In this document: positions 1 through 64,000 of the stretch, one piece after another | Layout: every line of letters begins with the position of its first letter | How positions within the stretch are numbered: position 1 is the first letter of the stretch | DNA from: an uncultured virus (IMG/VR IMGVR_UViG_3300032401_000004) | Lineage: Duplodnaviria; Heunggongvirae; Uroviricota; Caudoviricetes | IMG/VR virus record: IMGVR_UViG_3300032401_000004 | Strand: one strand, 5' to 3' | Length of the DNA: 64,000 nt | Notes under the pieces: generated by a model | Seen by the model: only the letters and a program-made list of their open reading frames with translations | Told to the model about the DNA's origin: nothing | Database searches by the model: none | Made by a program: the position numbers and the translations under genes

Positions 1-41
1 GGGGGCTTCCAGACCGTGAGCTTTGTCGGTAAGGTTCCACG

Positions 42-1229
42 ATGGCCGCGATTAAGCCCCACCTAGCCCAGGACGAGACTTCCGAGTTGGAGGAGCGTTA
101 CTGGGGTTGCAGCACAAGCAAGAGCCGTGGGCGTGGCTTGGGGGACGTAGAGGACCTGCTCTGCCCCACGCCGAGCGAGGTCATAGACCAGTCGCACGCC
201 GAGCTACTGACGGTCGCGTACACACGCAAGATCATCGTCGAGCAGCTGGCTGGCAGAAGCATCACGCCGACCTACAAAGCCAAAGAGGTGGCGCTCACCA
301 TTGACGAGCCCATCACCGGGCCCAACTGGAACCCGATGCCAGGAGGCATCAAGAACACAGGTCTGCTCAGCTGGACGAGCAAGATGGGCACGCCCAGCTT
401 CAGCCTGCCCGCAGGCGCATCGCAGATGGGTGGCAGCTGTCCGGGTGCAGCTGCGGGACAGAGCATCGTGCCCGACGAAGATAGGCGCAAAGCGGCGCGC
501 TTGCTTCTGCCGGTGCTCAAAGACGTCTCGCAGGTCAACATGGCGAAGACCACTTGCGAATTTTGCTACGCTGAAGGCGGCCAGTACGGCTCTGCGTCGG
601 TGCAGTACCACCAGATGGTCCGCTACGCGTGGACGCGCAAAGCGCTCACCGAAAACCTCCAAGGTAAGCACGTAGAGTCGGGGGCACAGGACTGTGCGTT
701 CGTGCAGATCATGATCGACGCGATCAACCGCACGGACTTCGAGCTGAGTCACGAGCCGGAGCACTGGGCGGGTAAGAGATTCTTTCGCTTGCACGACTCG
801 GGAGACTTCTTCTCCATCTCCTACCTCAAAGCGTGGAAGCACGTAGCCAACCACTTTCACCCGTCACGGCACCCTGTGCCGATCGTGTTCTGGGCCCCGA
901 CGCGCATCTGGGCTTTGGGCGCGCACATCATCAAGATCGTGAACGAGGTCAACGGGCAGCGTGACTCCAACCTCATCATTCGCCCGAGCGCGTATCACAT
1001 CGATCAACACGGCCCAGAGAAGCTGGGTCCTGGTTGGGCATCGCCAAGTGTCACGTACACACACGACGGCAAGATCGAAGCGGTAGGCCGCACCTTCGAC
1101 TGGGACTGCAAGGCCTACGACACCAAAGAGAGCCCGAGCTGTCGCGGCGCTGAAAATCCCGACGGAAAAACAGGTTGTCGTGCGTGCTGGATGCGTCCAG
1201 ACCTGCGCGTCAACTACACGCTGCACTGA
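42..1229 (+). CDS. GP88-like (radical-SAM-related) Fe-S protein with N-terminal GLGD motif
   Basis: Motifs SFSLPAG..CPG...CEFCYA and FRLHDSGDFFS, plus a C-terminal CxxC (CRACW). There is an in-frame stop at 30-32, so the ATG at 42 is the start. Confidence 0.65.
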   Translation: MAAIKPHLAQDETSELEERYWGCSTSKSRGRGLGDVEDLLCPTPSEVIDQSHAELLTVAYTRKIIVEQLAGRSITPTYKAKEVALTIDEPITGPNWNPMPGGIKNTGLLSWTSKMGTPSFSLPAGASQMGGSCPGAAAGQSIVPDEDRRKAARLLLPVLKDVSQVNMAKTTCEFCYAEGGQYGSASVQYHQMVRYAWTRKALTENLQGKHVESGAQDCAFVQIMIDAINRTDFELSHEPEHWAGKRFFRLHDSGDFFSISYLKAWKHVANHFHPSRHPVPIVFWAPTRIWALGAHIIKIVNEVNGQRDSNLIIRPSAYHIDQHGPEKLGPGWASPSVTYTHDGKIEAVGRTFDWDCKAYDTKESPSCRGAENPDGKTGCRACWMRPDLRVNYTLH

Positions 1230-1238
1230 GGTTTTTTC

Positions 1239-2000
1239 ATGGCCAAACGTAGAGCCCAAGAAGACACCGAAGACGAGGACAAGCCCGCTCGTAAACCCAA
1301 GAAGGGACGACAGAAGACTGTTGAGAGCGCGCTTGGCGCAAAGCCTTTCAAGCTCTGTGCGCCAGGGGATCGAGAGTGCGGCACGTTCATGAACGGCCCT
1401 CACGGCGCGCTCTTGCCGCCCGTGAACGTCAACCTGCGTCCAGGTTTCCACTACACGACAGGCACCGCGATCCCCAAGCGCTCAGCCAAAGAGCGTAGAG
1501 CTGTGGACTGCGAAGAGACACCCAAAGGCACCTTCACTGGTCGGTTGAAAAACGGCAAGCCGAGCGGCTACTGCAAAGCGTTTTCCGCGCCGTGTGGGGA
1601 CCCCAAGAAGCCTCGTGCGGGTTGCCCGGTGCAGCTGACGTTCATCGACGGCAAACCCAACTTGCGCTTCTGCGTCAAACCAGGGGAGCCCGGCTACCTC
1701 GTGCCTGTGCGCACGCCCGAAGAGGCGGACGCCCTTGCACGCAAGGCTTGCGAGAACTGGCCGAACAAGCCCAAGGCCACCGTGAAGTGGCCCACGGACT
1801 TTTTCGGCAAGAACGCTCCCGACCTCGTGGACACCGCACGACGAGCGCACCCAACGAGCCCGTGGGGCATGCCAGGTCTCGGCGACACCCAACGTGCGTC
1901 CAAGCGTCCAAACCCGGCCTGGCTCGCAGCGGGCGTCGCGATGGGCGTGATGGCCGCCGTGCTCGTCAAGAACCGACAGCCCGCAAAGGCGGCAACATGA
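1239..2000 (+). CDS. Basic, Cys-rich protein with PGLGD motif and C-terminal membrane anchor
   Basis: Operon spacing. Hydrophobic tail WLAAGVAMGVMAAVLV follows GLGD. Confidence 0.7.
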   Translation: MAKRRAQEDTEDEDKPARKPKKGRQKTVESALGAKPFKLCAPGDRECGTFMNGPHGALLPPVNVNLRPGFHYTTGTAIPKRSAKERRAVDCEETPKGTFTGRLKNGKPSGYCKAFSAPCGDPKKPRAGCPVQLTFIDGKPNLRFCVKPGEPGYLVPVRTPEEADALARKACENWPNKPKATVKWPTDFFGKNAPDLVDTARRAHPTSPWGMPGLGDTQRASKRPNPAWLAAGVAMGVMAAVLVKNRQPAKAAT

Positions 2001-2161
2001 ACGACAAGACCGAAGAGAAAGTCACGCTCGGCGACATCATGCACGAGTACCTTGGCAGTCCTCGCTCGCTCGCTGAAGCAAGTAAGCGCATGGTTGAGCG
2101 TCTCACTCCGAAGGAGCGTAAGCTTCTCGAACAGCTCCAAGCTCAGAGGAAGAAGCCATGA
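1997..2161 (+). CDS. 54-aa protein resembling sigma-70 region 3.2-4.1
   Basis: ATGA overlaps on both sides. Sequence VTLGDI...ERLTPKERKLL. Confidence 0.5.
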   Translation: MNDKTEEKVTLGDIMHEYLGSPRSLAEASKRMVERLTPKERKLLEQLQAQRKKP

Positions 2162-2457
2162 GTCACTGTCATGTCAAGTTCACCACGCATCGTCTGGGGC
2201 CGTCGGCCGTGCTGTACGACGCAGACGGCCACTCCATCAACACCATCAACTACCCCAAGGGCACGAAGCTCTCGCAGGGTAAGAAGAACAAAGCACGCCG
2301 CACCTTGATGAAGGGCTGCTCCGCGCTGTCGCGCCACGGAAGTCTCGGAGACCTCGGCTCGAAGCCTGTGCCCGTGTGGCTCGCTGGAGCCCTCGCGCTC
2401 GCCGGGGCGTGGTTCGCGTTCAATACCGTAAAAACGGCAGATCCGAACGCCAGCTAG
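2158..2457 (+). CDS. Small membrane-anchored protein (GSLGDLG before TM helix)
   Basis: ATGA overlap and C-terminal hydrophobic helix. Confidence 0.65.
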   Translation: MSHCHVKFTTHRLGPSAVLYDADGHSINTINYPKGTKLSQGKKNKARRTLMKGCSALSRHGSLGDLGSKPVPVWLAGALALAGAWFAFNTVKTADPNAS

Positions 2458-2518
2458 ACACTCACGGCTACCGTTGGTAGCCTCACTACAACGGGGCCTG
2501 TACCCCAAGGAGAGCACC

Positions 2519-2656
2519 ATGCAACGCATCAAAGGCAACCTCTGCAGAAACAACGCTGGGCGCTACGCGCACTGCCGGGCCCCCGCCTCGGGTAAAGGCC
2601 GAGCTTGCAAGTACGGCAAGATTGCCAAGAAGAACGGCTGCAAGCGAGGTCGTTGA
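2519..2656 (+). CDS. Small basic Cys-rich peptide (putative DNA-condensing core protein)
   Basis: AAGGAG RBS. MQRIKGNLC...CKRGR is K/R-rich with 4 Cys. Confidence 0.55.
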   Translation: MQRIKGNLCRNNAGRYAHCRAPASGKGRACKYGKIAKKNGCKRGR

Positions 2657-2665
2657 GAGAGCGGA

Positions 2666-3010
2666 ATGTTTCAGGCTGTTCAAGATCTGCTGCTGTCGTC
2701 GTTCAAGGCGATTCTAGGGGCAATGGCTCTGGGGGCGGCGGCCTTTGTTCGTGCCTGGTGGCAGTCTCGTGTGACGGCTTTGGAAGTGGAGAGTGTCGAG
2801 AGAGAATCCAAGGCGCGCGAGGGTCGAGGTCAAGCTCCTCTTTCGAACTACGAGAAAAAGTCTCGCGTCATGACCGCCGTACACCAAAAACTCCCAAGAG
2901 GTGTCCGGCCGCTTAACGAGGGCAACCGAGACAAGCTCGTAGAGCGTGTAGTGCCTGTGGCCAAAAAGAGAATGTCCGAGCATCCTACGCCTAACCCCAA
3001 AGCGAACTGA
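2666..3010 (+). CDS. N-terminal TM protein (holin-like candidate)
   Basis: Hydrophobic N-terminus, charged tail, close to the endolysin candidate. Confidence 0.5.
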   Translation: MFQAVQDLLLSSFKAILGAMALGAAAFVRAWWQSRVTALEVESVERESKAREGRGQAPLSNYEKKSRVMTAVHQKLPRGVRPLNEGNRDKLVERVVPVAKKRMSEHPTPNPKAN

Positions 3011-3012
3011 CC

Positions 3013-3453
3013 ATGCTCGAAGCCCAAGAATCAGTGTCGTCAGCCACGGTGGTGCCTACTGTGGCGCAGCTCACGGCCCTGCGAGAGGACATCTACCGTC
3101 GGCTCATGCTCACGGACGCTCCTGGCGCAGAGTTCGAGAAGGTCGGAAACGTCATCACTGCATGGGATGACGCCTCCAGTAAGGCGATGACCCTGGACGC
3201 CAGGGTACAATGGGCGCGCAAGCTGCAAGAGCAGAGCACCTACGTAGCCGGGCTGGAGGGGCGATACCCTGGTAAGAAAAGCAACTTTCAGGTGACGCCG
3301 GGCCCCGGCAGTACTGCTTTGCCGACCGAGAACATCACCGGCAACGTGCCGTGGTGGTACTGGCCGCTGCGCGTAGGCGCAGGCATCGGTACGGGGCTGT
3401 TGATTTACCGCACGTTACGCCCAAAACACGGTGTACTACCGTCTGACAGGTGA
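3013..3453 (+). CDS. Protein with C-terminal membrane anchor
   Basis: Tail WWYWPLRVGAGIGTGLLIY. Confidence 0.65.
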   Translation: MLEAQESVSSATVVPTVAQLTALREDIYRRLMLTDAPGAEFEKVGNVITAWDDASSKAMTLDARVQWARKLQEQSTYVAGLEGRYPGKKSNFQVTPGPGSTALPTENITGNVPWWYWPLRVGAGIGTGLLIYRTLRPKHGVLPSDR

Positions 3454-3460
3454 GAGCCCA

Positions 3461-3688
3461 ATGTTGAACCAGTTCCCGTTTCAATCCCCCTTCGCAGCCC
3501 TGCGCAACGCCTCCAAGCTCAAGCAAACCCTCCGCACGGGGGATGCTGAAAAGTCCCAGGAGGCCGTCAACAAGCTCGTGCGCGAAGGCTGCTCGGTGGA
3601 GCACATGCAGCGCCTGCTCAAGTCGGCAGGACTTAATGCAGAAGAGACGGCCACCTACGTGGCTGCTGCATATCCCGAAGCTGTCTAG
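3461..3688 (+). CDS. Hypothetical protein
   Basis: Fills the gap in the operon; ATG at 3461. Confidence 0.55.
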   Translation: MLNQFPFQSPFAALRNASKLKQTLRTGDAEKSQEAVNKLVREGCSVEHMQRLLKSAGLNAEETATYVAAAYPEAV

Positions 3689-3690
3689 CC

Positions 3691-4200
3691 ATGCGCCGTT
3701 GGTTGCCGTGGATCCTAGGGCTTGGGGGTCTAGGCGCGCTCTTGCTCGGGCGAGGCTCTTACAGCTTCGGGGGTGCCCCTGTGCGTGCAGGCGTGGACCG
3801 GGATCCGAAGAAGCTTGTGCCAGCGTTCGGCTGGCGCATCGAGAAGATTTTTCGCGCCATGCGTGCGCGAGGCTTCGAACCCATGCTCTGGGAAGGCTAC
3901 AGGACGCCTGCCAGAGCCTCGGAACTGGCTGCACGGGGCACCGGAATCTCGGACTCACTGCACGCCTACGGCATCGCGGTGGACGTCGTAGACGGCAAAC
4001 AGTGGGCGAAGGGTAAAGACCCCTGGGCCGCCGAGACAGGCTTCTGGGCAGCGCTCGGCGAGGAAGCAGAGCGCGAGGGCCTCACCTGGGGTGGACGTTT
4101 TTCCAAGCCCGACCGCACGCACATTCAAGGCGTGACTGTGGCCGAGCAATCTGCAGCCCGCGCAGCAACCGCTGTTGAGCGTGCACGCATGGTGGCGTAA
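3691..4200 (+). CDS. M15-family (L-Ala-D-Glu type) peptidase with N-terminal hydrophobic anchor; endolysin or virion lysin
   Basis: Motifs EGYRT, SLHAYGIAVD and WGGRF..PDRTH. Confidence 0.85.
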   Translation: MRRWLPWILGLGGLGALLLGRGSYSFGGAPVRAGVDRDPKKLVPAFGWRIEKIFRAMRARGFEPMLWEGYRTPARASELAARGTGISDSLHAYGIAVDVVDGKQWAKGKDPWAAETGFWAALGEEAEREGLTWGGRFSKPDRTHIQGVTVAEQSAARAATAVERARMVA

Positions 4201-4304
4201 CACAGCGCAGTGACCTTGCCGCCCAGAGTCTGGAACGGACTGCTTGTCGCACTCGCGATCGAGATTCCGATCGTAATCGCAATCCTCGTCTGCTTGAGGT
4301 GCTG

Positions 4305-4883
4305 CTAGAACGCGAACATAGAGCGACCCATGCGTTGGTTGCGCAGCGCCACATACCCGAGCCCGCCGATCACAGCGATGCCCGCAGCCCAGACGAGCCA
4401 GTTGGTCGTCTCCTCTTTGGTCTTGTCAGCTGCGCCCTCGGCAACGTCGCGCCCGGCCGCCTTCAACGCGGCAGTCACGCGAGCTTGGGCGGATTCTTTC
4501 AGCTGTTGCAGCTTGGCTTCGGCTGCCACCTGGACGTTTCGTGCTGTGTCGATGGTCGGAGCGAAGAGATCCCGCAGAGCGCCCGAGATACCGTGCGGCG
4601 CGACGTTGTAGGGGTTGGTGATGCCCGTCTTGTTGGACTCGGCGCGGTAGAGCTGGCCGTACTTCGTCCAGAACTCCTCCATGAGCGCCGACCACAGGGG
4701 AGGGATCGCGATCTTCCAGTTGCGTTCTTCGACGACCCGGTCCTGCCAGTCTGTGGCCAGGGCGTACCACGCGCCGCCGCGCATGCTCGCCTTCACGATG
4801 GCGTTGTTGAGCTGCTCGAAGTCCGACGACGACACGTCACCAAGTCCAGCGAAACCTTCAAAACGGCATGAGCAATCGAGCAT
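4305..4883 (-). CDS. Membrane-anchored protein with N-terminal GFAGLGD motif
   Basis: C-terminal TM WLVWAAGIAVIGGLGYVAL. Confidence 0.7.
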   Translation of the reverse strand: MLDCSCRFEGFAGLGDVSSSDFEQLNNAIVKASMRGGAWYALATDWQDRVVEERNWKIAIPPLWSALMEEFWTKYGQLYRAESNKTGITNPYNVAPHGISGALRDLFAPTIDTARNVQVAAEAKLQQLKESAQARVTAALKAAGRDVAEGAADKTKEETTNWLVWAAGIAVIGGLGYVALRNQRMGRSMFAF

Positions 4884-4893
4884 GATAGATCTC

Positions 4894-5256
4894 CTACTTG
4901 TCTACTGGCATGTCGATCACTTTGGCTTCGACGAACCTGGATGGTGTGCCGCCGTTGTCGGTGGCCTTGCTGATGACCGTCGAGGCCATCGCAATGCTGT
5001 CCACAATCTTCTTCCAAGGTACTGCTTTTTTGACCACGTTGCGAGCCCCGCTCTTGAACTGGGCCTGCAGCCGTTCAAAGGCCAGGGTGGCTGCGTCCAG
5101 GCGCGCGACGGCCTGCAGGTGTACCTTGCGCGCTCCTGTGAGTTCGTCTGCCTTGACGGTCTTGCTGTCCGCCATGGCGAGGTATTGCGCCTTGGTCTTG
5201 CGCCACACAATGGCGGCTTCGGCTAGTTCACGCAGAATCTGAGAAGGTGACGGCAT
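4894..5256 (-). CDS. Hypothetical helical protein
   Basis: Co-oriented ORF upstream of 4883 with phage-like codon use. Confidence 0.6.
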   Translation of the reverse strand: MPSPSQILRELAEAAIVWRKTKAQYLAMADSKTVKADELTGARKVHLQAVARLDAATLAFERLQAQFKSGARNVVKKAVPWKKIVDSIAMASTVISKATDNGGTPSRFVEAKVIDMPVDK

Positions 5257-5340
5257 GGGCTCTACTTTCTCGCAAAACTGGACCGCTGACCAGGGGCACG
5301 CCCGGTTGCCCAGGCGAACCCACCGGTCAAGGGCACGTGA

Positions 5341-5676
5341 CTAGCAGGCGCACACGCAGCAGAAGGCCTCCACCGGCAGCGCAGGCAGCTCCCAGGCCCA
5401 GCTGAACTGGGTGTCGGCCTCGGGGTAGACCGTCTTGGCCACGCGCTCCAGACGCTCCAGGAGCGACAACACGGCACGCGGCTGGTGTTGCAGGTGCCCC
5501 ATGAGACGTAGGGCGCAGTTCTGCGTGACCGGTCGCAACGTGGCGTCCTCGGCGTTGATGAGCACATGACCCAAGGGCTCGACGGTGATGTCCGAGAAGT
5601 TGCCGTTGATGAACACCTCCAGGCCGTCGAGGACAATGGCCACTCGGCGTGTACTGTTCGTGGTGAGCTGCATCAC
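5341..5676 (-). CDS. Hypothetical protein
   Basis: Start overlaps the upstream stop. Confidence 0.55.
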   Translation of the reverse strand: MMQLTTNSTRRVAIVLDGLEVFINGNFSDITVEPLGHVLINAEDATLRPVTQNCALRLMGHLQHQPRAVLSLLERLERVAKTVYPEADTQFSWAWELPALPVEAFCCVCAC

Positions 5677-5969
5677 GGGCTCATCGTTTCCGCTGTGTGG
5701 ATCTCGGCAGGTGCGTGCGTGAGCGCCTGGCTCAGCATGCCTCGAACCTCACTCAGATCCCGCTGCAGCTCCTCGATCATTTTCTGTGCTTGCAGCAGCT
5801 GCAGAGCTGCCGCGTCTTCGACGTCTACCTCGTGAGGGCAGATCACGAGCGCTGCTGCCACGAGCTTGCGAGCGCAGATGTCTGGCTTCATGCCGCGCTC
5901 GATGAGATCAATGGCGGCCTTGGCAAACTTGATTGAGACTTCACGTGCTTGGTCTTGGACGGTGGACAT
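5673..5969 (-). CDS. Hypothetical protein
   Basis: AAGGAA RBS before MSTVQDQ. Confidence 0.6.
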   Translation of the reverse strand: MSTVQDQAREVSIKFAKAAIDLIERGMKPDICARKLVAAALVICPHEVDVEDAAALQLLQAQKMIEELQRDLSEVRGMLSQALTHAPAEIHTAETMSP

Positions 5970-5979
5970 AGTTTCCTTC

Positions 5980-6363
5980 TTACAGCCCGAGCGAGCGCAC
6001 GGGCAAACTTTTGGCGTTGATGGAGCCGATGACATCCTGGAACAACTGCAGCGGCATGTGCTTGGTCCAGAGCGCATGCACTTGATCTTCCGTCATGTGC
6101 TGCATCTCGTTACCTGCGTACTTCTCCCAGCGCTCGGAGAACTGCCACGGCGTTTCGGTGGAGCGGCCTATGGCCGAAGTCCACGTCTTGTCGCCCACCA
6201 TCAGCACAATGCCCCAGACGACGTGGTGGGTCTTGCTGCACTTCACGTACGGGCTGAAGTAGATCTCTTCAGGTGTGAACCCTAGACGCCGCAGCGCGTT
6301 GTACCAGACAACGGACAGCTCGCAGAGCTGCTTGGGTTCAAGGTCTAAGCTGATGATGTGCAT
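5980..6363 (-). CDS. Hypothetical protein
   Basis: MHIISLDL..., in the operon. Confidence 0.55.
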   Translation of the reverse strand: MHIISLDLEPKQLCELSVVWYNALRRLGFTPEEIYFSPYVKCSKTHHVVWGIVLMVGDKTWTSAIGRSTETPWQFSERWEKYAGNEMQHMTEDQVHALWTKHMPLQLFQDVIGSINAKSLPVRSLGL

Positions 6364-6468
6364 GGTGGTAGAAGTGCCCCGTGTTTCACACGCTACGGGA
6401 CCAGAGCGAGCCAAAGGACCACAGCATCCTGAGGAGGAGACCAACTCGACTGCAGTCCATCGTGATCT

Positions 6469-8781
6469 TCACTGCGACGCGCGAATGATGCGCTGCAGGA
6501 GCAGCGTCTGCCGGATATTGGATCTTTTGCTGCGCGCTGCCATCTCTACTGCCGAGCGCTGACCCACGATGCGCAGGTACTTACTTGTCCTGGTGACGGC
6601 CGTGTACAGCAACTGCCTCTTCAACATTGTCTCGTGCGCGCGATCCATCACGACGACGACCTCTGGCCACTCGGAGCCCTGGCTCTTGTGGATCGTCATC
6701 GCGTACGCCAACAGCAGGTTGCCGAAGTTCGCACCGCGCAGCTCAAAGAGTTCATCTTCACGCTTGGGGTTTTTCTTGCCGTCCACGCGCATAAGCAGCG
6801 AGGTGTTCATGACGTCGCCTCTGGGCACATCCAGAGCTTCTACGTAGCCGGTGTCGCCGTTCACCAGGCCCAGGTCCGCATCGTTCTGGGTGTAGATGAC
6901 CTTGTCGCTCTCGAAGATGGTGTACTTGTCCCCGCCTGCGACGTTTGGGTAGTCCTTGGGCCGCGTGCTCGCGGGGTTCAGACGCTTCTGCACCTCGATG
7001 TTGATCGCGAAGGTGCTGGCACCTGCGTCGGGCTTCTTCATCGGGCAGAGCACCTGCAGATCCTTGAGCTGGCCTTTGGCCTTGGACTGCTCGTAGATGC
7101 TGATCACCGCTTGGATGATCTCAGCCTTGGGGTTACTGCTGCGCGCCTCAATAAACTGAAAGTCGCTCTGGTTCTTGAGCGAGGGGATCTCGCCGTTGAT
7201 GATGCGGCGCGCGTTGTCGATGACCCACGAGTCCGCGCCCTGGCGGTAGACGTTCTGCAGCCGGTACGTCGGCACCACATGCCGCTCCTTGCCGTCCACC
7301 GTGCGGCGCTTCATGACGTCCGTGAGCAGCTGCCCAGGCCCGACAGGCGGCAGCTGGTCTTCGTCGCCCACGAGCACGATGCGAGCGCTGCCGAGCGCCG
7401 AGAACAAGCTGCTCGCCAGCTCGATGTCGAGCATGGACGCTTCGTCGATCACGACCACGTCCGCCTTTACGGGGTTGTTCTCGTTGTGCTTGAAGCCGAA
7501 CGCCGTCACGCCGAACTCGTCTTCGACAGGGCCCGCGCCGAGCAGCTTGTGGATTGTCGTAGCCTCGCGGCCGGTGGTCTCGGTCATGCGCTTGGCGGCC
7601 TTGCCGGTGAAGCTCGCGAGCTTCACGACCTCGCCGTTTCCAACCATCACGTCCAAAGCAGCTTTGAGCGTGGTCGTCTTGCCGGTGCCTGGGCCGCCGG
7701 TCATGACCGCGATGGGCAACTGCGTCAGCGCGCTCGCGGCGAGCTTCTGCGAGTCGTCCAGGCGCGTGCCCTCGAACGCCAGAAGGTGCACTTGGCCCGT
7801 GCGCTGCGAGAGCTTCTGCGCGATGATGTCAGCGACGTTACGCTCCGCAGCGTCCAGCCCCTGGAGCATCACGTACCCTTGCGGGTGCAGCCACACGATG
7901 TGCTTGCTGCTGCCGACGATCTGTTGCAGCTGCTCTGCGGAGTACTGCGCGCTGTAGTTGCTGAGCAGGTGCAGCAGCTGCGCCCGCGTCAGGTAGCAGT
8001 TGCCACCCTCGCGCAGATCCGGCACCTGGAACTTGCGATCGCCCTTGGCGGCCTGCGTGAGCAGCTCGCGAGCATACGCCCGAACCACGCGGGGATCGCT
8101 GGCGGACATGCCGTAGGGGTTGCCATAGTTCAGCACGAAGTCCTTGAGCATCTGGAACGAGAAGCCAGGCAAGCTCACCAGCTCGAACGGATCGTCGAGC
8201 AGTAGCTCCTTGATGCCGCGCACCTTGGAGGCTTTCAGAGCCTTCATGTAGGCGAAGCCGAACGTCACCAGCTCCACGACGATCACGCGCTCATGCGCGA
8301 ACATCGTGTACGCTTCCTGGATCTTCTGTGCACGGGCCGAGGTGATGCCGCTGATCTCGGTCAAGCGCTCGGGGCTTTTCGCGATGACCTCGAACAAGGA
8401 TTCTCCGGGGAACTTCTTGACCAGCGCTTCGGCGCGGGCCTCGCCGATGTCAGGCAAGCGATCCATCAGCCAGAGCTTCAGGCCGTCTTTGCTGTACGGC
8501 AGGATGTTCAGCACCTTGTCGATCTTGAAGTCGTCGGCGTAGCCCGAGCGCTTGGACGGCTGCATGTGTCCAGCTGCTTCGATGACCGAGCCCTTGCCGG
8601 TGCTCTTGTCCACGACACCAATCCAGGTGGTGCCGTCGTCCATCTTCAGGATCTTGAAGTCGCTGCCGGGCTTTTGGTACACGACGCTCGTGACCTGCGC
8701 CTTGCGGTGCTCTTTGGCATCCTCCGGGGAGTCCTCGTCGTCGAAGCCTGCGAAGTCGTCGTCGTCGTTGTCGTTGGCCAT
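6469..8781 (-). CDS. recD2: RecD2-like SF1B helicase
   Basis: N-terminal OB/HhH-like segments, Walker A GGPGTGKTT, DEASM, GDEDQLPPVG, AYAMTIHKSQGSE and LLYTAVTR. Confidence 0.95.
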   Translation of the reverse strand: MANDNDDDDFAGFDDEDSPEDAKEHRKAQVTSVVYQKPGSDFKILKMDDGTTWIGVVDKSTGKGSVIEAAGHMQPSKRSGYADDFKIDKVLNILPYSKDGLKLWLMDRLPDIGEARAEALVKKFPGESLFEVIAKSPERLTEISGITSARAQKIQEAYTMFAHERVIVVELVTFGFAYMKALKASKVRGIKELLLDDPFELVSLPGFSFQMLKDFVLNYGNPYGMSASDPRVVRAYARELLTQAAKGDRKFQVPDLREGGNCYLTRAQLLHLLSNYSAQYSAEQLQQIVGSSKHIVWLHPQGYVMLQGLDAAERNVADIIAQKLSQRTGQVHLLAFEGTRLDDSQKLAASALTQLPIAVMTGGPGTGKTTTLKAALDVMVGNGEVVKLASFTGKAAKRMTETTGREATTIHKLLGAGPVEDEFGVTAFGFKHNENNPVKADVVVIDEASMLDIELASSLFSALGSARIVLVGDEDQLPPVGPGQLLTDVMKRRTVDGKERHVVPTYRLQNVYRQGADSWVIDNARRIINGEIPSLKNQSDFQFIEARSSNPKAEIIQAVISIYEQSKAKGQLKDLQVLCPMKKPDAGASTFAINIEVQKRLNPASTRPKDYPNVAGGDKYTIFESDKVIYTQNDADLGLVNGDTGYVEALDVPRGDVMNTSLLMRVDGKKNPKREDELFELRGANFGNLLLAYAMTIHKSQGSEWPEVVVVMDRAHETMLKRQLLYTAVTRTSKYLRIVGQRSAVEMAARSKRSNIRQTLLLQRIIRASQ

Positions 8782-8783
8782 GT

Positions 8784-9212
8784 TCACACTCCTGCAGCGC
8801 GCTCGGCGCACGTGGGACCGAGGCCCCGTTGAATCGACTCAGGGTCCGTGAGTGCACGGCCGCAGCGTGAGCATGCGCCCTCGTGCCAGACCTCCACGCG
8901 GTCGCTAGTCAGGTTACCCCACGTCCAGGCCCATGCCTGCGCGCTCGGGGCCGTCGGCGCGATCTTGCTCTTGCCGCCGTGGCGGTACTTGCCGTCGGCG
9001 AAGATCGTCCCAAGGAACTCGTAGTCCTCGGTGTTGTTCGGGCCGGTGAGCAGCGAAACGAAGAACGGGGGCTCACCGCTGCCGGGGCGCGGCTTGGCGC
9101 GCTTGATCTTGTAGGTGAAGCGGTCACCCGAGCGCTTGGACACCAGCGTCACCGTGGCGTTTCCGCCCAGGATGTAATCCCTGCGGTATTGTGGATCGAG
9201 CTGCCCGGCCAT
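8784..9212 (-). CDS. DUF6011-like Zn-binding phage protein
   Basis: CSRCGRALTDPESIQRGLGPTC. Preceded by an AGGAGG RBS cassette. Confidence 0.75.
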   Translation of the reverse strand: MAGQLDPQYRRDYILGGNATVTLVSKRSGDRFTYKIKRAKPRPGSGEPPFFVSLLTGPNNTEDYEFLGTIFADGKYRHGGKSKIAPTAPSAQAWAWTWGNLTSDRVEVWHEGACSRCGRALTDPESIQRGLGPTCAERAAGV

Positions 9213-9273
9213 CGTGTCCTCCTGACCCATCCAGGGTCGCGTCTTTGTGACGGTGGCCCAGGTCGCGGATTCT
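9213..9273 (-). promoter_or_regulatory. Early cassette copy 1: GAAT-N16-CGTC, hairpin and SD
   Basis: AGAAT-N16-CGTCACA ... GACCC TGGAT GGGTC AGGAGGACACG ATG. Confidence 0.7.
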
Positions 9274-9594
9274 ACCACCTATCTGAGTTTTTGCGCTCTC
9301 GCAAGCGAAAGCTCTTTCTGGGGGGTTGGGCTCGTACACGCAGGCAACCCGCTGGTTGCCAATCACGAGCCACACCTTGTTCACGTGAAAGCCTCCGTCC
9401 ATCTCCAGCTCGACGAGCATGGGGAGCGCGTTGGGGACTTCGGCGACTCGGTACTTCATCGTGAACATGCGTCACCTCCCGTTGAGGCTCACGGGATCTC
9501 CGCGAGCATTGCCAGCTTGCCGTTGATCATGCGTGACTGACACCCTTTGGCGTCCGAGCAGCGAAGCGTCGCTGGCTCGTTCGGGATCCAAGGG

Positions 9595-9708
9595 CTCAGG
9601 GGGTTCGGAGGCTTCGCGCCGCAGACCATGCAGCAGTGCTCGTCGCCCAGGACCATGGCAGCCTGCGCTTTGGCCTTGGCTTCGCTCAGCATGTGCTGTG
9701 CGAGCAGG
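9595..9708. repeat. 114-bp exact direct repeat, copy 1
   Basis: Identical to 10380-10493. Confidence 0.95.
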
Positions 9709-9778
9709 TCTCGTCTGGGGATCACGGATCCCGATGTAACTAAGTTGTCTTGTTTGCATTGTAGTCTCATTTCGTGGC

Positions 9779-10024
9779 TCATGAGTTGTGGGTACGCCGA
9801 GTATGTGTGGCGGCAATGCTCAACGTGATCAGGGCATCTTCGCGGTTGTGTTGAGCATGTTGCCACCCATCACGCCAAGCGTTCTGAAACGCTCGTGACC
9901 ATGAGAGCTTGCCACTTGGTTTACGTTTGTCTTCATATGGGCACGATGTGATTGGGTCGCCGCTGATGTTGGCTGCCAGCCCTTTGCGGTATGCCCCGTC
10001 GAGCGGACTACGCTTGGCGGTCAT
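9779..10024 (-). CDS. Rmf/CrpP-fold (ribosome modulation factor-like) protein
   Basis: AYRKG..A...G.....CPY....AWRDGW matches the RMF pattern (RGYQAG..G....CPY...WLGGW). Confidence 0.6.
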   Translation of the reverse strand: MTAKRSPLDGAYRKGLAANISGDPITSCPYEDKRKPSGKLSWSRAFQNAWRDGWQHAQHNREDALITLSIAATHTRRTHNS

Positions 10025-10374
10025 GGCTTAGGTTCCGGGTACGGATCCGGTGGCTCGTCTTCCGGGTACAACTCGTTGGTTGCGTGGTATGCCGTTCGGG
10101 CGTCCAGGTACTCTTGAGCAATCGCCCGTTGGGTTGGATCCAAGATCCCCGCAGGCACAGGCTTGTAGACCTCCCCGTACTGATTCCAGTCGAGACCAGG
10201 CCACACATGCCCCCAAGCCCGCTTGGCAGCGTTCCAGCGTTCCCAGGCAGCAATCCAGAAAGGGTCATGCCATCGAAGAGACCAATGGGACGCAAGGTGG
10301 ACGTTGACGCTTCGATTTGCTATGGCTGTAGCCCGAAGCTCTTCGATTGATAGAGGTGTGGTGCTAAATCCCAT
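10021..10374 (-). CDS. Hypothetical Trp-rich protein in the inserted cassette
   Basis: 4-nt overlap with the RMF-like gene. Confidence 0.55.
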   Translation of the reverse strand: MGFSTTPLSIEELRATAIANRSVNVHLASHWSLRWHDPFWIAAWERWNAAKRAWGHVWPGLDWNQYGEVYKPVPAGILDPTQRAIAQEYLDARTAYHATNELYPEDEPPDPYPEPKP

Positions 10375-10858
10375 ACTTCCTCAGGGGGTTCGGAGGCTTC
10401 GCGCCGCAGACCATGCAGCAGTGCTCGTCGCCCAGGACCATGGCAGCCTGCGCTTTGGCCTTGGCTTCGCTCAGCATGTGCTGTGCGAGCAGGCGCACGA
10501 CCTCAGGGTCTACGGCAGGAGCTACACCACCGTCGATGGCTGCGTGAGTAGCGCGTGCTCGCACCGCTCGGAACTTGCTTTGGCCTTTGCGGCGCTGCAG
10601 CTCGGCCTGGAACGCCGGGAACTCCAGCGGCAGAGGTTCTTTACCATCTGCTTGTCGCCGCAAGCACAGCTGCACCATGTTGTATAAATGCCCGTCAGCC
10701 ATCGTGCGAGGGGTGTGGACGGTGCCGTTGTAGGAGCGCCACACCGGTTCCTTGATGCGCTCGCGGAAGATGATCTCCTGCAGCGTGCCGAGTCGCCACA
10801 CCACTTGGTACCAGAACCGGTCGGCGGGCGAGGCGTCGTCTTCTGCGTGGTCGCTCAC
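10364..10858 (-). CDS. Hypothetical protein whose Zn-finger C-terminus is truncated by the insertion
   Basis: GTG start overlaps the upstream stop. Ends CCMVCGAKPPNPL-RKYGI. Confidence 0.55.
   Translation of the reverse strand: MSDHAEDDASPADRFWYQVVWRLGTLQEIIFRERIKEPVWRSYNGTVHTPRTMADGHLYNMVQLCLRRQADGKEPLPLEFPAFQAELQRRKGQSKFRAVRARATHAAIDGGVAPAVDPEVVRLLAQHMLSEAKAKAQAAMVLGDEHCCMVCGAKPPNPLRKYGI
10380..10493. repeat. 114-bp exact direct repeat, copy 2
   Basis: Identical to 9595-9708. Confidence 0.95.
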
Positions 10859-11295
10859 GGCTGCACCTCCGGGATGGCGTCTCGTGCCCTGAGGCTGATC
10901 GTACTCCTGCACGCACACTCGCGCAGGATGAGGATTTCCCCGTCTTCGACGAACCACGGCCGGGGGTTCGAGAGCTTGCGCCACTCGGTGCGGTTGTACT
11001 TACTGCCGCAGCTGCACCGCGCGATGATGCCCATGTCGTCCAGCAGGCTGCGTGCCCACCAGCAGCAGATCTCCAGAGCTGCTGTGATGGACGGCTGCCG
11101 ACCACTGTCCGCCATGTGCTGTCCGGTGTGGCTGTCGCCGAACATCAACAGCACGACGTAGCGATCGTCGCGGCGCTCGATGCGGACCTCGCCGTGCTCC
11201 AGCAGAGCTGTGAGCATGCCCAGGGGGTCCAGGTCAGAGTGCGCTTCTGCCGAGAGCAGAGACTCGCGCCAGGCTTTGCGTTCGAGGTAGTTCAC
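10855..11295 (-). CDS. Hypothetical protein with CxC...CxC
   Basis: GTGA overlap with the upstream gene. Confidence 0.55.
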   Translation of the reverse strand: MNYLERKAWRESLLSAEAHSDLDPLGMLTALLEHGEVRIERRDDRYVVLLMFGDSHTGQHMADSGRQPSITAALEICCWWARSLLDDMGIIARCSCGSKYNRTEWRKLSNPRPWFVEDGEILILRECACRSTISLRARDAIPEVQP

Positions 11296-11732
11296 GCTGC
11301 TCTCTTTGCGCGTGGCCCGACCTCGGCCACTTCCAGCTCTTTCACCGAGACCTTGCCTGCTCGTGATTCCTTGGGCAGGTCGTCGAGCCCGGCTTGCACG
11401 AGCGCTTCGGCCTCGTCGAGGTCCGCCAACGCCGCCACCAGTTCGGCAGCTTTTGCGTCGGTCTTGAGCGCTTCCTGCATCGCGAGCACCAGCGACGCCA
11501 TGGCGTGCTCGCGCGTGACGCCCGCGTAGCGCAAAAAGAGGGCCATCGTGGCCTTCCACGGGATCTTGGCTGTGGGTGTGTACTGCTCGTCCTCGCCCAC
11601 GTCGAGCGTGCCCGAGACGTGCAGGTGCACGATGGTGTCGATGTCGTACTCGCCAGCGTCCACGTGGGGACGTGCGAGCTTGGCTTCTTTCTCGATGAGC
11701 TTCGAGAGTCCCAAAAGTACAGCGTGGTTCAT
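11292..11732 (-). CDS. Hypothetical phage protein
   Basis: AAGGAA RBS and good codon usage. Confidence 0.7.
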   Translation of the reverse strand: MNHAVLLGLSKLIEKEAKLARPHVDAGEYDIDTIVHLHVSGTLDVGEDEQYTPTAKIPWKATMALFLRYAGVTREHAMASLVLAMQEALKTDAKAAELVAALADLDEAEALVQAGLDDLPKESRAGKVSVKELEVAEVGPRAKRAA

Positions 11733-11859
11733 GACTGCGTTCCTTCTGCCGCTGCCAGCGGCGTTACGTCACAGACGTTCCAGCTGCTGATCCGCTCAAA
11801 CTGGGCCCGCCGGGCCCGTGTCATTTACTAAAAGACAGACGTCTAAACTGGACAGAGCT

Positions 11860-12774
11860 TCACGCCAAAGCTGCTTTTCGGTGGCTGTACTGCGTGGGGC
11901 GGTGGTTGCTCTGCAGCACCTGCTGCTCGTCGAAACTCTTGCGGTCGTCTAGCTCCAGAGCCGCGTTGAGCTGCTTTTGGTCGAGCCCCAGCTCGGCCTT
12001 GAGCTGCTTGGAGGTGCGCGGGCCCACAACCAACACGGCCAGCACGCGCTTGAGGTTCTCGGCAGTGGCTGCGCGCTTGGCGTCCTCGGCAGCGTCCGCA
12101 GCCAGCGCCTTGAGACACCTGGCGCAGCTCACGGCGGCAGGGTCGTCGCTCTCGCGCACGCCGTAGCTCGTGCTGCCGCACCAGATCGGGAACGGCTTGT
12201 TGCGTGAGTTCAGGCCAGGCTTGCGGTAGTGGACCGTGGGCTGCACGGCTTCCTCCTGCCGCAGCGGCTGTAGCGTCCAGGCTGCGATCTTCTCGTTGCA
12301 GAAGTCCACCATGCTCAGGTGTGCATCGCGATACCTCGTGACCTCCTGCATATGCTGAGAGTGCGTGCGATCGTAGGTCCAGTCGTGGTGTGTCCACGGC
12401 TCGGTCGAATCCGGCACGATCTTGAACTCGTCTCCGGGGTGCAGCCGCAGGCTGTACAACACGTCGCACTTCTCGCGGCCGTAGACGCGGTAGGAGTGCG
12501 TCACCTCCAACATCGGCAGCGTGGCCAGGCGCTCCAGCGCCCGCTGACAATGTGCCACACCGGCTTGGTGGGTGTCGCGCAGCGCGATGGTGCCCTCGGC
12601 ACTCAGCTCGTAGGGCGGGTACTGCGTGCCCATGCACGAGCCGTTGTGCCAGGCGTGGCCGTACTGGCCGACGCGACGGCCTCCCACTTCTTGCCAGCCG
12701 TGGCGCGTCGCGATGCCGCGCGACGTGGCGGCGAAGTCCCGAAAGCAGCAGGCGCAGGTGCCGCGCAAGCTCAC
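11860..12774 (-). CDS. Zn-ribbon protein with possible C-terminal wHTH
   Basis: CACC...H..SC, C..CARC and TSKQLKAELGLDQKQLNAAL. Confidence 0.6.
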   Translation of the reverse strand: MSLRGTCACCFRDFAATSRGIATRHGWQEVGGRRVGQYGHAWHNGSCMGTQYPPYELSAEGTIALRDTHQAGVAHCQRALERLATLPMLEVTHSYRVYGREKCDVLYSLRLHPGDEFKIVPDSTEPWTHHDWTYDRTHSQHMQEVTRYRDAHLSMVDFCNEKIAAWTLQPLRQEEAVQPTVHYRKPGLNSRNKPFPIWCGSTSYGVRESDDPAAVSCARCLKALAADAAEDAKRAATAENLKRVLAVLVVGPRTSKQLKAELGLDQKQLNAALELDDRKSFDEQQVLQSNHRPTQYSHRKAALA

Positions 12775-13061
12775 GACGCCACCTGCCGAACGCTGACCCG
12801 GTAGCTCAGTGAGGTCGCACCGAAGACCACAGACTTAGTCATGCGTGCGCCGCTGTGACGGTAGGCGTAGAAGAGCTTCAGCGCCGCGTACTCGGTGTCG
12901 AGCGTCGCAACCCAGCCACCGCCCTTGGCTGCAGCGTAGGCCACGAGGTCCACGATCTGACCTGCGTCGCCGATGCACTTCTGCACTTCAGCGCGCAGAC
13001 GCGGCAAGATGGCGAGGTTGAAGCCGTCCACGTCGGTGTTCTCGTTGATCAAGTCGCGCAT
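12771..13061 (-). CDS. Hypothetical early protein
   Basis: Directly follows cassette copy 2. Confidence 0.7.
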   Translation of the reverse strand: MRDLINENTDVDGFNLAILPRLRAEVQKCIGDAGQIVDLVAYAAAKGGGWVATLDTEYAALKLFYAYRHSGARMTKSVVFGATSLSYRVSVRQVAS

Positions 13062-13138
13062 GTTCCGTGTCCTTCTGGGCCATCCAGGCCCGCTGTTTCG
13101 CAGTCTTGTATCAGACGAGCCCCAGGGGCGCTTATTCA
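13062..13138 (-). promoter_or_regulatory. Early cassette copy 2
   Basis: TGAAT-N16-CGTCTGA ... GGGCC TGGAT GGCCC AGAAGGACACG. Confidence 0.75.
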
Positions 13139-13208
13139 GCCGCTTGTCTCACAGCCCGAGTCAGCTCGGGCTGTGAGAGCAGCGGGCCGCCGGGGCGGCC
13201 TGCGTAGC

Positions 13209-13487
13209 TCAGTCGCAACCGCCGTAGATGCGTTCGCACGCCTCTTCGGCCTGGCGCTCGTAGGCGCGTTCGGCGTCGCGCTCGCAGTCGCGCTCGTAGG
13301 TGCCGTCGGTGTCTTCGCTGGCCCAGCGCGCGTCGCGATCGACGTACAGCTTCCAGTTCTTCGACGCACGCACGACAGCCAGGTGCGCCTGGTACGTCTC
13401 GGGACCGCTCAGCGGGAGCGCGTCGAGCGCTGCCACGGCTTCATTCCAGGCTTGCTCAGCTGCGATCGTATCGGGAGATGCTTTCAT
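13209..13487 (-). CDS. Small acidic early protein
   Basis: Follows cassette copy 3. D/E-rich C-terminus. Confidence 0.7.
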   Translation of the reverse strand: MKASPDTIAAEQAWNEAVAALDALPLSGPETYQAHLAVVRASKNWKLYVDRDARWASEDTDGTYERDCERDAERAYERQAEEACERIYGGCD

Positions 13488-13565
13488 TTCGTGTCCTTCT
13501 GGGCCATCCAGGCCCGCTGTGCTTTCGTGTCTCTCCTCAGACGTGCCCCATTCAGGGGTATTCAC
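13488..13565 (-). promoter_or_regulatory. Early cassette copy 3
   Basis: GTGAAT-N16-CGTCTGA ... GGGCC TGGAT GGCCC AGAAGGACACG. Confidence 0.75.
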
Positions 13566-13740
13566 GAATCCCGATTTTTTAGTCGGAGAAGCACCTACAT
13601 AGGCCGGAAAACCAGAGGTCAATACCGTGAAAAACGTAATGATTTCATATACTTAGCTCCTAAACATCTTATGCCGGAAACTCCTACTTTCCGGCACAGA
13701 ACCCCCACAATATCCCACCTTTCTTTCGGGATTCGTGAAT
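13560..13740. repeat. 15-bp perfect inverted repeat flanking an AT-rich spacer at the divergence point
   Basis: ATTCACGAATCCCGA (13560-13574) and TCGGGATTCGTGAAT (13726-13740). Confidence 0.85.
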
Positions 13741-13813
13741 CAGGCAAGCAGGAGATCGTCACACTGGCGTGTGAGATACGCGGGCCGGGATGGTCCAGAA
13801 GGATACGAGAACC
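13735..13813 (+). promoter_or_regulatory. Early cassette copy 4
   Basis: GTGAAT-N16-CGTCACA ... GGGCC GGGAT GGTCC AGAAGGATACG. Confidence 0.75.
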
Positions 13814-14041
13814 ATGGCTTTTTCAGCGAAGTTCCCCGGTAAGTGCGTGACCTGCGGCGGCCGGATTGCGGCAGGCGAGCTGATCGGCGGCACGAGCCGC
13901 AACTACTCGCACGTCGCGTGCCTGGACGCTGCTGCCGAGGCTGGGCTGCCCGCACCAGCAGCTGCCGAGGACAAGGACGCGATCGCCTGGGCGGCATTCC
14001 AGGTGAGCTACGTGGCACTGCCTGGCGAGGGGACGTACTGA
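13814..14041 (+). CDS. Small Zn-binding protein
   Basis: AKFPGKCVTCGGRI...HVAC. Confidence 0.7.
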   Translation: MAFSAKFPGKCVTCGGRIAAGELIGGTSRNYSHVACLDAAAEAGLPAPAAAEDKDAIAWAAFQVSYVALPGEGTY

Positions 14042-14202
14042 TGTCCTCGTCACTCACAGTGAGCCCGCTGCAGGCGTTCCGCGCCCGCGAGGAACGCTTG
14101 GCCGCGAAGACTGCGCTGCTCGCCGAGCTGGAAAGTTACTTGGCTGACGTGCGTGCGAAAGACCGCACGCCTCGTGAATGTCTGAGCTACGACCACGTCT
14201 GA
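14041..14202 (+). CDS. Small hypothetical protein
   Basis: TGATG overlap. Confidence 0.45.
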   Translation: MSSSLTVSPLQAFRAREERLAAKTALLAELESYLADVRAKDRTPRECLSYDHV

Positions 14203-14235
14203 ACTGCACGGGCCGGGACGGTCCAGGAGGACACG
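14174..14235 (+). promoter_or_regulatory. Early cassette copy 5
   Basis: GTGAAT-N16-CGTCTGA ... GGGCC GGGAC GGTCC AGGAGGACACG ATG. Confidence 0.75.
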
Positions 14236-14472
14236 ATGATCTACTTCACGCACCTCGGATTACAAGGCCCGGACCTACATCACGCCTGGGCCGCCATTGC
14301 CAGCGGCGAACGTGTGGCCACAATCCAGGAGGTCGAGGAGGGGCACACGTACACCATCGTATACCAGCGCCTGCCCGGTCGGCCGACCACGCAACCCCAG
14401 CGCACGACCCGGACAGTACACGGGGATCTGGATCACGCACAGGATCTAGTGCAGCGGCGCGGTTGGCGCTGA
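14236..14472 (+). CDS. Hypothetical early protein
   Basis: Follows cassette copy 5. Confidence 0.65.
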   Translation: MIYFTHLGLQGPDLHHAWAAIASGERVATIQEVEEGHTYTIVYQRLPGRPTTQPQRTTRTVHGDLDHAQDLVQRRGWR

Positions 14473-14514
14473 CATGTCACGCATCCGAAGAGTTGTGACT
14501 TTTCGTTTGCGAGA

Positions 14515-14581
14515 GTGAATAGACGCAGCTACCCTGCGTCTGAGAAGTAACCGGGCCGGGAAGGTCCAGAAGGACACGACC
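14515..14581 (+). promoter_or_regulatory. Early cassette copy 6
   Basis: GTGAAT-N16-CGTCTGA ... GGGCC GGGAA GGTCC AGAAGGACACG. Confidence 0.75.
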
Positions 14582-14806
14582 ATGAGATACGCTGCCATCC
14601 GTTACTTCTTCGAGACCGCCTCCGACGGAGACTACCTGATCACGTACGAGGAATCAGGGCTGACCACCGAGGAGGATCCCGGCTCGCGCTGCGGCCTCGG
14701 TGACGACTACCTGGCCGAGATCGAGACCGAGCTGCGCAAGCGCGGTCTGACGCTGGTTGCCGATGACGAGGGCCTCGTGGCTCGCACGTACGTGGAGGCA
14801 CCATGA
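14582..14806 (+). CDS. Small acidic protein
   Basis: Follows cassette copy 6. Confidence 0.7.
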   Translation: MRYAAIRYFFETASDGDYLITYEESGLTTEEDPGSRCGLGDDYLAEIETELRKRGLTLVADDEGLVARTYVEAP

Positions 14807-15114
14807 CCTACGTCAACGTCACGTACGAGTGGTGCCTGGAGACGCAAGACGACGTCGGGGACATCGTGGACTCAGACTTCGCGCCCACTCTGGCCGCCCT
14901 GGGGCCTCCAGGTCTGGGTCAAGAGATCGTGCTGGTCTGCGACATCAGCGAGGTGGGCGGCGGCCTGGTGGAGCGCGGCTGGGCCTACGTAGAGGCGGGT
15001 AAGCTCCCGGAGTGGTGCACCGAAGCCTCCGACGACGCAGGCAGAGCGGTACGTGTACGCCGGGTACCCAAGCGGTTTCACCAAGAGCTTGCAACTCTCA
15101 CGGGGCGCTCATGA
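14803..15114 (+). CDS. Hypothetical protein
   Basis: ATGA overlap and GGAGG RBS. Confidence 0.7.
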   Translation: MTYVNVTYEWCLETQDDVGDIVDSDFAPTLAALGPPGLGQEIVLVCDISEVGGGLVERGWAYVEAGKLPEWCTEASDDAGRAVRVRRVPKRFHQELATLTGRS

Positions 15115-15317
15115 TCCTGAGCATCGAGGCATTCCGCGAGCGCTGCCGAGACCATGACGGCTACTGCAGGCACTGTGACGGTATCACGAGGCTCGGGGAC
15201 ACCGAGCCTAACGCCGACGGCTATCCGTGCGAGACCTGCGGGGGGTCGAGCGTGTGCGGGGTGGAGTGGGCGATGATCGAAGGGCTCATCGAGATCGCGG
15301 ACGGAGGTGAGTCATGA
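15111..15317 (+). CDS. Small CxxC...CxxC Zn-ribbon protein
   Basis: GYCRHC...EPNADGYPCETCG. Confidence 0.7.
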   Translation: MILSIEAFRERCRDHDGYCRHCDGITRLGDTEPNADGYPCETCGGSSVCGVEWAMIEGLIEIADGGES

Positions 15318-15757
15318 CGCTGCGCTGGCGTAAAGAGAGCTTCGGACACGTCGCACGTACTAAGCTCGATGTCGTTGTGGTCTCACAAGATCCCGAGTCA
15401 GGCGACTGGGACGTGTGCATCTACGGCAAGCAGGTGTTCAAGGACTACGGTGTGGACGGTGCGATCGGGTTCCACGGCTGCAGGCCCACGTTCGAGGAGG
15501 CCAAGCAGCTTGCGCGGGAGAAGATGCAGCTGCTGCAACCTGAGCCGAAGATTTACGCCACGACCGCCGCATACACAGCCGCCCGCACCGACCACGCCGA
15601 CGCCCGCGCCGCCTACCGCGCCGCCAACGCCGCCCAGTGCATCGCCAACGCCGCCCAGCGCGTCGCCTACGCCGCCGCTGCTGCCGCCGCCACCGCCGCC
15701 TACGACGCTTGGATTGCTTATCAAGCCGCGCTGAAAGAGAGGGGCGGCAAACCATGA
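15314..15757 (+). CDS. Protein with C-terminal Ala/Tyr repeat module
   Basis: AAYRAANAAQ repeats. Confidence 0.65.
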   Translation: MTLRWRKESFGHVARTKLDVVVVSQDPESGDWDVCIYGKQVFKDYGVDGAIGFHGCRPTFEEAKQLAREKMQLLQPEPKIYATTAAYTAARTDHADARAAYRAANAAQCIANAAQRVAYAAAAAAATAAYDAWIAYQAALKERGGKP

Positions 15758-16005
15758 CCGACACAAAAATCAAAGAGTTGCGCGTCGCCGCTGCTGCCGC
15801 CGAAGCCGCCTACCGCGTCGCCGCTGCTGCCAACGACGCCGCCTACCGCGTCGTCGACGCCGCCTACCGTGCCGCCAACGACGCCGCCTACCTCGTCGCC
15901 GCCTCCACCTACCGTGCCGCCAACGACGCCGCCTACCGCGCCGCCTACGACGCATGGAATGCGTATCAAGCCGCGTTGGAAGCGGAGAAGGACGGTGCCG
16001 AATGA
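15754..16005 (+). CDS. Ala/Tyr-repeat protein, paralog 2
   Basis: MTDTKIKELR...AYQAALEAEKDGAE. Confidence 0.65.
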   Translation: MTDTKIKELRVAAAAAEAAYRVAAAANDAAYRVVDAAYRAANDAAYLVAASTYRAANDAAYRAAYDAWNAYQAALEAEKDGAE

Positions 16006-16289
16006 CTGACACGAAGATTGAGACGTTGCGCGCCGCCTACGACGCAGCCGAAGCCGCATACACAACCGCCCGCACCGACCACGCCGACGCCGCTGCCGAA
16101 GCCGCATACACAACCGCCCGCACCGACGACGCCTACCGCGACGCCTACCGCGCCGCCAACGCCGCCCAGCGCGTCGCCAACGCCGCCCAGCGCGTCGCCT
16201 ACGCCGCCGCTGCTGCCGCCGCCTCCGCCGCCTACGACGCTTGGAAGGCATACCAAGACGCGTTGAAGGCGAAGGACGGTGCCGAATGA
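16002..16289 (+). CDS. Ala/Tyr-repeat protein, paralog 3
   Basis: MTDTKIETLR...AYQDALKAKDGAE. Confidence 0.65.
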   Translation: MTDTKIETLRAAYDAAEAAYTTARTDHADAAAEAAYTTARTDDAYRDAYRAANAAQRVANAAQRVAYAAAAAAASAAYDAWKAYQDALKAKDGAE

Positions 16290-16522
16290 CTGACGCAGAT
16301 AAGATCGAAAGCTTGCGCGACGCCTACGTCGCTGCCGAAGCCGCATACACAACCGCCCGCACCGCCCACGCCTACGTCGCTGCCGAATACTGCAACCACG
16401 GCCACTACGTCGCCACCGGCAAACCGGTGAACCACGAGTGCCGGGTGATCCCGCCTGCAGCGCTGCGCGCTGAAATGGAAGGCAAGTACGCCGAGGCCAT
16501 AGAGCTGATGGTGACGCGATGA
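16286..16522 (+). CDS. Ala/Tyr-repeat protein, paralog 4 (unique C-terminus)
   Basis: MTDADKIESLR... Confidence 0.6.
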   Translation: MTDADKIESLRDAYVAAEAAYTTARTAHAYVAAEYCNHGHYVATGKPVNHECRVIPPAALRAEMEGKYAEAIELMVTR

Positions 16523-16728
16523 GCCGTGACACACCGCAGACCGTGGACGAGCTGGGCACCTGGCTCAAGGATAACAACGCGTCGCTGTCCATGTACAATA
16601 ACGGTGTCAAGTGGCACGCCAGGATCTCGCTCTTCAACCCTCCGAACGCCCCGCGTCAATGTGACGGGGAGAACAAAGATTTCATCGCGGCGATGTTCGC
16701 TGCATTGCGAGATGCGAGGGGCTTATGA
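16519..16728 (+). CDS. Hypothetical protein
   Basis: Part of the ATGA overlap chain. Confidence 0.6.
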   Translation: MSRDTPQTVDELGTWLKDNNASLSMYNNGVKWHARISLFNPPNAPRQCDGENKDFIAAMFAALRDARGL

Positions 16729-16946
16729 GACGTCACAAGAGGCGAGTGAGGTGGGTCCACGGCTCGCTGCACAGCACGGGGCGTCTACCCAACGGCTCGT
16801 ATGTAGAGCTGCACAACGCCAAGGGGCACGTGTACCGGGCCTGCTTTGTCTACCGCGATGGGCGAAGTCCTGAAGAGCGGGTCTTGACAGGCAACCAGGC
16901 CACGGCCATGCGCAAAGCCTCCAAACGTCTACGGGGTGTACCATGA
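16725..16946 (+). CDS. Basic hypothetical protein
   Basis: Part of the ATGA overlap chain. Confidence 0.6.
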   Translation: MRRHKRRVRWVHGSLHSTGRLPNGSYVELHNAKGHVYRACFVYRDGRSPEERVLTGNQATAMRKASKRLRGVP

Positions 16947-17509
16947 CAGACGATCTTCGTCACCACGAGAAGCGTGACGCCTTACTTCGGAGGCAGCTGA
17001 CGGACATGGCTCGCCAGCGTGGTTGGAAACCTCCGGGACCGACCAGCGACTACGCGACGTGGCTCCTGCAGAAGCTGCTCGGCATGCACGAGCTGGACGG
17101 CCTCATCGGCCCGAACACGTCGAGCATCGCACTGCGCTTCGACAAGCCGCTCATTCCTGCGCCTGCAGGCTGGCAAGCTGGCGTGACCGAGAACTCCTTC
17201 AGGCACGTGGGTACGGGCGCTACTGTGGCTCTGCAGGGCAACGGAACGTGGGGCTGGTGGCGAGCCCGCCTGCACAACCGGCTCTGCATCGAGCCCATGA
17301 CCACAATCGAGGATGCCGTAACGGCTGCACTCTCTGAACCCACACCGGGTTGGCAGACGACACACCCCAACCGAGAAGGCACCTACCGCACGCGAACAAA
17401 CCTCGGCGACGAAGGTCCGAAGATTTACGTGTTCAATAACCCGATGGGCAAGCCCACGGCCTCACGAGAGTGGGACGGCTTCTGGTGGTCCGAACCGGAG
17501 AAGCCATGA
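16943..17509 (+). CDS. Hypothetical protein
   Basis: Part of the ATGA overlap chain. Confidence 0.6.
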   Translation: MTDDLRHHEKRDALLRRQLTDMARQRGWKPPGPTSDYATWLLQKLLGMHELDGLIGPNTSSIALRFDKPLIPAPAGWQAGVTENSFRHVGTGATVALQGNGTWGWWRARLHNRLCIEPMTTIEDAVTAALSEPTPGWQTTHPNREGTYRTRTNLGDEGPKIYVFNNPMGKPTASREWDGFWWSEPEKP

Positions 17510-18198
17510 CGCTGTCAGCTGCCGAGCGTCGCAAGACCCCGCACGTCCACCTGGGCATCGACCTACGCACGGAAATGCGCCTGTACTGCAGGACGTTAGG
17601 CATCACGATCCCCGAGTGTAAGTTCCGCCACTCCGACAGGACGAGCGGCTGCTCCGGGCGCGCCTGGAGCTACTACTGGCAGACGCACAAAGGCAAGCTC
17701 GTCAAGTCTCGCGCAGGCTCTGGACGCATCCTGCTCACCATCGGCCGCGACGTCACAGCGGCCCGCGTGCTCCTGGTGCTCTTGCATGAGCTGACGCACA
17801 TCGCTTGCCCCGACAAGCATCACGGCGAGGCCTTCTGCGCCAAGCTGGTCAAGACCGCCCGCGAGCTGTGGGGCGTGAAGCTGGACGGCTGGTGTTTCGT
17901 CACGCCTGGCATCTTCACGAAGCGTGCGTACGCCATTGACCACATGATCACGACAGAGCTTCAGGCGCTGTTGAATGCGGGAGCAGTGACGCCGTCAGCT
18001 GCACAGGTTACGGAGCCTGCTGAGCCGGTGTCGCTAGACTCACGTAGGCAAGAGCTAGTGCGCAAGCGCGAAGAGCACGCACGCAAGATGCTCTCGAAGA
18101 ACGAACGGCAGCTGAAGGCTGCGCAGGCCCGCGTGCAGAAGTGGCGCGGCAAGGTGCGGTACTACGAGAAGTCAGCCGCGAAGCGAGGCACGCCGTGA
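17506..18198 (+). CDS. SprT-like zincin metallopeptidase
   Basis: LLHELTH...HHGEAF followed by a basic coiled coil. Confidence 0.75.
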   Translation: MTLSAAERRKTPHVHLGIDLRTEMRLYCRTLGITIPECKFRHSDRTSGCSGRAWSYYWQTHKGKLVKSRAGSGRILLTIGRDVTAARVLLVLLHELTHIACPDKHHGEAFCAKLVKTARELWGVKLDGWCFVTPGIFTKRAYAIDHMITTELQALLNAGAVTPSAAQVTEPAEPVSLDSRRQELVRKREEHARKMLSKNERQLKAAQARVQKWRGKVRYYEKSAAKRGTP

Positions 18199-18434
18199 CA
18201 CCTCCCGACAAAGACCGCTGCCAGGCTGAGAAGCCTAACGGCGACTCGTTCATGACGCTGGGCGGGCGCTACGGCGGCCGAGTCCGGTGCACGAGCAAGC
18301 CCACGATGATCATCACCGAGGTGAAGCCGCCGCCGGGGCAGACCGAGCTGGGCTCGATGTCGCTGTGCGACGAGTGCAAAGCAGTTTTCGACAAGCAAGA
18401 AGGCTTCGAAGTCACCGTGGAGAAACTGCCGTGA
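18195..18434 (+). CDS. Small Cys-rich protein
   Basis: GTGA overlap. CQ...C...LCDEC. Confidence 0.55.
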   Translation: MTPPDKDRCQAEKPNGDSFMTLGGRYGGRVRCTSKPTMIITEVKPPPGQTELGSMSLCDECKAVFDKQEGFEVTVEKLP

Positions 18435-18643
18435 GCGACAAGAACAAATGGCGCGTCGTGATCATCGAGTACGCAACTGACAAGGTCGAGAAGACCATCG
18501 AGGCGAACCTTCTGATCGTGGCCACGCTCGCGGGGTTTGCTGCGCGTGCCCTGCACACTGGACCTCTGGTCGGCGGCGCGTTTGGTTTTGCGCTCGGGGT
18601 ACTGGGCGGCATCACCGGCTACCCATTGCGTCTGTTTTGGTAG
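18431..18643 (+). CDS. Small membrane protein
   Basis: GTGA overlap and hydrophobic C-terminal half. Confidence 0.5.
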   Translation: MSDKNKWRVVIIEYATDKVEKTIEANLLIVATLAGFAARALHTGPLVGGAFGFALGVLGGITGYPLRLFW

Positions 18644-18680
18644 TTTGTTACACTTGCGCAAACGATAAGGAGCCACCGCC

Positions 18681-19556
18681 ATGTCCGTCACTGCATCCGC
18701 CGCCGCCCAGCTGAGTCTTTGGAGACTGTCCAACTGGCTCAAGCATTACTGCCAGCAGCAACAGTTCACAGCTGTGAGGCTGAGTGCAATGCTGGGGGGT
18801 GACACGATCTTCCCAGCATTTCGGATCCGGCACATCATACGCGGCAAGTACGCCGCCGAGGACAGCGAACTCTACGTGCTCGCAGCCTACTTCGAGCGCC
18901 AAGGGGACAAGGGCATACCTTTGGACACTTTACGACGGATGCGAGATCTGGACGTAAAGCAGAGGACCCCCTATCGCACTCGCAGGATTGACAGAGACTC
19001 TCAGAGTATACTGAAACAGCAGGTGTCGCAGGTGCAGAGCCCGGACGACCTGGCACCGTTCTATATCTGGCTCGCAGTCTGGCGCAAGTCGTTGGGCCTC
19101 AACGGCCGTCAGCTCGCCAAGCTCATAGGTTGCAGCGCCCACCGCATCTCTTCGTTGGAGCACAACAAAGTCACAGTGCTTGAAAACGAGATTCTGGCCA
19201 TCGCGGTACTTCTGGAGAAGAAGAACGACAAGGTGGACTGGTTGTCCAGGCTCGCGAAAATGCGAGACATGCAGCCTCTGGGGGGTGTGAAGCGGATCAC
19301 GCCCGCGACGCTGCGGCAGTCCGCCGTCCGCGCACAGGCGTCCTACGTGGAGAACCCCGCAGTGGTGAGTCTTCTCGCCACCATCAACAACCCACCGATC
19401 CAGCAAGAATCTCAGGCACCCAAAGAGTCCTATGCCCAGGAGGTTGTCGAAGCTCCTGTGCGTTTGGGCGTCGTTGATCGGGTGACAATCACCGTCGGCG
19501 GCGTGCAGATCCAAGGCAACACTCGGGACCTGCGAAAGATCCTGGGGCTCGTGTGA
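18681..19556 (+). CDS. Tandem XRE-like HTH regulator
   Basis: WRKSLGLNGRQLAKLIGCSAHRISSLE plus a degenerate N-terminal repeat. AAGGAG RBS. Confidence 0.65.
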   Translation: MSVTASAAAQLSLWRLSNWLKHYCQQQQFTAVRLSAMLGGDTIFPAFRIRHIIRGKYAAEDSELYVLAAYFERQGDKGIPLDTLRRMRDLDVKQRTPYRTRRIDRDSQSILKQQVSQVQSPDDLAPFYIWLAVWRKSLGLNGRQLAKLIGCSAHRISSLEHNKVTVLENEILAIAVLLEKKNDKVDWLSRLAKMRDMQPLGGVKRITPATLRQSAVRAQASYVENPAVVSLLATINNPPIQQESQAPKESYAQEVVEAPVRLGVVDRVTITVGGVQIQGNTRDLRKILGLV

Positions 19557-19762
19557 AAGACGTATGCGCTACGCCTGGCTGCGGCACCTGGACACGCAGC
19601 AAGCTGTGCATGGACTGCAAGCGCAAGTTGAAACCTGCCCCGATGATGCAGCCTTGTCGTTTTCCACGCTGTGAGGTCATGGTCAAGCAGCGGAGTAACC
19701 ACCTCTATTGCCCTGACCACACCAGCATGCCTTACGAGGCCATGAAAGCTAAGCGCACGTGA
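19553..19762 (+). CDS. Small Cys-rich Zn-binding protein
   Basis: Two C-x4-C ... C/H modules. Confidence 0.55.
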   Translation: MKDVCATPGCGTWTRSKLCMDCKRKLKPAPMMQPCRFPRCEVMVKQRSNHLYCPDHTSMPYEAMKAKRT

Positions 19763-19959
19763 CAGCTCGAAAGCCTCCACACATGTTCGCGGACCTTCAG
19801 TACACCGGTCACAATCCGAATCGCCAACGGGCAGGACGCGAGGGCTGGAAGAACCCCAGGTACAGGGACAAGCAAACCAAGGCTCGAAAGTTGTTCGAGA
19901 AAAGAAGGTTTCTGGAGCAGGTGACCGACTTCGCGAAGCGCGCACGAGAGAATGAATGA
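19759..19959 (+). CDS. Small basic protein
   Basis: Part of the overlap chain. Confidence 0.5.
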   Translation: MTARKPPHMFADLQYTGHNPNRQRAGREGWKNPRYRDKQTKARKLFEKRRFLEQVTDFAKRARENE

Positions 19960-20273
19960 CGACCTACCCTGAAGCCATTGAGCTTATGCTGACGACCCTG
20001 ACCTCCCTGACGGCTCAGGACCGCCGTAATCGCTACGTCGTCACGGTCGAGTACTTCGACATCGACGCAAGACCTCAGGACACGCGAGCTAAGTTCATGA
20101 TCGACATGTACAGCGCCGCTGACGCCGTCGAGGCTGTGAGCGTCTGGTTGAATCGCGGAGGCTCACGCATAGGTCGCAGCATCTCGCGCAACGTGACGCA
20201 CGTCGAAGCTTACGACGTGGAACGTCACGGACTGTGGCACGTCGAACCTCAAGGTCCTGGAAGATCACGATGA
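19956..20273 (+). CDS. Hypothetical protein
   Basis: Part of the overlap chain. Confidence 0.55.
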   Translation: MTTYPEAIELMLTTLTSLTAQDRRNRYVVTVEYFDIDARPQDTRAKFMIDMYSAADAVEAVSVWLNRGGSRIGRSISRNVTHVEAYDVERHGLWHVEPQGPGRSR

Positions 20274-20398
20274 TCAAACACCCACCGAGCACTCAGCGCC
20301 CTGTGAAGCCCACGCTGCTCAAACGCATCGCAAGCCTCTGGCTACGTCTCAAGCAGACGATCAAAGCCGAGAAGAAGGCACGAGAAGGGGTATCTTGA
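20270..20398 (+). pseudogene. Truncated duplicate of the N-terminus of 20552-21001
   Basis: PVKPTLLKRIASLWLRLKQ versus PVKPTLLQRIAHLWLRLKQ, with the same GGAAGATCACGATG leader. Confidence 0.6.
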
Positions 20399-20551
20399 AA
20401 AAGAAGCCGTTGACCGAAGCGCAGTACGCGGAGCTGCAAAAGAAGTACGAATCCGAGCTGAAAGCTTTGAACGATCGTCACGACAGCGCGATCACGAAAC
20501 TCACCAAAAAATACCACGAGCTATTCGACGTCCAGTTCTAGGAAGATCACG

Positions 20552-21001
20552 ATGCCTTTGAAACCTCTACCCCCAAGCACACGCATCAAGAACCCCGTGA
20601 AGCCCACGCTGCTCCAACGCATCGCCCACCTGTGGCTACGTCTCAAGCAATGGTGGCTCGGCGGCGTACTATCTGCCAAGTTGGCCGAGGGTGAGCCCGT
20701 GCGCTCCGAGGCAGAACGCGCCGTCGAGCGCATCGTGATGCAGACGCTCATCGCCGCTGACTGCGTCGTGGCCACCGTGCTCAAGGGTGGACCTGCGATC
20801 ATCATCAAGCACGACAAAGCCCAGGAAGGCTTCATCGGTAGGACGTACGCGCATGCAGCCGACAAAGCCATTGAATGGTTAACCAAGCGCGAGGGTCGGT
20901 TCATCGTCACTGACAAGAGCACTGGACTCCCTCGGAAGGACATCAAGGTGATGGCCGCACAACGCAAGCGTGCACAGAGCGCACGTCGCAAAAGGCACTA
21001 A
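20552..21001 (+). CDS. Hypothetical protein
   Basis: Intact ORF with RBS. Confidence 0.6.
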   Translation: MPLKPLPPSTRIKNPVKPTLLQRIAHLWLRLKQWWLGGVLSAKLAEGEPVRSEAERAVERIVMQTLIAADCVVATVLKGGPAIIIKHDKAQEGFIGRTYAHAADKAIEWLTKREGRFIVTDKSTGLPRKDIKVMAAQRKRAQSARRKRH

Positions 21002-21015
21002 CAGGAGCTACCGCC

Positions 21016-21762
21016 ATGGCCAAAGATGAGAAAGAGAAGTTCAGCGAGAGCGTGCAAGACCTCCTCGGGAGTTTCCTGGACAATGACGTCCAGATGCGAG
21101 CTGTCGTCCTCGACGGCAAAGGCAACATCACAGACCTTGACCCAAGCGAGTTCTTTCGCCCGTTCGCACCGGAGAAGCGCCCCAAGGTCACCGAAACGCG
21201 CACTGTCGTGGTGGACGGCATGACGTACACGCTGCGCAAGCAGGGCCAGTGGTTTCTGTACTCCCCCAAAGGTGAAGAGTACTCATTCAGCAAGCGCGCA
21301 CCCAAAGACTTGACCGCCAGCGTGGAGGAGTTCCACTGGACCCACACAGACCCCGGCAAAGGTAAGAGCCCCAAGCGCAGCTACGAGCTGCACGAGCTGA
21401 ACGACAGGGAGCACGGCGTATACCATGAAGCCTGTAGGCTCGTGCACTTGGTAGAGACCCAGTTCCCTCAGCCGCAGGTGTGCGACTTCTACATTGGCAC
21501 TGCAGTACACGGCGTGTACAAGTCCGAGAGCTGTGGCAAGCCGAAGTGCAACAACTGCCACGGCAGAAAGCACGAGAAGGCCGAGATCTTCTTGTCTAGG
21601 CACATCCTCGACAGCCTGGAGCATACGCTGGAGGTGCTCGTGCACGAGGTGGCGCACGAGGCGGGGACCGACGGCACACTGAAGCACCTGCTGCGGCTGC
21701 AGGGGATCTGGGCCAAGCTTGTGATGGAACTGCGAGGGGCTAACAACCCCCTATGGAAGTAG
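21016..21762 (+). CDS. Protein with C-terminal HExxH metallopeptidase domain
   Basis: LVHEVAHEAGTDG..H, paralogous to the C-terminus of 23336-24658. Confidence 0.7.
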   Translation: MAKDEKEKFSESVQDLLGSFLDNDVQMRAVVLDGKGNITDLDPSEFFRPFAPEKRPKVTETRTVVVDGMTYTLRKQGQWFLYSPKGEEYSFSKRAPKDLTASVEEFHWTHTDPGKGKSPKRSYELHELNDREHGVYHEACRLVHLVETQFPQPQVCDFYIGTAVHGVYKSESCGKPKCNNCHGRKHEKAEIFLSRHILDSLEHTLEVLVHEVAHEAGTDGTLKHLLRLQGIWAKLVMELRGANNPLWK

Positions 21763-21769
21763 GGCTGAC

Positions 21770-22177
21770 GTGGAGAACACCGTCACCTACAAGATCTGGC
21801 GCACCGACGACTTCGGACACCAGTACCAAGCCCCTGTCTCAGGCTTTCAGATTGGCCGCTTTGCCATCCGTCAACGCTCAGAAAAAGACGTGGACGCCAT
21901 CACGCGCAGCGGCAAGCTGGTCCGTCTTCGAGAGCACATCGTCGATCACATCAACACCGGCATCGTCCTGGTCACGCTCGACAGCTTCGAAGATGCTGTC
22001 GTGGTGGCCGACGACGTCTCACGCTTCAGCAGGAAAGACCCTAGCACCAAGGACCGCGAGAAGTTCTTTGAGCAGCTGGGAGAGCATTTGATCAACTGGC
22101 TCAAGTGGTGCATCCAACACAATAAGGCCGTACCGTTCCGCAACTACCAAGAGCAGACGCAGGGTGCAGTACCATGA
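21770..22177 (+). CDS. Hypothetical protein
   Basis: In the operon. Confidence 0.6.
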   Translation: MENTVTYKIWRTDDFGHQYQAPVSGFQIGRFAIRQRSEKDVDAITRSGKLVRLREHIVDHINTGIVLVTLDSFEDAVVVADDVSRFSRKDPSTKDREKFFEQLGEHLINWLKWCIQHNKAVPFRNYQEQTQGAVP

Positions 22178-22401
22178 AGCTCACGTTCCATAAAGACCGC
22201 GACTGGTACCTCTTCGTGATCATGTTCGAGCCTCTGAAAGGGCGCGAGGTTGATATAATCATCGGCGGCAAGCCCGAGAGGTCCACGTTCTTGAAGGGCC
22301 ACCTGAACGCCTTCGGGCAGCTGAGCTTCACGCTGCGTGCAGCTGACGGCAGCGAGCGCGAGGTGCCGTACTCCACAATCTGGAGCATGCACGTCCTATG
22401 A
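22174..22401 (+). CDS. Hypothetical protein
   Basis: ATGA overlap. Confidence 0.6.
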   Translation: MKLTFHKDRDWYLFVIMFEPLKGREVDIIIGGKPERSTFLKGHLNAFGQLSFTLRAADGSEREVPYSTIWSMHVL

Positions 22402-22661
22402 TCAAACATCATCACGAGACATGCGCCGTGGACGTCACAGTCATTGATGACGTGCTCTGCAACAAGTGTGGAAAGTCTTGTTTTTTGGGTTTCGTGGACG
22501 CCGAAGACGCGCCGCATATCAACGGCGTAACGCTGAAAGTCCACTGGGGCTACCACTCCAAGAAGGAAGGGACTAGGACGTTGTCGCACGTCTGCGAAGC
22601 GTGCCACGACGAGTTCGCAGCCTCATTCAGCATCCCGCAAGTTGTGATCGAGACCTTATGA
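22398..22661 (+). CDS. Small CxxC...CxxC protein
   Basis: LCNKCG...WGYHS...VCEAC. Confidence 0.65.
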   Translation: MIKHHHETCAVDVTVIDDVLCNKCGKSCFLGFVDAEDAPHINGVTLKVHWGYHSKKEGTRTLSHVCEACHDEFAASFSIPQVVIETL

Positions 22662-23260
22662 TGTTGGAATGCCCGCACTGCCACACGAGCACCCTGGTGC
22701 ACCTAACGACGCCCGACTACGGCTACGGCCACGGCGCGGAGTTCACCTGCTACACGTGCGATACGTACGGCCGACGGTTTGTCTCGCACACCGAAGAGGC
22801 CAAGCAGATCTCAGATGAGTCACGTGCATTGTCAAAAGCCAACTTGGAAATCTACGAAGCCTTGCGGCTGCTAGCCTGCAAGCACTTGATCAAGTGGGAC
22901 GGGCACTACGCGCCGCGTGAAGAGGGCATGCACTTCGAGCGTCCGCCGCGTTATTTCGACTTGGCGAGTGCCGAGCTTCTGGCCGCCGCGCAGTTCTCGG
23001 GACTCGGGCTGCTTTCCGGCCTGCTGTCGCAGGAACGCCCCAACCAGACGCGCCGCAAGCGGGTGCGGCTGCGCAAGCTCAGAAACAAGGTCCGTCGCCA
23101 CACTCGGCTGCTGCAAAGCAGGTTTCGGCGCGGCCTGGGTCGCACGTTTACGGCCAGGATTCACCTGTCTTACCCCACAAAGGCTTACATTCTGCGACAG
23201 GCTGACCTACCGCCGGGGGTCTCGCCGCCGGGCGTGGCGGGCGTCGCGCGGGGCGCGTGA
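22658..23260 (+). CDS. Zn-ribbon protein with Arg-rich tail
   Basis: CPHC...CYTC. Confidence 0.55.
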   Translation: MMLECPHCHTSTLVHLTTPDYGYGHGAEFTCYTCDTYGRRFVSHTEEAKQISDESRALSKANLEIYEALRLLACKHLIKWDGHYAPREEGMHFERPPRYFDLASAELLAAAQFSGLGLLSGLLSQERPNQTRRKRVRLRKLRNKVRRHTRLLQSRFRRGLGRTFTARIHLSYPTKAYILRQADLPPGVSPPGVAGVARGA

Positions 23261-23335
23261 ATACCGGCCCAGGGGCCCCGTCCCATGGGCGACACGAGAG
23301 AACCGGCCCCGGCGGGGCTAGAAGGACACGGAACC
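23257..23335 (+). promoter_or_regulatory. Early cassette copy 7
   Basis: GTGAAT-N16-CGTCCCA ... GGCCCC GGC GGGGCT AGAAGGACACG. Confidence 0.7.
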
Positions 23336-24658
23336 ATGCGTATCGAACTCACCATCAAGACCGACTACCTGCCCTCCTGGGGCGTCTGGGAAGGCATCCG
23401 CGAGCTGGTGCAGAACGCCAAGGACGCGGAAACCGAGTTCGGCGCGACCATGACGGTGCGCCACCGTGCGGACACCAACACGCTGGTCATCGAGAACGAC
23501 GGCACCATACTACCCCACGAGGCGCTGCTCCTCGGGTTCACGAGCAAGGCTGGACGCTCCGATCAGATCGGCAAGTTCGGCGAGGGGCTCAAGCTCGGCA
23601 TCCTGGCGCTGGTGCGCAAGGGCGCGAAGATTAAGATCCGCTCGGGCTCCGAGGTCTGGGTGCCGCGCATCGTGCGCAGCGACAAGTTCAACGCGGACGT
23701 TCTTGCCTTCGACATCCTGAAGAACCGCGAAGAGAAAAACCGCGTGCAGGTGGAGATCGTCGGCATCAACAAAGAGGGCTGGGATCTCATCAAGGGCAAG
23801 TTCTTGTTCCTCACGAAGACCAAGGACGCGCACGTCTGCAAGACGGCCTACAACGGCACGATCCTCACCGGCCCAGAGCACCAAGGCTCGGTCTTCGTGC
23901 GCGGCATCCACGTCTACAAGAACGCTGAGCTGCGGTACGGCTACGATCTGACCGAAGTGGACATCGATCGCGACCGCAAGATGATCGATCCCGCCTCGCT
24001 GCGCTGGAGGCTCACAAGCTTGTGGCGCTCGGCCGTCAACGAGCACCCCGAGATGACCCCCGAGTACGTCCGGCTGCTGGACGACCAGGCAGCGGACCTC
24101 GACGGCCTCGACAGCTACACAGCCAAGCAGCTCTCCGAGGACGTTCGCGCCAAGATTACGGAGAAGTTTCTGGCGCGCCACGGAGCCAACGCGCTGCCCG
24201 TGACCAACATGGCGCAGAGCGCCGAGATCGAACACCTGGGCATGACCGGCATCGTGGTGCCTAACTCCCTGCGCGCTGTGCTCGAAGCCCAGCTGGGCGA
24301 CGTCGAGAGCAACAAAAAGAAGCTCGCGTTCCTGCCCAAGCACACCTACAGCTGGTCAGACCTCTCAAGCGCAGAACGTGAGAGTTTGACCTCGGCCATC
24401 GCGCTCGTGAATGCGCAAGCGTCGGTGACGCTTGCCGAGGTGGACGTCGTGGACTTCCGCGTCGAGAACGTCGATGGGCTCTTCAGCGGCGGCCGTGTTT
24501 CCATCGCTCGCAGGTTGCTTGTGGACGCTCGCGAGACGCTCTCGACGCTCGTGCACGAAGTGGCGCACCACGCGGGCGCGGATGGGGAGAAGGCGCATGT
24601 GATGCGCATCGAGAACATCTGGTCAGGCATCGTGGCCAACATGCGGAGCGCGCTGTGA
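23336..24658 (+). CDS. GHKL ATPase fused to a C-terminal HExxH metallopeptidase
   Basis: RELVQNAKDA, ENDG, G.TSK and IGKFGEGLK; LVHEVAHH near the C-terminus. Confidence 0.85.
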   Translation: MRIELTIKTDYLPSWGVWEGIRELVQNAKDAETEFGATMTVRHRADTNTLVIENDGTILPHEALLLGFTSKAGRSDQIGKFGEGLKLGILALVRKGAKIKIRSGSEVWVPRIVRSDKFNADVLAFDILKNREEKNRVQVEIVGINKEGWDLIKGKFLFLTKTKDAHVCKTAYNGTILTGPEHQGSVFVRGIHVYKNAELRYGYDLTEVDIDRDRKMIDPASLRWRLTSLWRSAVNEHPEMTPEYVRLLDDQAADLDGLDSYTAKQLSEDVRAKITEKFLARHGANALPVTNMAQSAEIEHLGMTGIVVPNSLRAVLEAQLGDVESNKKKLAFLPKHTYSWSDLSSAERESLTSAIALVNAQASVTLAEVDVVDFRVENVDGLFSGGRVSIARRLLVDARETLSTLVHEVAHHAGADGEKAHVMRIENIWSGIVANMRSAL

Positions 24659-24927
24659 ACGTAACCGAGTTCGTGTTCCGGTTCCTGCCCTCGCTGCTGC
24701 TCTCATGGGTGTTCCTGTGGTTTGCGCTCTCGGAGCACGGAAAAAGGCAGGCGCTGGAGCGGGAGCTTGAAGCTGTCAACGCTCTGCTCCAAGAGGCGCT
24801 ACACAATGTAGACGTGTCCGAGCGGCTGCACGACGAGACGGAGCGGAAGCTCGTCATCGCAAAGAACCAAGTCGAAGAGCTGCTCCTGCAGTTCAACTTC
24901 CAAGGGGAACCATGGACAATCGGATGA
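24655..24927 (+). CDS. TM plus coiled-coil protein
   Basis: Hydrophobic N-terminus. Confidence 0.55.
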   Translation: MNVTEFVFRFLPSLLLSWVFLWFALSEHGKRQALERELEAVNALLQEALHNVDVSERLHDETERKLVIAKNQVEELLLQFNFQGEPWTIG

Positions 24928-25370
24928 TCACGAAGACCTTTCAGCAAGCGGCTCTCGACATCGTAGGCACGCTCGGCTCGCAGAGCGAGTTTGAGCGCCT
25001 GGAGGCGGGTGTGCTGCGCGAGGACGAGCTGGTCAGCATCCTGGGCCGCGAGCTGTGGAGGCCGTTCTATGGGTTTCACGTGCGGCGCAGGCTGCACCCG
25101 GACGACGTCAAGGAGCTTGCCATCATGCACCGCATGGCCGAACCCGAAGACACGGTGAGCTTCCACGTCGAGGAGCCCGCGCCCACGATCAAAGCGGACG
25201 AGTGGGAGACTCTTCGAAACATCAAGCACATCGCAGAGCGCCTGGCCGCCGAAGTGACGACGTTCAGCGTCGTGGGCACCTGCGGGCGCAAGAAGGTCCG
25301 CAAGAGCTACGCGCGAGTCGCGGTGTACGTGGGCGACCGGCCGTTCAAGCTGGAGCTGTGCCTGGACTGA
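24924..25370 (+). CDS. Hypothetical protein
   Basis: Part of the overlap chain; alternative start at 24912. Confidence 0.55.
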   Translation: MITKTFQQAALDIVGTLGSQSEFERLEAGVLREDELVSILGRELWRPFYGFHVRRRLHPDDVKELAIMHRMAEPEDTVSFHVEEPAPTIKADEWETLRNIKHIAERLAAEVTTFSVVGTCGRKKVRKSYARVAVYVGDRPFKLELCLD

Positions 25371-25460
25371 TGCTCCCACTACGATCGATCTTGCTCTTAG
25401 GTTTGGGCATCGGCGTGGCGCTGGTGTTCCTGCTGGCTGGTCCCCGCAAACACTAGGCTG

Positions 25461-25489
25461 TTGCACTTGCGCAAAGGTAAAGGTAGGCT
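25461..25489 (+). promoter_or_regulatory. Sigma-70-like promoter overlapping a CACTTGCGCA motif
   Basis: TTGCAC-N17-TAGGCT just upstream of 25496. Confidence 0.5.
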
Positions 25490-25495
25490 GTCCCC

Positions 25496-26008
25496 ATGCT
25501 TCGAGACTACTTACGACGCCGCATCTCGCAGGCCATCGAGGTCGTGCAGATCCTCAAGAGCGTGCTGGAGCCTGCCCCCGAGCCAGCGCCGGAGGTCTCG
25601 CCGCGTGTAGCGTTGCTGCGCGATCTGGTGGACCGCCGCATCATCCCGCCGCATTGGTTCGACATGCTCAACGATCGGAGAGTCATCTCGAACGACGTGC
25701 ATGTGCCGCGCTTGGAGTCCAACACTTCGAACGAGGAGTACTTGGAGCTGCAGCGTGTCGAGGATCAACTGGGCACGATGTTCAAGCACTTCTGGGATCT
25801 CGGAGGGTGCGACGCTGAGAGCAAGTACCACGCGCTGGCTGACTTCCTACAGACGGCGCACCGCATGACCACGGGTGCTCGGCAGCAGTACGAACAGCTC
25901 CGGTTCTCGGAAGGCGAGCTACGCATGTCCACGCGGCCCGAAGACGTGAAGGCCGCAGCCGACGAGGCTGCAGCGGCTTACGAAGACGAAGACGAGGAAC
26001 AACAATGA
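25496..26008 (+). CDS. Hypothetical protein with acidic tail
   Basis: Follows the promoter. Confidence 0.65.
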   Translation: MLRDYLRRRISQAIEVVQILKSVLEPAPEPAPEVSPRVALLRDLVDRRIIPPHWFDMLNDRRVISNDVHVPRLESNTSNEEYLELQRVEDQLGTMFKHFWDLGGCDAESKYHALADFLQTAHRMTTGARQQYEQLRFSEGELRMSTRPEDVKAAADEAAAAYEDEDEEQQ

Positions 26009-26571
26009 GCTTGCGTCCTAACCCCAACCATCCTGATCTCTACCAACACACAGACACCGGGCAGATCTTCAACATGCGGGACTTCCACCCTTGGGAGCTG
26101 ACCTCGCAGTTCCAGCGCAACCGCGAGATAGCGCACCGGCTTCGCGGGTCCAGCGGGGAGACACGGCTTCTGGAACGCTGGGCTGTGGTGTTGCACCCCT
26201 GGCACGAGGTCATCCCGCCGTCGCTCACGGTGGACTTGATCATCAACGACCTGATGATCGTGCATGCCATGCCTTTGTTCCGCATCGCCGAGCCGTTGAA
26301 GCGTAGTTCCGATTGCGACTTAGAACGCCGTCTGCTCAAGCTCGAAGAGGTTGTGCGCTTGACGGCGCAGCGCGGCGACGGTGTGGTGCCGACGCTGGGG
26401 GAGCACAACGGACGCAACCCGAGCGGGAAGCTGGACACACAGGTCTTGAACCAGCACCACGAGCTGTGGGCGCGCATCAACGGCCCCTCGGATGACTTCG
26501 GCCCGCTGATGGAGATGACCAAGCACTTCATGCTGCGCCTGCAGGGGCGTCAGCGGTTCATTGTGAGGTGA
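26005..26571 (+). CDS. Hypothetical protein
   Basis: ATGA overlap. Confidence 0.65.
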   Translation: MSLRPNPNHPDLYQHTDTGQIFNMRDFHPWELTSQFQRNREIAHRLRGSSGETRLLERWAVVLHPWHEVIPPSLTVDLIINDLMIVHAMPLFRIAEPLKRSSDCDLERRLLKLEEVVRLTAQRGDGVVPTLGEHNGRNPSGKLDTQVLNQHHELWARINGPSDDFGPLMEMTKHFMLRLQGRQRFIVR

Positions 26572-26575
26572 CACG

Positions 26576-26956
26576 ATGATCATTCAGCGACGTAGCTTCT
26601 TTCAGCTCTTGGGCCTCGGTGCCGCTGTTGCGGCCGTCGAGCCGGTGCGGCGCATCTGGCAGGTAGGTGTGCAGCTGGAAACCTCTGCGTGCCCTCGCAA
26701 GTGGTGGCACGACATCAAGTACGACAGGGAAGCAGCACTCGCGGACCTGTACCTCCAAGACAAGTACGCGCACAGCGACGACCCCCACAGCACGCTCGCT
26801 GCAGACCTCATGCGCTTGCCTGTTGAGCAGGCCGTGTTGCGCCCTGAGTTTGCGCGTTACCGCAATGCGGCCAAGACTTGGAACTTCGGTCTGCACTACG
26901 GCGCGTCGGGTGTAGACTGGGCGAAGATGCTCCAGCAGGCGCGTCTGATTGGCTAG
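26576..26956 (+). CDS. Tat-like leader fused to a family-A DNA polymerase fingers fragment
   Basis: RRSFFQLLGLGAAVAA, then DPHSTLAA...RNAAKTWNFGLHYG (Pol A motif B). Confidence 0.6.
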   Translation: MIIQRRSFFQLLGLGAAVAAVEPVRRIWQVGVQLETSACPRKWWHDIKYDREAALADLYLQDKYAHSDDPHSTLAADLMRLPVEQAVLRPEFARYRNAAKTWNFGLHYGASGVDWAKMLQQARLIG

Positions 26957-27129
26957 CTCTTCGCGGGTGCGAGCTGCTGCACGAGCACCACGGCCAGGGC
27001 GAAGAAGAACGCGCCGACGACCACCTTGGCGTTGAAGGGGCTCTCGTCGTCGCTCGACGACGGCCCGTGCGCATACGGCGCACTGACGGGCTCTTCGTCG
27101 GGGATGAAGCCCAGGCGCGAGCGACGCAT
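26953..27129 (-). CDS. Small membrane protein
   Basis: C-terminal TM VVVGAFFFALAVVLV. Confidence 0.55.
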   Translation of the reverse strand: MRRSRLGFIPDEEPVSAPYAHGPSSSDDESPFNAKVVVGAFFFALAVVLVQQLAPAKS

Positions 27130-27253
27130 CACGCGCTCTTCTTGCGGTTGGGAACCTGCACCTGCGCCGCCAGTTCCTTCAACCACTGCTCGGTGGTCTT
27201 GTCAGCGGGCTTGCCGAGGGGTGCTGGCGTGTTGTCTTGGGCCATGGTGAACC

Positions 27254-27703
27254 TCAACGGAAGATGGAGTGCGTGATGGAGAAAGCAAATTGGTTGCTCC
27301 CCAACAAGTCGAAGTAGCGCGGCTTCAAACCTGGGGCCCGTGTCTCAAACACGACGGCGTTTGGGATTTGTATATTGTTTACGTTGGGAAGATCCCACAT
27401 GCAGAAAGGCGCAACGTGGTACGGGGCGATGAAGGGCTCGATGTCCTTCTCCGTGAATACGTAGAGCACTCCGGGTATGTTCGCGCCGTTCAGCTCTTCG
27501 TCGGTCTGTACGCCGAGGATGACCTTGCTCACGTCCTTGACGATGTCGAAAAACACCTTCTGCACCGCGCCGCTGCCGGTAGGGTCCACTGCAACGTCCC
27601 AGTCGGGGGCCAGCGGCGCATCAAGCGACTCGGCCACACGCACCGAACCTGTGTTCGCGCGTAGGAACCGCAACGTGCCTTTGGAGTATGCAAGCTGCGT
27701 CAT
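27254..27703 (-). CDS. Beta-rich putative virion protein
   Basis: Position in the late module and composition. Confidence 0.55.
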   Translation of the reverse strand: MTQLAYSKGTLRFLRANTGSVRVAESLDAPLAPDWDVAVDPTGSGAVQKVFFDIVKDVSKVILGVQTDEELNGANIPGVLYVFTEKDIEPFIAPYHVAPFCMWDLPNVNNIQIPNAVVFETRAPGLKPRYFDLLGSNQFAFSITHSIFR

Positions 27704-27827
27704 CGCTTCAAGTCCTTCTGCTCATCAAAACGTGGAACGTCCGGCCCAGGCTTCTTGCGCTTGACCTTGGTCAGCGCGGCCTGCGCGATCTTCTTACCCA
27801 ACTCGATGAGTAGGTCGAGGGCTTCAC

Positions 27828-28070
27828 TCACGGGATGCTCTTGTTGATCTTCGTGTAATAGCCTTGGATTGCGTCGAAGCGCCTCTTCAGCTCAGGGCAG
27901 AACGCAGGTGCGGGCGGCGGCTCTCGACAGCCGTCGTCGATCACTTGGTACATGCGCAAGAGTTCCTCGCCGCTCGACTTCACAGCCGAGCGAGCATCAT
28001 CAAGCGCTACTTGGGACTCTGCGCAGCCGCAGAGCCCAAGAGCGAGGAGACCGATGCCCAGCGTGCGCAT
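27828..28070 (-). CDS. Lipoprotein (spanin-like candidate)
   Basis: Signal peptide with lipobox LCGC. Confidence 0.55.
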   Translation of the reverse strand: MRTLGIGLLALGLCGCAESQVALDDARSAVKSSGEELLRMYQVIDDGCREPPPAPAFCPELKRRFDAIQGYYTKINKSIP

Positions 28071-28073
28071 CCA

Positions 28074-28271
28074 CTACCGGCGACCGCAGGTGGCCTTGAC
28101 GAACGGATGCGAGACGTACGTCAAGCCGTTCCTCTTGCTCGTCTTCTCTTGCTTGCTGATGCAGACGAACCCTCGGCCGTGGCCCTTGGTGCTCACCTTC
28201 ACCGCGCTGGCCGGGCATCCGCAGCCCTTCCAACTTCGCTTCGCACCGCTCTTCTTTCGCTTCTTTGCCAT
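28074..28271 (-). CDS. Small basic Cys-rich peptide, paralog A
   Basis: MAKKRKK...WKGCGCP...GRGFVC...PFVKATC. Confidence 0.65.
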   Translation of the reverse strand: MAKKRKKSGAKRSWKGCGCPASAVKVSTKGHGRGFVCISKQEKTSKRNGLTYVSHPFVKATCGRR

Positions 28272-28285
28272 GACTTTCTCCTCTA

Positions 28286-28447
28286 CTACCTGTTGCAGAT
28301 AGCTTTCACGAAGGGCTTGTACTTGCGGCCCTTCTTGTTGACTTTGAAACCCGACGCCTGGCAGGTCCAGCCGCGCCCTCGATTTTTGGTCGAGATCTTC
28401 TTCGTCCCAGTCGGACAACCACAACCTGACCAGTCCTTTTTGGGCAT
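28286..28447 (-). CDS. Small basic Cys-rich peptide, paralog B (not in the ORF track)
   Basis: MPKKDWSGCGCPTGTKKISTKNRGRGWTC...PFVKAICNR aligns with paralog A. Confidence 0.7.
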   Translation of the reverse strand: MPKKDWSGCGCPTGTKKISTKNRGRGWTCQASGFKVNKKGRKYKPFVKAICNR

Positions 28448-28485
28448 TGCTTTGTAGACCTTGACGGCTAGCTTACCAGCGTGAG

Positions 28486-28947
28486 CTACAAACTGTCGAG
28501 AGAGTCCTTGACAGCCTGGCCTGGAGCTGAGCCCCCTCGCAGGTTATCGACGGCCGTGTTGGCGGCCTGCTGTGCGCGGCCGGGCGTGGTGTGCTGCAGT
28601 GCTTCGGTGCGCGCGATCTGCCTGACCGTCTGCTCGGTCAAGTAGTCCACGCGCTCACGGATGTAAGAGATGTCGGCGTGCGTCTCGGTTTGGCGTTCTT
28701 CGAGCCTCTCAGTGCGCGCCTCGATACGTTCTGTCTTGACGCGCACGGCTGCCAGATTGTTGGCCAGGGACGGGTGGGAGTCTGCGCTGATGTTGTGACG
28801 CTCACCCAGCTCTTTGATGTCCTCTTTCGACGGCAAACCCCCGTACACCCCGGCCAAGGTAAAGATGGCAGCAGCAATCAGCATGAGTGTGCCGATGCCG
28901 AGCTTCACCTTGCCGTCGAGGTTGATGGGGGGATCACTGTTGGCCAT
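28486..28947 (-). CDS. TM plus coiled-coil protein (lysis or membrane protein candidate)
   Basis: LGIGTLMLIAAAIFTLAGVY followed by heptad repeats. Confidence 0.6.
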   Translation of the reverse strand: MANSDPPINLDGKVKLGIGTLMLIAAAIFTLAGVYGGLPSKEDIKELGERHNISADSHPSLANNLAAVRVKTERIEARTERLEERQTETHADISYIRERVDYLTEQTVRQIARTEALQHTTPGRAQQAANTAVDNLRGGSAPGQAVKDSLDSL

Positions 28948-28960
28948 GTCAAAGTTGAGG

Positions 28961-29746
28961 TCAGGGCGCTGTGGGGTCGAAGGCGTTAAGCAGGTTCTCC
29001 AGCACGAACATGTAGTAAAGGTACCCTGCCGCCGCTGGAGGGAGCGCGGAAAAGACGATCCTGTAGGAGATGTCGGGGCTCGACACCGCTGACGGATTTG
29101 CATCTACCTCCGCTCCCGGAAGGAGGACGTAGGGGTTGGAGGGATCTGGAACCACGTACCCGTCCGCCAGCACGGTGAAGGCATTGTATGTCAACGGCAC
29201 TGAGCTGAAGTTGACCACGCCAAAAACAGCAGCAAAGGAGGATGCTCCAGGAGGTGCCGCAAAAGCCAGGACGGAGCTTTCCACTTTTCCGCGCAAGGAC
29301 GTTGCGAACGACTCCACCAGCGACTGGGCTACTGCGATGTAGTGCGCGCCGCTTCCTGCTGAAAAGCTGCCTGCAGTCACACGCAGCAGCACTTTCTCTC
29401 CGCCCCCCAGTAGTTGCCCCACAAGGTCTGAGGCGTTCATGCTGGCGCTGGTGCCAGAGGCGATGGCGGCTGCGGTGTCCACCACCAGTTCGCTGCCGAA
29501 AGGATCCACGAACACGAGAGCCACACTCAGAGGGGCCCCGGTGTCGTTGAACACCGTAACCGCATCAATACTTCCGAAAAAACTGCTAGATCCAGCAGTC
29601 ACCAGTGAGCCTTTTTCTTCCGGGCCCACAACCAGTAAGGTGTCCGCCTGTGTGATTTTTTTGCCCGTCAGGTTCGCGTTCTCGATGAAGAGGAACGGAG
29701 GGTAGTTCTTGCCAGCGCGGACTTGAAGTTGTTGGTTTCCAGACAT
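28961..29746 (-). CDS. Beta-rich virion protein, paralog of 59546-60319
   Basis: Shared LQ.RAG.N...TGK...D.LL..GP.E N-terminus. Confidence 0.6.
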   Translation of the reverse strand: MSGNQQLQVRAGKNYPPFLFIENANLTGKKITQADTLLVVGPEEKGSLVTAGSSSFFGSIDAVTVFNDTGAPLSVALVFVDPFGSELVVDTAAAIASGTSASMNASDLVGQLLGGGEKVLLRVTAGSFSAGSGAHYIAVAQSLVESFATSLRGKVESSVLAFAAPPGASSFAAVFGVVNFSSVPLTYNAFTVLADGYVVPDPSNPYVLLPGAEVDANPSAVSSPDISYRIVFSALPPAAAGYLYYMFVLENLLNAFDPTAP

Positions 29747-29755
29747 ACTCGTCTC

Positions 29756-30067
29756 CTATTCCTGCAACGGTGGAAGCTGTGGGGGGTTCATCGGCTCTTG
29801 CAGTTTGCGCAGGAGCCAGAGGGTTAAAGGGTATGCCGGTCCAGCCGCTAGCACGAGCTGCGTCTGGTGCTGCCCTTGTGCGAGGCTCAGGGCGAGCACG
29901 CCAGTCGTCCAGAAGCCCATGCAGGTGTCACAGGCCCACGGCTTCTGACGGCGCATGATGGCGCGGTGCACTGGCGGCAGAGCCCGCAGAGCCAGGACCA
30001 CACCCGCAGCCGTCGCGCCCAGGAAGAGCGACCACATGAGAAAGCTGCTGAGGTCTTGGAAGAGCAT
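29756..30067 (-). CDS. Membrane protein with CxxC-W motif (DUF1360-like)
   Basis: WACDTCMGFW between TM segments. Confidence 0.55.
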   Translation of the reverse strand: MLFQDLSSFLMWSLFLGATAAGVVLALRALPPVHRAIMRRQKPWACDTCMGFWTTGVLALSLAQGQHQTQLVLAAGPAYPLTLWLLRKLQEPMNPPQLPPLQE

Positions 30068-30195
30068 CCAGAATCAATCCTACAGGGGACAAACAACTTT
30101 CGTAACTGCGGGGCTCAGCGGTTTATCGAGCCGCTGCCCCGCGCCGGTCTACTCATGCCCACGGTCGAAAGCCCGTGTGAGTCCCCCGAAAGTTT

Positions 30196-30360
30196 TCAAG
30201 GCCAGGCATGCGCTCCTCGCGATCCGCCTTTGCGGATCTCACTCCAGAGGGCCCACAGCCCGAGACCCAGCACAACAAGAGCCACGCCCCCGGTCTGGGT
30301 GACACCCCCGGCCGAAGGCGTGGACTCTGCGAGCCCTGCAAACGGTGCGTTGTGGGCCAT
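30196..30360 (-). CDS. Small membrane protein (FAGLAE motif before TM)
   Basis: VALVVLGLGLWALW. Confidence 0.5.
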   Translation of the reverse strand: MAHNAPFAGLAESTPSAGGVTQTGGVALVVLGLGLWALWSEIRKGGSRGAHAWP

Positions 30361-30438
30361 AGCCCGAGTCGTCGTCCAGCTGGTGGATTCGAGTGACATT
30401 AACAGCTCCTCTTGGCCAGGCGAAACGACGACTCTGAG

Positions 30439-30531
30439 CTACCGACGCTTGCGGGCGCGCTTGTTCTTCAAGCAGCGACCGGTGCGCTTGTTCACGCCGT
30501 GTTTGCAGTGCAGTTTGCTTTTCTTTCGCAT
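30439..30531 (-). CDS. 30-aa protamine-like peptide (not in the ORF track)
   Basis: AGGAGA RBS. MRKKSKLHCKHGVNKRTGRCLKNKRARKRR. Confidence 0.6.
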   Translation of the reverse strand: MRKKSKLHCKHGVNKRTGRCLKNKRARKRR

Positions 30532-30609
30532 GACGTTCTCTCCTCAAGGGGACAGGAATAGCTCCTGCCCGGTTAGCGTAACCTCAACTGAGGCCCTGTG
30601 TAAACCCTG

Positions 30610-30810
30610 TCAATCATCGTACGTGCAGGGGCAGTCGTCGGTGAACTCCAGCTCAGCCTTACCCCCCTTGCTGCGCACCGTGATGTACTTCTTGGCCGAG
30701 GGCACGAAGTACACGTGACGTTTGGCGTTGGAGTATTCGGGCAGCGACTGAGCACGGTAAGCGCGCAAGTGACTTTGCAGATCTTCGAACGGGATGAGGA
30801 CGGATTCCAT
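30610..30810 (-). CDS. Small hypothetical protein
   Basis: RBS present; in the operon. Confidence 0.6.
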   Translation of the reverse strand: MESVLIPFEDLQSHLRAYRAQSLPEYSNAKRHVYFVPSAKKYITVRSKGGKAELEFTDDCPCTYDD

Positions 30811-30822
30811 GGCGGTGGGCTC

Positions 30823-32034
30823 CTAAAACTTTGTAGGGCGTGAAGCAGATATTTGACGCGCGAAGATGTCCAACTGTTGCGCCCAGGGCGACAGTCCGGG
30901 GAGGGGCTCTTGAGGTGACACAGACTGCGGTGTTGCTACTTGCGCTTGCAGCTTTGCGATCTGTTGTTGCAGGGCTCTTGCTTGCGCGCTCGACTGCTTT
31001 CGGAACTGCGCGGCCTGATGGGCGAGCAGCTTCGTCAACTGCGCGGCCTGCTTGCGGCTGCGTTCACGCTCGTCCCGCAAGCTTTTGGCAGAGGGTTTAG
31101 AAGCCTTGATCTGTGCTGTGATGCGCTTCTCTGTGGCTGCTAGCCGCGCTTGATCTGCTGAGCGCTCCTGCTTGTGCTGCTTGATGTCAGCCAGCGCAAT
31201 CTCCAAAGCTGTTTTGGCGCGTTGCGTCGCCACGGCTTTCGCTTCCACCCCGGACATGGCCGCTAGAAAACGCCCGGACATGCGCGCCGAAGAGAGCACG
31301 AGACGCGCGTTCTTGCGACCTGCGTCTGTTGGCGAAAAAACTGTGTTCGCCACTTTATCCCCGTACGCAACTTCCCCAGGAGAGAGTTTCTTGAACTTTC
31401 CAGAGCGGAAACCCCACCGCTCTCGTTTGCCTCCGGGAACACCTTTCGTGACCGAGATCACACCGCGATGGAACAAGGTTGACCACTTGACGAGGTTCTT
31501 CTTCCACTGATGCTCTTTGCCGAGCACCTCTGTATCTAGACCGTGCGTGTGCGCAAACTGCAGGGCCCGGATCAGGTCGTCGCGCGAGCGTTTGGCATCA
31601 CGTTCAGTGGGGGAGGTGCTGAGCGCGTCCGCGATGCCTCCGACCACAGTCTCTGAAATGAACCCACCCACCGCGCCACCCAGCGGTCCTGCCAACAGGG
31701 TCCCGATGGCTGTGCCCGCAACACCGGAGATCTTGCCTACGGCCGAAGGTTCGATACCTAACGCTGACATGAGCGGACCTTTGACCAAGTCCGAGATCTG
31801 CCCTGCGGGGCCTGCGAGCTGACTCAAAGCCGCTTGTGCCGCGCCCGCAGCCTGCTGCAGCTTGTCCTCGACACTGCCTTTTCCGGACAAGATGCCTTGC
31901 GCGAAGTTGAAAGCCTCGGGGGGCAACCCACTCTGCGCGATGGCTTTCTGGATCGGATCCCCGACACCGCTTGCTTTTACCAAAGCGGACATCGGAGACC
32001 CGGCCAGCGCCTCGCCCGTCAGGATCTCCAGCAT
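30823..32034 (-). CDS. Gly/Ala-rich and coiled-coil virion protein (possible DNA-delivery or membrane protein)
   Basis: Glycine-zipper-like segment AGPLGGAVGG and a basic coiled-coil tail. Confidence 0.65.
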   Translation of the reverse strand: MLEILTGEALAGSPMSALVKASGVGDPIQKAIAQSGLPPEAFNFAQGILSGKGSVEDKLQQAAGAAQAALSQLAGPAGQISDLVKGPLMSALGIEPSAVGKISGVAGTAIGTLLAGPLGGAVGGFISETVVGGIADALSTSPTERDAKRSRDDLIRALQFAHTHGLDTEVLGKEHQWKKNLVKWSTLFHRGVISVTKGVPGGKRERWGFRSGKFKKLSPGEVAYGDKVANTVFSPTDAGRKNARLVLSSARMSGRFLAAMSGVEAKAVATQRAKTALEIALADIKQHKQERSADQARLAATEKRITAQIKASKPSAKSLRDERERSRKQAAQLTKLLAHQAAQFRKQSSAQARALQQQIAKLQAQVATPQSVSPQEPLPGLSPWAQQLDIFARQISASRPTKF

Positions 32035-32046
32035 GTCCTCTAGGCC

Positions 32047-32838
32047 TTACGCAACGCGGGTGATCGACATCGACGTGGGCATGCCGAACTTCGGAGTCTT
32101 GTTGGGGAACAGGATGTTGCGTCGCAAACCACGCAGCGAGCGGATCGTGCGGCCGATGGCGTTGGCCCGGCCGATGTCTCCCGACCTGCGAGCCTGCAGC
32201 GCGATGCGCTTGAGGTTCTTGAGCTTGGACTGAGAAGCCAAGCGATCGAACACCGCACATTGGTTGGCGAACAGCCGCGTCTTGAACGCAGCGTCGGACA
32301 CGCCGTCGAGCGGCTCGGAGAGTGCAAGCTCAGCCAAACCAGCGTTGCTGGGGGTCAGCGGCAGGTCTCCGGGCCAGCTGGAGCCGCCCGAGTAGTTCGC
32401 GCCTGCGCTCGCGTCAATGACGGGACCACGGTTGTAGTAGCCGGGGATGTTGCGGCTGTTCTCGCCTTCCAGAGAACCGATGGAACTGCCGTAGTGCTTG
32501 TCGATGTCCTCGACGCGATGCCCGTCGTACATGCCGTCGCGGCCTGCTAGGCCAGAGCTGCTCGGAGTCAGCGGCAGGTCACCCGGCCAGCTCGAACCCC
32601 CGGAGTAGTTCGCGCCCGCCGATGCGTCGATGACGTTCATCTTCTCGTAGTACGTGAGCAGATCTTCATCCGCATCCGCGAGACCCGAGTTGCTCGGCGT
32701 GAGCGGCAGGTCGCCCGGCCAGCTCGAACCTCCCGAGTAGTTGGCTCCCGCCGAAGCGTCGATCACATTCCTACGTTGGTAGTACGTCGGAATGTCTCCG
32801 AGGCCATCCAAAACCGCAATCTCTTCACCGAATCGCAT
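32047..32838 (-). CDS. Polyprotein-like protein with three near-identical ~30-aa repeats
   Basis: VIDASAGANYSGGSSWPGDLPLTPS(N/S)(S/A)GLA three times. Confidence 0.85.
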   Translation of the reverse strand: MRFGEEIAVLDGLGDIPTYYQRRNVIDASAGANYSGGSSWPGDLPLTPSNSGLADADEDLLTYYEKMNVIDASAGANYSGGSSWPGDLPLTPSSSGLAGRDGMYDGHRVEDIDKHYGSSIGSLEGENSRNIPGYYNRGPVIDASAGANYSGGSSWPGDLPLTPSNAGLAELALSEPLDGVSDAAFKTRLFANQCAVFDRLASQSKLKNLKRIALQARRSGDIGRANAIGRTIRSLRGLRRNILFPNKTPKFGMPTSMSITRVA

Positions 32839-35800
32839 GCTGACCTCCAGAGTTTCTGTTTCTCAAATATAAAGCCAGACCGCCCAGGCCCACAACCCCC
32901 AGGATGGTCATTGTTTTCCAGTCGGTTCCGGTGGGTTTGTCCAGCTGCTTGCGCTGTTCCACCGTGAGCTTGCCCTCAGTCACGTACTTGTCCAGTTGAG
33001 CGTCTCGGTCAGCGAGCGTCTGAGTCTCGCTGGTGAGCGCATCCCCGACACCCTTGACGACAATGCCTGTTGTGGCTGCCGTCCGCACCACAGGCAATCG
33101 AAGCAGTGTGAGCAGCCCCGTCCACGTTGCGCCTGCAAACCTGGCGATCCATGGAGCCGCCACCTCGACTGCTTGCACCGCCTGTCCGAGGCCTTGGAGC
33201 GCCGCAGCGGGCGACGTCGAGAGCGGTGCCTTCAAAAAGTCCACCATCTCGGTAGAGGTAGACGCCAGTTCCCCCAAGTAGGCTTCCAGACTGGACACCC
33301 CTGCTGCCGGGGAGGCTCCTGCACCTGCCGCGTCCACCGCTTGAGCCACCGAAGGCAACGCGATGATCTGCGCGGTGCGCAGCTTCACGCGCTCGGCGGC
33401 CGTGAGCCAGGCCTCAAAGGCTTGCTCTACCTCCGGGGCGATTGTGCCCCCGGTAGCGACGGCTGCCTGCATGGTCTGGATGTACCGGGGACCTTTAGAA
33501 CCCAGCGACTGTAGAGCCGCCACCAGACCATCCCAGACCGCGCCAGGATCGGTCGGTGCGCCCGGTGAAGGCTCTGGAGTCGTACCGCCACCGCCAGGGG
33601 TTTCCCCTCCAGCCCCGCCACCACCGGACGCACCGCCGCCACTGCCACCACCGCCGCCACTGTCAGGAGCACCGCCGCCACTGCCACCACCACCACCACC
33701 ACCGCTGGGCGTGGAGGAGCCATCCCCGCCTCCGGGGATGCGCTGATCTGAAGTACCGCCGCCGGTTGTACCGCCGCCAGTTGTACCGCCACCCTCTGTG
33801 GGCCGTTCCAACCAGAGCTTCTGCCCGGTGACGATGGTCGCCTCATCCCCTGGCATCACGCGCACCGTGGTGTTGTCAGGGCTGACGAGCTTAGGGAACG
33901 CCATGGTCCAGATGGGCGCGAGCGTCGCGGAAGGCACGAAGACCTTCAAGAAGGCCTCCTGTGTCGTGGGGTCCCACGTTCCGCTCAAGCTAACCTGTGG
34001 GATCTCCGGGCGCTTCCTGCGCACAATGTCCAAGGTGCGCTGTACCGCGAGCACAGGCACGACCACGGTGGCCACCTTGAGCAGCGCTGTCACGTCCGCT
34101 TGATCTTTTGGAGTCTCAGGCTTCGGAGCGGGCGCGCTCTTCGCCGCTTCACGCAGCATTGCGACGAACGCCTTCGGCAGCTTCACGGAGCTGGCCGACT
34201 TTTTCGCGGACACCACGATGATCTTCACCGTGCTGCCACCGGGCTGCTTGTTGAGCCACGTGCGCAGCGCTTGCTCTGTGTTGCGCCCCCAAGTGCTGTC
34301 CACCTTGAGCTTGCTCTTGGTCAGCGTGTTGAGGCCCTGCTGCACCGTGTTCGCGGCGATCTCTTCGACGTCGAGCACCGACGGCTTGTCTGGCTGCTTC
34401 ACAGCCTCGTTCTTGAGGGCGTTGTAGGTGTCAGAAACGACCGATGCCTTGAGCGCGTTCAACGTCCCTGTCACGCCTGCATTGAGTTTGCGCGCTGTGG
34501 CGACGGTTTCCCACGCCTTCTGCGTCGAGGGCCCAAACTTTTTATCCAGTGTGCCTTTGGTCTTCGGCACGCCCAGGCGATGCACGATGTCCTGCATCTC
34601 GGCGACGAGAATCTCAACAGATCCCGAAGGCACATCCTTCTTCTTCTCGGGCTCTGGCTTGCCGCCAGCTGCGGCGTCCGCTGCGGCACTGAGCGCTGCA
34701 ACGGTCGCAGGATCTACTGCAGCCGTGCCTGTCTGATATGCGACGAACTTGGGGTTGAGCTTGCGAGAGCGCGATGAGACCCCCCAAGCGTGCGCGAGCG
34801 TAGGCGTGAACGTACCGCTCTTGGGTAGTTTCTTTGTGGTCCAGCCAAGCTTGTAGAGGATGTCGAACGCCAGAACGATCGGGATGATCGGCGTATCTGT
34901 GTTTTTGCTTGGCTTGGCAGGAGTCTCAGGGGTCTCAGGCGTCTTCTTCTGCTCTGGGGTCTTCGGCTGCTTGGCCTTCATCGCCTCTTCGAGCATCGTG
35001 ACGTAGGCGCTCGCATTCAAGCGCGCCGTCTTGCCGTCCACACGCACGAACGTCGAGTCAAGCTTGCGGCCCTTCGTCGAAGTTTCCCACGCCCCTTGCG
35101 TCTTGGGGCCGAAGAGTCCGAAGTCACGCGAGCCAGGACGCGGGATAGTCGAGGACTTCCAGCCGAGCTTAATGAGGAGGTTCTGGACATCGGCCACCGA
35201 CTTATCTACGAGGTCCGCACTGGGCGCGGGCTTCTTGTCATCCTTCACCTTTTTGTCGGTGATGGTGTTGTCCTTCACCGGCTGCACGCCGCTCTTGGCG
35301 GCATCGGCGGCGATCTGATCGTACGTGGCCTGCGAGACGCGGGCCGTCTTGCCGTCCACGCGATCAAAGGCTACGGGCAAGTGACGGTTGGCCGCAGACA
35401 CGGCCCAGGCGTGAGAGGTCTGCTTGCCGTACGCGCCGTCGCGCGTGAGCTTCTTCGTCGTCCAGCCGACGCCGTAGAGCAGATCCTGCAACTCCAGCAC
35501 GGTCTTGACGACCGAGCCCGGCACGATCACGTCCTTGGCAGGAGCGCCCACCGACACGACGTTGCCGCGTGCTGCAGCTTGCATCGCGTCGAACGTCGCG
35601 TGGTCCACGTACACAGAATCGGAGTACTCGGCGGCCTTCAGCACCGGGTTGAGCTTGCGCGTGGTGGCCGAGATGCCCCAGGCCTTGGCGAGCATGGGCG
35701 TGTACACACCGGAACGCGGCAGCTTCTTGGTCGTCCAGCCCAGGCCGTACAGGATGTCAAAAGCATCTTTCACGGCGTGCGTGGCGAGCATGCCTGTGGG

Positions 35801-36187
35801 CGTGGTGGCAGGTGCGGCCGTCTGCGCAGGACGCACGACGGCCGCAGGTTGCGCAGCTTGAGGCTGCGCACCGCCAGAAAGAGCAGCGAGCGTAGCCGGG
35901 TCCACGAACGCCTCGGTGGCGCTCGCACGGTTGAACGTAGGGTTCAACTTGCGGCTCTGCGATGATGTGCCCCATGCGCCTGCGGTCTTCGGGCCGAAGA
36001 GCCCAAAGTCCTTGCTGCCTGGACGCGGGATGGTCGTGGCCTTCCAGCCGAGACCGATCAGGATGTTCTGGAGATCCGCGACAGTGCGGCGCACAAGGCC
36101 GCTCTGCACCGGAGAGTTTGATGTGGCAGCGAAGTCGCCGAGCGCGAACTCTTCCAGGTACTCATGGATGTTGTTGCCAAAGGACAT
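32825..36187 (-). CDS. Large membrane-anchored protein with about 8 peptidoglycan-binding-like repeats
   Basis: Repeats V..(L/V)Q..L..LG.....G.FG..T..AW, a Gly linker and a C-terminal TM. Confidence 0.75.
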   Translation of the reverse strand: MSFGNNIHEYLEEFALGDFAATSNSPVQSGLVRRTVADLQNILIGLGWKATTIPRPGSKDFGLFGPKTAGAWGTSSQSRKLNPTFNRASATEAFVDPATLAALSGGAQPQAAQPAAVVRPAQTAAPATTPTGMLATHAVKDAFDILYGLGWTTKKLPRSGVYTPMLAKAWGISATTRKLNPVLKAAEYSDSVYVDHATFDAMQAAARGNVVSVGAPAKDVIVPGSVVKTVLELQDLLYGVGWTTKKLTRDGAYGKQTSHAWAVSAANRHLPVAFDRVDGKTARVSQATYDQIAADAAKSGVQPVKDNTITDKKVKDDKKPAPSADLVDKSVADVQNLLIKLGWKSSTIPRPGSRDFGLFGPKTQGAWETSTKGRKLDSTFVRVDGKTARLNASAYVTMLEEAMKAKQPKTPEQKKTPETPETPAKPSKNTDTPIIPIVLAFDILYKLGWTTKKLPKSGTFTPTLAHAWGVSSRSRKLNPKFVAYQTGTAAVDPATVAALSAAADAAAGGKPEPEKKKDVPSGSVEILVAEMQDIVHRLGVPKTKGTLDKKFGPSTQKAWETVATARKLNAGVTGTLNALKASVVSDTYNALKNEAVKQPDKPSVLDVEEIAANTVQQGLNTLTKSKLKVDSTWGRNTEQALRTWLNKQPGGSTVKIIVVSAKKSASSVKLPKAFVAMLREAAKSAPAPKPETPKDQADVTALLKVATVVVPVLAVQRTLDIVRRKRPEIPQVSLSGTWDPTTQEAFLKVFVPSATLAPIWTMAFPKLVSPDNTTVRVMPGDEATIVTGQKLWLERPTEGGGTTGGGTTGGGTSDQRIPGGGDGSSTPSGGGGGGGSGGGAPDSGGGGGSGGGASGGGGAGGETPGGGGTTPEPSPGAPTDPGAVWDGLVAALQSLGSKGPRYIQTMQAAVATGGTIAPEVEQAFEAWLTAAERVKLRTAQIIALPSVAQAVDAAGAGASPAAGVSSLEAYLGELASTSTEMVDFLKAPLSTSPAAALQGLGQAVQAVEVAAPWIARFAGATWTGLLTLLRLPVVRTAATTGIVVKGVGDALTSETQTLADRDAQLDKYVTEGKLTVEQRKQLDKPTGTDWKTMTILGVVGLGGLALYLRNRNSGGQHAIR

Positions 36188-36597
36188 CAGACCACCACCG
36201 AGGCCACAACGACCGACACATCGTTCGCCAGAGGCGCAAAGAGCGCATCGCTCACAGCCTGCGCGTAGAGTGCGTCATCAGGCAGGAGCACGCCCTGGTA
36301 CCGCTGCGTGGGGTTCAAGAGAATCTGGAACCCGTTCTGGCCTGCGGTCTCCGATGAGGAGAACGAGAAGTACGCTCCGCTGCCGGGCAACACCGCGAGC
36401 GTGGACTGCGGCAGCCAGATCTCGAAGTACATGACTTCGAGACCCGACACCTGATCGACCAGGCGCAGCGCCTCATTGATGGGCACGCGCTTGACGCTGC
36501 GACGTCCGTGCGCAATCCGGCGCGGCCCGACGATGGAGGCGAAGTACGCCCGCATGCTCAGGTTGCCCGCGCCAGGATCTTTGTTGAAGTCGAACAC
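36187..36597 (-). CDS. Small beta-rich virion protein
   Basis: In the capsid-like cluster. Confidence 0.6.
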   Translation of the reverse strand: MFDFNKDPGAGNLSMRAYFASIVGPRRIAHGRRSVKRVPINEALRLVDQVSGLEVMYFEIWLPQSTLAVLPGSGAYFSFSSSETAGQNGFQILLNPTQRYQGVLLPDDALYAQAVSDALFAPLANDVSVVVASVVV

Positions 36598-36638
36598 GAG
36601 TCACCTTTCAGGGTTTGAGGGCGTTCGCCCCCTCGTGT

Positions 36639-37244
36639 TCAGCGCTCTGGAGCACAGGCGACGTAGTCGCCTTCGATCTGGATGCCGAACTCCTTGGAAG
36701 CGCCGACGAGGGCAACCCAGCGTTGCGTGTCGATGGACCACTCGGTGGAGAGGTCGGTGCCGGGCACCGTGATGTACACGCCGTCCCACTCGGCAATGCC
36801 GCCCGCGCCGTTGCGGATCAGCTGAGCCATGTTGATGGGGCGCTTGAAGATCTCGAAGTTGCGGCCCTCTTCACGGACCTGGACGCCCACGAGGAACGCC
36901 GCGTTGCCGATGAAGTCAGGGTCCATGGCGAAGCCGATGATGCGGCGGATCGCGAAGTTGTAGCGGCTGATGAGCGAGACCTTGTCGCTCTCAAACGTGA
37001 TGTTACCCAGCGGGTCAATCTGCACGCGGTACGAGAGGCTCTCGATGCGCATGTCCTCGGGAGCAATCGCGCCTGACGCGAGGTCCGAGTAGTACTGCAC
37101 GATCGGGCCAGGTGGCACCGGTTGCGAGCCATCCGGCTCGGGCATGTCAGCTTGCGGCACGTTGGCCGGGACGCCCAGCCTGGGAGCACCCGCTGGCGCG
37201 ATGCCAGGCGTGCGACGGTAACGAGCGAGGTTGGGCTGAGCCAT
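36639..37244 (-). CDS. Putative jelly-roll capsid protein (second or minor)
   Basis: Alternating beta-strand pattern and size; adjacent to the MCP candidate. Confidence 0.45.
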   Translation of the reverse strand: MAQPNLARYRRTPGIAPAGAPRLGVPANVPQADMPEPDGSQPVPPGPIVQYYSDLASGAIAPEDMRIESLSYRVQIDPLGNITFESDKVSLISRYNFAIRRIIGFAMDPDFIGNAAFLVGVQVREEGRNFEIFKRPINMAQLIRNGAGGIAEWDGVYITVPGTDLSTEWSIDTQRWVALVGASKEFGIQIEGDYVACAPER

Positions 37245-37301
37245 GGAATCTCCGTCAAGCGGTGAGAAGGTGACGTAGCAGAGAAGCTGAAAGGCGCGGA
37301 C

Positions 37302-37333
37302 GCCTCGGCAAGCAGTACACCGCTCGCCGAGGC
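37302..37333. terminator. GC-rich stem-loop downstream of the MCP candidate
   Basis: GCCTCGGC...GCCGAGGC inverted repeat. Confidence 0.35.
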
Positions 37334-37351
37334 ATCGACACGCGAGCGCGA

Positions 37352-37999
37352 CTACTTCGTGACAGCCGAGCGCACCAGGCCGTGCAAGAAGCAGGTCACG
37401 AGCATGGGCTGCTCCGTGGTCGGGTTCACGTACGGAATGGGCGGGGTCTGCGTCGAGAGCCACTGGCGCGGGTCGAAGCGCAAGAGGCCTTCCAGCTCGT
37501 GATTCTGGTTAAGGAGCTGCTTTTTCACGAGCTTCGAGGCTGAAGCCGTCGCGGGCACGCCGACCGAGACGATACCTGCATCGGTCTCGGTGGTGTTGCC
37601 GTAGAGGCCGTAGCCGCTCGGGAAGCAGATGGCTTGCCCTTCCGCCTGGAGAAGATCGTTAATCTTCATGCGGAAGTACGCGTTGTCCACGACCTTCTTG
37701 ATGTCGCGAGGCACGGTGATGGTGTCACCGAGGGCCAAGCGGAAATACAGGCCAATGCGGTCGAGCACCATCGACTCACCAGACGACAGCTTGCGCGGCG
37801 TCTTGATGTTGGTGTCGGTGTCGCGCTTGCCCTGGATGTCTGCGAAGAAGATGAACTGCGTGCCAGGAACGATCGCGCCCGCCGGAATGGCGATCGTGTC
37901 CCACTTGTCGCTTTCGCGAAAGTCACGGATGTTCAGAATCTGTTGGGTCTCGGAGTCTTTGAACAGGCCCGGCTGGCCATCGATCGGGTTCATTGCCAT
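37352..37999 (-). CDS. Putative single jelly-roll major capsid protein
   Basis: 215 aa and beta-rich (WDT..., FF...K...DTN...L, FLHGL). Strongly biased codons and central position in the late module. Fold is inferred only. Confidence 0.5.
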   Translation of the reverse strand: MAMNPIDGQPGLFKDSETQQILNIRDFRESDKWDTIAIPAGAIVPGTQFIFFADIQGKRDTDTNIKTPRKLSSGESMVLDRIGLYFRLALGDTITVPRDIKKVVDNAYFRMKINDLLQAEGQAICFPSGYGLYGNTTETDAGIVSVGVPATASASKLVKKQLLNQNHELEGLLRFDPRQWLSTQTPPIPYVNPTTEQPMLVTCFLHGLVRSAVTK

Positions 38000-38088
38000 A
38001 ACGGTTTCTCTCTTTTCGTCAAAAAGTGGGGTTTTGTGAGCACACGCCGCTCATCCATGGCGTTCGGGACGATTCGGCCGGGCCGAGA

Positions 38089-38703
38089 TCACGACATGTA
38101 CGGGTTGTAGTTCTCGCCGAGGGTCTCGCCAGCCACGACGGCTGCGTCGAGACCGTTGAAGCCCATCAGGGCCTCGGGGTTGACGACGGTGCCGTGCAGG
38201 CCGCCGAACGCGCCGCGCGATGCACGAACGCTGGTCGCGCCCATGCCACTGTCATCACTGCCGTAGGCAGCGAGCAGCGCTTGGTCGCTCTGGGAGAGCG
38301 AGTCGTCGCCTGCAGCTGCGAACGATCCGAGCGGGTACACCGCCGTCGCGCCGCCGCCGATCAGGTTCTTCTCGAAGTAACTGTCGATCAGCTGCGCCAG
38401 GCCGAGGCCCGACACGCCGCCCACGATGGCCATCGCGGCATCGCGGTTCTTGTCCCAGAGCAGACGGCCACCAATCATGCCGCCGAGGATGCCGACGAGG
38501 GCAGCCACGCGGTGACGGTTGGGTTCCTCCATCTTCGAGAGCATCTCCGAAGCCGACAGCTTCGGCAGCGCCCATGCTGCCAAGAGAATCGACGCGGCGC
38601 TTGCGCCCGCAGCGATCACTTGATCTTTGAGCATCTCGGCCGAGTACAGGCCGCCCATGCCGTCGTCGTACATGTCCAAACCCATCAGGTCGTCGTATGC
38701 CAT
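38089..38703 (-). CDS. Multi-TM virion membrane protein rich in (G/L)MG and LG motifs
   Basis: Hydrophobic segments; LMGLD, GMGG, GMGA, LMGFNGLD and TLGE. Confidence 0.7.
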   Translation of the reverse strand: MAYDDLMGLDMYDDGMGGLYSAEMLKDQVIAAGASAASILLAAWALPKLSASEMLSKMEEPNRHRVAALVGILGGMIGGRLLWDKNRDAAMAIVGGVSGLGLAQLIDSYFEKNLIGGGATAVYPLGSFAAAGDDSLSQSDQALLAAYGSDDSGMGATSVRASRGAFGGLHGTVVNPEALMGFNGLDAAVVAGETLGENYNPYMS

Positions 38704-38820
38704 CGTGATGTTGCCTCCAGTTAGGGGTCCACGTTTCATACGGGACCGAGCGTTCGCAGCGACGATGAACTGTCGCTACGACGCAAACCTAACGCCGGAA
38801 GATTTCACGAGTCAATAGAA

Positions 38821-39540
38821 TCAGAGATTGAAGACACGCGCTTCAGCGATCATCGACTTCGGTGGCTCCCATCCAAACGGCATCGCAACACTCGCGTCGA
38901 AGCTGATCCACTTGCGCGGTCGTGCACGCGGCAAACCAATCTGCGCGTAGATGTGATTCCATGTTGGTGCGCCCTTGGTTCGGATGACCTTGAAGCGACA
39001 AGGCAGACCGAGTGTTGCAGCAGCAGCACACGCAAGCGTCGAGTAGTCGTCGCAGTCTCCGGTATGCAACGCGAGCGTGTGACTCGGTTTTTGGTACGTG
39101 TCGATTCCGGCAATATCCGAGGTGTATCGGACGTTTGCGCGCACGGCATCGAACAGGGCCTTGGCCTCTGCAAAGTTGTTTTTTTCCGGCACGCACCAGT
39201 TGTCGCCACAGCGGGCGTTTACAGCCCGGCGGGCAAACTCAAACACAGCCGGGTCTCGTTTTCCGGCCTGTACCAGTTCGCGGAGGTAGTCGATGCGCCC
39301 GTCTAAGTCCTTGATAAGATAGGTGCGCAGACGGATGCTGCCCGATGGTGTCGGGACGAAAACGTCGTCCAAACTACTTACACCTACAGGTCTCACTTTT
39401 TTTCGCGAGGCGGGTCTGGACGGCCCTCTGGAGGGTCTTCGAGACGTTCCAGAGGCCTCCTTCAGGTGGCGAACGCCACCAGAAATCTGACGAAGACCCA
39501 TCGCGATGCCTGCGAGACCAAGGACGAGTTTGAGCGACAT
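38821..39540 (-). CDS. Transglutaminase-fold cysteine enzyme (putative maturation protease) with N-terminal anchor
   Basis: VRYTSD, TGDCDD (Cys), WNHIY (His) and SFDAS (Asp) form the triad. Confidence 0.85.
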   Translation of the reverse strand: MSLKLVLGLAGIAMGLRQISGGVRHLKEASGTSRRPSRGPSRPASRKKVRPVGVSSLDDVFVPTPSGSIRLRTYLIKDLDGRIDYLRELVQAGKRDPAVFEFARRAVNARCGDNWCVPEKNNFAEAKALFDAVRANVRYTSDIAGIDTYQKPSHTLALHTGDCDDYSTLACAAAATLGLPCRFKVIRTKGAPTWNHIYAQIGLPRARPRKWISFDASVAMPFGWEPPKSMIAEARVFNL

Positions 39541-39635
39541 GGGTAGAGCCTACGCTTGGCCGCGTGTGTGTGTCCAGACGGCGTTGGGATCGTGCTTATG
39601 CGCAAGCGTACAAACGTACTACGCAAGCAAGCGAA

Positions 39636-39749
39636 CTACAGGCACAAGATCCGTTGACGCCGTCGATGCGAAACGCCTACTGGGACGGTGTGCCGGAGCT
39701 GGAGCTGGAGCTGGAAGACTGAATGTAGCGGTTTGATAAGAAGAAGCAC
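39636..39749 (-). pseudogene. Degenerate third copy of the spike-gene 5' end
   Basis: (V)LLLIKPLHSVFQLQLQLRHTVPVGV versus MLPLIKPPHSTFRLRYSGPVGV. Confidence 0.7.
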
Positions 39750-39761
39750 GGTCTTGTGTGC

Positions 39762-41057
39762 CTAGGGTGTTGCGTCGTTCAGAAGCTTCTTTGTCCAGCC
39801 GACGATCACGTTGCCGCCCTCAACGAGCGAGGTGTTGCTCGCGAGGTCCAGACGCAAGAACTTGCCCGCCGGTCCCGTGTACGTGCCCGCCATGCCGCAC
39901 GAGAAAAAGCCTGCTGGCGGGAAGGCCACCGCAACATCCCCTGTGCATGTGAAGCCTGCCTGGAAACGGCAGATGTTGAACGTGGCCCATGTGTTGCACG
40001 TCAGCAGTCCACTGAAGCGCGAGCGCCAAGCGCCGAAAATGTTGGACGCGGTGCCAAAGTTTGCGGCCTTGCGGAAGCGAGCGTTCACGAGCTGCAGCGT
40101 GATGATCGGATTCTTGCCGTTCATGTCCACACACTCGGCAAACGTGTTTCCGAATATCTCGCAGTTCAAGCCAAACTCGCAGTGTCCTGAGAGCGGCTGT
40201 CCGCCCGTCACGAGGTCGATCTTGATCTGTCCTGCGATGCGTGGGCCGTACCACGCGAGGTGATTGGTGCCAAAGTACGGCGTGCTGTCGAGAGAGCCGA
40301 TGATCACCGAGGGACGAATGTCTTCTGTGAGCGCACGAGAGTCTCCTGTGATCGTGATGGAGCGGTTGCTCACAGCGTTCGGTGCCCAGTTGACCGCGTC
40401 GAAGACGCCGAGCATCCACCCACCCCGGCCGGTGATCTGCAAATGGAAACCGTTTGTGACGTCGATGGTGACGTCCTCGTCGTACTGCGTGAACGGCGCA
40501 GGGTCGATCACGTAGCCTGAGCGAAAGCGCGCTGCCGAGTCCACCGGCCCCAGCGCGTCGTGTGCGGCCTTGCAGGCGTTCACAGCGGCTTGCAGGGTCT
40601 TGTACGGGATGTCGCTGCCCACAGCGGCTGTGGCGTCATTACCCAGGACGGAATCCAGACGCGCGACGTTCGTCGTGCCGACGGCCGGTGCGCTCGGAAC
40701 GCTCGGCTTCGCGATGAAGTACGCCTGGCTCCCGGCCGCCAGACCCTCGATGGAGTGCAGGTACCAGACGTCGAGAGCCAGGACATCCGTGGGGGCCGCT
40801 GCAGACAACGTCAGAACCAACGTCGTAGGAGTGCCTGTGACAGGCAGGAACGACACTGCTGACGCGACAGCAGACACGCCAGAGTCAATCTGCTGCACGA
40901 AGACCAGGACGCTCTGCTTGAAGTCGCGGGTAGCACGCACCGCTTCTGGCAGAGCCGTGAGATCCCAGGTCTGTTGTACGCTGACACCTGCCACGCCCAC
41001 TGGGCCGCTGTACCGGAGCCGGAAGGTTGAGTGAGGGGGTTTGATGAGTGGAAGCAT
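39762..41057 (-). CDS. Putative receptor-binding spike or fibre, paralog 1
   Basis: About 118 N-terminal aa nearly identical to 41178-42752, then GND..A...PYKTLQAA and a beta-helix-like body. Confidence 0.7.
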   Translation of the reverse strand: MLPLIKPPHSTFRLRYSGPVGVAGVSVQQTWDLTALPEAVRATRDFKQSVLVFVQQIDSGVSAVASAVSFLPVTGTPTTLVLTLSAAAPTDVLALDVWYLHSIEGLAAGSQAYFIAKPSVPSAPAVGTTNVARLDSVLGNDATAAVGSDIPYKTLQAAVNACKAAHDALGPVDSAARFRSGYVIDPAPFTQYDEDVTIDVTNGFHLQITGRGGWMLGVFDAVNWAPNAVSNRSITITGDSRALTEDIRPSVIIGSLDSTPYFGTNHLAWYGPRIAGQIKIDLVTGGQPLSGHCEFGLNCEIFGNTFAECVDMNGKNPIITLQLVNARFRKAANFGTASNIFGAWRSRFSGLLTCNTWATFNICRFQAGFTCTGDVAVAFPPAGFFSCGMAGTYTGPAGKFLRLDLASNTSLVEGGNVIVGWTKKLLNDATP

Positions 41058-41177
41058 GTGCCCCGCTTTCTGGGAGTCTAGGGTAGAATCTCGTAGGAGA
41101 ATGAAAACTGTAGGTATTGCAGAGCCACGGTGGTTGCGCTCCAAAGCACCTGTGCGAGATCGGTCACGTTGCGTGAC

Positions 41178-42752
41178 TTACGGGATGGGTCCACCCAGCA
41201 AACCAGCGACGGCTGCTGCAAGGCGGTCCAGTGCCGTCCATACGTCGGTCGGGCTGCCCGCCCAGTTGGCGGGTGCTGCGGGCGTGTAGGGGATCAGGTT
41301 TTTGTTTGTTGGCTCGCGCGAAAGCATGAACCACTGGGCACCTGCGCTCGTATATTGCCATGTGCGGACGTCGCCACTGCCTGGCAATGGGGCGCTGGCT
41401 CCTAGCAACCCGGTGTCATCGACTATCATGTCCGCGCCGAAAGCGACCACGGTGCCGGGGCCGAAACCGACTGGATCATAGACAGCGAAGCGGGCACCAT
41501 CTACTCCAGCGGGCAGCGTGAGCACGTAGGCGGGAGGGGCAACAGCGGCATACGTGAAGCCCGGCGTTATAGCCTGCGACGCCGCCACCTGCAGGGCCCG
41601 CAAACCCGGCTCTAGCTTCAGTGCGTCAATCGCTCCCTGCACGTTACTTGAACCAAGCAGCGGGAGCACAAGCGTGTCGTCGTAGGACGTGCCTCGTGCG
41701 GTGGACATTGGCACTGCGTTTACGGTGCCGAGGAAAAGTGTCTGTGTGACTTGGGGTGCGCTTGAATCGAGAATTTCAAGCAGCGTGGTCGTGGCGTCGC
41801 CAGAGAAAAGCTGTGGTGAGTAAGCGTCCGCGCCCGAAAACGCTTGAGAGCCCGCCTGCGAAATGATCGCGTGGATGATCACCTTTCCCGGCTCGACAGC
41901 AATCATGGCCAGCGATGGGTCGGCCGCGTTGTTGTTGAACGTCGCCCCCTCAAAAGCCGCGATCTCTGAAAATGTTCCTGCCATGCGGATGGCCGACTTG
42001 GTGGACCCAAGCTCCAGGTTGACTTGCCCGCCCTCGCGACAGATCAAGACCCCTCCGTCGACGTTTTGCAACAACATGTCGTGCTGCGTACACACACCAT
42101 TCACCGCCACCGACTTGACGGTGAAGAGGTTGCGCAGTCTCCCCCCGTCGGTGATTGTCGCCGTCATTATCGCGCCCAGGAGCAGTGTGTACCCCACGAG
42201 CTGCACCCGGCCAAAACACTCAGTGTCCGTTTCCTCAGGGATGATTGCTGGCGCGATGCTGCTGTCCACCTGCACGATGATGTTGCCCGACGTGGCTGCA
42301 ATGCGTGCTTCGACTTCCGCCCACGTCTCAACCACCGCACCGTTCGACGGCACGCCGGGTCGCCAGATGATGTTCTCTTGTGCCCCGCTGCCCGCGCCGG
42401 GCTTCGCCACGAAGTACGCCTGGCTGCCCGCCGCCAGACCCTCGATGGAGTGTAGGTACCAGACGTCGAGAGCCAGTACATCTGTAGTGGCCGCCGCCGT
42501 CAGCGTCAACACCAGTGTCGTGGGGGTGCCTGTAACGGGCAGAAACGAAACTGCTGACGCAACAGAAGACACGCCAGAGTCAATCTGCTGCACGAACACC
42601 AGGATGCTCTGCTTGAAGTCACGGGTAGCCCGCACGGCTTCGGGTAGAGCCGTGAGATCCCAGGTCTGTTGTACGCCGACACCGGCCACGCCCACTGGGC
42701 CGGTGTACCGGAGACGGAAGGCCGAGTGGGGGGGTTTGATGAGAGGAAGCAT
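41178..42752 (-). CDS. Putative receptor-binding spike or fibre, paralog 2
   Basis: Shared N-terminal domain, different body, with NVQGAIDAL and DVWTALDRL fibre-type motifs. Confidence 0.7.
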   Translation of the reverse strand: MLPLIKPPHSAFRLRYTGPVGVAGVGVQQTWDLTALPEAVRATRDFKQSILVFVQQIDSGVSSVASAVSFLPVTGTPTTLVLTLTAAATTDVLALDVWYLHSIEGLAAGSQAYFVAKPGAGSGAQENIIWRPGVPSNGAVVETWAEVEARIAATSGNIIVQVDSSIAPAIIPEETDTECFGRVQLVGYTLLLGAIMTATITDGGRLRNLFTVKSVAVNGVCTQHDMLLQNVDGGVLICREGGQVNLELGSTKSAIRMAGTFSEIAAFEGATFNNNAADPSLAMIAVEPGKVIIHAIISQAGSQAFSGADAYSPQLFSGDATTTLLEILDSSAPQVTQTLFLGTVNAVPMSTARGTSYDDTLVLPLLGSSNVQGAIDALKLEPGLRALQVAASQAITPGFTYAAVAPPAYVLTLPAGVDGARFAVYDPVGFGPGTVVAFGADMIVDDTGLLGASAPLPGSGDVRTWQYTSAGAQWFMLSREPTNKNLIPYTPAAPANWAGSPTDVWTALDRLAAAVAGLLGGPIP

Positions 42753-42755
42753 GCG

Positions 42756-43355
42756 TTACGCTTTCTGAGAGAGATAATACGTGATTCCGAGCGCGCCTAA
42801 CAACGCGGCCACAACGGGCACAGAAGCTCGTCGCCCTAGACACTCCCACGACGGGCCCTCTACCACGCGGTACCGTCCCGGCGGGTTACCCACTTCGACA
42901 GCGTGGGCTTTTGACTCTCGGGCCCACTGCTTGGCGTCGCGCTTGTCCGCGTAGGTCTCGCACATGGAGTGCCAGCGGTCTGTGCGGCTGGATCTGAACT
43001 CGACGTGAAACTTCGGATCCCCCAGAGGAAAACCATCGAGGTGAAACCTTTTGAGCTTCACGTAGTACTTCGGATCTTCCGCGAGGTGATCCATCGCGAT
43101 CTGTTTGGCGATGGCGCGCTTGTTCGTGTGCTCCATCTCAACGTCGGTGCCGCGTTTGAGCTGCTTGGCATTGAACGCGCTCGGGCGCATGCCGTGTGCT
43201 TTGCCGCCGACCATACCAAGACCTCGGTGCTTGTTGACCGTGGCCGCAGCGATGCGCTTGCACGTCGAGACCGAGCGCCGCTTGTCGCGCGCATGGCAGC
43301 TCTTCACGATGTGCTTGTACTGTCGCTCGTCCTTAGGGGACCAGTAACTGGGCAT
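42756..43355 (-). CDS. Multi-module protein with a DUF5661-like domain and C-terminal TM
   Basis: QLKRGTDVEMEHT...IAMDHLAEDPKYY. Modules are separated by RGLGM, PLGD and CLGR. Confidence 0.7.
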   Translation of the reverse strand: MPSYWSPKDERQYKHIVKSCHARDKRRSVSTCKRIAAATVNKHRGLGMVGGKAHGMRPSAFNAKQLKRGTDVEMEHTNKRAIAKQIAMDHLAEDPKYYVKLKRFHLDGFPLGDPKFHVEFRSSRTDRWHSMCETYADKRDAKQWARESKAHAVEVGNPPGRYRVVEGPSWECLGRRASVPVVAALLGALGITYYLSQKA

Positions 43356-43366
43356 GGCAGGCTCCG

Positions 43367-44014
43367 TCAGAGGCTGGTGTACAGCCCCGTCTTCTCGGTG
43401 ATGATACTCCGAAGCTGGTCCACGTAGATACCACTTGCCTCAGAAAGCACTTTTCGCTCGTAGTATGGTGGCTTTTTGGAGTTTCGAACCTTCAAGAACT
43501 GCATCGTGTAGGTGTCGTCGGGGTCGAGCTGCACGCGGACGTGGGTCACGCCCTGGGCGTTGCGCCCGATCTTGAAGGTGAGCGAGTTCGCGTCGCCCAT
43601 CAGGTCTTTGGCCCCGAGCATCAAGAATGCCTTGCGGCCGATCTGGTCGGAGATGGTCTGCGCGACGATCATGTCGGTGGCTCCTAGTCCTGCGCTCTTG
43701 AGCTTCGCATAGAGTGAGCTTGCGGTCTTGTGCAGGCCGCGAGCTGCGCGAGCGTCTCCGTAGCCTTCCGACTCCGAGCGCCCTTTGTCAATGGCATCGT
43801 CGATGCCGTTCATCTCTTCCAGGATGAGACGACGCAGCAGCTCAGCATCGGGTACAGCCAGACCCGGTGTGCCGGTCGCTGCAGTACGTCCGAAGTGCTC
43901 GGCCACGGTCTCGATCACGGACGCGATGCTCTCGTCTTCGTCTTCGACGTAGCGGCCGATCAGCTCGACCTCGACGAACGATGCTTGGGCGGGCGTCAAC
44001 GGTAGTATCTTCAT
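43367..44014 (-). CDS. Two-domain protein joined at AGLGATD
   Basis: Acidic helical N-domain; the C-domain begins MIVAQTI..QIG. Confidence 0.7.
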   Translation of the reverse strand: MKILPLTPAQASFVEVELIGRYVEDEDESIASVIETVAEHFGRTAATGTPGLAVPDAELLRRLILEEMNGIDDAIDKGRSESEGYGDARAARGLHKTASSLYAKLKSAGLGATDMIVAQTISDQIGRKAFLMLGAKDLMGDANSLTFKIGRNAQGVTHVRVQLDPDDTYTMQFLKVRNSKKPPYYERKVLSEASGIYVDQLRSIITEKTGLYTSL

Positions 44015-44022
44015 TCATGGCC

Positions 44023-44505
44023 TCACTCAGCGTAAAAAACGCTGCCCTTCAAAAGCTTCTTTTCTAGAGCTTCTTTTCTAGGCACCAAAGCTTCTTCCAT
44101 GCGCTTGAGTGCGCGCACGAAGTAGTCATTGCTCAACGGCCGAAAGCCGCTCGGCGGCTTGCGTGCTGTACGGACGCGACCGATGGCCGACTGCGCTGTG
44201 CTGCCGTTGAGCATCATGGCCAAGGCCACGACGATGCCAGAGCGGTTGCGGCCTTCGTAGCAAGTCACCAAGACGCGCTTGCCTTCAGCGCGGAGCTTGT
44301 TCACTTGCTTTGCCGTCTTGATCACAAGCGCCATCTCATCATTGGTGGGTTTGGAGTCGTCGATGGGTGCGTTGATGGTGCGGCACGGCAGCTCGGGCTG
44401 GTGCTCCGCTGCACAAAGAACGATGACGTCGAACGCAGCACAAGCCTCGGGCGACGGTCGGCCGCCCATCCAGAGCTTCGGTGCGATGCGGTGCGCGTCG
44501 ATCAC
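44023..44505 (-). CDS. Dual-specificity (CX5R) protein phosphatase
   Basis: LWMG, PIDD and VLVTCYEGRNRS. Confidence 0.85.
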   Translation of the reverse strand: MIDAHRIAPKLWMGGRPSPEACAAFDVIVLCAAEHQPELPCRTINAPIDDSKPTNDEMALVIKTAKQVNKLRAEGKRVLVTCYEGRNRSGIVVALAMMLNGSTAQSAIGRVRTARKPPSGFRPLSNDYFVRALKRMEEALVPRKEALEKKLLKGSVFYAE

Positions 44506-45035
44506 GGCAGCGGTCCTGTCGCCACGGGCCCTTGGATTACTTCACCCATGCCGTTGACCAGGCACACGTCCACGACGCACTGCTCCAGCCCCTTGACGAC
44601 GAGCTTGTAGAGCTTGGTGCCTTTGGATCCGGCGCGGATGACGAAGACCGTGATGCTGCGGTTACTGCCGCGATCAGAAGCCTGTCGCCAGACCTCGAAG
44701 TTCTTACCGCCGATGCGCACGGGGTCTCCGTGTTTGAGGGCGGTGAGCTTCTGCAAGCAGTCGTCTCTAGAATCCCCGAGGCCTGAACGCCGAGCATCGC
44801 GATCCTGCGCAATCTCACGCTTGAAGCGTCGGGTGTACTCCTCGTTGAAAGCTCGCAGTGCGGCAAAGGCGGCATCGGCTGCATGCTTGGCGTTTTGCCA
44901 CTTGGGTGTGGCTCGCACGCTATCCGGCGTAACGCCCATCGGCCCGCCGCCAGACAAGGCCTTCAGAGCGCGCCCGGTACGTTCGTACTCGGCGTGCAGC
45001 TGATCGTGGCGCTCTTTGGCTTGGGCGTACCCCAT
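44502..45035 (-). CDS. Two-domain protein joined at SGLGDS
   Basis: Helical N-domain (GPMGVTPDSVR) and beta C-domain. Confidence 0.7.
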   Translation of the reverse strand: MGYAQAKERHDQLHAEYERTGRALKALSGGGPMGVTPDSVRATPKWQNAKHAADAAFAALRAFNEEYTRRFKREIAQDRDARRSGLGDSRDDCLQKLTALKHGDPVRIGGKNFEVWRQASDRGSNRSITVFVIRAGSKGTKLYKLVVKGLEQCVVDVCLVNGMGEVIQGPVATGPLP

Positions 45036-45044
45036 CAGTCGAAC

Positions 45045-45362
45045 CTATTGCCCTGGCGCTCTTCCGTTTCCAACCAGTCGCCCCCAGCTCGTGACCCAGA
45101 TGCGGTCCTTGCCGATGTCGAGCAGGATCGTCGTCGAGTACGTGTCGCCTCTGTTCACGTAGTACGCCTCGGCTTTGCCGTTCCTGCTCCGTAAGTGCTC
45201 AACGCCGTGGCCGTCGAGCAGCCCGTTGGCTTCGGTCATCATGTCGCGGCTCTTGATGCTCTCGTGCTTCCAGTCTTCGAAGAGGTGGCGAAGCTGATTA
45301 TTCCTCTCTTGAAGCTCGGGGAGCCGCTTGTGGAGCATGTCTTTGCTGGGGATGTGTCGCAT
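45045..45362 (-). CDS. Hypothetical protein
   Basis: YVNRGDTYSTTI. Confidence 0.65.
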   Translation of the reverse strand: MRHIPSKDMLHKRLPELQERNNQLRHLFEDWKHESIKSRDMMTEANGLLDGHGVEHLRSRNGKAEAYYVNRGDTYSTTILLDIGKDRIWVTSWGRLVGNGRAPGQ

Positions 45363-45371
45363 GGTCTTGTC

Positions 45372-45941
45372 TCACGCTCGCGGCATGATCCCTTTGTCGA
45401 GGAAGCTGTAGTACGTGGTCGGATCATCGGTAACGATGACGTGGTCAAGCAACGTCATGCCGACCAAGTCCGCGCCTTTGACCAGGCGCTTGGTTAGCTC
45501 AACGTCAGCCTCGCTCGGCGTGGCCACACCCGAAGGGTGGTTGTGCGCGACGATGAAGGACACGCCGCCCGAGAGCACGGCGGCTTGAAAGATGATGCTG
45601 GCGTCCACGTTGGCGAAGATGCGTCCGCCGATGTGCGGCACCGCGATTGCGACGGGCACGTTCTTGGAGTCCACGCACACGATCATCAAGAACTCTCGAC
45701 CTCGACCCACGTACGGGATGGTTTCGTGGAGTAGGCGCGCGATGTCGCGCGAGCTAGCGATGGCCGGGTGGTCTTTGTCAGACTTCTTCTTCTTGCGCGG
45801 CACCTCCACGCAAGTGTCGAACTTCATCCAGCCGTAGCGCGTCTTGGTGGACGCGCAGAGCTTACGACGTGTCTGCTGCACCTCGGGGTCAGACTCGATG
45901 TCGCCGAGCGTGATGTGCTCTTGGGGGATGGGGTACTTCAT
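45372..45941 (-). CDS. JAB/RadC-like metalloprotein
   Basis: RE.L, VAHNHPSG..PSEAD and LLDHVIV. Confidence 0.9.
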   Translation of the reverse strand: MKYPIPQEHITLGDIESDPEVQQTRRKLCASTKTRYGWMKFDTCVEVPRKKKKSDKDHPAIASSRDIARLLHETIPYVGRGREFLMIVCVDSKNVPVAIAVPHIGGRIFANVDASIIFQAAVLSGGVSFIVAHNHPSGVATPSEADVELTKRLVKGADLVGMTLLDHVIVTDDPTTYYSFLDKGIMPRA

Positions 45942-45943
45942 GG

Positions 45944-47476
45944 CTACACCCACTCGTAGCCGAGCGTGTACAGGATGGAGCTGGCGAGGTTTCCGGCTTC
46001 GTCTTCCTCCTCGCCCTCCCCGCTATCGTGCTTATCCTTGAGCTTGGTGAGAAAACGGTACATTGCCTCGGCGTTGAGAACACGGATGCCGAGCTTGTCC
46101 GAATACTTTGATTCAAACTCTTCAATACCCCCCTTGTTGAGGTTGATCCCAAGATCAAGCACCGCGTTTTTCCCCTCGCCGACCAGCTCCATCGGGTAAG
46201 GGTAGTGGCCTTCGGTGCGCTCCACGAACTCTTCTTCTGTGGGCATGTCCCCGTAGGGCAAGCGCTTGAACTCGCCCTCCCACTCGCCGAAGCCTTTGAT
46301 GGACTTGCTGCCGCTGACCTTGTCCACGTCCTTCGGCGACACGCCGATGGTGCCCGCCTGGTCCCACTTCACGTAGAGCAGACCACCGCCGGGGCCTGGC
46401 AGGTACGTGCGCTTGCCGAAGCCTGGCATCGTGGTGACGCTGCCCTCCTCGCCGGGCTCTGGGTGGTGCGTGTAAAGCACGAGGCTGCCTGGCGACGGGT
46501 TGAAGCGCACGCGGGTGCCTTGACGTGAGCGGGCCGAGACTTCACCGAGGCCACGAGGTAGCGTTCCGTCCGGCATGGGCAGTCCGAAGCGATGCGCGGT
46601 TTCGTCGTAGCGGTGCCGAAGCTCCCTCAAACGGGCACCTGATAGGTGGTGTTCGATCTCAACCGTGCGCATTGAGGTGGAGAACTTTTCACCTTTTGAA
46701 ACGAGAGCTATGAGATCCGACATGGCTGCCTGCATCGCCGGATCTGGAGCATGCTCGCTGAGGCCGTCCGAGCGCGAGCGCGAGCGAGGACGGATGGTGC
46801 GCTTGCCCATGACCTCGATCATCTCGCTGGATCCTCCCGGCCCCACGTCCACGATGCGCATGCCGTTCTGGAACATGGAGTCGGGTGTGCCTCCGCGCTT
46901 GATCATCGCCTTCTGGGCGGCCTCTTTGGTGTTGTGAGTGGACAACACGCGGTCGTCCATGATGCCCTCGGCTTTGACGAGCGCCCAGTTCAGCCCTTCT
47001 AGATCTCTCGCAGTGCCCGTGCCCCAGTTTGCATCGTCGTCGGGGTTCAACCCCTCGCGCTTCGCCCCCGTCCTGGTGAGCACACGCGCCGTTGCCTGCA
47101 AAGCTGGCGGGAGATTCTCAACAGCTTCCTTAGCGTCACTGGCGTAGCTGTTGCCCGCCATGATTTTCTTGCCGCGCGGTGTAGTCACGACCACAAAGTG
47201 TGTGTAACCCTCGGGGGTGTGCTCTGGACGGTTCATACCTTCGAACTGCTCCGTGACTCCTTCTCCTTTTGCGCCGTTGAGCGGCTCGCCGCCGTCCACC
47301 GCTGTCACGAAGCCTTTACCGTCCACCACCAGCCCCGCCTTGAGCGCGGCGCGCACAGCGTCGGCCTTGTTGCGGTAAAACATCTGGTTGTCCCCGATGC
47401 GCAAGAGCTGGTCGCCGAAGACGAAGACGAACGCCTGGTTGGCTTTCGAGTACATGAGACGCTGGGCGTTCGACAT
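45944..47476 (-). CDS. Polyprotein of 5-6 small domains separated by LxG/GLG-type linkers
   Basis: PLNGA, DLEGL, DGLSE, RGLGE and KGFGE at 70-90 aa intervals. Confidence 0.75.
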   Translation of the reverse strand: MSNAQRLMYSKANQAFVFVFGDQLLRIGDNQMFYRNKADAVRAALKAGLVVDGKGFVTAVDGGEPLNGAKGEGVTEQFEGMNRPEHTPEGYTHFVVVTTPRGKKIMAGNSYASDAKEAVENLPPALQATARVLTRTGAKREGLNPDDDANWGTGTARDLEGLNWALVKAEGIMDDRVLSTHNTKEAAQKAMIKRGGTPDSMFQNGMRIVDVGPGGSSEMIEVMGKRTIRPRSRSRSDGLSEHAPDPAMQAAMSDLIALVSKGEKFSTSMRTVEIEHHLSGARLRELRHRYDETAHRFGLPMPDGTLPRGLGEVSARSRQGTRVRFNPSPGSLVLYTHHPEPGEEGSVTTMPGFGKRTYLPGPGGGLLYVKWDQAGTIGVSPKDVDKVSGSKSIKGFGEWEGEFKRLPYGDMPTEEEFVERTEGHYPYPMELVGEGKNAVLDLGINLNKGGIEEFESKYSDKLGIRVLNAEAMYRFLTKLKDKHDSGEGEEEDEAGNLASSILYTLGYEWV

Positions 47477-47482
47477 GATTTA

Positions 47483-48007
47483 TCACGCAGCTTTCTGTGA
47501 ACGGTGCAGGTGTATCGTGCCGTTCTTTGTCTTTCTGAGAATCTCACGTACCGGAGCAGCGCATTCCGCCCATGCTCCGATGCACACCGCCTCGGCGAGC
47601 TTCGTCATCAACGGAGGCGCTGAAAGATGCTTTGCGGCGTATTGCGCTGTGGTGAGCTTGGAGCGACCAAACAGGTCGGGCTTCCACTCACGCTTCTTGG
47701 TGCAGTACACAAAGCCTCTGGTGATGTGCGGGGGGAAGCCTTGGGACGCTGCGTAAGACTTCGAGGTGTCGATGACGACCAACGGCAGGTCGTACTCATC
47801 GGCTACCTTCTGCGCGTCCTTCAGCCACGACAGACGCCCCGCCTGTGTGCTCACCAGACCGAAGCTCTCCGTGACGAACTCCAAGATCGAGCCGCGAGCG
47901 TTCTGCACGGGGATGTGCAGTGCTACAGCCTCACCTGAGGAGTCGAAGGTCAGCAATACCGCACGGGCTCGCGGGCTTCGTTTTTTCGGCGCAGTACCGG
48001 AAACCAT
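47483..48007 (-). CDS. Hypothetical protein
   Basis: In the operon. Confidence 0.55.
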   Translation of the reverse strand: MVSGTAPKKRSPRARAVLLTFDSSGEAVALHIPVQNARGSILEFVTESFGLVSTQAGRLSWLKDAQKVADEYDLPLVVIDTSKSYAASQGFPPHITRGFVYCTKKREWKPDLFGRSKLTTAQYAAKHLSAPPLMTKLAEAVCIGAWAECAAPVREILRKTKNGTIHLHRSQKAA

Positions 48008-48015
48008 GCCGGAGA

Positions 48016-48369
48016 CTATCGCATCAAAGTGTGCAAGGCGTCTATGGTTAGCCGGATGCGGACGGGCTCGGTGCCTTCAGGATCCGGGTCGATGGCGACA
48101 AACAGCTTGTTGCCTTCCAGGACCGGAAAAAACACAGCCGCCATGGAGGCTTCCCGGCTCATGTAGGTAACCGAGGGGTTGAGCAGCCCCGACGGCACGA
48201 CCTTGCCGGTGCGCCAGTCCAGGAGCTGGACGGGGAGCGTGACCAGGCCCCCCTTGGAGTCGTGCTCGATGTCAAGGATCCAGCGTTTGGAGTTTTGCTC
48301 GCCCTGGAGCTTGGCGTCTGGGGCAAGCTCGATGGCGGCGATGCGGCCGAGGATGCATTGAAGCTTCAT
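48016..48369 (-). CDS. Hypothetical protein
   Basis: In the operon. Confidence 0.6.
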   Translation of the reverse strand: MKLQCILGRIAAIELAPDAKLQGEQNSKRWILDIEHDSKGGLVTLPVQLLDWRTGKVVPSGLLNPSVTYMSREASMAAVFFPVLEGNKLFVAIDPDPEGTEPVRIRLTIDALHTLMR

Positions 48370-48411
48370 AGGGGTTTAGGATTGCGTAGTTATTGCGCTT
48401 ACGCAAGCGTA

Positions 48412-48837
48412 TTACGCTATCATCCAGGTGAGATCCACGATTTCGCTAGTGCCCCCGTCCCGCACGGTCACGATGCCGTCGTACCCGTCCACCACGATTG
48501 CTCTTGACAATGCTCGGCCGCGCTTTTTGTAGTGCAACTCCAACTGCCGTTTCCAGCTGCTGTCGTCGTAGAGGTTGCCGGGCACGAGGTTGAACGGGAT
48601 GACGAGCGGGCGCTTGAAGCGGATGTTGCCGTGTTCCCACTCTCGGGGTATGTGGCGCGTGTTCTTGACGTGGATGAGGTAACGCCCGGCGGGCTCGATG
48701 CGCTGCTGGTAGCGGTCCCCGAGCGCGGCGGGCGGGGACTTATCGGTGTTGCGGGCGAAGATGAACTTGACCGGCACGCCGGTCTCAAAGTGCACGCCGT
48801 ACTCGGTTGCAGTTGCTACTTGCATTCGAAGTTGCAA
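48412..48837 (-). CDS. Possible ADP-ribosyltransferase-like protein
   Basis: G.Y, KRPLVI and DGYDGIV...EIV resemble ART-PolyVal-type motifs. Confidence 0.4.
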   Translation of the reverse strand: MQLRMQVATATEYGVHFETGVPVKFIFARNTDKSPPAALGDRYQQRIEPAGRYLIHVKNTRHIPREWEHGNIRFKRPLVIPFNLVPGNLYDDSSWKRQLELHYKKRGRALSRAIVVDGYDGIVTVRDGGTSEIVDLTWMIA

Positions 48838-48840
48838 CCT

Positions 48841-49341
48841 TCACGCTCTGGCGAACATACCCTGGCCTATCACCGTTCCGCCCACGGCCCAGGTCGGAAT
48901 GCAACGCGTGCCTGCGATGGTGGACGCGGGGACAAGGTCCGAGCGCACGCAGGGCGTCTGCGTCGGCATGCCGCTCGGGTGGATGAAGGCGGTGTAACCG
49001 AGGTTCTTGTACTGGCCGTCCATCACTTGCTTCACGAAGGCCCGAGCCTGTTCCCACCGAGGATGTGACGGGCCCATGGAGTTAAAGCGTGCTCGGCACT
49101 TGCTCGTGTAGCACCACGTAGAGCTGGTGACGACGTCAATGGCGCTGCTCTTGTGCGTGCGCATGCGGTTTAGCGCTACGAAAACGATCTGCGCCATCTC
49201 ATCTCGGGGGTGGGCGAGATCCGTCTCGGTCAAGAGGATGCGAGCGATCACGTCCTGGTCAGACTCACGACGGCTCATGAGCAACAGCAACGCGAGCAGC
49301 GCGCCGCCGCCGAGAGCCCAGCGCTTAGCCTCGGGGGTCAT
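48841..49341 (-). CDS. Membrane-anchored SleB/Hydrolase_2-like cell-wall hydrolase
   Basis: N-terminal TM, then IARILLTE...IVFVALNR...DVV. Confidence 0.6.
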   Translation of the reverse strand: MTPEAKRWALGGGALLALLLLMSRRESDQDVIARILLTETDLAHPRDEMAQIVFVALNRMRTHKSSAIDVVTSSTWCYTSKCRARFNSMGPSHPRWEQARAFVKQVMDGQYKNLGYTAFIHPSGMPTQTPCVRSDLVPASTIAGTRCIPTWAVGGTVIGQGMFARA

Positions 49342-49607
49342 GCGATAGTTCCTCGGTCTTTGGCTCGAATCTCCAGCCGCTGGAATACCGAGGCTTCAGG
49401 GTCTTGACGGTACTGTTCAACACCGTCGGCCCCTAGCCAAGCGCGGGCTCCCGCTTCGCTGTAGACGAGCACGTCGATCACTGCCAGCTCGCCGCCCCGG
49501 CTTGCGGACATGGCGACAGCAAGCTCCGTGGCCTCGCTCCATTTCTTGACGTGCTGCGTCTTTTCGCCCGCGCTGACGGCGAACTCGACGTCCTTGTGTG
49601 TTTTCAC
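49338..49607 (-). CDS. Hypothetical protein
   Basis: GTGA overlap. Confidence 0.55.
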   Translation of the reverse strand: MKTHKDVEFAVSAGEKTQHVKKWSEATELAVAMSASRGGELAVIDVLVYSEAGARAWLGADGVEQYRQDPEASVFQRLEIRAKDRGTIA

Positions 49608-49963
49608 AGCAGCACCATGCGCCGACGGTTGCGCCGGTACAGCCACCATCCGCCGACAGCGGCAGCCGCAGCGACCCACGGCCACAGGTTTTTCTTCTGT
49701 GGGTGTTGCGCTTCGAGCGCCGTGAGCTGGGAGTTGTAGGTGCCCCACTCCCACTTGTTCATGATGTCGCTGAGCGCTTGGTTGGACGAGAGCGCCACGG
49801 CCACGTTGGCGTACGCAGAGTAGAGAGGCTGCAAAGCTTCTTTCGGGGCGTCGAGTTTCCCTGCGCGGGTCTTCAAGTCCTCCCAGGCCTGCTCGACGAA
49901 AGCGGCTGTGACGCCGGGGCCGAGAGAACGGGGATCTGCGCCAATGCGTGGTCCTTGAGCCAT
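49604..49963 (-). CDS. C-terminally membrane-anchored protein
   Basis: LWPWVAAAAAVGGWWLYRR. Confidence 0.65.
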   Translation of the reverse strand: MAQGPRIGADPRSLGPGVTAAFVEQAWEDLKTRAGKLDAPKEALQPLYSAYANVAVALSSNQALSDIMNKWEWGTYNSQLTALEAQHPQKKNLWPWVAAAAAVGGWWLYRRNRRRMVLL

Positions 49964-49965
49964 GA

Positions 49966-50310
49966 TCAGTCCTTCTTTCGACGCTGTTGCCAGCGACGGT
50001 AGCTCTCGGGAATCTTCACGTAGCCCCCTCGGGCTTGATCCTCTGCGTAGGCGGATTCAATGCGCTCGCCTGCATGATCGTCCATCAGCTCGGGATCTTC
50101 CCAGTTGACGTCCACGCCGATCACGCGCCATCCACCGTGTGTGTCGTTGTTCAGGATCGCCTGAGCGATGTTCGCTCGCTCCTCCCAGGCGGTGCCGAAC
50201 GCAAGCGCGCCCCCGTCCGAGGTGACGAAGAAGAGAGGGTAGCCTCCGGGCCAGGCGTAAGGGCCTTGCTTGAGCGCGTTGCCGAAGTCTTTGACGGTCT
50301 CGATTTTCAT
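49966..50310 (-). CDS. Hypothetical phage protein
   Basis: YAWPGGYP...NWED. Confidence 0.65.
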   Translation of the reverse strand: MKIETVKDFGNALKQGPYAWPGGYPLFFVTSDGGALAFGTAWEERANIAQAILNNDTHGGWRVIGVDVNWEDPELMDDHAGERIESAYAEDQARGGYVKIPESYRRWQQRRKKD

Positions 50311-51095
50311 CACGCACCTTGCCCTAGGTAACTACGACCTCTGCTCTCGGCCACCAGCTCCTGGAAGTACTCGGGGCTGACCGGGCGCACGACGACCGCG
50401 CCGCCGAGGCCGCCCAGGCCCGTCAGGCCGTACTGCGGGTCCACGACGGCCACAGGCGTGCCGACCTGGCCTGGCACCGCTGCGACGACGAACAGGCGCT
50501 TGCCGGTGTTGGAGGTGAGCACCTGCGCGGCGCGCACGGCCTCCAGGTACTGCTGCGGGTAGATCTCGCGCTTGTACGTGCGCGGGAACGGATTGTGGCT
50601 CACCACGTAGTTCGGCCTTCCCACAAGTCTGGGCACGCCCTGACTGTTGAACACCAGGCGCTGACCCTTGCGGAACTCGGCGACGGGATGCGCGTTGGGG
50701 AAGTCGCGCATGTAGCCTGAGCCCATCTTCTTTTCACAGCTCGCGCAACCTTCCAGGCCCGAGAGCCCTCGGGGCCGGTTTCGGGGGAAGCGCGAAGCCG
50801 TGTTTGGTGTGGTTCGGGCGCACGCTCGGCATGGGATGCCGCCTCGTGCTCCTGAGCCTTCTCGGCCCCAGCGCACGACACGGAAAGGTTTGCCCTTGAG
50901 CGCGCACAGCGTGCTGCACTCGCGCAGCGCCGGGCCGAGAGCTGCGAAGCGTCGCAGCCAGACCGGAGCCGGGTACGTGGGCATCACGATCTGGTAAGGG
51001 CCTTCGTCGGCCTTACCATAGTCATCAATCGAAAAACCTGCTTGCGCTGCGATGGCCTTCTCGCTGAAGGGATCGAGCGGCGTTGCTGCGAACAT
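50310..51095 (-). CDS. Hypothetical protein with GLSGLEG and GLTGLGGLGG motifs
   Basis: AAGGAGG RBS and CxxC pairs. Confidence 0.7.
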   Translation of the reverse strand: MFAATPLDPFSEKAIAAQAGFSIDDYGKADEGPYQIVMPTYPAPVWLRRFAALGPALRECSTLCALKGKPFRVVRWGREGSGARGGIPCRACARTTPNTASRFPRNRPRGLSGLEGCASCEKKMGSGYMRDFPNAHPVAEFRKGQRLVFNSQGVPRLVGRPNYVVSHNPFPRTYKREIYPQQYLEAVRAAQVLTSNTGKRLFVVAAVPGQVGTPVAVVDPQYGLTGLGGLGGAVVVRPVSPEYFQELVAESRGRSYLGQGA

Positions 51096-51106
51096 GCGCG
51101 GCCTCC

Positions 51107-51487
51107 TTAGGGGATGATGCCAGTGTCGGTGTCCGAGGCGGCTTTGTCGAGGCCTGCCGACAGCTTCACGACGTTCGCGACCTCACGACGTGTTTTGAGG
51201 CCACGGAACATGGTGAAGATGCGAGCGGGCGGCGTCTCGCACTTGGCGTGCAGGTACACGCAGGGTGCGCCCTGCTCCAGGTAGACCGGCGTCATGCGCA
51301 TGCGCGGGTCACTCGCGTTGAAACCCTTGCCACACTGCTGGCAGACACGCCGCCCGTGGTGCAGCGCGACGATGCCGAGCATCCCGTCGGGACCTTCGAT
51401 CATGTCCACTGAGTCGAAGTGGGCGGCGTCGGCCGCCACCTTGTACTCGTCAGCGGTCTCACGGCGGAACAGGAAGTCGATGGCCAT
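51107..51487 (-). CDS. Small Zn-binding protein
   Basis: CQQCG...LHAKC. Confidence 0.6.
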   Translation of the reverse strand: MAIDFLFRRETADEYKVAADAAHFDSVDMIEGPDGMLGIVALHHGRRVCQQCGKGFNASDPRMRMTPVYLEQGAPCVYLHAKCETPPARIFTMFRGLKTRREVANVVKLSAGLDKAASDTDTGIIP

Positions 51488-51542
51488 TCTGGGTAGTCCT
51501 TTGTGTGTGTGCCACTCACCGTTGCACGTGCAATAGCTGCGG

Positions 51543-52385
51543 CTACTTGCGAATGAAGTAGCCGTGAACTCCGAGGCCTGTGTCCCCCTCGAACGCCACA
51601 ATCTTGACGCGAATGTGATGCAGCTTTGGGATCCCGCCGCCGCCGAACGGGATCTTGTGTAACAGGTAAGGGCTCGGAGGGAAGGCACCAAACGCAGGAG
51701 CCCCAGGCCCATAGCTTGTGTAGGCTACGAACTGAACGTAGTGCAATGGGATGATGGGTTGGTTGGCTGCGTCTTCAAACGTCAGCCTCGCCAGTGCCCC
51801 TTTGTCTGCGTATGGGGTGAAGGCTAACGACAACTCGTCGATGCGGTTGGGTTCAAAAGTGTGAACGATGGCATTATCTGGACTGCCAGCTGGGAAAGAT
51901 GCAGGAGACGGCTGCACCGAGGACAGGACGAAACCCACACCCGCATTGGACTTTTGCAAAGCTGCACCAATGAACCTGCGTTCGTCTTCACGCAAAGCCC
52001 CCTGCCCTACTGGCAGATAATAGCCCCACATTTGAGGCCCTACAGGGTAGGGGTCAGCCGCTGCGCTAGATGCAAGCAGTGCCATTTTTACATCCCCACG
52101 CACAGGGTAACCGTCAAGCACTTTTTGAGGCACCCCGACATTCACGCCCGCAGAAATACCACCCCAAGCTAAGCCCACCTTACCGGTCGCGCTTTCCTGG
52201 GACACCACTGCCAAAGTTTGTCCAGCCGCGCTTGCCATGACCCACAAATGCAGCTCGTAGGTCTGTGGAGCTTTGGAGGTCTTGTCGGGCGGCGTAAAGA
52301 TGTCGTTCTGCACTGCTGGCAGGCCCATTCCGACGTGGATTGGTTGGATCATGCCGCCGAAGAGCGGGAGTTTCTGGGAGGCCAT
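51543..52385 (-). CDS. Beta-rich virion protein (double beta-sandwich candidate)
   Basis: Two halves ending WGYY and HGYF. GAGGA RBS. Confidence 0.55.
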   Translation of the reverse strand: MASQKLPLFGGMIQPIHVGMGLPAVQNDIFTPPDKTSKAPQTYELHLWVMASAAGQTLAVVSQESATGKVGLAWGGISAGVNVGVPQKVLDGYPVRGDVKMALLASSAAADPYPVGPQMWGYYLPVGQGALREDERRFIGAALQKSNAGVGFVLSSVQPSPASFPAGSPDNAIVHTFEPNRIDELSLAFTPYADKGALARLTFEDAANQPIIPLHYVQFVAYTSYGPGAPAFGAFPPSPYLLHKIPFGGGGIPKLHHIRVKIVAFEGDTGLGVHGYFIRK

Positions 52386-52684
52386 GCGTTTCCTCAGTTT
52401 CTGGGTGTGACGACCGTAAGACGGTACGCCCACCGCTGTTTTTCTTCAAGAAGCAAACCTAGTTTTAGGTCCCGGCGCGTCTCGTGCTGTTGCAGCTACT
52501 GCGGTTGCTGAGAAAACTGCTTTTTGGCACGCCGCGCAAAGTCTAACTTAGTTAAATACTTACAGTGTATCGCGGTTGAGCTACGCTCTAGGTCGCGTCT
52601 ATCACGGCTGCCGGAAAAGCACAATACTTGTTTTGCTCCCGTGCTGGAAAACTCTTGTAAACTCCTGAACGGATCCTTAGTTAT

Positions 52685-53608
52685 GTGCGGGTGTCGCCCC
52701 GCCCTTCTGCCACCCTCGAAGACTTCAGACGCTACATCAGCACCACGCGCAGCGGTCCCACCGGCCGTCGGTACGTGGTGGCCGCCAGGGCGTTCTTGAC
52801 GTGGTACGCGCAGCTTGGGCTGCCCCTGTCCAAGGCTCCGCGCGACACGCTGATGCGCTACGCCACCGGGCTGCTCGAAGCGGGCTACGAGCCCACGACC
52901 ATCCGCTCGCACTTGGCGGGTCTACACCGCTACCTCAAGTGGTTGCAAAACAAGACCGACATGGAACTGCCGGTGTTCCACGAGGCCGAGCTGCCGTCGA
53001 AAAAACGAAAGGTAAAGCCCACGCTCGCACCGGGCATGTTGTCGGAGTTCTTCCACACGGCCGCGTACCTGGAAGAGCCTGTGCGCACGGCCGCGCTGCT
53101 TTTGCCGTGTTCAGGTCTTCGCTCGGAGGAGATGGTCTCTCTGCCGCTTGGTTGTTTGAAACGCCTGAGCGTGGTGCTCGAAGACGGGAGCAAGAAAGAT
53201 GTTTTGCTCTTGAAGATTGTGGGCAAGGGAGGTCACGAGCGCATCGTCCCCTTGCTCGACGAGGGTGCAGCCGCCATCGTGCAGTATCTCAAGGGTTGGC
53301 GTCGCGAGCAGTCGAGCACGCGCTGGCTCTTCCCTGGTCGCTCGGGGCACCTCGCCACACGCACGCTGCGCAAGGCTGTGCAGAAAGTACGCGAGCACCT
53401 GGGGCCCGGCCACGACTACACGCCGCACAGCATGCGGCGCACGCATCTCACTGGCCTGTACCGCCAGGGCATCACGCCCACCATCCTCGCCAAGCTCGCA
53501 GGTCACGGTGACGTCCAGGTGCTCATCGATCACTACCTTGACCTCAATGAGAATGATCTAGCCAAGTCCGTCCACTCCGCTGGTGGTCGCCTGCTCAACA
53601 ACCCATAG
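52685..53608 (+). CDS. Tyrosine recombinase (XerC/D-like)
   Basis: SAM-like N-domain, SGLRSEE, GKGG, HSMRR, LAGH and DHY. Confidence 0.92.
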   Translation: MRVSPRPSATLEDFRRYISTTRSGPTGRRYVVAARAFLTWYAQLGLPLSKAPRDTLMRYATGLLEAGYEPTTIRSHLAGLHRYLKWLQNKTDMELPVFHEAELPSKKRKVKPTLAPGMLSEFFHTAAYLEEPVRTAALLLPCSGLRSEEMVSLPLGCLKRLSVVLEDGSKKDVLLLKIVGKGGHERIVPLLDEGAAAIVQYLKGWRREQSSTRWLFPGRSGHLATRTLRKAVQKVREHLGPGHDYTPHSMRRTHLTGLYRQGITPTILAKLAGHGDVQVLIDHYLDLNENDLAKSVHSAGGRLLNNP

Positions 53609-53616
53609 GAGACGTC

Positions 53617-55704
53617 ATGTCACTCGAAGCCGAAAACGTAACACCGCCGCAAAAACCACAGCGCCGCCGGGGCGGTGGAAACACCGCTGCACCCGCCAAT
53701 GCAGCTGTCGAGGCCCAGCTGGAAAATCTCGGGATGCCAACTCCCTCTGCTGCACCTCCCCCGGCGCACACCGCTGAGCCTGACGATCTCATGACGCTGG
53801 ATCAGGCCGCGCAGCAGCCTGCCGCTGCGCCGCGCGAACGTGAGTCTGCTCCTCAAGCGGCTGCCGCTGCTGAGGAACCCGCAGAAGATCCGCTCAACCC
53901 TTTTCGTCGTGACCCTCTGCCCCCTTTGAAGGAGACCAAAAACCAGCAGAAGGAAAACCGTGTCTCCGAAAAAGACGCGCTCAACAAGCCCACTCAGAGC
54001 CTCAAGCGCTTCGGCGAGCTGGGCAAGAAGCTCGGAGGTGCGGAGCATATTCAGGTCAGTAAACGCATGGACAACGGCGAGTTGGCCTACGTGGGGGAGT
54101 ACAACACCAGGGACATCTCGCAGTCCCAAAACATCCAGGCGTTCCTGAACCGCTACGTCAAGCCTGGCTACGGTCCCGGCGAGTACCAGATCCTGGGCGT
54201 GGACGCGCACGGTCGGGAGTTCGACGGCGGCTCTGTGACGCTGTTGGCTACCATCACGGGCTCGCCCGAGACTGTGCCGTCTGTGCTCGGAAAAGGTCCG
54301 ATGGACATTCTGCAGAGCGTGCTGGACCGTGAATCCCAGCGTCAAACCTCTGAGATCCGTGCGCTGGCACAAAACCAGAAAGATCCGATCCAGATGCTCC
54401 GCGACATGCACGAGCTGCATCAGCAGTTCTCGCCGCCGGTCGTCATGCCCAAGCTCCAAGAGAGCAATGGCGGCAACAGGGGTGGGGACGCGATGTCTGC
54501 GATGGTCACTGGCATGATGGGCATGATGGGCACGGTGCTCGCCGTGGTGCTTCAGCCCAAGCCTCAAGACCCCCTCATGCTCGCGGTCATCAACAAGCTC
54601 CTGGACGACAAGAGGCCTGCCCCCACTGTGGACCCCACGGCGCAGTTGCTCTCCCTCTCGGAGGTGATCAAAAACTTGCGCGGCGACAGCGGGGGTGGTG
54701 GCGGTAAAGACGACAGGTTGGTGGATGTGTTGCTCAAAGAACGCATGTCACCCGCCGAGGTCCTTGGCTTGGTGCAACAGGTCAAGGGGGAGCGCGGCAC
54801 CGACGACCTCAAGAAGTCGATGGAGAACGTCGGCATGTTGCTCAACGCGGTGCAACAGCTGCGTGCGCAAACCGAGCCTGGCACAAGCTCAGGCTTCTGG
54901 GAGGCTGTGACCACGGCGCTCGGCAATCCCAGCCTCGCGTCCGTGATCGGCTCCCGTGTGCGTGGCGTGGTGAACGGGGGCGGTGCTCCCGCCCCTCAAC
55001 AGCTGCCACCCCCACAGCAAGTACGTGCTCTGCCCCCAGGGCAAACCAACGATCCTCTGGTACTAAAGGCGCGTGAGCTTGCGGCCCGCAAGATGCGGCT
55101 CGAAGAGGCTGAGATCTCCAGGCGCGAAGAGGCCCTGGGCATCAAGCCTGTTATCACGCCACCCCCTGCGCAAGTTGCAACACCAGCGGCAGACGTAGTG
55201 CCCACTGTCTCGCCCCTTGTCGCGCCCCTTGTCGCGCCCGAGCTACCGACGGAGGTGGTTGCAGATGTGCCTCCTGTAGATCAGGTCACGTTGCCGCCCA
55301 ACGTCGCGGACCACGTCAACTCCTACCTCCAAGCGAAGGACGACGGAGACTTCATCGAGACGACCGTCGAGATGATCTTCGACATGGCCAACGACGAAAA
55401 ATGGAAGCCGTACTCCGAGGTGATCGTGGCGCTCATCCTGCAGAGCGACCGCGCCAGGTTCCTGCAGTACATGGCGTCGATGTTCGTCTCGCTGCGCACC
55501 ATCGGTCTCATCACCGACGAGCTGGGCGGCAAGATCATGGACGCCTTGCAGCGTAACTTCGATGTAGTCGTGTCAGTCGTGCGTGAGCATGTCGAGAGCC
55601 CGCAAGAGGGTGCCGAGACCGAGGGTGAAGAAGGCAACGAAGATGAAGATGGCGAAGGTAACAACGATGGTGAGGAGCCCGAAGATCTGTTGAAGCTCGA
55701 CTGA
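53617..55704 (+). CDS. Large Pro-rich, acidic-tailed protein of unknown function
   Basis: AGGAG RBS and a 695-aa ORF. Confidence 0.8.
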   Translation: MSLEAENVTPPQKPQRRRGGGNTAAPANAAVEAQLENLGMPTPSAAPPPAHTAEPDDLMTLDQAAQQPAAAPRERESAPQAAAAAEEPAEDPLNPFRRDPLPPLKETKNQQKENRVSEKDALNKPTQSLKRFGELGKKLGGAEHIQVSKRMDNGELAYVGEYNTRDISQSQNIQAFLNRYVKPGYGPGEYQILGVDAHGREFDGGSVTLLATITGSPETVPSVLGKGPMDILQSVLDRESQRQTSEIRALAQNQKDPIQMLRDMHELHQQFSPPVVMPKLQESNGGNRGGDAMSAMVTGMMGMMGTVLAVVLQPKPQDPLMLAVINKLLDDKRPAPTVDPTAQLLSLSEVIKNLRGDSGGGGGKDDRLVDVLLKERMSPAEVLGLVQQVKGERGTDDLKKSMENVGMLLNAVQQLRAQTEPGTSSGFWEAVTTALGNPSLASVIGSRVRGVVNGGGAPAPQQLPPPQQVRALPPGQTNDPLVLKARELAARKMRLEEAEISRREEALGIKPVITPPPAQVATPAADVVPTVSPLVAPLVAPELPTEVVADVPPVDQVTLPPNVADHVNSYLQAKDDGDFIETTVEMIFDMANDEKWKPYSEVIVALILQSDRARFLQYMASMFVSLRTIGLITDELGGKIMDALQRNFDVVVSVVREHVESPQEGAETEGEEGNEDEDGEGNNDGEEPEDLLKLD

Positions 55705-55710
55705 GTATTC

Positions 55711-56064
55711 ATGCACACAACGCGCCGCTTGCTTCAAGAAGGTGAGCGGCGCGTTGCATTCCATGCTCGAAAACTAGCATACTTCGGTGTGCCGAAGCTC
55801 ATCCCCAAGCCGGAACTGCACCGCGTTGTGTCTGAGGTGCGCGAGCAAACGCAGCTTGCGCTCGACGTTCTGGAGTCGGGCGTGTCTGTCGAGGCTGTGC
55901 GTGTAATCATCACCCGTGCTGTCGAGAGCGGCATCGAGATGCAGCGCGAGGCTCTGCTCGGCGAAGACACGGACACGCTGGACACGCCGCTGCGTCCACC
56001 GTCGAGTGACGTTCCGCCACCGATGTTCCCCCGGCCCTCTAAGCTGCCTCAGGGTGTCGAGTAG
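55711..56064 (+). CDS. Hypothetical protein
   Basis: In the operon. Confidence 0.55.
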   Translation: MHTTRRLLQEGERRVAFHARKLAYFGVPKLIPKPELHRVVSEVREQTQLALDVLESGVSVEAVRVIITRAVESGIEMQREALLGEDTDTLDTPLRPPSSDVPPPMFPRPSKLPQGVE

Positions 56065-56449
56065 CCTGATTACTCGCGAGGTTGCGCACGCCACGGGACC
56101 TTGGGCAAGCACGCCTCCACAAGCCCGAGCAGCTCATCGTCGAGCGCGTACTCAATATGTACGCCGTTCACGCTGCGGTGCAGCAGCTGCCCCAGGCGCA
56201 GGTGCGGGTTCGCGTTCCAGACGAGGAGCAGCCGTTCGAGCACCTTGCGGTGTTGCGCTTCGATCTCCTTGCCTGGGATGTGCGGGGCCATGCGTGCACT
56301 GTGCCTTTGGCTTTGCGCAAACGCAACCACCTCAAGCGGGCGGGGCCCCAGCACAAGTAAAAGAGCTTTACAAGGGACATAAAATCAGAAAAGCGGACAA
56401 TCGGGGGACACAACACGCGCATCGTGTCCCTTACCCTCATGGACATGTC

Positions 56450-57600
56450 CGTGACGACTTCGAGGTTCTACTTGCAACTACTCGACTTCGTTGACGTTCT
56501 AGGTTTGCGATCCGCTTTTTCTGATTTACTGCCGAACGGGCACGTCATCTGCGTTTGACCTCCGGGACTTCTTGCCGATCACCCCCTCCAACTGTCCGTT
56601 GACACGGAGGAATATCTCAGATTGACGTCGAGGTTCGACGTGTAACCACTCGACTTCGTTGCCGTTCTAGCTTTTCGGACTTCGCGGGCTGGACTCACGG
56701 CACCAAGGCGTGCTCGCGCCAGAACGCCTGGGCCTGCTCCAACGCTTCGCCCGTGAGCGAAGGATCCCCAGGTTCGCGCGGCGCGCACGGGCCGCCGTAT
56801 GCCGTGTAGAGCACGCACGGCGATGTGCCTGCTGGACCGCCGATGACGGTCACGGTGCGCGTGTAGAGCGGGGCCCAGGGGACGTGGCCGGGCTTGCGCA
56901 TCAGCTCGAAGCCCATGCGCATCAGGCGCGAGGGCCAGGCGCGGCCGTTGCGCGCCTGCAGGATGACCTCGTCATCCGGCACGGGCGCAGTGCCCGCCGC
57001 AGGGCCGCGCAGGGCACACGGCAGCTCTGGCAGCGTGGGAGGTAACTCCACGGTCTCAATGAAGAAAGCCTCGCGATCCCGGAAGCGATCAAGGAGCCAC
57101 CGGACGTGGTCGAGGGTCAAGGCGTGGTCGAGGTGAGAGGCGGCGGTGATGTGCATATCCAGAGGACGTCCACTCTCCACGGAATCTGACACCCGACCCC
57201 TCAGAAAATGAAAAAGCAGAGCTTCGGTCGATTTGTAGGTGTGCACGAGCGCAAACACCTAGTGTTTCACCGATATATTCAACAGTTACATATAGTTGCA
57301 CTCCAAACCTCGAAGCTGTTGAGCTTATGCGCCGAAACCTAGAAAGACAATGATGCCGTGCAGTTACACGCCGAACCTAGAAACGTCCAGGAGGTTATCC
57401 TACACCTCGAAAGTTTCGAGGTTTGATCTGCAACTATGCGTAACCGTTGCACGTTCAGTCTTAGAGGTCTACATACTGACCGCTCGGCCTAACAGCCACG
57501 TTGCGCTTTTTACACTGTTGTAGATTTTACTCAACGCATTCGTAAAGGGCTAGAAGTGCAACGACTTCAATGGCTTGCGCATCAAACCTCGAAACTACAT
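56450..57600. repeat. Dispersed (A)ACCT(C/A)GAA and ACTCGACTTCGTTG repeats in low-GC non-coding DNA
   Basis: Copies in both orientations at about 56459, 56479, 56627, 56648, 57305, 57335, 57373, 57404, 57415 and 57584. Confidence 0.65.
56695..57156 (-). CDS. Hypothetical phage protein
   Basis: GAGGA-like leader. LYTAYGGPCAPREPGDP. Confidence 0.65.
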   Translation of the reverse strand: MHITAASHLDHALTLDHVRWLLDRFRDREAFFIETVELPPTLPELPCALRGPAAGTAPVPDDEVILQARNGRAWPSRLMRMGFELMRKPGHVPWAPLYTRTVTVIGGPAGTSPCVLYTAYGGPCAPREPGDPSLTGEALEQAQAFWREHALVP

Positions 57601-57739
57601 CGAGCAAAAACCGCGTTCCAAATGTAGGATAGTTGGGATACGCCGCCGTGTTCGTATGTTGAGATCTCTCAACGACATCGCGCACCTGCGTCACATACCG
57701 AAGGACTCGGCTTTTACTCGTGCTGTAAGATTCCGCAAA

Positions 57740-58090
57740 AAGTGGGGGCAGGTGGGGGCAGCTTGGGGGCAGCTCAACCTGCCCCCGAATGTTCAATGAT
57801 TCCAAACATAGTGTCATGAGATACATCAATGATTCCGTGTTTGGGGGCAGAAAGGGCAGGTAAATCTCAAAAGTCCCTATGAAGTGAAAGCTACAATGTA
57901 GGTATATGTGAAGAAGGTGCGGTATTGACCCTAAAGCCAACTTGAGTACCTGCCCCCGCTGCCCCCATTATTTTACACCTCGCTAAACCCTCGGAACCAT
58001 TCAAGGTGTCAAACGCAGCACACAGCGAAACCATTGAACATTTTTGGGGGCAGGTGACCTGCCCCCTACCTGCCCCCAGCTGCCCCCTTA
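57740..58090. repeat. CTGCCCCC iteron cluster (putative replication origin)
   Basis: About 11 copies in direct and inverted orientation, separated by AT-rich stretches. Confidence 0.7.
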
Positions 58091-58195
58091 CACACTTGTT
58101 CAGCTATTGACCTTGTTCGAGGGTGTGCTGCACGCTTCGCCGTTTGGCTCCTTCCACCTTTGCGGTGCCGAGCTGACCAACCCAGGAGGCTGCGT

Positions 58196-58873
58196 ATGGC
58201 TCGCAAGACCGTTTGGCTGCTGGCAGGGGTTCTCTGGTGCTCGGCGTGGCTGTGCGCGCCCGTGGCGCAGGCTACGAGCACAAACACGGCCCATGCGGCG
58301 CTGCTCGACTTCGCGCTGTGGGTGGCCCGCGTGGCCGCCAACGAGGGCGCGTTCGTCAACCGGCCCGAGGCCGCCCTGGTCTGGCAGACGGCCCGTAGCA
58401 GCGCCAAGACCACCGAGAAGCGCGCAGCATGGCTCGCGAAGCACTCCCCCCGCGTACACGGCTCGCGCCCCTGCAAGGTCGGCAACTGCTGCTGGACCCC
58501 GAACCTCACGCGCAGTGACGCGATGCCCGACGGCATCGCGCTCGGCCGTCACCCTCTCGACGTCTGGAACATCCGCGTGGCCCCCATCTGGCGAGACACC
58601 CTGCGCTACGTGGATTGGATGGTCCTGGGCGACCGCACGAGTGAAGACCCCTGCCCCATCACACCAAAGACCTGGGGCTGCGAAGCGGATCGCAAAAGAG
58701 CTTTGCGCGAAGGTCTCTACCCCATCGGCTGCCGGGGCACGCTCGACGACGGCTTCACCTACGCGAAGCACTGCTGGCAGGGCAGCTCAGGCTGGGCGTG
58801 CGACAAACGCTTCGAGCCGTCGGTGCAGACAGACGGCCCAGGAGCGTTGTGGGCGAGCTACGCGAGGCGCTGA
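58196..58873 (+). CDS. Secreted Cys-rich protein
   Basis: AGGAGG RBS and signal peptide. ARVAANEG is weakly hydrolase-like. Confidence 0.65.
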   Translation: MARKTVWLLAGVLWCSAWLCAPVAQATSTNTAHAALLDFALWVARVAANEGAFVNRPEAALVWQTARSSAKTTEKRAAWLAKHSPRVHGSRPCKVGNCCWTPNLTRSDAMPDGIALGRHPLDVWNIRVAPIWRDTLRYVDWMVLGDRTSEDPCPITPKTWGCEADRKRALREGLYPIGCRGTLDDGFTYAKHCWQGSSGWACDKRFEPSVQTDGPGALWASYARR

Positions 58874-59485
58874 ATGCTCGTCTCACACGAAGCCAAAGTT
58901 GTTTTCTTTCACAACCACAAGACTGGTGGCATCAGCATCAAGCAGTGGCTCTTGCGACGCTGCCCCGACGCGACGTTTGTCGGGCACCACCATCTCACCG
59001 TGCGCGAAGCGTTGCAGCGCGGACGGCCTGAACTGTGGGATCACTTCTCGTTCGGGTTCGTGCGCAACCCTTGGGCTAGGCAACTGTCGTGGTGGCGTAT
59101 GATCCACGACAACCCCGACCTGAACGAGCACAAACCGTTCTGGCGCTATGTGCGTGAGCACGGGGACACCTTCGAGAAGTTCTTGATCAACTGCACCGCA
59201 GAGGTGCCCGACGACGGCACCACCAAGAGCGCGGTGCGTAACCAGATCGACTACTTCACCAACGAGCGCGGCTACCCTCTCGTGCGCTTCATCGGCCGCT
59301 TCGAGCAGTTGCAAGAAGACCTAGACCGCGTAGCGCACCTTGCGCATCTGCCCCCCGGCGCATTGGAGCCGCAAAACACGGCGAGCGTTCGCTGCGACTA
59401 CCGAGAGCACTACACGCCCAAGTTACGCCAGTTGGTAGCCGACAGGTTCGCCAGGGACATCGCTGCGTTCGGCTACACGTTCTGA
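58874..59485 (+). CDS. Sulfotransferase family 2 protein
   Basis: FHNHKTGGISI (5'-PSB), FVRNPWAR..SW (3'-PB), IGRFEQL and D...FGY.F. Confidence 0.88.
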   Translation: MLVSHEAKVVFFHNHKTGGISIKQWLLRRCPDATFVGHHHLTVREALQRGRPELWDHFSFGFVRNPWARQLSWWRMIHDNPDLNEHKPFWRYVREHGDTFEKFLINCTAEVPDDGTTKSAVRNQIDYFTNERGYPLVRFIGRFEQLQEDLDRVAHLAHLPPGALEPQNTASVRCDYREHYTPKLRQLVADRFARDIAAFGYTF

Positions 59486-59494
59486 AAGGCAAAC

Positions 59495-59522
59495 GCCCCG
59501 CCGAGCAAGCTCGACGGGGCGT
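59495..59522. terminator. Hairpin between convergent genes
   Basis: GCCCCGCCGAGC AA GCTCGACGGGGC. Confidence 0.6.
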
Positions 59523-59545
59523 CCCAACTGCCTACAGCGAGAGGC

Positions 59546-60319
59546 TCAGACCTCAGAAGGCTCGTCGTTGAGCATGAAGAGCGCCATGTACGTGACGGTC
59601 TTGCCGGGCGTGGTGATGGCTGCGCGCAGCGCCATCTTGACCGACTGCCCTGCGCCGAGCGCAGGGAGGGGGATCTGGTTGAAGTTGCCAGCCGTGACCG
59701 GCCAACCCTTGAGCACGAGCTGATCCGTCACACCGTCGTTGACGTAAACGTCCACGAGGTTCGCCGCCGTGTCGTAGTTGGCGACGAAGCCGGGGGCGTC
59801 ACCGCCCAGAAGGCCGCCTGCGCTCTTGCCGGGCGGCAGAGCCAGCACCGTCTGCAGCGTGGTGCTCAAGATCGCACGGACGCTCTGCACGCCGTACAGG
59901 TCGGCGTAACCGGCCTGGATGAACGCGCCACCGACGTAGCCGACGCCCGTTGTGCGGGTGATGAGCTGTTCACCAGGAGCGAGCGTGATGGGGTCGCTCG
60001 TCGGCGAGTCGCTGCCGATCTTGGTCTCGTTGCCGGGCACCGCCGTCGCTGCCGCAACTGCGATGTTCGTGACGCTGATCTCGTTGCCGAGCGCGTCCTT
60101 GATGAGCAGCTCGACGTCGATGCCCGCCAACGCCACGAGCGAGGTGTTGAACACCTCGCGAGCGCCGACGAAACGCACACCTTCGTCAGGTCCAGAAAAG
60201 AGCAACTGATCGCCGAGCACCAGCGGGAGCGTCTTGCCGGTCGCCGTGAGCGAGCGAGGGATGTACGTGGGGATGAGGCCGATGTTCGCACCGGCACGTT
60301 GTTGCAATGGGAGGTTCAT
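59546..60319 (-). CDS. Beta-rich virion protein, paralog of 28961-29746
   Basis: Shared N-terminal motif and similar length. Confidence 0.6.
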   Translation of the reverse strand: MNLPLQQRAGANIGLIPTYIPRSLTATGKTLPLVLGDQLLFSGPDEGVRFVGAREVFNTSLVALAGIDVELLIKDALGNEISVTNIAVAAATAVPGNETKIGSDSPTSDPITLAPGEQLITRTTGVGYVGGAFIQAGYADLYGVQSVRAILSTTLQTVLALPPGKSAGGLLGGDAPGFVANYDTAANLVDVYVNDGVTDQLVLKGWPVTAGNFNQIPLPALGAGQSVKMALRAAITTPGKTVTYMALFMLNDEPSEV

Positions 60320-60422
60320 GAATCAGATCCTTGTGTATGGGGTACAGGCCCGAAAGTGAGCAACTGGGCGAAAACCCAGAGAGCCGCAGAATAGCCCCCA
60401 CCCTAAACCCCTGCAACCCTCC

Positions 60423-62888
60423 TCAGTTCGGCTCGTTCTTCTGCTGGATGGCTCGCTGCAGCACGGCTTTGGGCGACGACTCTATGCGCTCCTTGGGATT
60501 TTTGATGCGCAGGCCCGCAAAGAACCGCTCGCCGTGCACCTTCTTGGGCGCAAACTGTTTTTCGAGCGCGGCGTAGAACCGCTTGCGCTCGTGGAACGTG
60601 CGGGTCTTGTACTCGGTGCAGTACTCCTCATATGCGGCCCAGACGGTGGACCGGGCCTCATAGGCCTCGGTGTCAAGCACACACCAGCGTTCCACAAAGT
60701 CGCGCAGAGGGTCTTGCTCGTGCCGGTACAACGTGTTGGCCACGATGATCTCGCGCGGCATCACCAGGCGCTCCTTGCGCCACATCCGCGCTTCTTTCGC
60801 CAGGCGCGCCCAGATGCCTGGGGCCTCTTGCAACAGCCTACGCGGCAGATCTCGGTCTGGCTTGTCCTTGAACGAGGCGTTGCACTCGATGACACACAGA
60901 CGACGCCAGATGCCCTCGTCGGTACCACGCACATGCGGCAAGTGGTTGATGGCGAGCCAGAGCGCGAACTCTGGCTTGTAGCTCCACTCGTCCTGGTAGA
61001 GCTTGCGGCCGGTGATGGTGTCGCTGCCGGTCAGCTCTTTGATTAGGCTCTCTGCGAAGCCTCGGCCTTCATCAACTTCCTGGCAGCCGACCAAGCGAAC
61101 GCTGGCCAAAGACATGCGCCAGGTCTCGTGCTTGCTACTGCCCTTGGTGGAAAGTAAGTTCTCACTGTTGGCTGCCATCGCGTAGCCGGTGGGCCCCTGG
61201 CCGAAGATCTCCAGGAGCAGGTTCAGGAACGTGCTCTTGCCGTTCGCGCCGTCGCCATGCAGCAGGAACATCTTCTGCTCGTCCGTCACGCCGCAAGCAG
61301 AGTAGCCCATCGCACGCCACAGAAACTGGATCATGCGTTCGTTGCCTTGCATGAAGTCTTTCATGAACATGTCGAAGCGTGGGCACTCAGCCTTGGGGTC
61401 GAAGTCGTACGGCACCATGCGCGTGATGAAATCTTCACGCTTGGCTGGGCCGAACTCACCCGTCGAGAGGTTCAGCGTGCCGTTCTTGAAGTTGACCAGC
61501 CACGGATTCTTGTTGAAGGCGCGGAAGTCGGTGATGATCTTTGGCTTGTGTGTCGCGATGCCCACCGCGTGCAGCTCGCGGGCTTGAGTCTCGCTCTTGA
61601 GTGCGAAGCTGTAGACGTCCTCAAGGCGCTTGCGCAGTTCTTCGTACTTGAACTCAGACTGCACTCTGACGGTGTCACTGGTGTTCGCGTCGCCGAGCGT
61701 CGAGTTGTACAGTTCCTTGGCGGCGAGGTACTCGGCTTCATGTGCCTTGGTCTCTTTAGGGATTGCCCTGATGACCTCGAACATGCGCTCGCGCACCACC
61801 TCGTTGCCCGCTTCTTGGTTCCAGAACTTGCCGTTCCAACCGAGCCACGTCTTCCACGACGGCTCCCAGCGGATGTCCGTGTGATAAGTGTCGATCAATC
61901 TTTCGGCAAGCCCAAACTCAGTGAGCGGCCGAGATGGTATTTCGTTGACGACCGGAGGATACCAAGGAGTGTCTGAGCCATCGTCGATGGCCTTCTCAAT
62001 CTGCTCTATCGCTTTCTCACGCCACACCGGCACCATGTCCGCGTCTTCGCCGACAGCTTTTCTGTAGCGACGCTCCAGTGCGAAGAGCACCGAGTTGCGC
62101 AAGCGCGACGCCGACATGATGTGCGGCACACCCCGCGCGATGCCGAACACGCGGTGCACCTTCAGGTCGTAGATGGGGCCAGGCACCGGCCTCTCTTCTA
62201 TCTCTTTGATCAAGTGGTCGAGCCGCGCGTTCCACAAGTCACGCAGGCCGTCGCCGATGGGCGCTCGCTCCTCTTCGGGCAAGACCTCGTCGTAGTTCTC
62301 AATGGTCGCTTCGCTGAAGCCCTCTGGCATTGCAAGCGAGAGAACGCCGTCTACGTCGAGCGCTGGACCGTCTTGTCCCTCATGCTTGAAGTGCGTGATG
62401 ACGCCGCCCGGCACGTAATACATGTGGCAGGGGTCAGAGCACTTCTTGTCTGCTGTGCCAAGCGCTTGGAAGTACGAGATCATCCTCGGAAAGAACTTTG
62501 CCCACTCCGTCACGTTCACAGGCCTGCTCAGCTTCACGAACGCGCGATGCTTGTGCTGACCGTCTGGGTTATGGCTGAAGCTGGTGTGGATGTAGTGGCC
62601 ATACTTTTTGACGATGTTGAGCGTTTGCGCTTGCTCTTCAGGGCTGCCGCTGTCGAGGTCGAGCACACCCATGTGCACGGCGATGACGTTGTGAGCAACG
62701 CGGCGCACGATGGGCCCTTGGATGAACTCCGCTGGGATGATCAGCGGCAGCTCATCCTTCTTTTCAGCGGGGATGAACGTCGTAGGGTCGAGGTTGCTCG
62801 CCACGAATGTAGCGAAGTCGGGCTCGACTTCTTGGTAGTCGATGAAGCCTGAATGAGCGACGAATCGGCAGCCAGCCCAGACGAGCAT
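60423..62888 (-). CDS. P4/D5-family primase-SF3 helicase
   Basis: N-terminal DLD...HTSFSH..KHR (primase), D5_N-like FKNGTLNL..G, Walker A GDGANGKST, KELTGSD and NHLP...DEGIWRR. Confidence 0.92.
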   Translation of the reverse strand: MLVWAGCRFVAHSGFIDYQEVEPDFATFVASNLDPTTFIPAEKKDELPLIIPAEFIQGPIVRRVAHNVIAVHMGVLDLDSGSPEEQAQTLNIVKKYGHYIHTSFSHNPDGQHKHRAFVKLSRPVNVTEWAKFFPRMISYFQALGTADKKCSDPCHMYYVPGGVITHFKHEGQDGPALDVDGVLSLAMPEGFSEATIENYDEVLPEEERAPIGDGLRDLWNARLDHLIKEIEERPVPGPIYDLKVHRVFGIARGVPHIMSASRLRNSVLFALERRYRKAVGEDADMVPVWREKAIEQIEKAIDDGSDTPWYPPVVNEIPSRPLTEFGLAERLIDTYHTDIRWEPSWKTWLGWNGKFWNQEAGNEVVRERMFEVIRAIPKETKAHEAEYLAAKELYNSTLGDANTSDTVRVQSEFKYEELRKRLEDVYSFALKSETQARELHAVGIATHKPKIITDFRAFNKNPWLVNFKNGTLNLSTGEFGPAKREDFITRMVPYDFDPKAECPRFDMFMKDFMQGNERMIQFLWRAMGYSACGVTDEQKMFLLHGDGANGKSTFLNLLLEIFGQGPTGYAMAANSENLLSTKGSSKHETWRMSLASVRLVGCQEVDEGRGFAESLIKELTGSDTITGRKLYQDEWSYKPEFALWLAINHLPHVRGTDEGIWRRLCVIECNASFKDKPDRDLPRRLLQEAPGIWARLAKEARMWRKERLVMPREIIVANTLYRHEQDPLRDFVERWCVLDTEAYEARSTVWAAYEEYCTEYKTRTFHERKRFYAALEKQFAPKKVHGERFFAGLRIKNPKERIESSPKAVLQRAIQQKNEPN

Positions 62889-63075
62889 GCAACGTACCCC
62901 CTACAAGGAAGAGCAGGAGTACGCCCGCTTGAAAAAAGCGTCAAGAAAGATCGCGTGTAGGTGCTGCTCTTGTGGAAGGTCGGGGCAGGGCGCTACCAGC
63001 TGTAGGGGGGACCTCAGTTACGGTGTCCCCGCCCCGACGTAGCCACGATAGCTTGAGAGATCGCCCACGGCAAGC

Positions 63076-63104
63076 TTGACTGTGCAACTACGCAAGTGCA
63101 TAGT
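63076..63104 (+). promoter_or_regulatory. Sigma-70-like promoter with TACGCAAGTG in the spacer
   Basis: TTGACT-N17-CATAGT. Confidence 0.5.
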
Positions 63105-63124
63105 CGCGCTCTTGTAGGGGCCCA

Positions 63125-64000
63125 ATGATTGACGCAGCGTTTCGTGATGCGCATCGCATCAGCCCGTCTCAAGTCGAGACGGGGCGACTTTGTTTACGCA
63201 AGTGGGGCTTGGAAAAGCTCGACCGCGTCCCCAAGACTGAGAACAAGTACGCTTCGCGGGGCACCGACTGCCACAGCATGCTTGAAGTTTGGCAGCGCGA
63301 CGGCAAAGGGATTGATCTCACAACAGACACCGGCAAGATCGTGTCGTCGGGTCTCAAGTTTCTGCCGCAGCCGGGCACGCACATCGTCGAGCACAACTTC
63401 GTGTTCCGCACGGAGCACGCGACGTACCACGGCAAGATGGATCTGCGCGGGCCGTTCGCGTCGCCGTTGCAAGTCATCTGGGATCACAAGACCACGTCGA
63501 GCTTCAAGTGGCTCAAGCCTCCCGAGATCTTGCGCCGCGACCCACAGGCCAACATCTATGCCTCGGCGACCATCGCCGAGAGCAAAGCCACTGGCACCTT
63601 GGTGGAGCGAGTAGAACAGAACTGGGTCTACTACCTGGCGGATCCCGCGAAGCCCAAGAGCCGCAAGGTGCAACTGCACGTGCTGCTGGAGGCCAACGCA
63701 CGTAAGCCTGTGCGCGACCCGAAGCTCGTGAAGCCTGAGCACTTCGGCATCATGTACTTGCCTGAGTTGCAAGATCGTTTCGGTGAAATAGAAGAGACCG
63801 CAGTTCAACTTCTGAGCCTGTACCACGACAAACCCAAAGCGATGGAACTCCCGTACAACGCAGCTGCATGCTCCGCGTACGGGGGTTGCCCTTACAAAAA
63901 CAACCCCTGCAAACTGACGATGAGCGAGAGGATAATCAGCATGGAAGCACAAGCCGAGAAGATGTCACTGGCCGACAAGATGCGCGCGAAACTGGGCATG
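63125..64000 (+). CDS. Cas4-like/AddB-type PD-(D/E)xK nuclease (runs off the window; not in the ORF track)
   Basis: SPSQ...C..KW, GT..H, VE..F, GKMD, DHKT, Q...Y and C-terminal CSAYGGCPY...C. Confidence 0.85.
   Translation, partial: MIDAAFRDAHRISPSQVETGRLCLRKWGLEKLDRVPKTENKYASRGTDCHSMLEVWQRDGKGIDLTTDTGKIVSSGLKFLPQPGTHIVEHNFVFRTEHATYHGKMDLRGPFASPLQVIWDHKTTSSFKWLKPPEILRRDPQANIYASATIAESKATGTLVERVEQNWVYYLADPAKPKSRKVQLHVLLEANARKPVRDPKLVKPEHFGIMYLPELQDRFGEIEETAVQLLSLYHDKPKAMELPYNAAACSAYGGCPYKNNPCKLTMSERIISMEAQAEKMSLADKMRAKLGM

Follow-up and report, generated by a model that had tools for sequence, protein, structure and literature searches.

The stretch of DNA analysed here, a window of 64,000 nucleotides from a large, uncultured virus of bacteria, belongs to an undescribed family of virus-like contigs of roughly 65-100 kb that carry a jelly-roll-like capsid candidate; the elements of this family probably contain a membrane. 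The capsid candidate (Table 1) has 264 homologues (E <= 0.001) whose names are uninformative throughout, almost all of them being called 'hypothetical protein' or left unnamed. Its AF2 model (pLDDT 63.6) brings up mostly jelly-roll capsid proteins in Foldseek and VIA lists, with weak scores (best E 1e-3, Z 7.1). Two genes upstream of it, as the preliminary description had it, lies a Cys-His-Asp transglutaminase-like gene, now matched to PF01841 at 50.1 bits (cut-off 23), as are all 28 members of its family. The encoded protein consists of a weakly hydrophobic N-terminal helix, a basic linker and a catalytic domain (AF2 pLDDT 84.7), and its triad, C163, H196 and D215, is unchanged in 28 of 28 homologues. 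The gene belongs to the conserved core of the family; it is present in four of four related genomes and, among 77 loci of which many are short, in 38. The intervening membrane protein has a conserved N-terminal peptide, with D[LM]MGL[DE] in 25 and G[LM][GSDE] in 45 of 46 homologues.

Table 1. Genes and motif sites of the window (motif coordinates in nucleotides; hydrophobic segments in residues)
Position	Strand	Feature	Basis or remark
42..1229	+	GP88-family protein, RGLGD (135-146) in N-terminal leader	Pfam GP88 E 2.5e-20
1239..2000	+	Cys-rich domain, PGLGD (1875-1886), variable tail, C-terminal membrane anchor	hydrophobic segment 227-243
2158..2457	+	small protein, GSLGD (2341-2352) nine residues before C-terminal membrane segment	segment 71-87
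4305..4883	-	tail-anchored protein, N-terminal AGLGD (4836-4847)	translation, hydrophobicity
32047..32838	-	repeat protein, N-terminal IAVLDGLGD (32794-32805)	repeats end S-x-x-G-L-A-x
32825..36187	-	1120-aa protein, N-terminal ALGD (36134-36145), Gly-rich tract	PG_binding_1 E 5.3e-10
36639..37247	-	possible second capsid protein, conserved	homologues in 61/77 loci, always beside capsid candidate
37352..37999	-	capsid candidate, single jelly-roll-like	family's most conserved gene
38089..38739	-	conserved membrane protein, acidic N-terminal peptide DDLMGLDMYD..GMGG	three hydrophobic segments
38821..39540	-	transglutaminase-like Cys-His-Asp enzyme, candidate protease	Pfam PF01841 E 3.8e-13
39762..42752	-	two spike-like paralogues, common N-terminal domain of ~120 aa	translations; homologues in 5 loci
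42756..43355	-	three modules: N-module, RGLGM (43212-43223), DUF5661, PLGD (43017-43028), C-module, membrane anchor	
43367..44014	-	two modules, AGLGA (43679-43690) six residues before phrog_9437 domain	
44502..45035	-	two modules, SGLGD (44772-44783) directly after phrog_7560 domain	
45372..45953	-	RadC-like JAB protein, N-terminal TLGD (45900-45911)	Pfam RadC E 1.6e-27
45944..47476	-	510-aa multi-module protein, GLSE (46754-46765), GLGE (46541-46552), GFGE (46283-46294)	motifs at module seams
48412..48837	-	protein with ALGD (48715-48726) at residue 38	L007 homologue retains QLGD

A motif of the form small-L-(G/A/S)-(D/E/G) had been noticed in the late genes, and every instance listed at that time was located again in the translations and at codon positions. 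For counting, a late set (40 proteins, 8,945 aa) and an early set (51 proteins, 9,837 aa) were assigned by a GC3 heuristic and strand block, and therefore represent strand blocks rather than expression data. The wide form, [GAS][LMF][GAS][DEG], occurs 40 times in the late set against 18.0 +/- 4.1 expected, a count that none of 2000 within-protein shuffles reaches, and 13 times in the early set against 12.6, so that the proposed late-early difference holds. The stricter [GAS]LG[DE] (late, 11 against 1.9 expected; early, 1 against 1.7) and GLG[DE] (6 against 0.7; 1 against 0.5) behave in the same way, the excess over shuffles in late-strand genes running from about twofold for the wide form to sixfold for the strict ones. 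Shuffling locally, in windows of 10, 20 or 40 residues, gives expectations of 18.2-18.8, with 0 of 500 shuffles reaching 40. The 11 other orders of the wide-motif residue classes occur 9-28 times in the late set, and the 11 other orders of G, L, G, [DE] 0-2 times, against 6 for GLG[DE]. Contigs of two bacterial MAGs, similar in GC content (62-67%; 350 proteins, 114,352 aa), show no enrichment, with GLG[DE] at 4 against 9.4 expected and the wide motif at 235 against 214. With early genes, bacterial contigs, both kinds of shuffle and permuted orders all serving as controls, the enrichment is specific to late-strand genes: the motif is a real, non-random short linear signal acting at the level of protein.

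Judged from its relatives, what is conserved is a core, G-[LFM]-[GSA], often followed by D or E, the acid being optional. The acidic fourth residue, originally counted as part of the motif, does not belong to this core: in the 1239-2000 family D or E is found in only 5 of 21 homologues as against GLG in all 21 (in this and other such counts the homologues are related to one another and are not independent events, and gene starts in relatives are heuristic). There the GLG stands between the folded domain and an exchangeable membrane tail, with roughly 5-40 aa of tail before an anchor whose sequence differs among homologues. Summed over four whole related contigs, GLG[DE] occurs 14 times against 4.9 expected; the wide motif is barely enriched in these contigs (z 0.6-1.2). 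GLG is found 149 times in other capsid-gene loci against 92.5 expected, and the control tripeptides GGL, LGG, GIG, GVG and GAG lie near 1 in the same loci.

The sites are of three kinds: after short N-terminal leaders, between the modules of multi-domain accessory proteins, which move independently, and between a folded domain and a C-terminal membrane anchor. Much the same placement had been proposed from the letters of the window, and it is confirmed by Pfam/PHROG domain edges that flank the motif in three accessory proteins and by the recurrence of the modules on either side, singly or in other fusions, among relatives. In 42756-43355, DUF5661 spans residues 58-103, with RGLGM at residue 45 and PLGD at 110; the further CLGR of this protein was verified in translation. 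Its modules turn up in L074, L010, L024, L003 and G003, each by itself or differently fused, and in L003 CLGDCLGD stands ahead of the C-module. The phrog_9437 domain of 43367-44014 covers residues 115-215, with the motif at residue 109. In 44502-45035, phrog_7560 covers residues 3-84 and stand-alone N-modules stop just short of the motif; a stand-alone C-module starts with a 5-residue leader and ALGD, and one C-module homologue is without the motif. The seams of 45944-47476 come from homology segmentation against L010 and L074/G001. In the family of its 69-aa domain, 12 of the 19 close homologues that are fused have G-[LFMI]-[GDSA] at -11 to -9, and stand-alone forms start within one or two residues after the motif position; distant homologues are without the motif, which is thus not part of the fold. 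The common part of the spike-like paralogues stops shortly past IEGLAAG.

Several unrelated families keep the motif in relatives, but some of the N-terminal instances first listed are lost: the GLGD of 4305-4883 is absent from both G001 paralogues, and homologues of 32047-32838 have full GLG[DE] in only 2 of 30, with IAVLDG[LFI] in 23 and S..GLA. in 27. The RGLGD of 42-1229 precedes the Pfam GP88 domain (118-383), and the G001 homologue retains AGLG-AD; the L074 homologue of the JAB protein has MLG..E at the matching place. The ALGD of the 1120-aa protein, which has peptidoglycan-binding repeats and a C-terminal membrane segment at 1092-1108, turns into xGD, in close relatives only. An unconserved ALGD in the capsid candidate (37724-37735) is probably due to chance. 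Acidic-hydrophobic N-terminal peptides are conserved in three core proteins.

Our leading reading, which we hold tentatively, is that the motif is a processing code, a proteolytic site read by the transglutaminase-like enzyme. It starts from enrichment, seam position, conservation and an intact catalytic triad, all directly observed. As a viral cysteine protease the enzyme would cut off leaders, split fused modules apart and release domains from their anchors; cleavage, the pairing of enzyme with substrates, its timing during or after assembly and loading into particles are what we infer. The enzyme may also release itself from its own N-terminal tether: 20 of 28 homologues have G[LFM][GSA] or [LF][GSA][DE] there, where shuffles give 6.2; the tether in the window has SLDD only, outside these strict patterns. 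The virus family conserves no second recognisable peptidase; the window's HExxH proteins are without a G001 homologue.

Less probable is an uncut docking or assembly tag that recruits proteins to the particle by binding a partner in the capsid, membrane or scaffold, as the short cargo peptides of encapsulins do, the enzyme then being a virion or lysis endo(iso)peptidase of the cell wall that works with the 1120-aa protein. That neighbour has PG_binding_1 repeats and no recognised catalytic domain, phage wall isopeptidases are among the fold neighbours of the enzyme, and a weakly hydrophobic N-terminal helix (no 17-residue window of it reaches Kyte-Doolittle 1.6) is also seen in exported, membrane-tethered endolysins. 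A tag would also suit the three acidic-hydrophobic peptides, and it accounts for the ALGD kept after a 5-residue leader no less well than a cut site. However, it needs neither exact seam position nor exact stand-alone start points, the enzyme's own tether carries the motif in the virus family, and the window already encodes an M15 peptidase (3691-4200) with an N-terminal membrane segment in a lysis-like cluster.

A passive hinge, or a scar left when modules were shuffled, is an unlikely reading; the motif would then be a favoured flexible linker or a short microhomology serving module recombination, inherited with its modules and unread. Shuffling of the flanking modules among relatives is demonstrable, 173 representative proteins of many architectures contain the 69-aa domain, and the DNA word CTCGGNGAY has 23 matches against 6.5 expected, 7 of them antisense. 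Yet codons differ from one motif instance to another and 12 of the 23 matches lie in frame on the sense strand; this argues for selection as protein, although codon bias alone could yield the latter figure. Selection on the peptide is indicated too by GLG unchanged in 21 homologues of 41-78% identity amid variable surroundings; moreover, a Gly-flanked Leu is atypical of linkers, and ordinary bacterial proteins have no excess.

Cleavage by some other protease is still less probable, whether by a host enzyme, the RadC-like JAB protein or one of three proteins with HExxH motifs and weak SprT/WLM-like matches (17470-18198, 21016-21762 and 23285-24658). PMC5512222 puts forward zincin-like peptidases as processors of polyvalent proteins; it also argues that RadC acts on nucleic acids, not proteins. 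The SprT/WLM-like Pfam matches are below cut-offs, and the closest complete relative has no homologue of 17470-18198 or 21016-21762; the motif and the transglutaminase-like gene, by contrast, are conserved.

An artefact of chance or composition, picked by eye after inspection from proteins rich in Gly, Leu and Ala, with repeats and paralogues swelling the count, could invoke the exact 4-mer GLGD being in 5 late proteins, level with AAAG, LTAL, GSGA and AVRA (98 of 300 shuffles have some 4-mer in at least 5), and matches within one repeat protein or, for several wide-motif matches ending in G, within hydrophobic helices, but it is already disfavoured and very improbable in view of the local-shuffle and permuted-order controls, the lack of excess in early genes and bacterial contigs, and conservation in families not used to define the motif.

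The case for a transglutaminase-fold protease, put forward in the preliminary description, stands as regards the triad, which is intact, and the solved protein nearest in sequence, the LapG protease (4u65_E, profile E 0.0024), but not as regards fold, with which a cell-wall or other role is equally compatible. The structural neighbours of 38821-39540 include the putative proteases 3kd4 (Z 14.7) and 3isr (Z 10.8) and LapG itself (Z 9.6); the same fold is common to true transglutaminases, to PNGase and to the pseudomurein isopeptidases PeiP (Z 10.3) and PeiW (Z 10.1), which the abstracts of PMC4592898 and PMC2989375 present as phage-encoded wall isopeptidases.

Short peptides of the G-L-G-(D/E) type recur in the late proteins of the window, and every instance listed in the preliminary description, which had placed them at structural boundaries and judged them rare in the early genes, is present in the sequence. 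The late set (40 proteins, 8,945 aa) and the early set (51 proteins, 9,837 aa) are defined by strand blocks and a GC3 heuristic. The supposed enrichment, of a motif that was picked by eye, is borne out: the wide pattern [GAS][LMF][GAS][DEG] occurs 40 times in late proteins (several of these matches being supplied by the repeat protein 32047-32838, and several of those with a final G lying inside hydrophobic helices) against 18.0 expected, and 13 times in early proteins against 12.6. The corresponding late and early counts are 11 against 1.9 and 1 against 1.7 for [GAS]LG[DE], 6 against 0.7 and 1 against 0.5 for GLG[DE], and 19 against 6.6 and 6 against 4.4 for GLG. Confining the shuffles to windows of 10, 20 or 40 residues leaves the wide-pattern expectation at 18.2-18.8, which rules out local composition as the cause of the excess. 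The residue classes of the wide pattern taken in the other eleven orders yield 9-28 matches in late proteins, and G, L, G and [DE] in other orders yield 0-2. Among 350 bacterial proteins from contigs of two MAGs (62% and 67% GC, genes called as for the window), GLG[DE] occurs 4 times against 9.4 expected and GLG 75 times against 79. LG[DE] lies within the first 40 residues of 5/40 late, 1/51 early, 6/350 bacterial and 18/431 related proteins, an N-terminal bias that is suggestive only, because gene starts in the relatives are heuristic.

The motif is written in varied codons. The DNA word CTCGGNGAY has 23 matches against 6.5 expected from shuffles that ignore codon bias; 12 of them are sense and in frame, two are in another frame, seven antisense and two intergenic. 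Given the differing codons, the twelve sense in-frame matches and the neglect of codon bias in the shuffles, a DNA signal was dropped as the main explanation and selection on the peptide is concluded. A similar start peptide, M-S/R-F/L-G-x-x-I/V-..., is carried by three core proteins (38821-39540, 32825-36187 and 32047-32838) and their homologues. No common DNA sequence that would account for these MSFG-type N-termini was found at the late gene starts, so that the likeness lies in the protein; the peptide may be a shared N-terminal signal.

The motif had been said to stand just ahead of C-terminal membrane anchors and between unrelated domains, and both locations hold up. In the family of 1239-2000 (a Cys-rich domain, PGLGD, a variable tail and a membrane anchor), G213, L214 and G215 are invariant in 21/21 sequences, at 41-78% identity to the window protein, while the length of the pre-anchor tail varies between about 5 and 40 residues, and homologues are unlike in the sequence of the anchor. 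The fourth residue is G in eight of them, E in four, R in three, Q and N in two each, and D and A in one each. Between domains, independent profile edges flank the motif in three proteins: DUF5661 spans residues 58-103 of 42756-43355, with motifs at residues 45 and 110; phrog_9437 spans residues 115-215 of 43367-44014, with the motif at residue 109; and phrog_7560 spans residues 3-84 of 44502-45035, with the motif at residue 85. The N-module of 44502-45035 also occurs as stand-alone proteins of ~100 aa that end directly before the motif, while one stand-alone C-module begins with a five-residue leader followed by ALGD and a further C-module, not a stand-alone one, is joined through DLGD to a different N-module. 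One homologue of the C-module lacks the motif, which is thus dispensable for the fold. The three modules of 42756-43355 recur separately in five related loci or contigs (L074, L010, L024, L003 and G003); L003 has CLGD twice ahead of its C-module of this type, and L074 has TGLGE behind the N-module.

A 69-aa domain of the 510-aa protein 45944-47476, covered by no Pfam or PHROG family, was searched with the motif excluded from the query against 1.84 billion representative proteins. It is a highly promiscuous module: 173 proteins match at E <= 0.001, and among the 150 listed, which are 63-1858 aa long, it is N-terminal, internal or C-terminal and often lies directly behind a basic leader of 3-14 residues. 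The close subfamily consists of the 22 proteins that score >= 80 bits, and 19 of these have upstream sequence: position -11 is G in 12/19, -10 is L, F, M or I in 15/19 and -9 is G, D, A or S in 16/19. The exact G[LFMI][GDSA] stands at -11 to -9 in 12/19, followed by a conserved V-S-x-R-T-R, and sequences farther upstream than -12 are unrelated to one another. Where the domain stands alone, the protein begins with Met and one further residue and then V-S, immediately past the motif position. Of 81 more distant fused homologues, 10 have the motif at this place.

Related DNA comprises 3 viral contigs, 68 metagenome loci and 6 MAG contigs, the long contigs measuring 64-102 kb; the conservation alignments leave out L004, a locus identical to the window, and L026 and L032, duplicates of L003 and L002. 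The motif is conserved in relatives, as the families described above attest (21/21 for GLG, 12/19 for G[LFMI][GDSA]), but its definition has to be revised: the conserved core is G-[LFM]-[GSA] and the acid is optional. The N-terminal instances stand in part. IAVLDG[LFI] is kept in 23/30 homologues of the repeat protein, the full GLG[DE] in only 2/30, and the AGLGD of 4305-4883 is gone in 2/2 paralogues in G001, the closest complete relative. Nor is the ALGD of the capsid candidate conserved (family consensus RLAxGN), or the GLSG/GLGG of 50310-51095; the ALGD of the 1120-aa protein becomes xGD, in close relatives only, and membrane protein 38089-38739 retains D[LM]MGL[DE] in 25/46 homologues. 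The family-wide excess is weaker than that in the window. Four whole related contigs give z of 0.6-1.2 for the wide motif, and 3, 5, 2 and 4 occurrences of GLG[DE] against 1.1-1.4 expected per contig. The other capsid loci (loci under 5 kb, L054 and L074-L077 left out) have 149 GLG against 92.5 and 83 G[LF][GSA][DE] against 33.4, counts that partly tally the same conserved families in many loci. An extended motif, L-[DE]-G-L, was rejected, with z of -1.2 to 1.8 in the relatives.

Gene 38821-39540, presented earlier as a transglutaminase-like enzyme with a Cys-His-Asp triad, proves to be one by profile and by conservation. It matches PF01841 (Transglut_core) at 50.1 bits against a cut-off of 23, as do 28/28 family members, and C163, H196 and D215 are invariant in all 28. 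In its AF2 model (pLDDT 84.7, pTM 0.75), a helix at the N-terminus (residues 4-28) leads through a basic linker of low confidence into a catalytic domain that is modelled confidently. VIA comparison of the model gives the putative protease 3kd4 first (Z 14.7, rmsd 3.0, 139 residues aligned), then 3isr (10.8), transglutaminase 3 (10.8), TglA (10.6), PNGase (10.4), PeiP (10.3), PeiW (10.1) and LapG (9.6); Foldseek agrees, with 3isr at E 1.2e-5. The modelled core fold is that of the transglutaminase/papain-like Cys-His-Asp superfamily. When the family profile is run against PDB sequences, the best match is a weak one to LapG (4u65_E, E 0.0024), and the next is 3isr, a putative cysteine protease (E 0.039); the Pfam C93 (LapG/BTLCP) profile is touched by 1/28 family members, at E 0.0096, well below significance. 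The gene is found in 4/4 related genomes searched and adjoins either the capsid block or the recombinase and a 600-750-aa protein. In relatives a string of genes in one orientation, made up of the tyrosine recombinase, this family-less 600-750-aa protein and the transglutaminase-like gene, runs into the capsid block. The linker between helix and catalytic domain contains G[LFM][GSA] or [LF][GSA][DE] in 20/28 homologues against 6.2 in shuffles, 0/1000 of which reach 20, the sequences being related to one another; the window's own linker has only SLDD.

The position of the motif at seams, its match to the starts of stand-alone proteins, its survival of exchanged tails and anchors and its occurrence in the enzyme's tether make proteolytic processing the simplest explanation, with the seam motif as the putative site of cutting. 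Such processing would be akin to that of the capsid-targeting leaders of T4 by the prohead protease (PMC9958956) and to what has been put forward for polyvalent proteins (PMC5512222). Since 38821-39540 is the only conserved peptidase-like enzyme of the family, it is the natural candidate for the protease, and we favor, tentatively and at somewhat less than an even chance, a processing code that this enzyme reads. It is unlikely, if far from negligible, that the motif is instead an uncut docking or assembly tag and that the enzyme works on the cell wall; the structural neighbors span proteases, wall isopeptidases and cross-linkers, so that the fold leaves these three activities undistinguished. 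A passive hinge or a recombination scar is a rather more doubtful reading; against it, GLG is invariant in the 1239-2000 family while tail and anchor vary. Cleavage at the motif by another protease is improbable. HExxH occurs in three early-strand proteins (17470-18198, 21016-21762 and 23285-24658), two of which have weak WLM/SprT-like matches below cut-off, and these are possible zincin-like peptidases; 17470-18198 and 21016-21762 have no homologue in G001.

Sortase and exosortase substrates carry a membrane anchor with a basic tail behind their motif, and in several window proteins G-L-G likewise precedes a membrane anchor with a basic tail. The helix-tethered enzyme might go beyond trimming and be a virus-encoded sortase-like transpeptidase that cuts G-L-G and joins the released domain covalently to an amine acceptor, so that the G-L-G code would direct covalent building of the particle. 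The reaction would pass through a thioester intermediate, and the acceptor would be on the capsid, a viral membrane lipid or the host wall. We know of no virus in which a code of the G-L-G type directs covalent particle building, and we regard this as a long shot. Chance is hardly credible as the origin of the motif: the exact word GLGD, present in five late proteins, is equaled by four other 4-mers, and some 4-mer reaches five proteins in 98/300 shuffles, but 0/2000 shuffles of the late proteins reach the 40 matches of the wide pattern.

The window has 61% GC, densely packed ORFs and several replication-type genes, and its long minus-strand block at ~27-51.7 kb has scarcely any Pfam or PHROG match. 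Pfam and PHROG scans of the window gave no match to terminase, portal or HK97-type capsid families. The late-block ORFs, in a window that is part of a genome, contain no FtsK/HerA-type packaging ATPase next to the capsid genes, no Walker A motif and no ATPase family, and neither terminase nor packaging ATPase was recognized in the window or in 10 large proteins scanned from a 73.8-kb relative. For the capsid candidate 37352-37999 (215 aa), 264 of 424 sequences considered are homologues at E <= 0.001, on contigs of up to 102 kb; none has an informative name, nearly all being hypothetical or unnamed. The AF2 model of 37352-37999, modest in quality (pLDDT 63.6), matches mostly jelly-roll capsid proteins with weak scores: a single Foldseek match at E <= 0.001 (CCMV), and VIA Z of 7.1 for SPV1, the best match, 5.3 for P23-77 VP17 and 5.0 for HHIV-2/HCIV-1. 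The family profile found nothing useful among PDB sequences (one match, E 0.75). With such scores and such a model, a jelly-roll capsid, probably of a membrane-containing tailless virus, is likely rather than established. The syntenic core of the family consists of the transglutaminase-like gene, membrane protein 38089-38739, the capsid candidate, a second capsid-block protein (36639-37247), 36187-36597, the 1120-aa peptidoglycan-binding protein and the repeat protein. Family contigs L072-L077 are binned into MAGs of five groups (Gemmatimonadota, Acidimicrobiia, Anaerolineae, Fimbriimonadaceae and Actinomycetota), which suggests either that contigs of free virus were mis-binned or that the range of hosts is very broad.

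Features of the window and of related DNA, with their positions
Feature	Position	Strand	Remarks
Lysis/envelope-like cluster	42-4200	plus	GP88-family Cys-rich protein, two tail-anchored proteins, small membrane proteins, M15 peptidase
RecD-like helicase	6469-8811		Replication-type gene
RMF (ribosome modulation factor) match, 81-aa ORF	9779-10024	minus	Pfam E 1.4e-7, above cut-off
Two spike-like proteins	39762-41144, 41178-42752	minus	Nearly identical ~120-aa N-terminal domain, then fully divergent
69-aa domain (GTRVRF...)	46313-46519		Residues 320-388 of 45944-47476
Tyrosine recombinase	52685-53608		Replication-type gene
Recombinase / 600-750-aa protein / transglutaminase-like string	window 52685-55704; related locus L001 5380-9311; related contigs G002-G004		
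D5-type primase	60423-62888		Replication-type gene
PD-(D/E)XK nuclease	63125-end		Replication-type gene

The two spike-like proteins share sequence up to shortly past IEGLAAG, as do receptor-binding proteins that are swapped on a shared adaptor, and tblastn found no relative of either in phage and plasmid collections. The repeat protein has three to four internal repeats of ~45 aa (NVIDASAGANYSGGSSWPGDLPLTPS..GLA.), and the repeat end S..GLA. is kept in 27/30 homologues. In the 1120-aa protein no catalytic domain is recognized beside some six PG_binding_1-like repeats, an extended Gly-rich stretch and a membrane segment at the C-terminus; it may be a wall-binding or length-determining protein of the virion. 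The cluster at the left end of the window, whose M15 peptidase has an N-terminal membrane segment, looks like a lysis or envelope cassette; G001 carries an amidase_2 gene. An RMF gene is unusual for a virus, and the low GC3 of this ORF (0.57) makes its coding status uncertain.

Tailed phages, adenoviruses and the giant-virus lineage are the familiar cases of maturation in which a virus protease acts at a short code. To our knowledge such maturation has been described neither for bacterial viruses with jelly-roll capsids nor, anywhere, with an enzyme of transglutaminase fold, and no literature was found in which a transglutaminase-like enzyme is linked to a maturation protease or to viruses of the jelly-roll or two-capsid-protein type. 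A processing code read by 38821-39540 would provide a protease-plus-code pair for a large environmental virus family (at least 264 capsid homologues, contigs to 102 kb), would allow unannotated multi-module proteins to be divided by a simple rule into functional units, and would mean that proteolysis in virion maturation had evolved one more time independently. Even without cutting, the motif can serve in practice to locate module seams in the genomes of this family.

Among known viruses, the tailless membrane-containing ones with two single-jelly-roll capsid proteins (Sphaerolipoviridae, Simuloviridae and Thermus phage P23-77) resemble the window in having two adjacent small capsid-block genes and many small membrane proteins. 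The genomes of known members are of 16-31 kb, and the window differs from them in that no packaging ATPase was found in it; the fold matches are weak (P23-77 VP17, Z 5.3; HHIV-2/HCIV-1, Z 5.0). Adenain, ASFV pS273R and poxvirus I7 are clan CE cysteine proteases of viruses that belong to the jelly-roll lineage and infect eukaryotes; many proteins of the virion are matured by their cuts at sites that contain Gly. Adenain cuts (M/I/L)XGG-X and (M/I/L)XGX-G, and two window instances, VLDGL-G and MPGL-G, fit the second form; P4, hydrophobic for adenain, is non-hydrophobic in most members of the 1239-2000 family. In contrast to these clan CE enzymes, that of the window has the transglutaminase fold, and Pfam scans of the window revealed no clan CE family.

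The T4 prohead protease recognizes L/I-x-E. In T4 capsid targeting and processing by gp21, as with its SPN3US/phiKZ-type equivalents, short N-terminal leaders and seams of head and ejected proteins carry a minimal hydrophobic-x-acid site. The position of the motif in the window proteins fits such a site, and cutting is predicted here; what is conserved is the acid in the T4-type site and the G-L-G core in the window family. Gp21 is a serine protease of another fold from a tailed phage with an HK97-fold capsid, as opposed to the jelly-roll-like capsid candidate of the window, and Pfam and PHROG scans of the 96 window ORFs found no homologue of its family. Inside the prohead the virus protease trims the leaders and seams of these head and ejected proteins, and itself as well (PMC9958956).

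LapG makes one cut, between Ala108 and Ala109 at a conserved short site of small residues, which frees an adhesin from its retention module (PMC3032545). LapG/BTLCP (C93) is a Cys-His-Asp protease and the best solved sequence relative of the window enzyme; its A-A motif is read in the periplasm by a cellular enzyme, whereas the G-L-G system is viral and has no LapD-type partner. The phage pseudomurein endoisopeptidases PeiP and PeiW cut an isopeptide bond of the cell wall for lysis (PMC4592898, PMC2989375). They are virus-encoded and of transglutaminase fold, as is the window enzyme, but they have wall-binding repeats and no link with a motif of virion proteins, where the window enzyme has its N-terminal helix.

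For the polyvalent proteins of phages and conjugative elements, Iyer et al. (2017) propose that they accompany the DNA and are processed by peptidases of their own, and RadC domains are among those reported in them; the text of that paper has 0 occurrences of 'transglutaminase' and of phosphatase, and no description of a shared junction motif was found in it (PMC5512222). They differ from the window proteins in that most modules here are small separate genes or parts of proteins of two to four modules. In both cases the multi-module proteins are rapidly shuffled, as the accessory genes at 42.7-51.1 kb illustrate. The several unrelated mobile domains that a polyvalent polypeptide carries are matched by 42756-43355 with three modules, 44502-45035 with two and 45944-47476 with at least three, each of which recurs in other contexts.

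Follow-up and report, generated by a model that had tools for sequence, protein, structure and literature searches.

A selected, repeated peptide unit in an uncultured virus as a possible portable docking or targeting tag

We found a genuine, strongly selected repeat in a new and unnamed protein family, encoded at 32047–32838 in a 64,000-nt stretch of DNA from an uncultured virus (IMG/VR IMGVR_UViG_3300032401_000004; G+C 61.5%), referred to below as the window. Three copies of one peptide unit lie in this protein, and the same unit, with a similar leader in front of it, heads a second family of large basic proteins encoded by the neighbouring gene in related viruses. A portable docking or targeting peptide is the best fit to these facts. 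That the unit is such a peptide, whether or not it is cleaved, and that the repeat protein is an internal protein of the virus particle, we regard as a little less likely than not.

Layout, selection and predicted fold of the repeat protein

The 25-aa sequence VIDASAGANYSGGSSWPGDLPLTPS occupies residues 25–49, 69–93 and 140–164 of the 263-aa protein (Table 1). The upstream flanks of the three units read LDGLGD-IPTYY, SGLAD-...TYY and GSLEG-...GYY, and their C-terminal ends are NSGLA, SSGLA and NAGLA. A scan with a unit profile located units in this ORF only within the window. There is a 14-nt overlap between the beginning of the repeat ORF and the end of the upstream 1120-aa ORF, and 12 nt separate the stop of the repeat ORF from the start of the next one.

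Table 1. Coordinates of the repeat protein, its parts and selected neighbouring genes in the window.
Feature	Position	Strand	Remarks
403-aa protein	30823..32034	minus	glycine-zipper N-half; basic C-half, residues 161-403, net +26
Repeat protein, whole ORF, 263 aa	32047..32838	minus	leader, three units in a predicted disordered acidic arm, basic helical C-terminal domain
C-terminal helical domain, residues 171-245	32104..32328	minus	pLDDT mostly >90
Unit 3, residues 134-169	32332..32439	minus	identical core at 32347-32421
Unit 2, residues 63-98	32545..32652	minus	identical core at 32560-32634
Unit 1, residues 19-54 (YY...GLA)	32677..32784	minus	identical 25-aa core at 32692-32766
N-terminal leader, residues 1-18 (MRFGEEIAVLDGLGDIPT)	32785..32838	minus	alignment of 24 relatives
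1120-aa protein	32825..36187	minus	PG_binding_1-like repeats, poly-Gly linker, hydrophobic segment at residues 697-719; place in the module conserved
201-aa protein, candidate second capsid protein	36639..37244	minus	conserved in 4/4 related loci examined
215-aa protein, candidate major capsid protein	37352..37999	minus	jelly-roll-like model
239-aa transglutaminase-core protein	38821..39540	minus	hydrophobic N-terminus; E 3.8e-13

At the DNA level, the 75-nt copies encoding the cores differ by 9 bases (copies 1 and 2), 17 bases (1 and 3) and 14 bases (2 and 3). All of these differences are synonymous, including a TCG/AGC serine switch, so that dN = 0. When the same number of random substitutions was placed in each pair, an all-synonymous outcome was obtained in none of 200,000 simulated sets. 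The many silent changes and the lack of any replacement indicate that purifying selection, and not only recent duplication, keeps the three copies identical. The original prediction, made from the DNA letters, had described three protein-identical copies with synonymous DNA differences, each preceded by a GLGD, GLAD or GSLEG motif and a YY dipeptide and each ending in (S/A)GLA; both the identity and the flanks were borne out.

Structure prediction gave no fold to the region that carries the repeats. AlphaFold2, run with an alignment of 24 relatives (A1), returned pLDDT <50 over residues 1–104 and 117–170, all three units included, with 10-residue block means of 26–51 over residues 1–170, and a confident helical domain at residues ~171–245. 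The ESMFold model of the exact 263-aa sequence in the ESM Atlas had a pLDDT of 0.39 and a pTM of 0.20, and the Atlas gave no usable look-alike for the protein. Since no fold was predicted over the repeat region, the repeats do not form a solenoid, which the original prediction had named as an outcome that would speak against it; this agrees with its idea of discrete peptide units. The net charge is -14 over residues 1–170 and +13 over residues 171–263, and in the models the repeats are short linear motifs on a disordered acidic arm. The 25-aa core has a net charge of -2, no K or R and a mean hydropathy of -0.08, and the whole protein lacks any hydrophobic 19-residue window. The membrane-active peptide that had been proposed as one possible product is therefore unlikely.

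A new protein family and a unit carried by two kinds of protein

Of 5,191 candidates in a word-indexed search, 136 qualified as relatives at E ≤ 0.01. Their sources were without exception metagenomes or MAG bins, and no Pfam domain was found among the 120 relatives listed of the 136. Alignment A1 shows four parts: a leader, the repeated unit, an LD-x-V-S-D hinge and a basic C-terminal region. The conserved family leader is EEIAVLDGL, in which I7, A8, V9, L10, D11 and G12 are invariant or nearly so. The unit consensus is V-[IL]-D-[AP]-S-x-G-A-N-Y-S-G-G-S-S-[WY]-x3-L-P-L-x-P-S-x-x-G-L-A, with G, N, GGS, P, PS and GLA invariant in each unit of the 24 aligned relatives. A unit profile built from 16 single units (A5) matched 141 proteins at E ≤ 0.001, 106 of them at E ≤ 1e-10, among 1.84 billion cluster representatives.

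Re-scanning 232 family proteins with the unit profile detected at least one unit in 225. One unit was present in 43 of these, two in 14, three in 136, four in 24 and five in 8. The copy number in homologs, which the original prediction had put forward as a check, thus ranges from one to five, three being the commonest. The linkers between units (n = 390) span 0–167 aa with a median of 20. These data bear on the reading of the units as a folded surface repeat of a fibre, adhesin or cell-wall-binding protein, which would pack only in an oligomer. A neighbouring protein does have PG_binding_1 matches, and aromatic, glycine-rich repeats of similar size occur in cell-wall-binding modules. However, neither of the two predictors gave a fold, linkers that vary between 0 and 167 aa cannot keep a solenoid in register, proteins with a single unit exist, there is no Pfam repeat, and the family profile had no match among solved structures (best E only 0.31). 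We consider a folded surface repeat highly improbable.

Conservation collapses right after the invariant GLA, as would be expected of a recognition or processing site. Among 322 units the following residue was G in 53%, D in 19%, A in 12% and E in 10%; some positions in this count were fixed by the search pattern, and A1, compiled without the pattern, has equal invariance. On its N-side the unit shows only loose conservation (YY/VL, R, N). With this sequence pattern the chain may be cut behind the invariant GLA; the original prediction had seen in the protein a multi-core precursor. A protease would cut after each GLA and release peptides of 44–71 aa, each ending in a unit, as the actual product; these might be a capsid cement plugging equivalent capsomer sites, with the basic C-terminal domain as a separate product. 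Part of this reading stood, namely the discrete units, which have no fold of their own in AlphaFold2 or ESMFold, and the GLA boundary, which is invariant at every unit end and followed by variable residues. Three units are also the mode of the family (136/225), extra small AGLG repeats (GGYGRAGLG) occur in the linkers of relatives, and a transglutaminase-core protein with Cys, His and Asp is conserved in the gene module. An analogy is offered by adenovirus, in which proteins VI and VII both use their N-terminal regions to fill a single pocket of the hexon, and the viral protease matures VI (10.1101/857581).

The precursor reading gains less from the other end of the unit, where no sharply conserved site marks the N-side. 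Inserted segments and linkers as long as 167 aa would also be unusual in a chain made only to yield peptides, the single unit in the long proteins described below looks like a leader and not like a product, and the charge and hydropathy of the core speak against a membrane-active product. Moreover, the called proteins of the window contain 11 GLA tripeptides in 19,255 aa, 3 of them in the repeat protein. GLA is hence not a window-wide motif: a cleavage site of that scope was ruled out, and the general cleavage motif, for which the repeats had been offered as the cleanest internal support, gains none from them. Taken together, we judge a precursor whose released peptides are the product to be rather unlikely.

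The near-identity of the units in the 263-aa protein is the extreme of the family and not its rule, a full match of the three 30-aa cores being seen in a single one of 128 three-unit relatives. In the three-unit relatives the mean identity is 0.78 between units 1 and 3 and 0.67 between either of them and unit 2, and in 63 of the 128 proteins no other pair is as close as units 1 and 3. Units are more alike within one protein (identity 0.74) than between proteins (0.63), which fits copies that track one partner per virus. The same likeness could also stem from gene conversion, since units 1 and 3 of the related locus L002 are only 4 nt apart; recent copying of units does occur there.

Some other assignments of the unit were tried and rejected. 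A match to DUF5850 (PF19168; 18.5 bits, E 0.0029, 21 residues) was dropped as a chance match, the curated cut-off being 25 bits. Matches to this domain in 5 of the 24 relatives were all under the cut-off, none was obtained at E ≤ 1 in 4 related records, and no mention of the name was found in the literature searched. The N-glycosylation sequon NYS was ruled out because relatives have G, K or Q in place of its S, and a sortase-like LPxTG reading of LPLTPS because T varies to L and M. A megablast search of 30000–40000 against 50,697 phage records gave no match, and locus scans started from single proteins yielded no relatives either.

The unit is not confined to multi-unit proteins. In the 43 unit-bearing proteins with one unit (of 225), it usually starts at residue 35–50, and many of the short ones may be fragments of short contigs. 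Nine single-unit proteins are 522–980 aa long and are counterparts of the window's downstream gene. In these long proteins the unit lies at about residues 40–85, behind a leader of the type ALEGLGLS (A/V-L-E/D-G-L-G) that is similar to the leader of the repeat protein. Both architectures were found together in several loci. In the complete genome G001, which contains locus L001, the three-unit protein has 344 aa and the protein encoded after it 560 aa; the latter bears a single unit at residues 18–58 and, behind it, a glycine-zipper and a long basic coiled-coil, and is the counterpart of the 403-aa ORF of the window. The metagenome loci L017 and L018 each pair a four-unit protein with a following ORF that has a single unit at its N-terminus, and in L014 the end of a unit-bearing protein (...SIGLAG and a basic helix) and a 155-aa membrane protein precede a 735-aa single-unit protein. 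In two further proteins, P0244 (620 aa) and P0245 (982 aa), three units are fused to a basic protein of the downstream type. The presence of both architectures in one locus, together with the fusions, shows that a leader-plus-unit cassette is common to two protein families of one cluster. A single unit near the N-terminus of a large, putative particle protein fits a portable tag better than a precursor of peptides only.

The gene module and the viral lineage

The repeat protein has a conserved position in a structural module. The gene order of the module is common to L001 and L002 and is found in part in L004 and L005 (MAG contigs of 85–86 kb). It begins with a recombinase, a low-complexity protein of ~700 aa, a transglutaminase-core protein and a membrane protein of ~200 aa, after which come the 215-aa protein, proteins of ~200 and ~140 aa, the PG_binding giant and the repeat protein. 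The order capsid-like gene, 136-aa gene, PG_binding giant and repeat protein is kept in L001, L002, L004 and L005.

The most conserved protein of the module is the 215-aa protein (55–66% to related loci), for which 264 relatives were found, with 64–97% identity among the 120 listed. Its AlphaFold2 model is a beta sandwich (pLDDT 68.5, pTM 0.66). Foldseek matches of this model in the PDB were weak (best E 5.6e-3), and nearly all were jelly-roll capsid proteins, with that of the archaeal virus SPV1 (6oj0_Z) on top. An exhaustive aligner matched SPV1 6oj0_Z with Z 6.7 and rmsd 3.8 over 125 residues, PRD1 P3 with Z 5.8, and also PBCV-1, FLiP, STIV and Sputnik, capsid proteins making up most of the best rows; all of these are middling values (Z < 8), which by the warning of the aligner may reflect a common beta sandwich only. 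BFVD matches were likewise weak, the ESM Atlas gave a lead, to be read as a lead only, to the PM2 P2 and PRD1 P3 capsid families (0.77), and a profile of the 215-aa family had no match among solved structures. Based on the model, the 215-aa protein is a probable jelly-roll capsid protein. Its first ~27–39 residues recur at the start of otherwise unrelated ORFs (window 26005–26571 (+), 52% over 27 aa; G001:C1:58593-58685 and 52611-52724), and this stretch may be a second portable N-terminal tag.

The place of the repeat gene directly downstream of the capsid-like genes raises the further reading of a scaffolding-type factor, in which the C-terminal helical hairpin would bind shell proteins, the repeats would recruit other components, and the protein would depart before or in the course of maturation and so be absent from the mature particle. 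The P22 scaffolding protein binds shell proteins by such a basic C-terminal helical hairpin, and the repeat protein likewise combines a confidently predicted C-terminal hairpin (net +13) with an otherwise disordered chain. However, it is the unit and not the helical domain that is the most conserved and selected part, fusion to a basic glycine-zipper protein of 400–700 aa would be atypical of a scaffold, and the separate low-complexity protein of 695 aa with its acidic tail is at least as good a candidate. We therefore regard a scaffolding role as improbable.

Other members of the module were also inspected. The transglutaminase-core protein keeps C163, H196 and D215 in each of the 4 sequences compared and is a candidate particle protease, cross-linker or wall hydrolase. 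The 1120-aa protein has several PG_binding_1-like repeats, a run of ~60 residues that is almost all Gly, and a conserved helical region. In P0003, P0005, P0008 and P0010, which are relatives of the repeat protein, one such PG_binding-like segment between units was seen by eye, for which Pfam gave no call. The low-complexity protein (695 aa) is rich in proline, glutamine and methionine and forms a conserved pair with the tyrosine recombinase (window 52685–55704 (+), L001 294–3393, L002 692–3902); the pair adjoins the structural module in relatives, and in the window it is found ~13 kb off on the opposite strand. A protein of 66–72 aa with a conserved ...C-P-C... end is encoded downstream of the basic protein, at 30610–30810 (-) in the window, with counterparts at L002 13144–13344, L004 14861–15061 and L005 14728–14946.

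Duplicated genes were observed elsewhere in the window. Two adjacent paralogues of 460 and 524 aa, at 39762–41144 (-) and 41178–42752 (-), have a near-identical stretch at the N-terminus (MLPLIKPPHS.FRLRY.GPVGVAGV.VQQTWDLTALPEAV), beyond which their sequences part; they resemble a pair of receptor-binding proteins built on one shared anchor. The overlapping tandem ORFs at 15954–16289 (+) and 16241–16522 (+) share the stretch EGRCRMTD...IE.LR.AYD/VAAEAAYTTAR and may be a recent local duplication.

The replication genes of the window include a D5-type primase-helicase, a RecD-like helicase and a tyrosine recombinase, and an M15 endolysin is also encoded. No match to terminase, portal, HK97 capsid or tail proteins was found in the 64 of its proteins scanned with Pfam and PHROGs. 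The IMG/VR records that contain L001 (82,687 bp) and L002 (88,820 bp) have direct terminal repeats and are rated 100% complete. In G001 (82,687 bp), where 45 of the 56 called proteins of at least 150 aa were scanned per library (not exactly the same 45), the matches were to replication, modification and lysis functions only; terminase, portal and HK97 capsid gave none, and profile searches can miss very distant forms of these. Likewise, no Pfam or PHROGs match to an FtsK/HerA-type packaging ATPase or to tail proteins was found in the related complete genomes. Judging from this gene content, the phages may represent a lineage of large bacterial viruses without tails that has so far not been described. 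Within the limited collection of literature searched, nothing fitting was found either for a described lineage of large jelly-roll phages or for the unit motif. The RecD-like helicase is 780 aa long in the window (6469–8811 (-)) and 1,094 aa long in G001 (77357–80641), where it carries an intein with a LAGLIDADG domain.

Proposed role and relation to known systems

In the reading that we prefer, of the unit as a portable docking or targeting peptide, the disordered acidic arm would display three copies of a short linear motif of 30–37 aa, all of which would recognise one site on a shared partner within the particle. The partner would most likely be the inner face of the capsid shell or a membrane protein associated with the shell. 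The repeat protein would then act as a multivalent tether between this partner and DNA or acidic lipid held by its basic domain. In related phages, the leader-plus-unit cassette would bring the neighbouring large basic protein into the particle as well. A viral protease, for which the transglutaminase-like protein is a candidate, may later cut at the invariant GLA.

Several known systems resemble parts of this arrangement. In phage T4, short N-terminal capsid targeting sequences, which can head unrelated cargo proteins, lead the internal proteins IPI–III into the forming head and are then removed by the head protease (PMC9026906). In a comparable way, the leader-plus-unit cassette heads two protein families, and it ends in an invariant tripeptide. 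The T4 tag has ~10 residues, is present in a single copy and belongs to an HK97-fold tailed phage with a known protease and cleavage rule, whereas the unit has 30–37 aa, occurs up to five times per protein and is accompanied by a jelly-roll-like capsid gene; no sequence similarity of the unit to the T4 targeting sequences was found. The giant phage SPN3US is said to have related propeptides.

A second comparison is with adenovirus, in which the N-terminal regions of VI and VII compete for one pocket of hexon, a jelly-roll capsomer, with VI being protease-matured and membrane-lytic and VII DNA-condensing (10.1101/857581). Here too, one N-terminal motif is common to two proteins, one of them small with a basic domain and the other large, basic and with a glycine zipper, and both are encoded beside jelly-roll-like capsid genes. 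There is no sequence relation, however, no multi-copy arrangement of this kind is known from adenovirus, and its protease comes from a cysteine-protease family other than that of transglutaminase-core proteins. The cleavage consensus of adenovirus does not fit GLA.

Encapsulin cargo-loading peptides are short, conserved peptides on disordered extensions that anchor cargo inside a shell, sometimes in several copies. They act within compartments of the HK97 fold, mostly sit at the C-terminus, differ in sequence from the unit and are not known to be cleaved. Minor cement and tape-measure proteins of jelly-roll viruses, such as PRD1 P30 and the minor capsid proteins of PBCV-1, are extended, largely unfolded and contact several capsomers from the inside; they are not known to carry a repeated identical motif or to serve as portable tags. 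The repeat protein, which is described here from sequence and models, is a member of none of these systems and shows no sequence relation to them.

A more far-reaching scenario would combine these elements in one undescribed lineage of large (83–89 kb) tailless phages with a jelly-roll shell, an internal membrane, a protein-condensed genome and no packaging ATPase. A membrane-anchored, transglutaminase-like cysteine protease would cut after GLA, the three identical peptides set free would stay in equivalent capsomer pockets, and the tag would deliver the large basic protein. We treat this full scenario as a long shot.

If the docking tag is true, it would open a direct way to study particle assembly in these uncharacterised phages, as the tag would mark internal cargo proteins and its partner would identify the inner surface of the shell. 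A portable tag of 30 aa could also serve to package foreign proteins inside these particles. The identical copies under selection are a rare and clean natural case of what would be multivalent short-motif binding. If the version with cleaved peptides is true, the maturation logic of adenovirus VI and VII would be extended to bacterial viruses.
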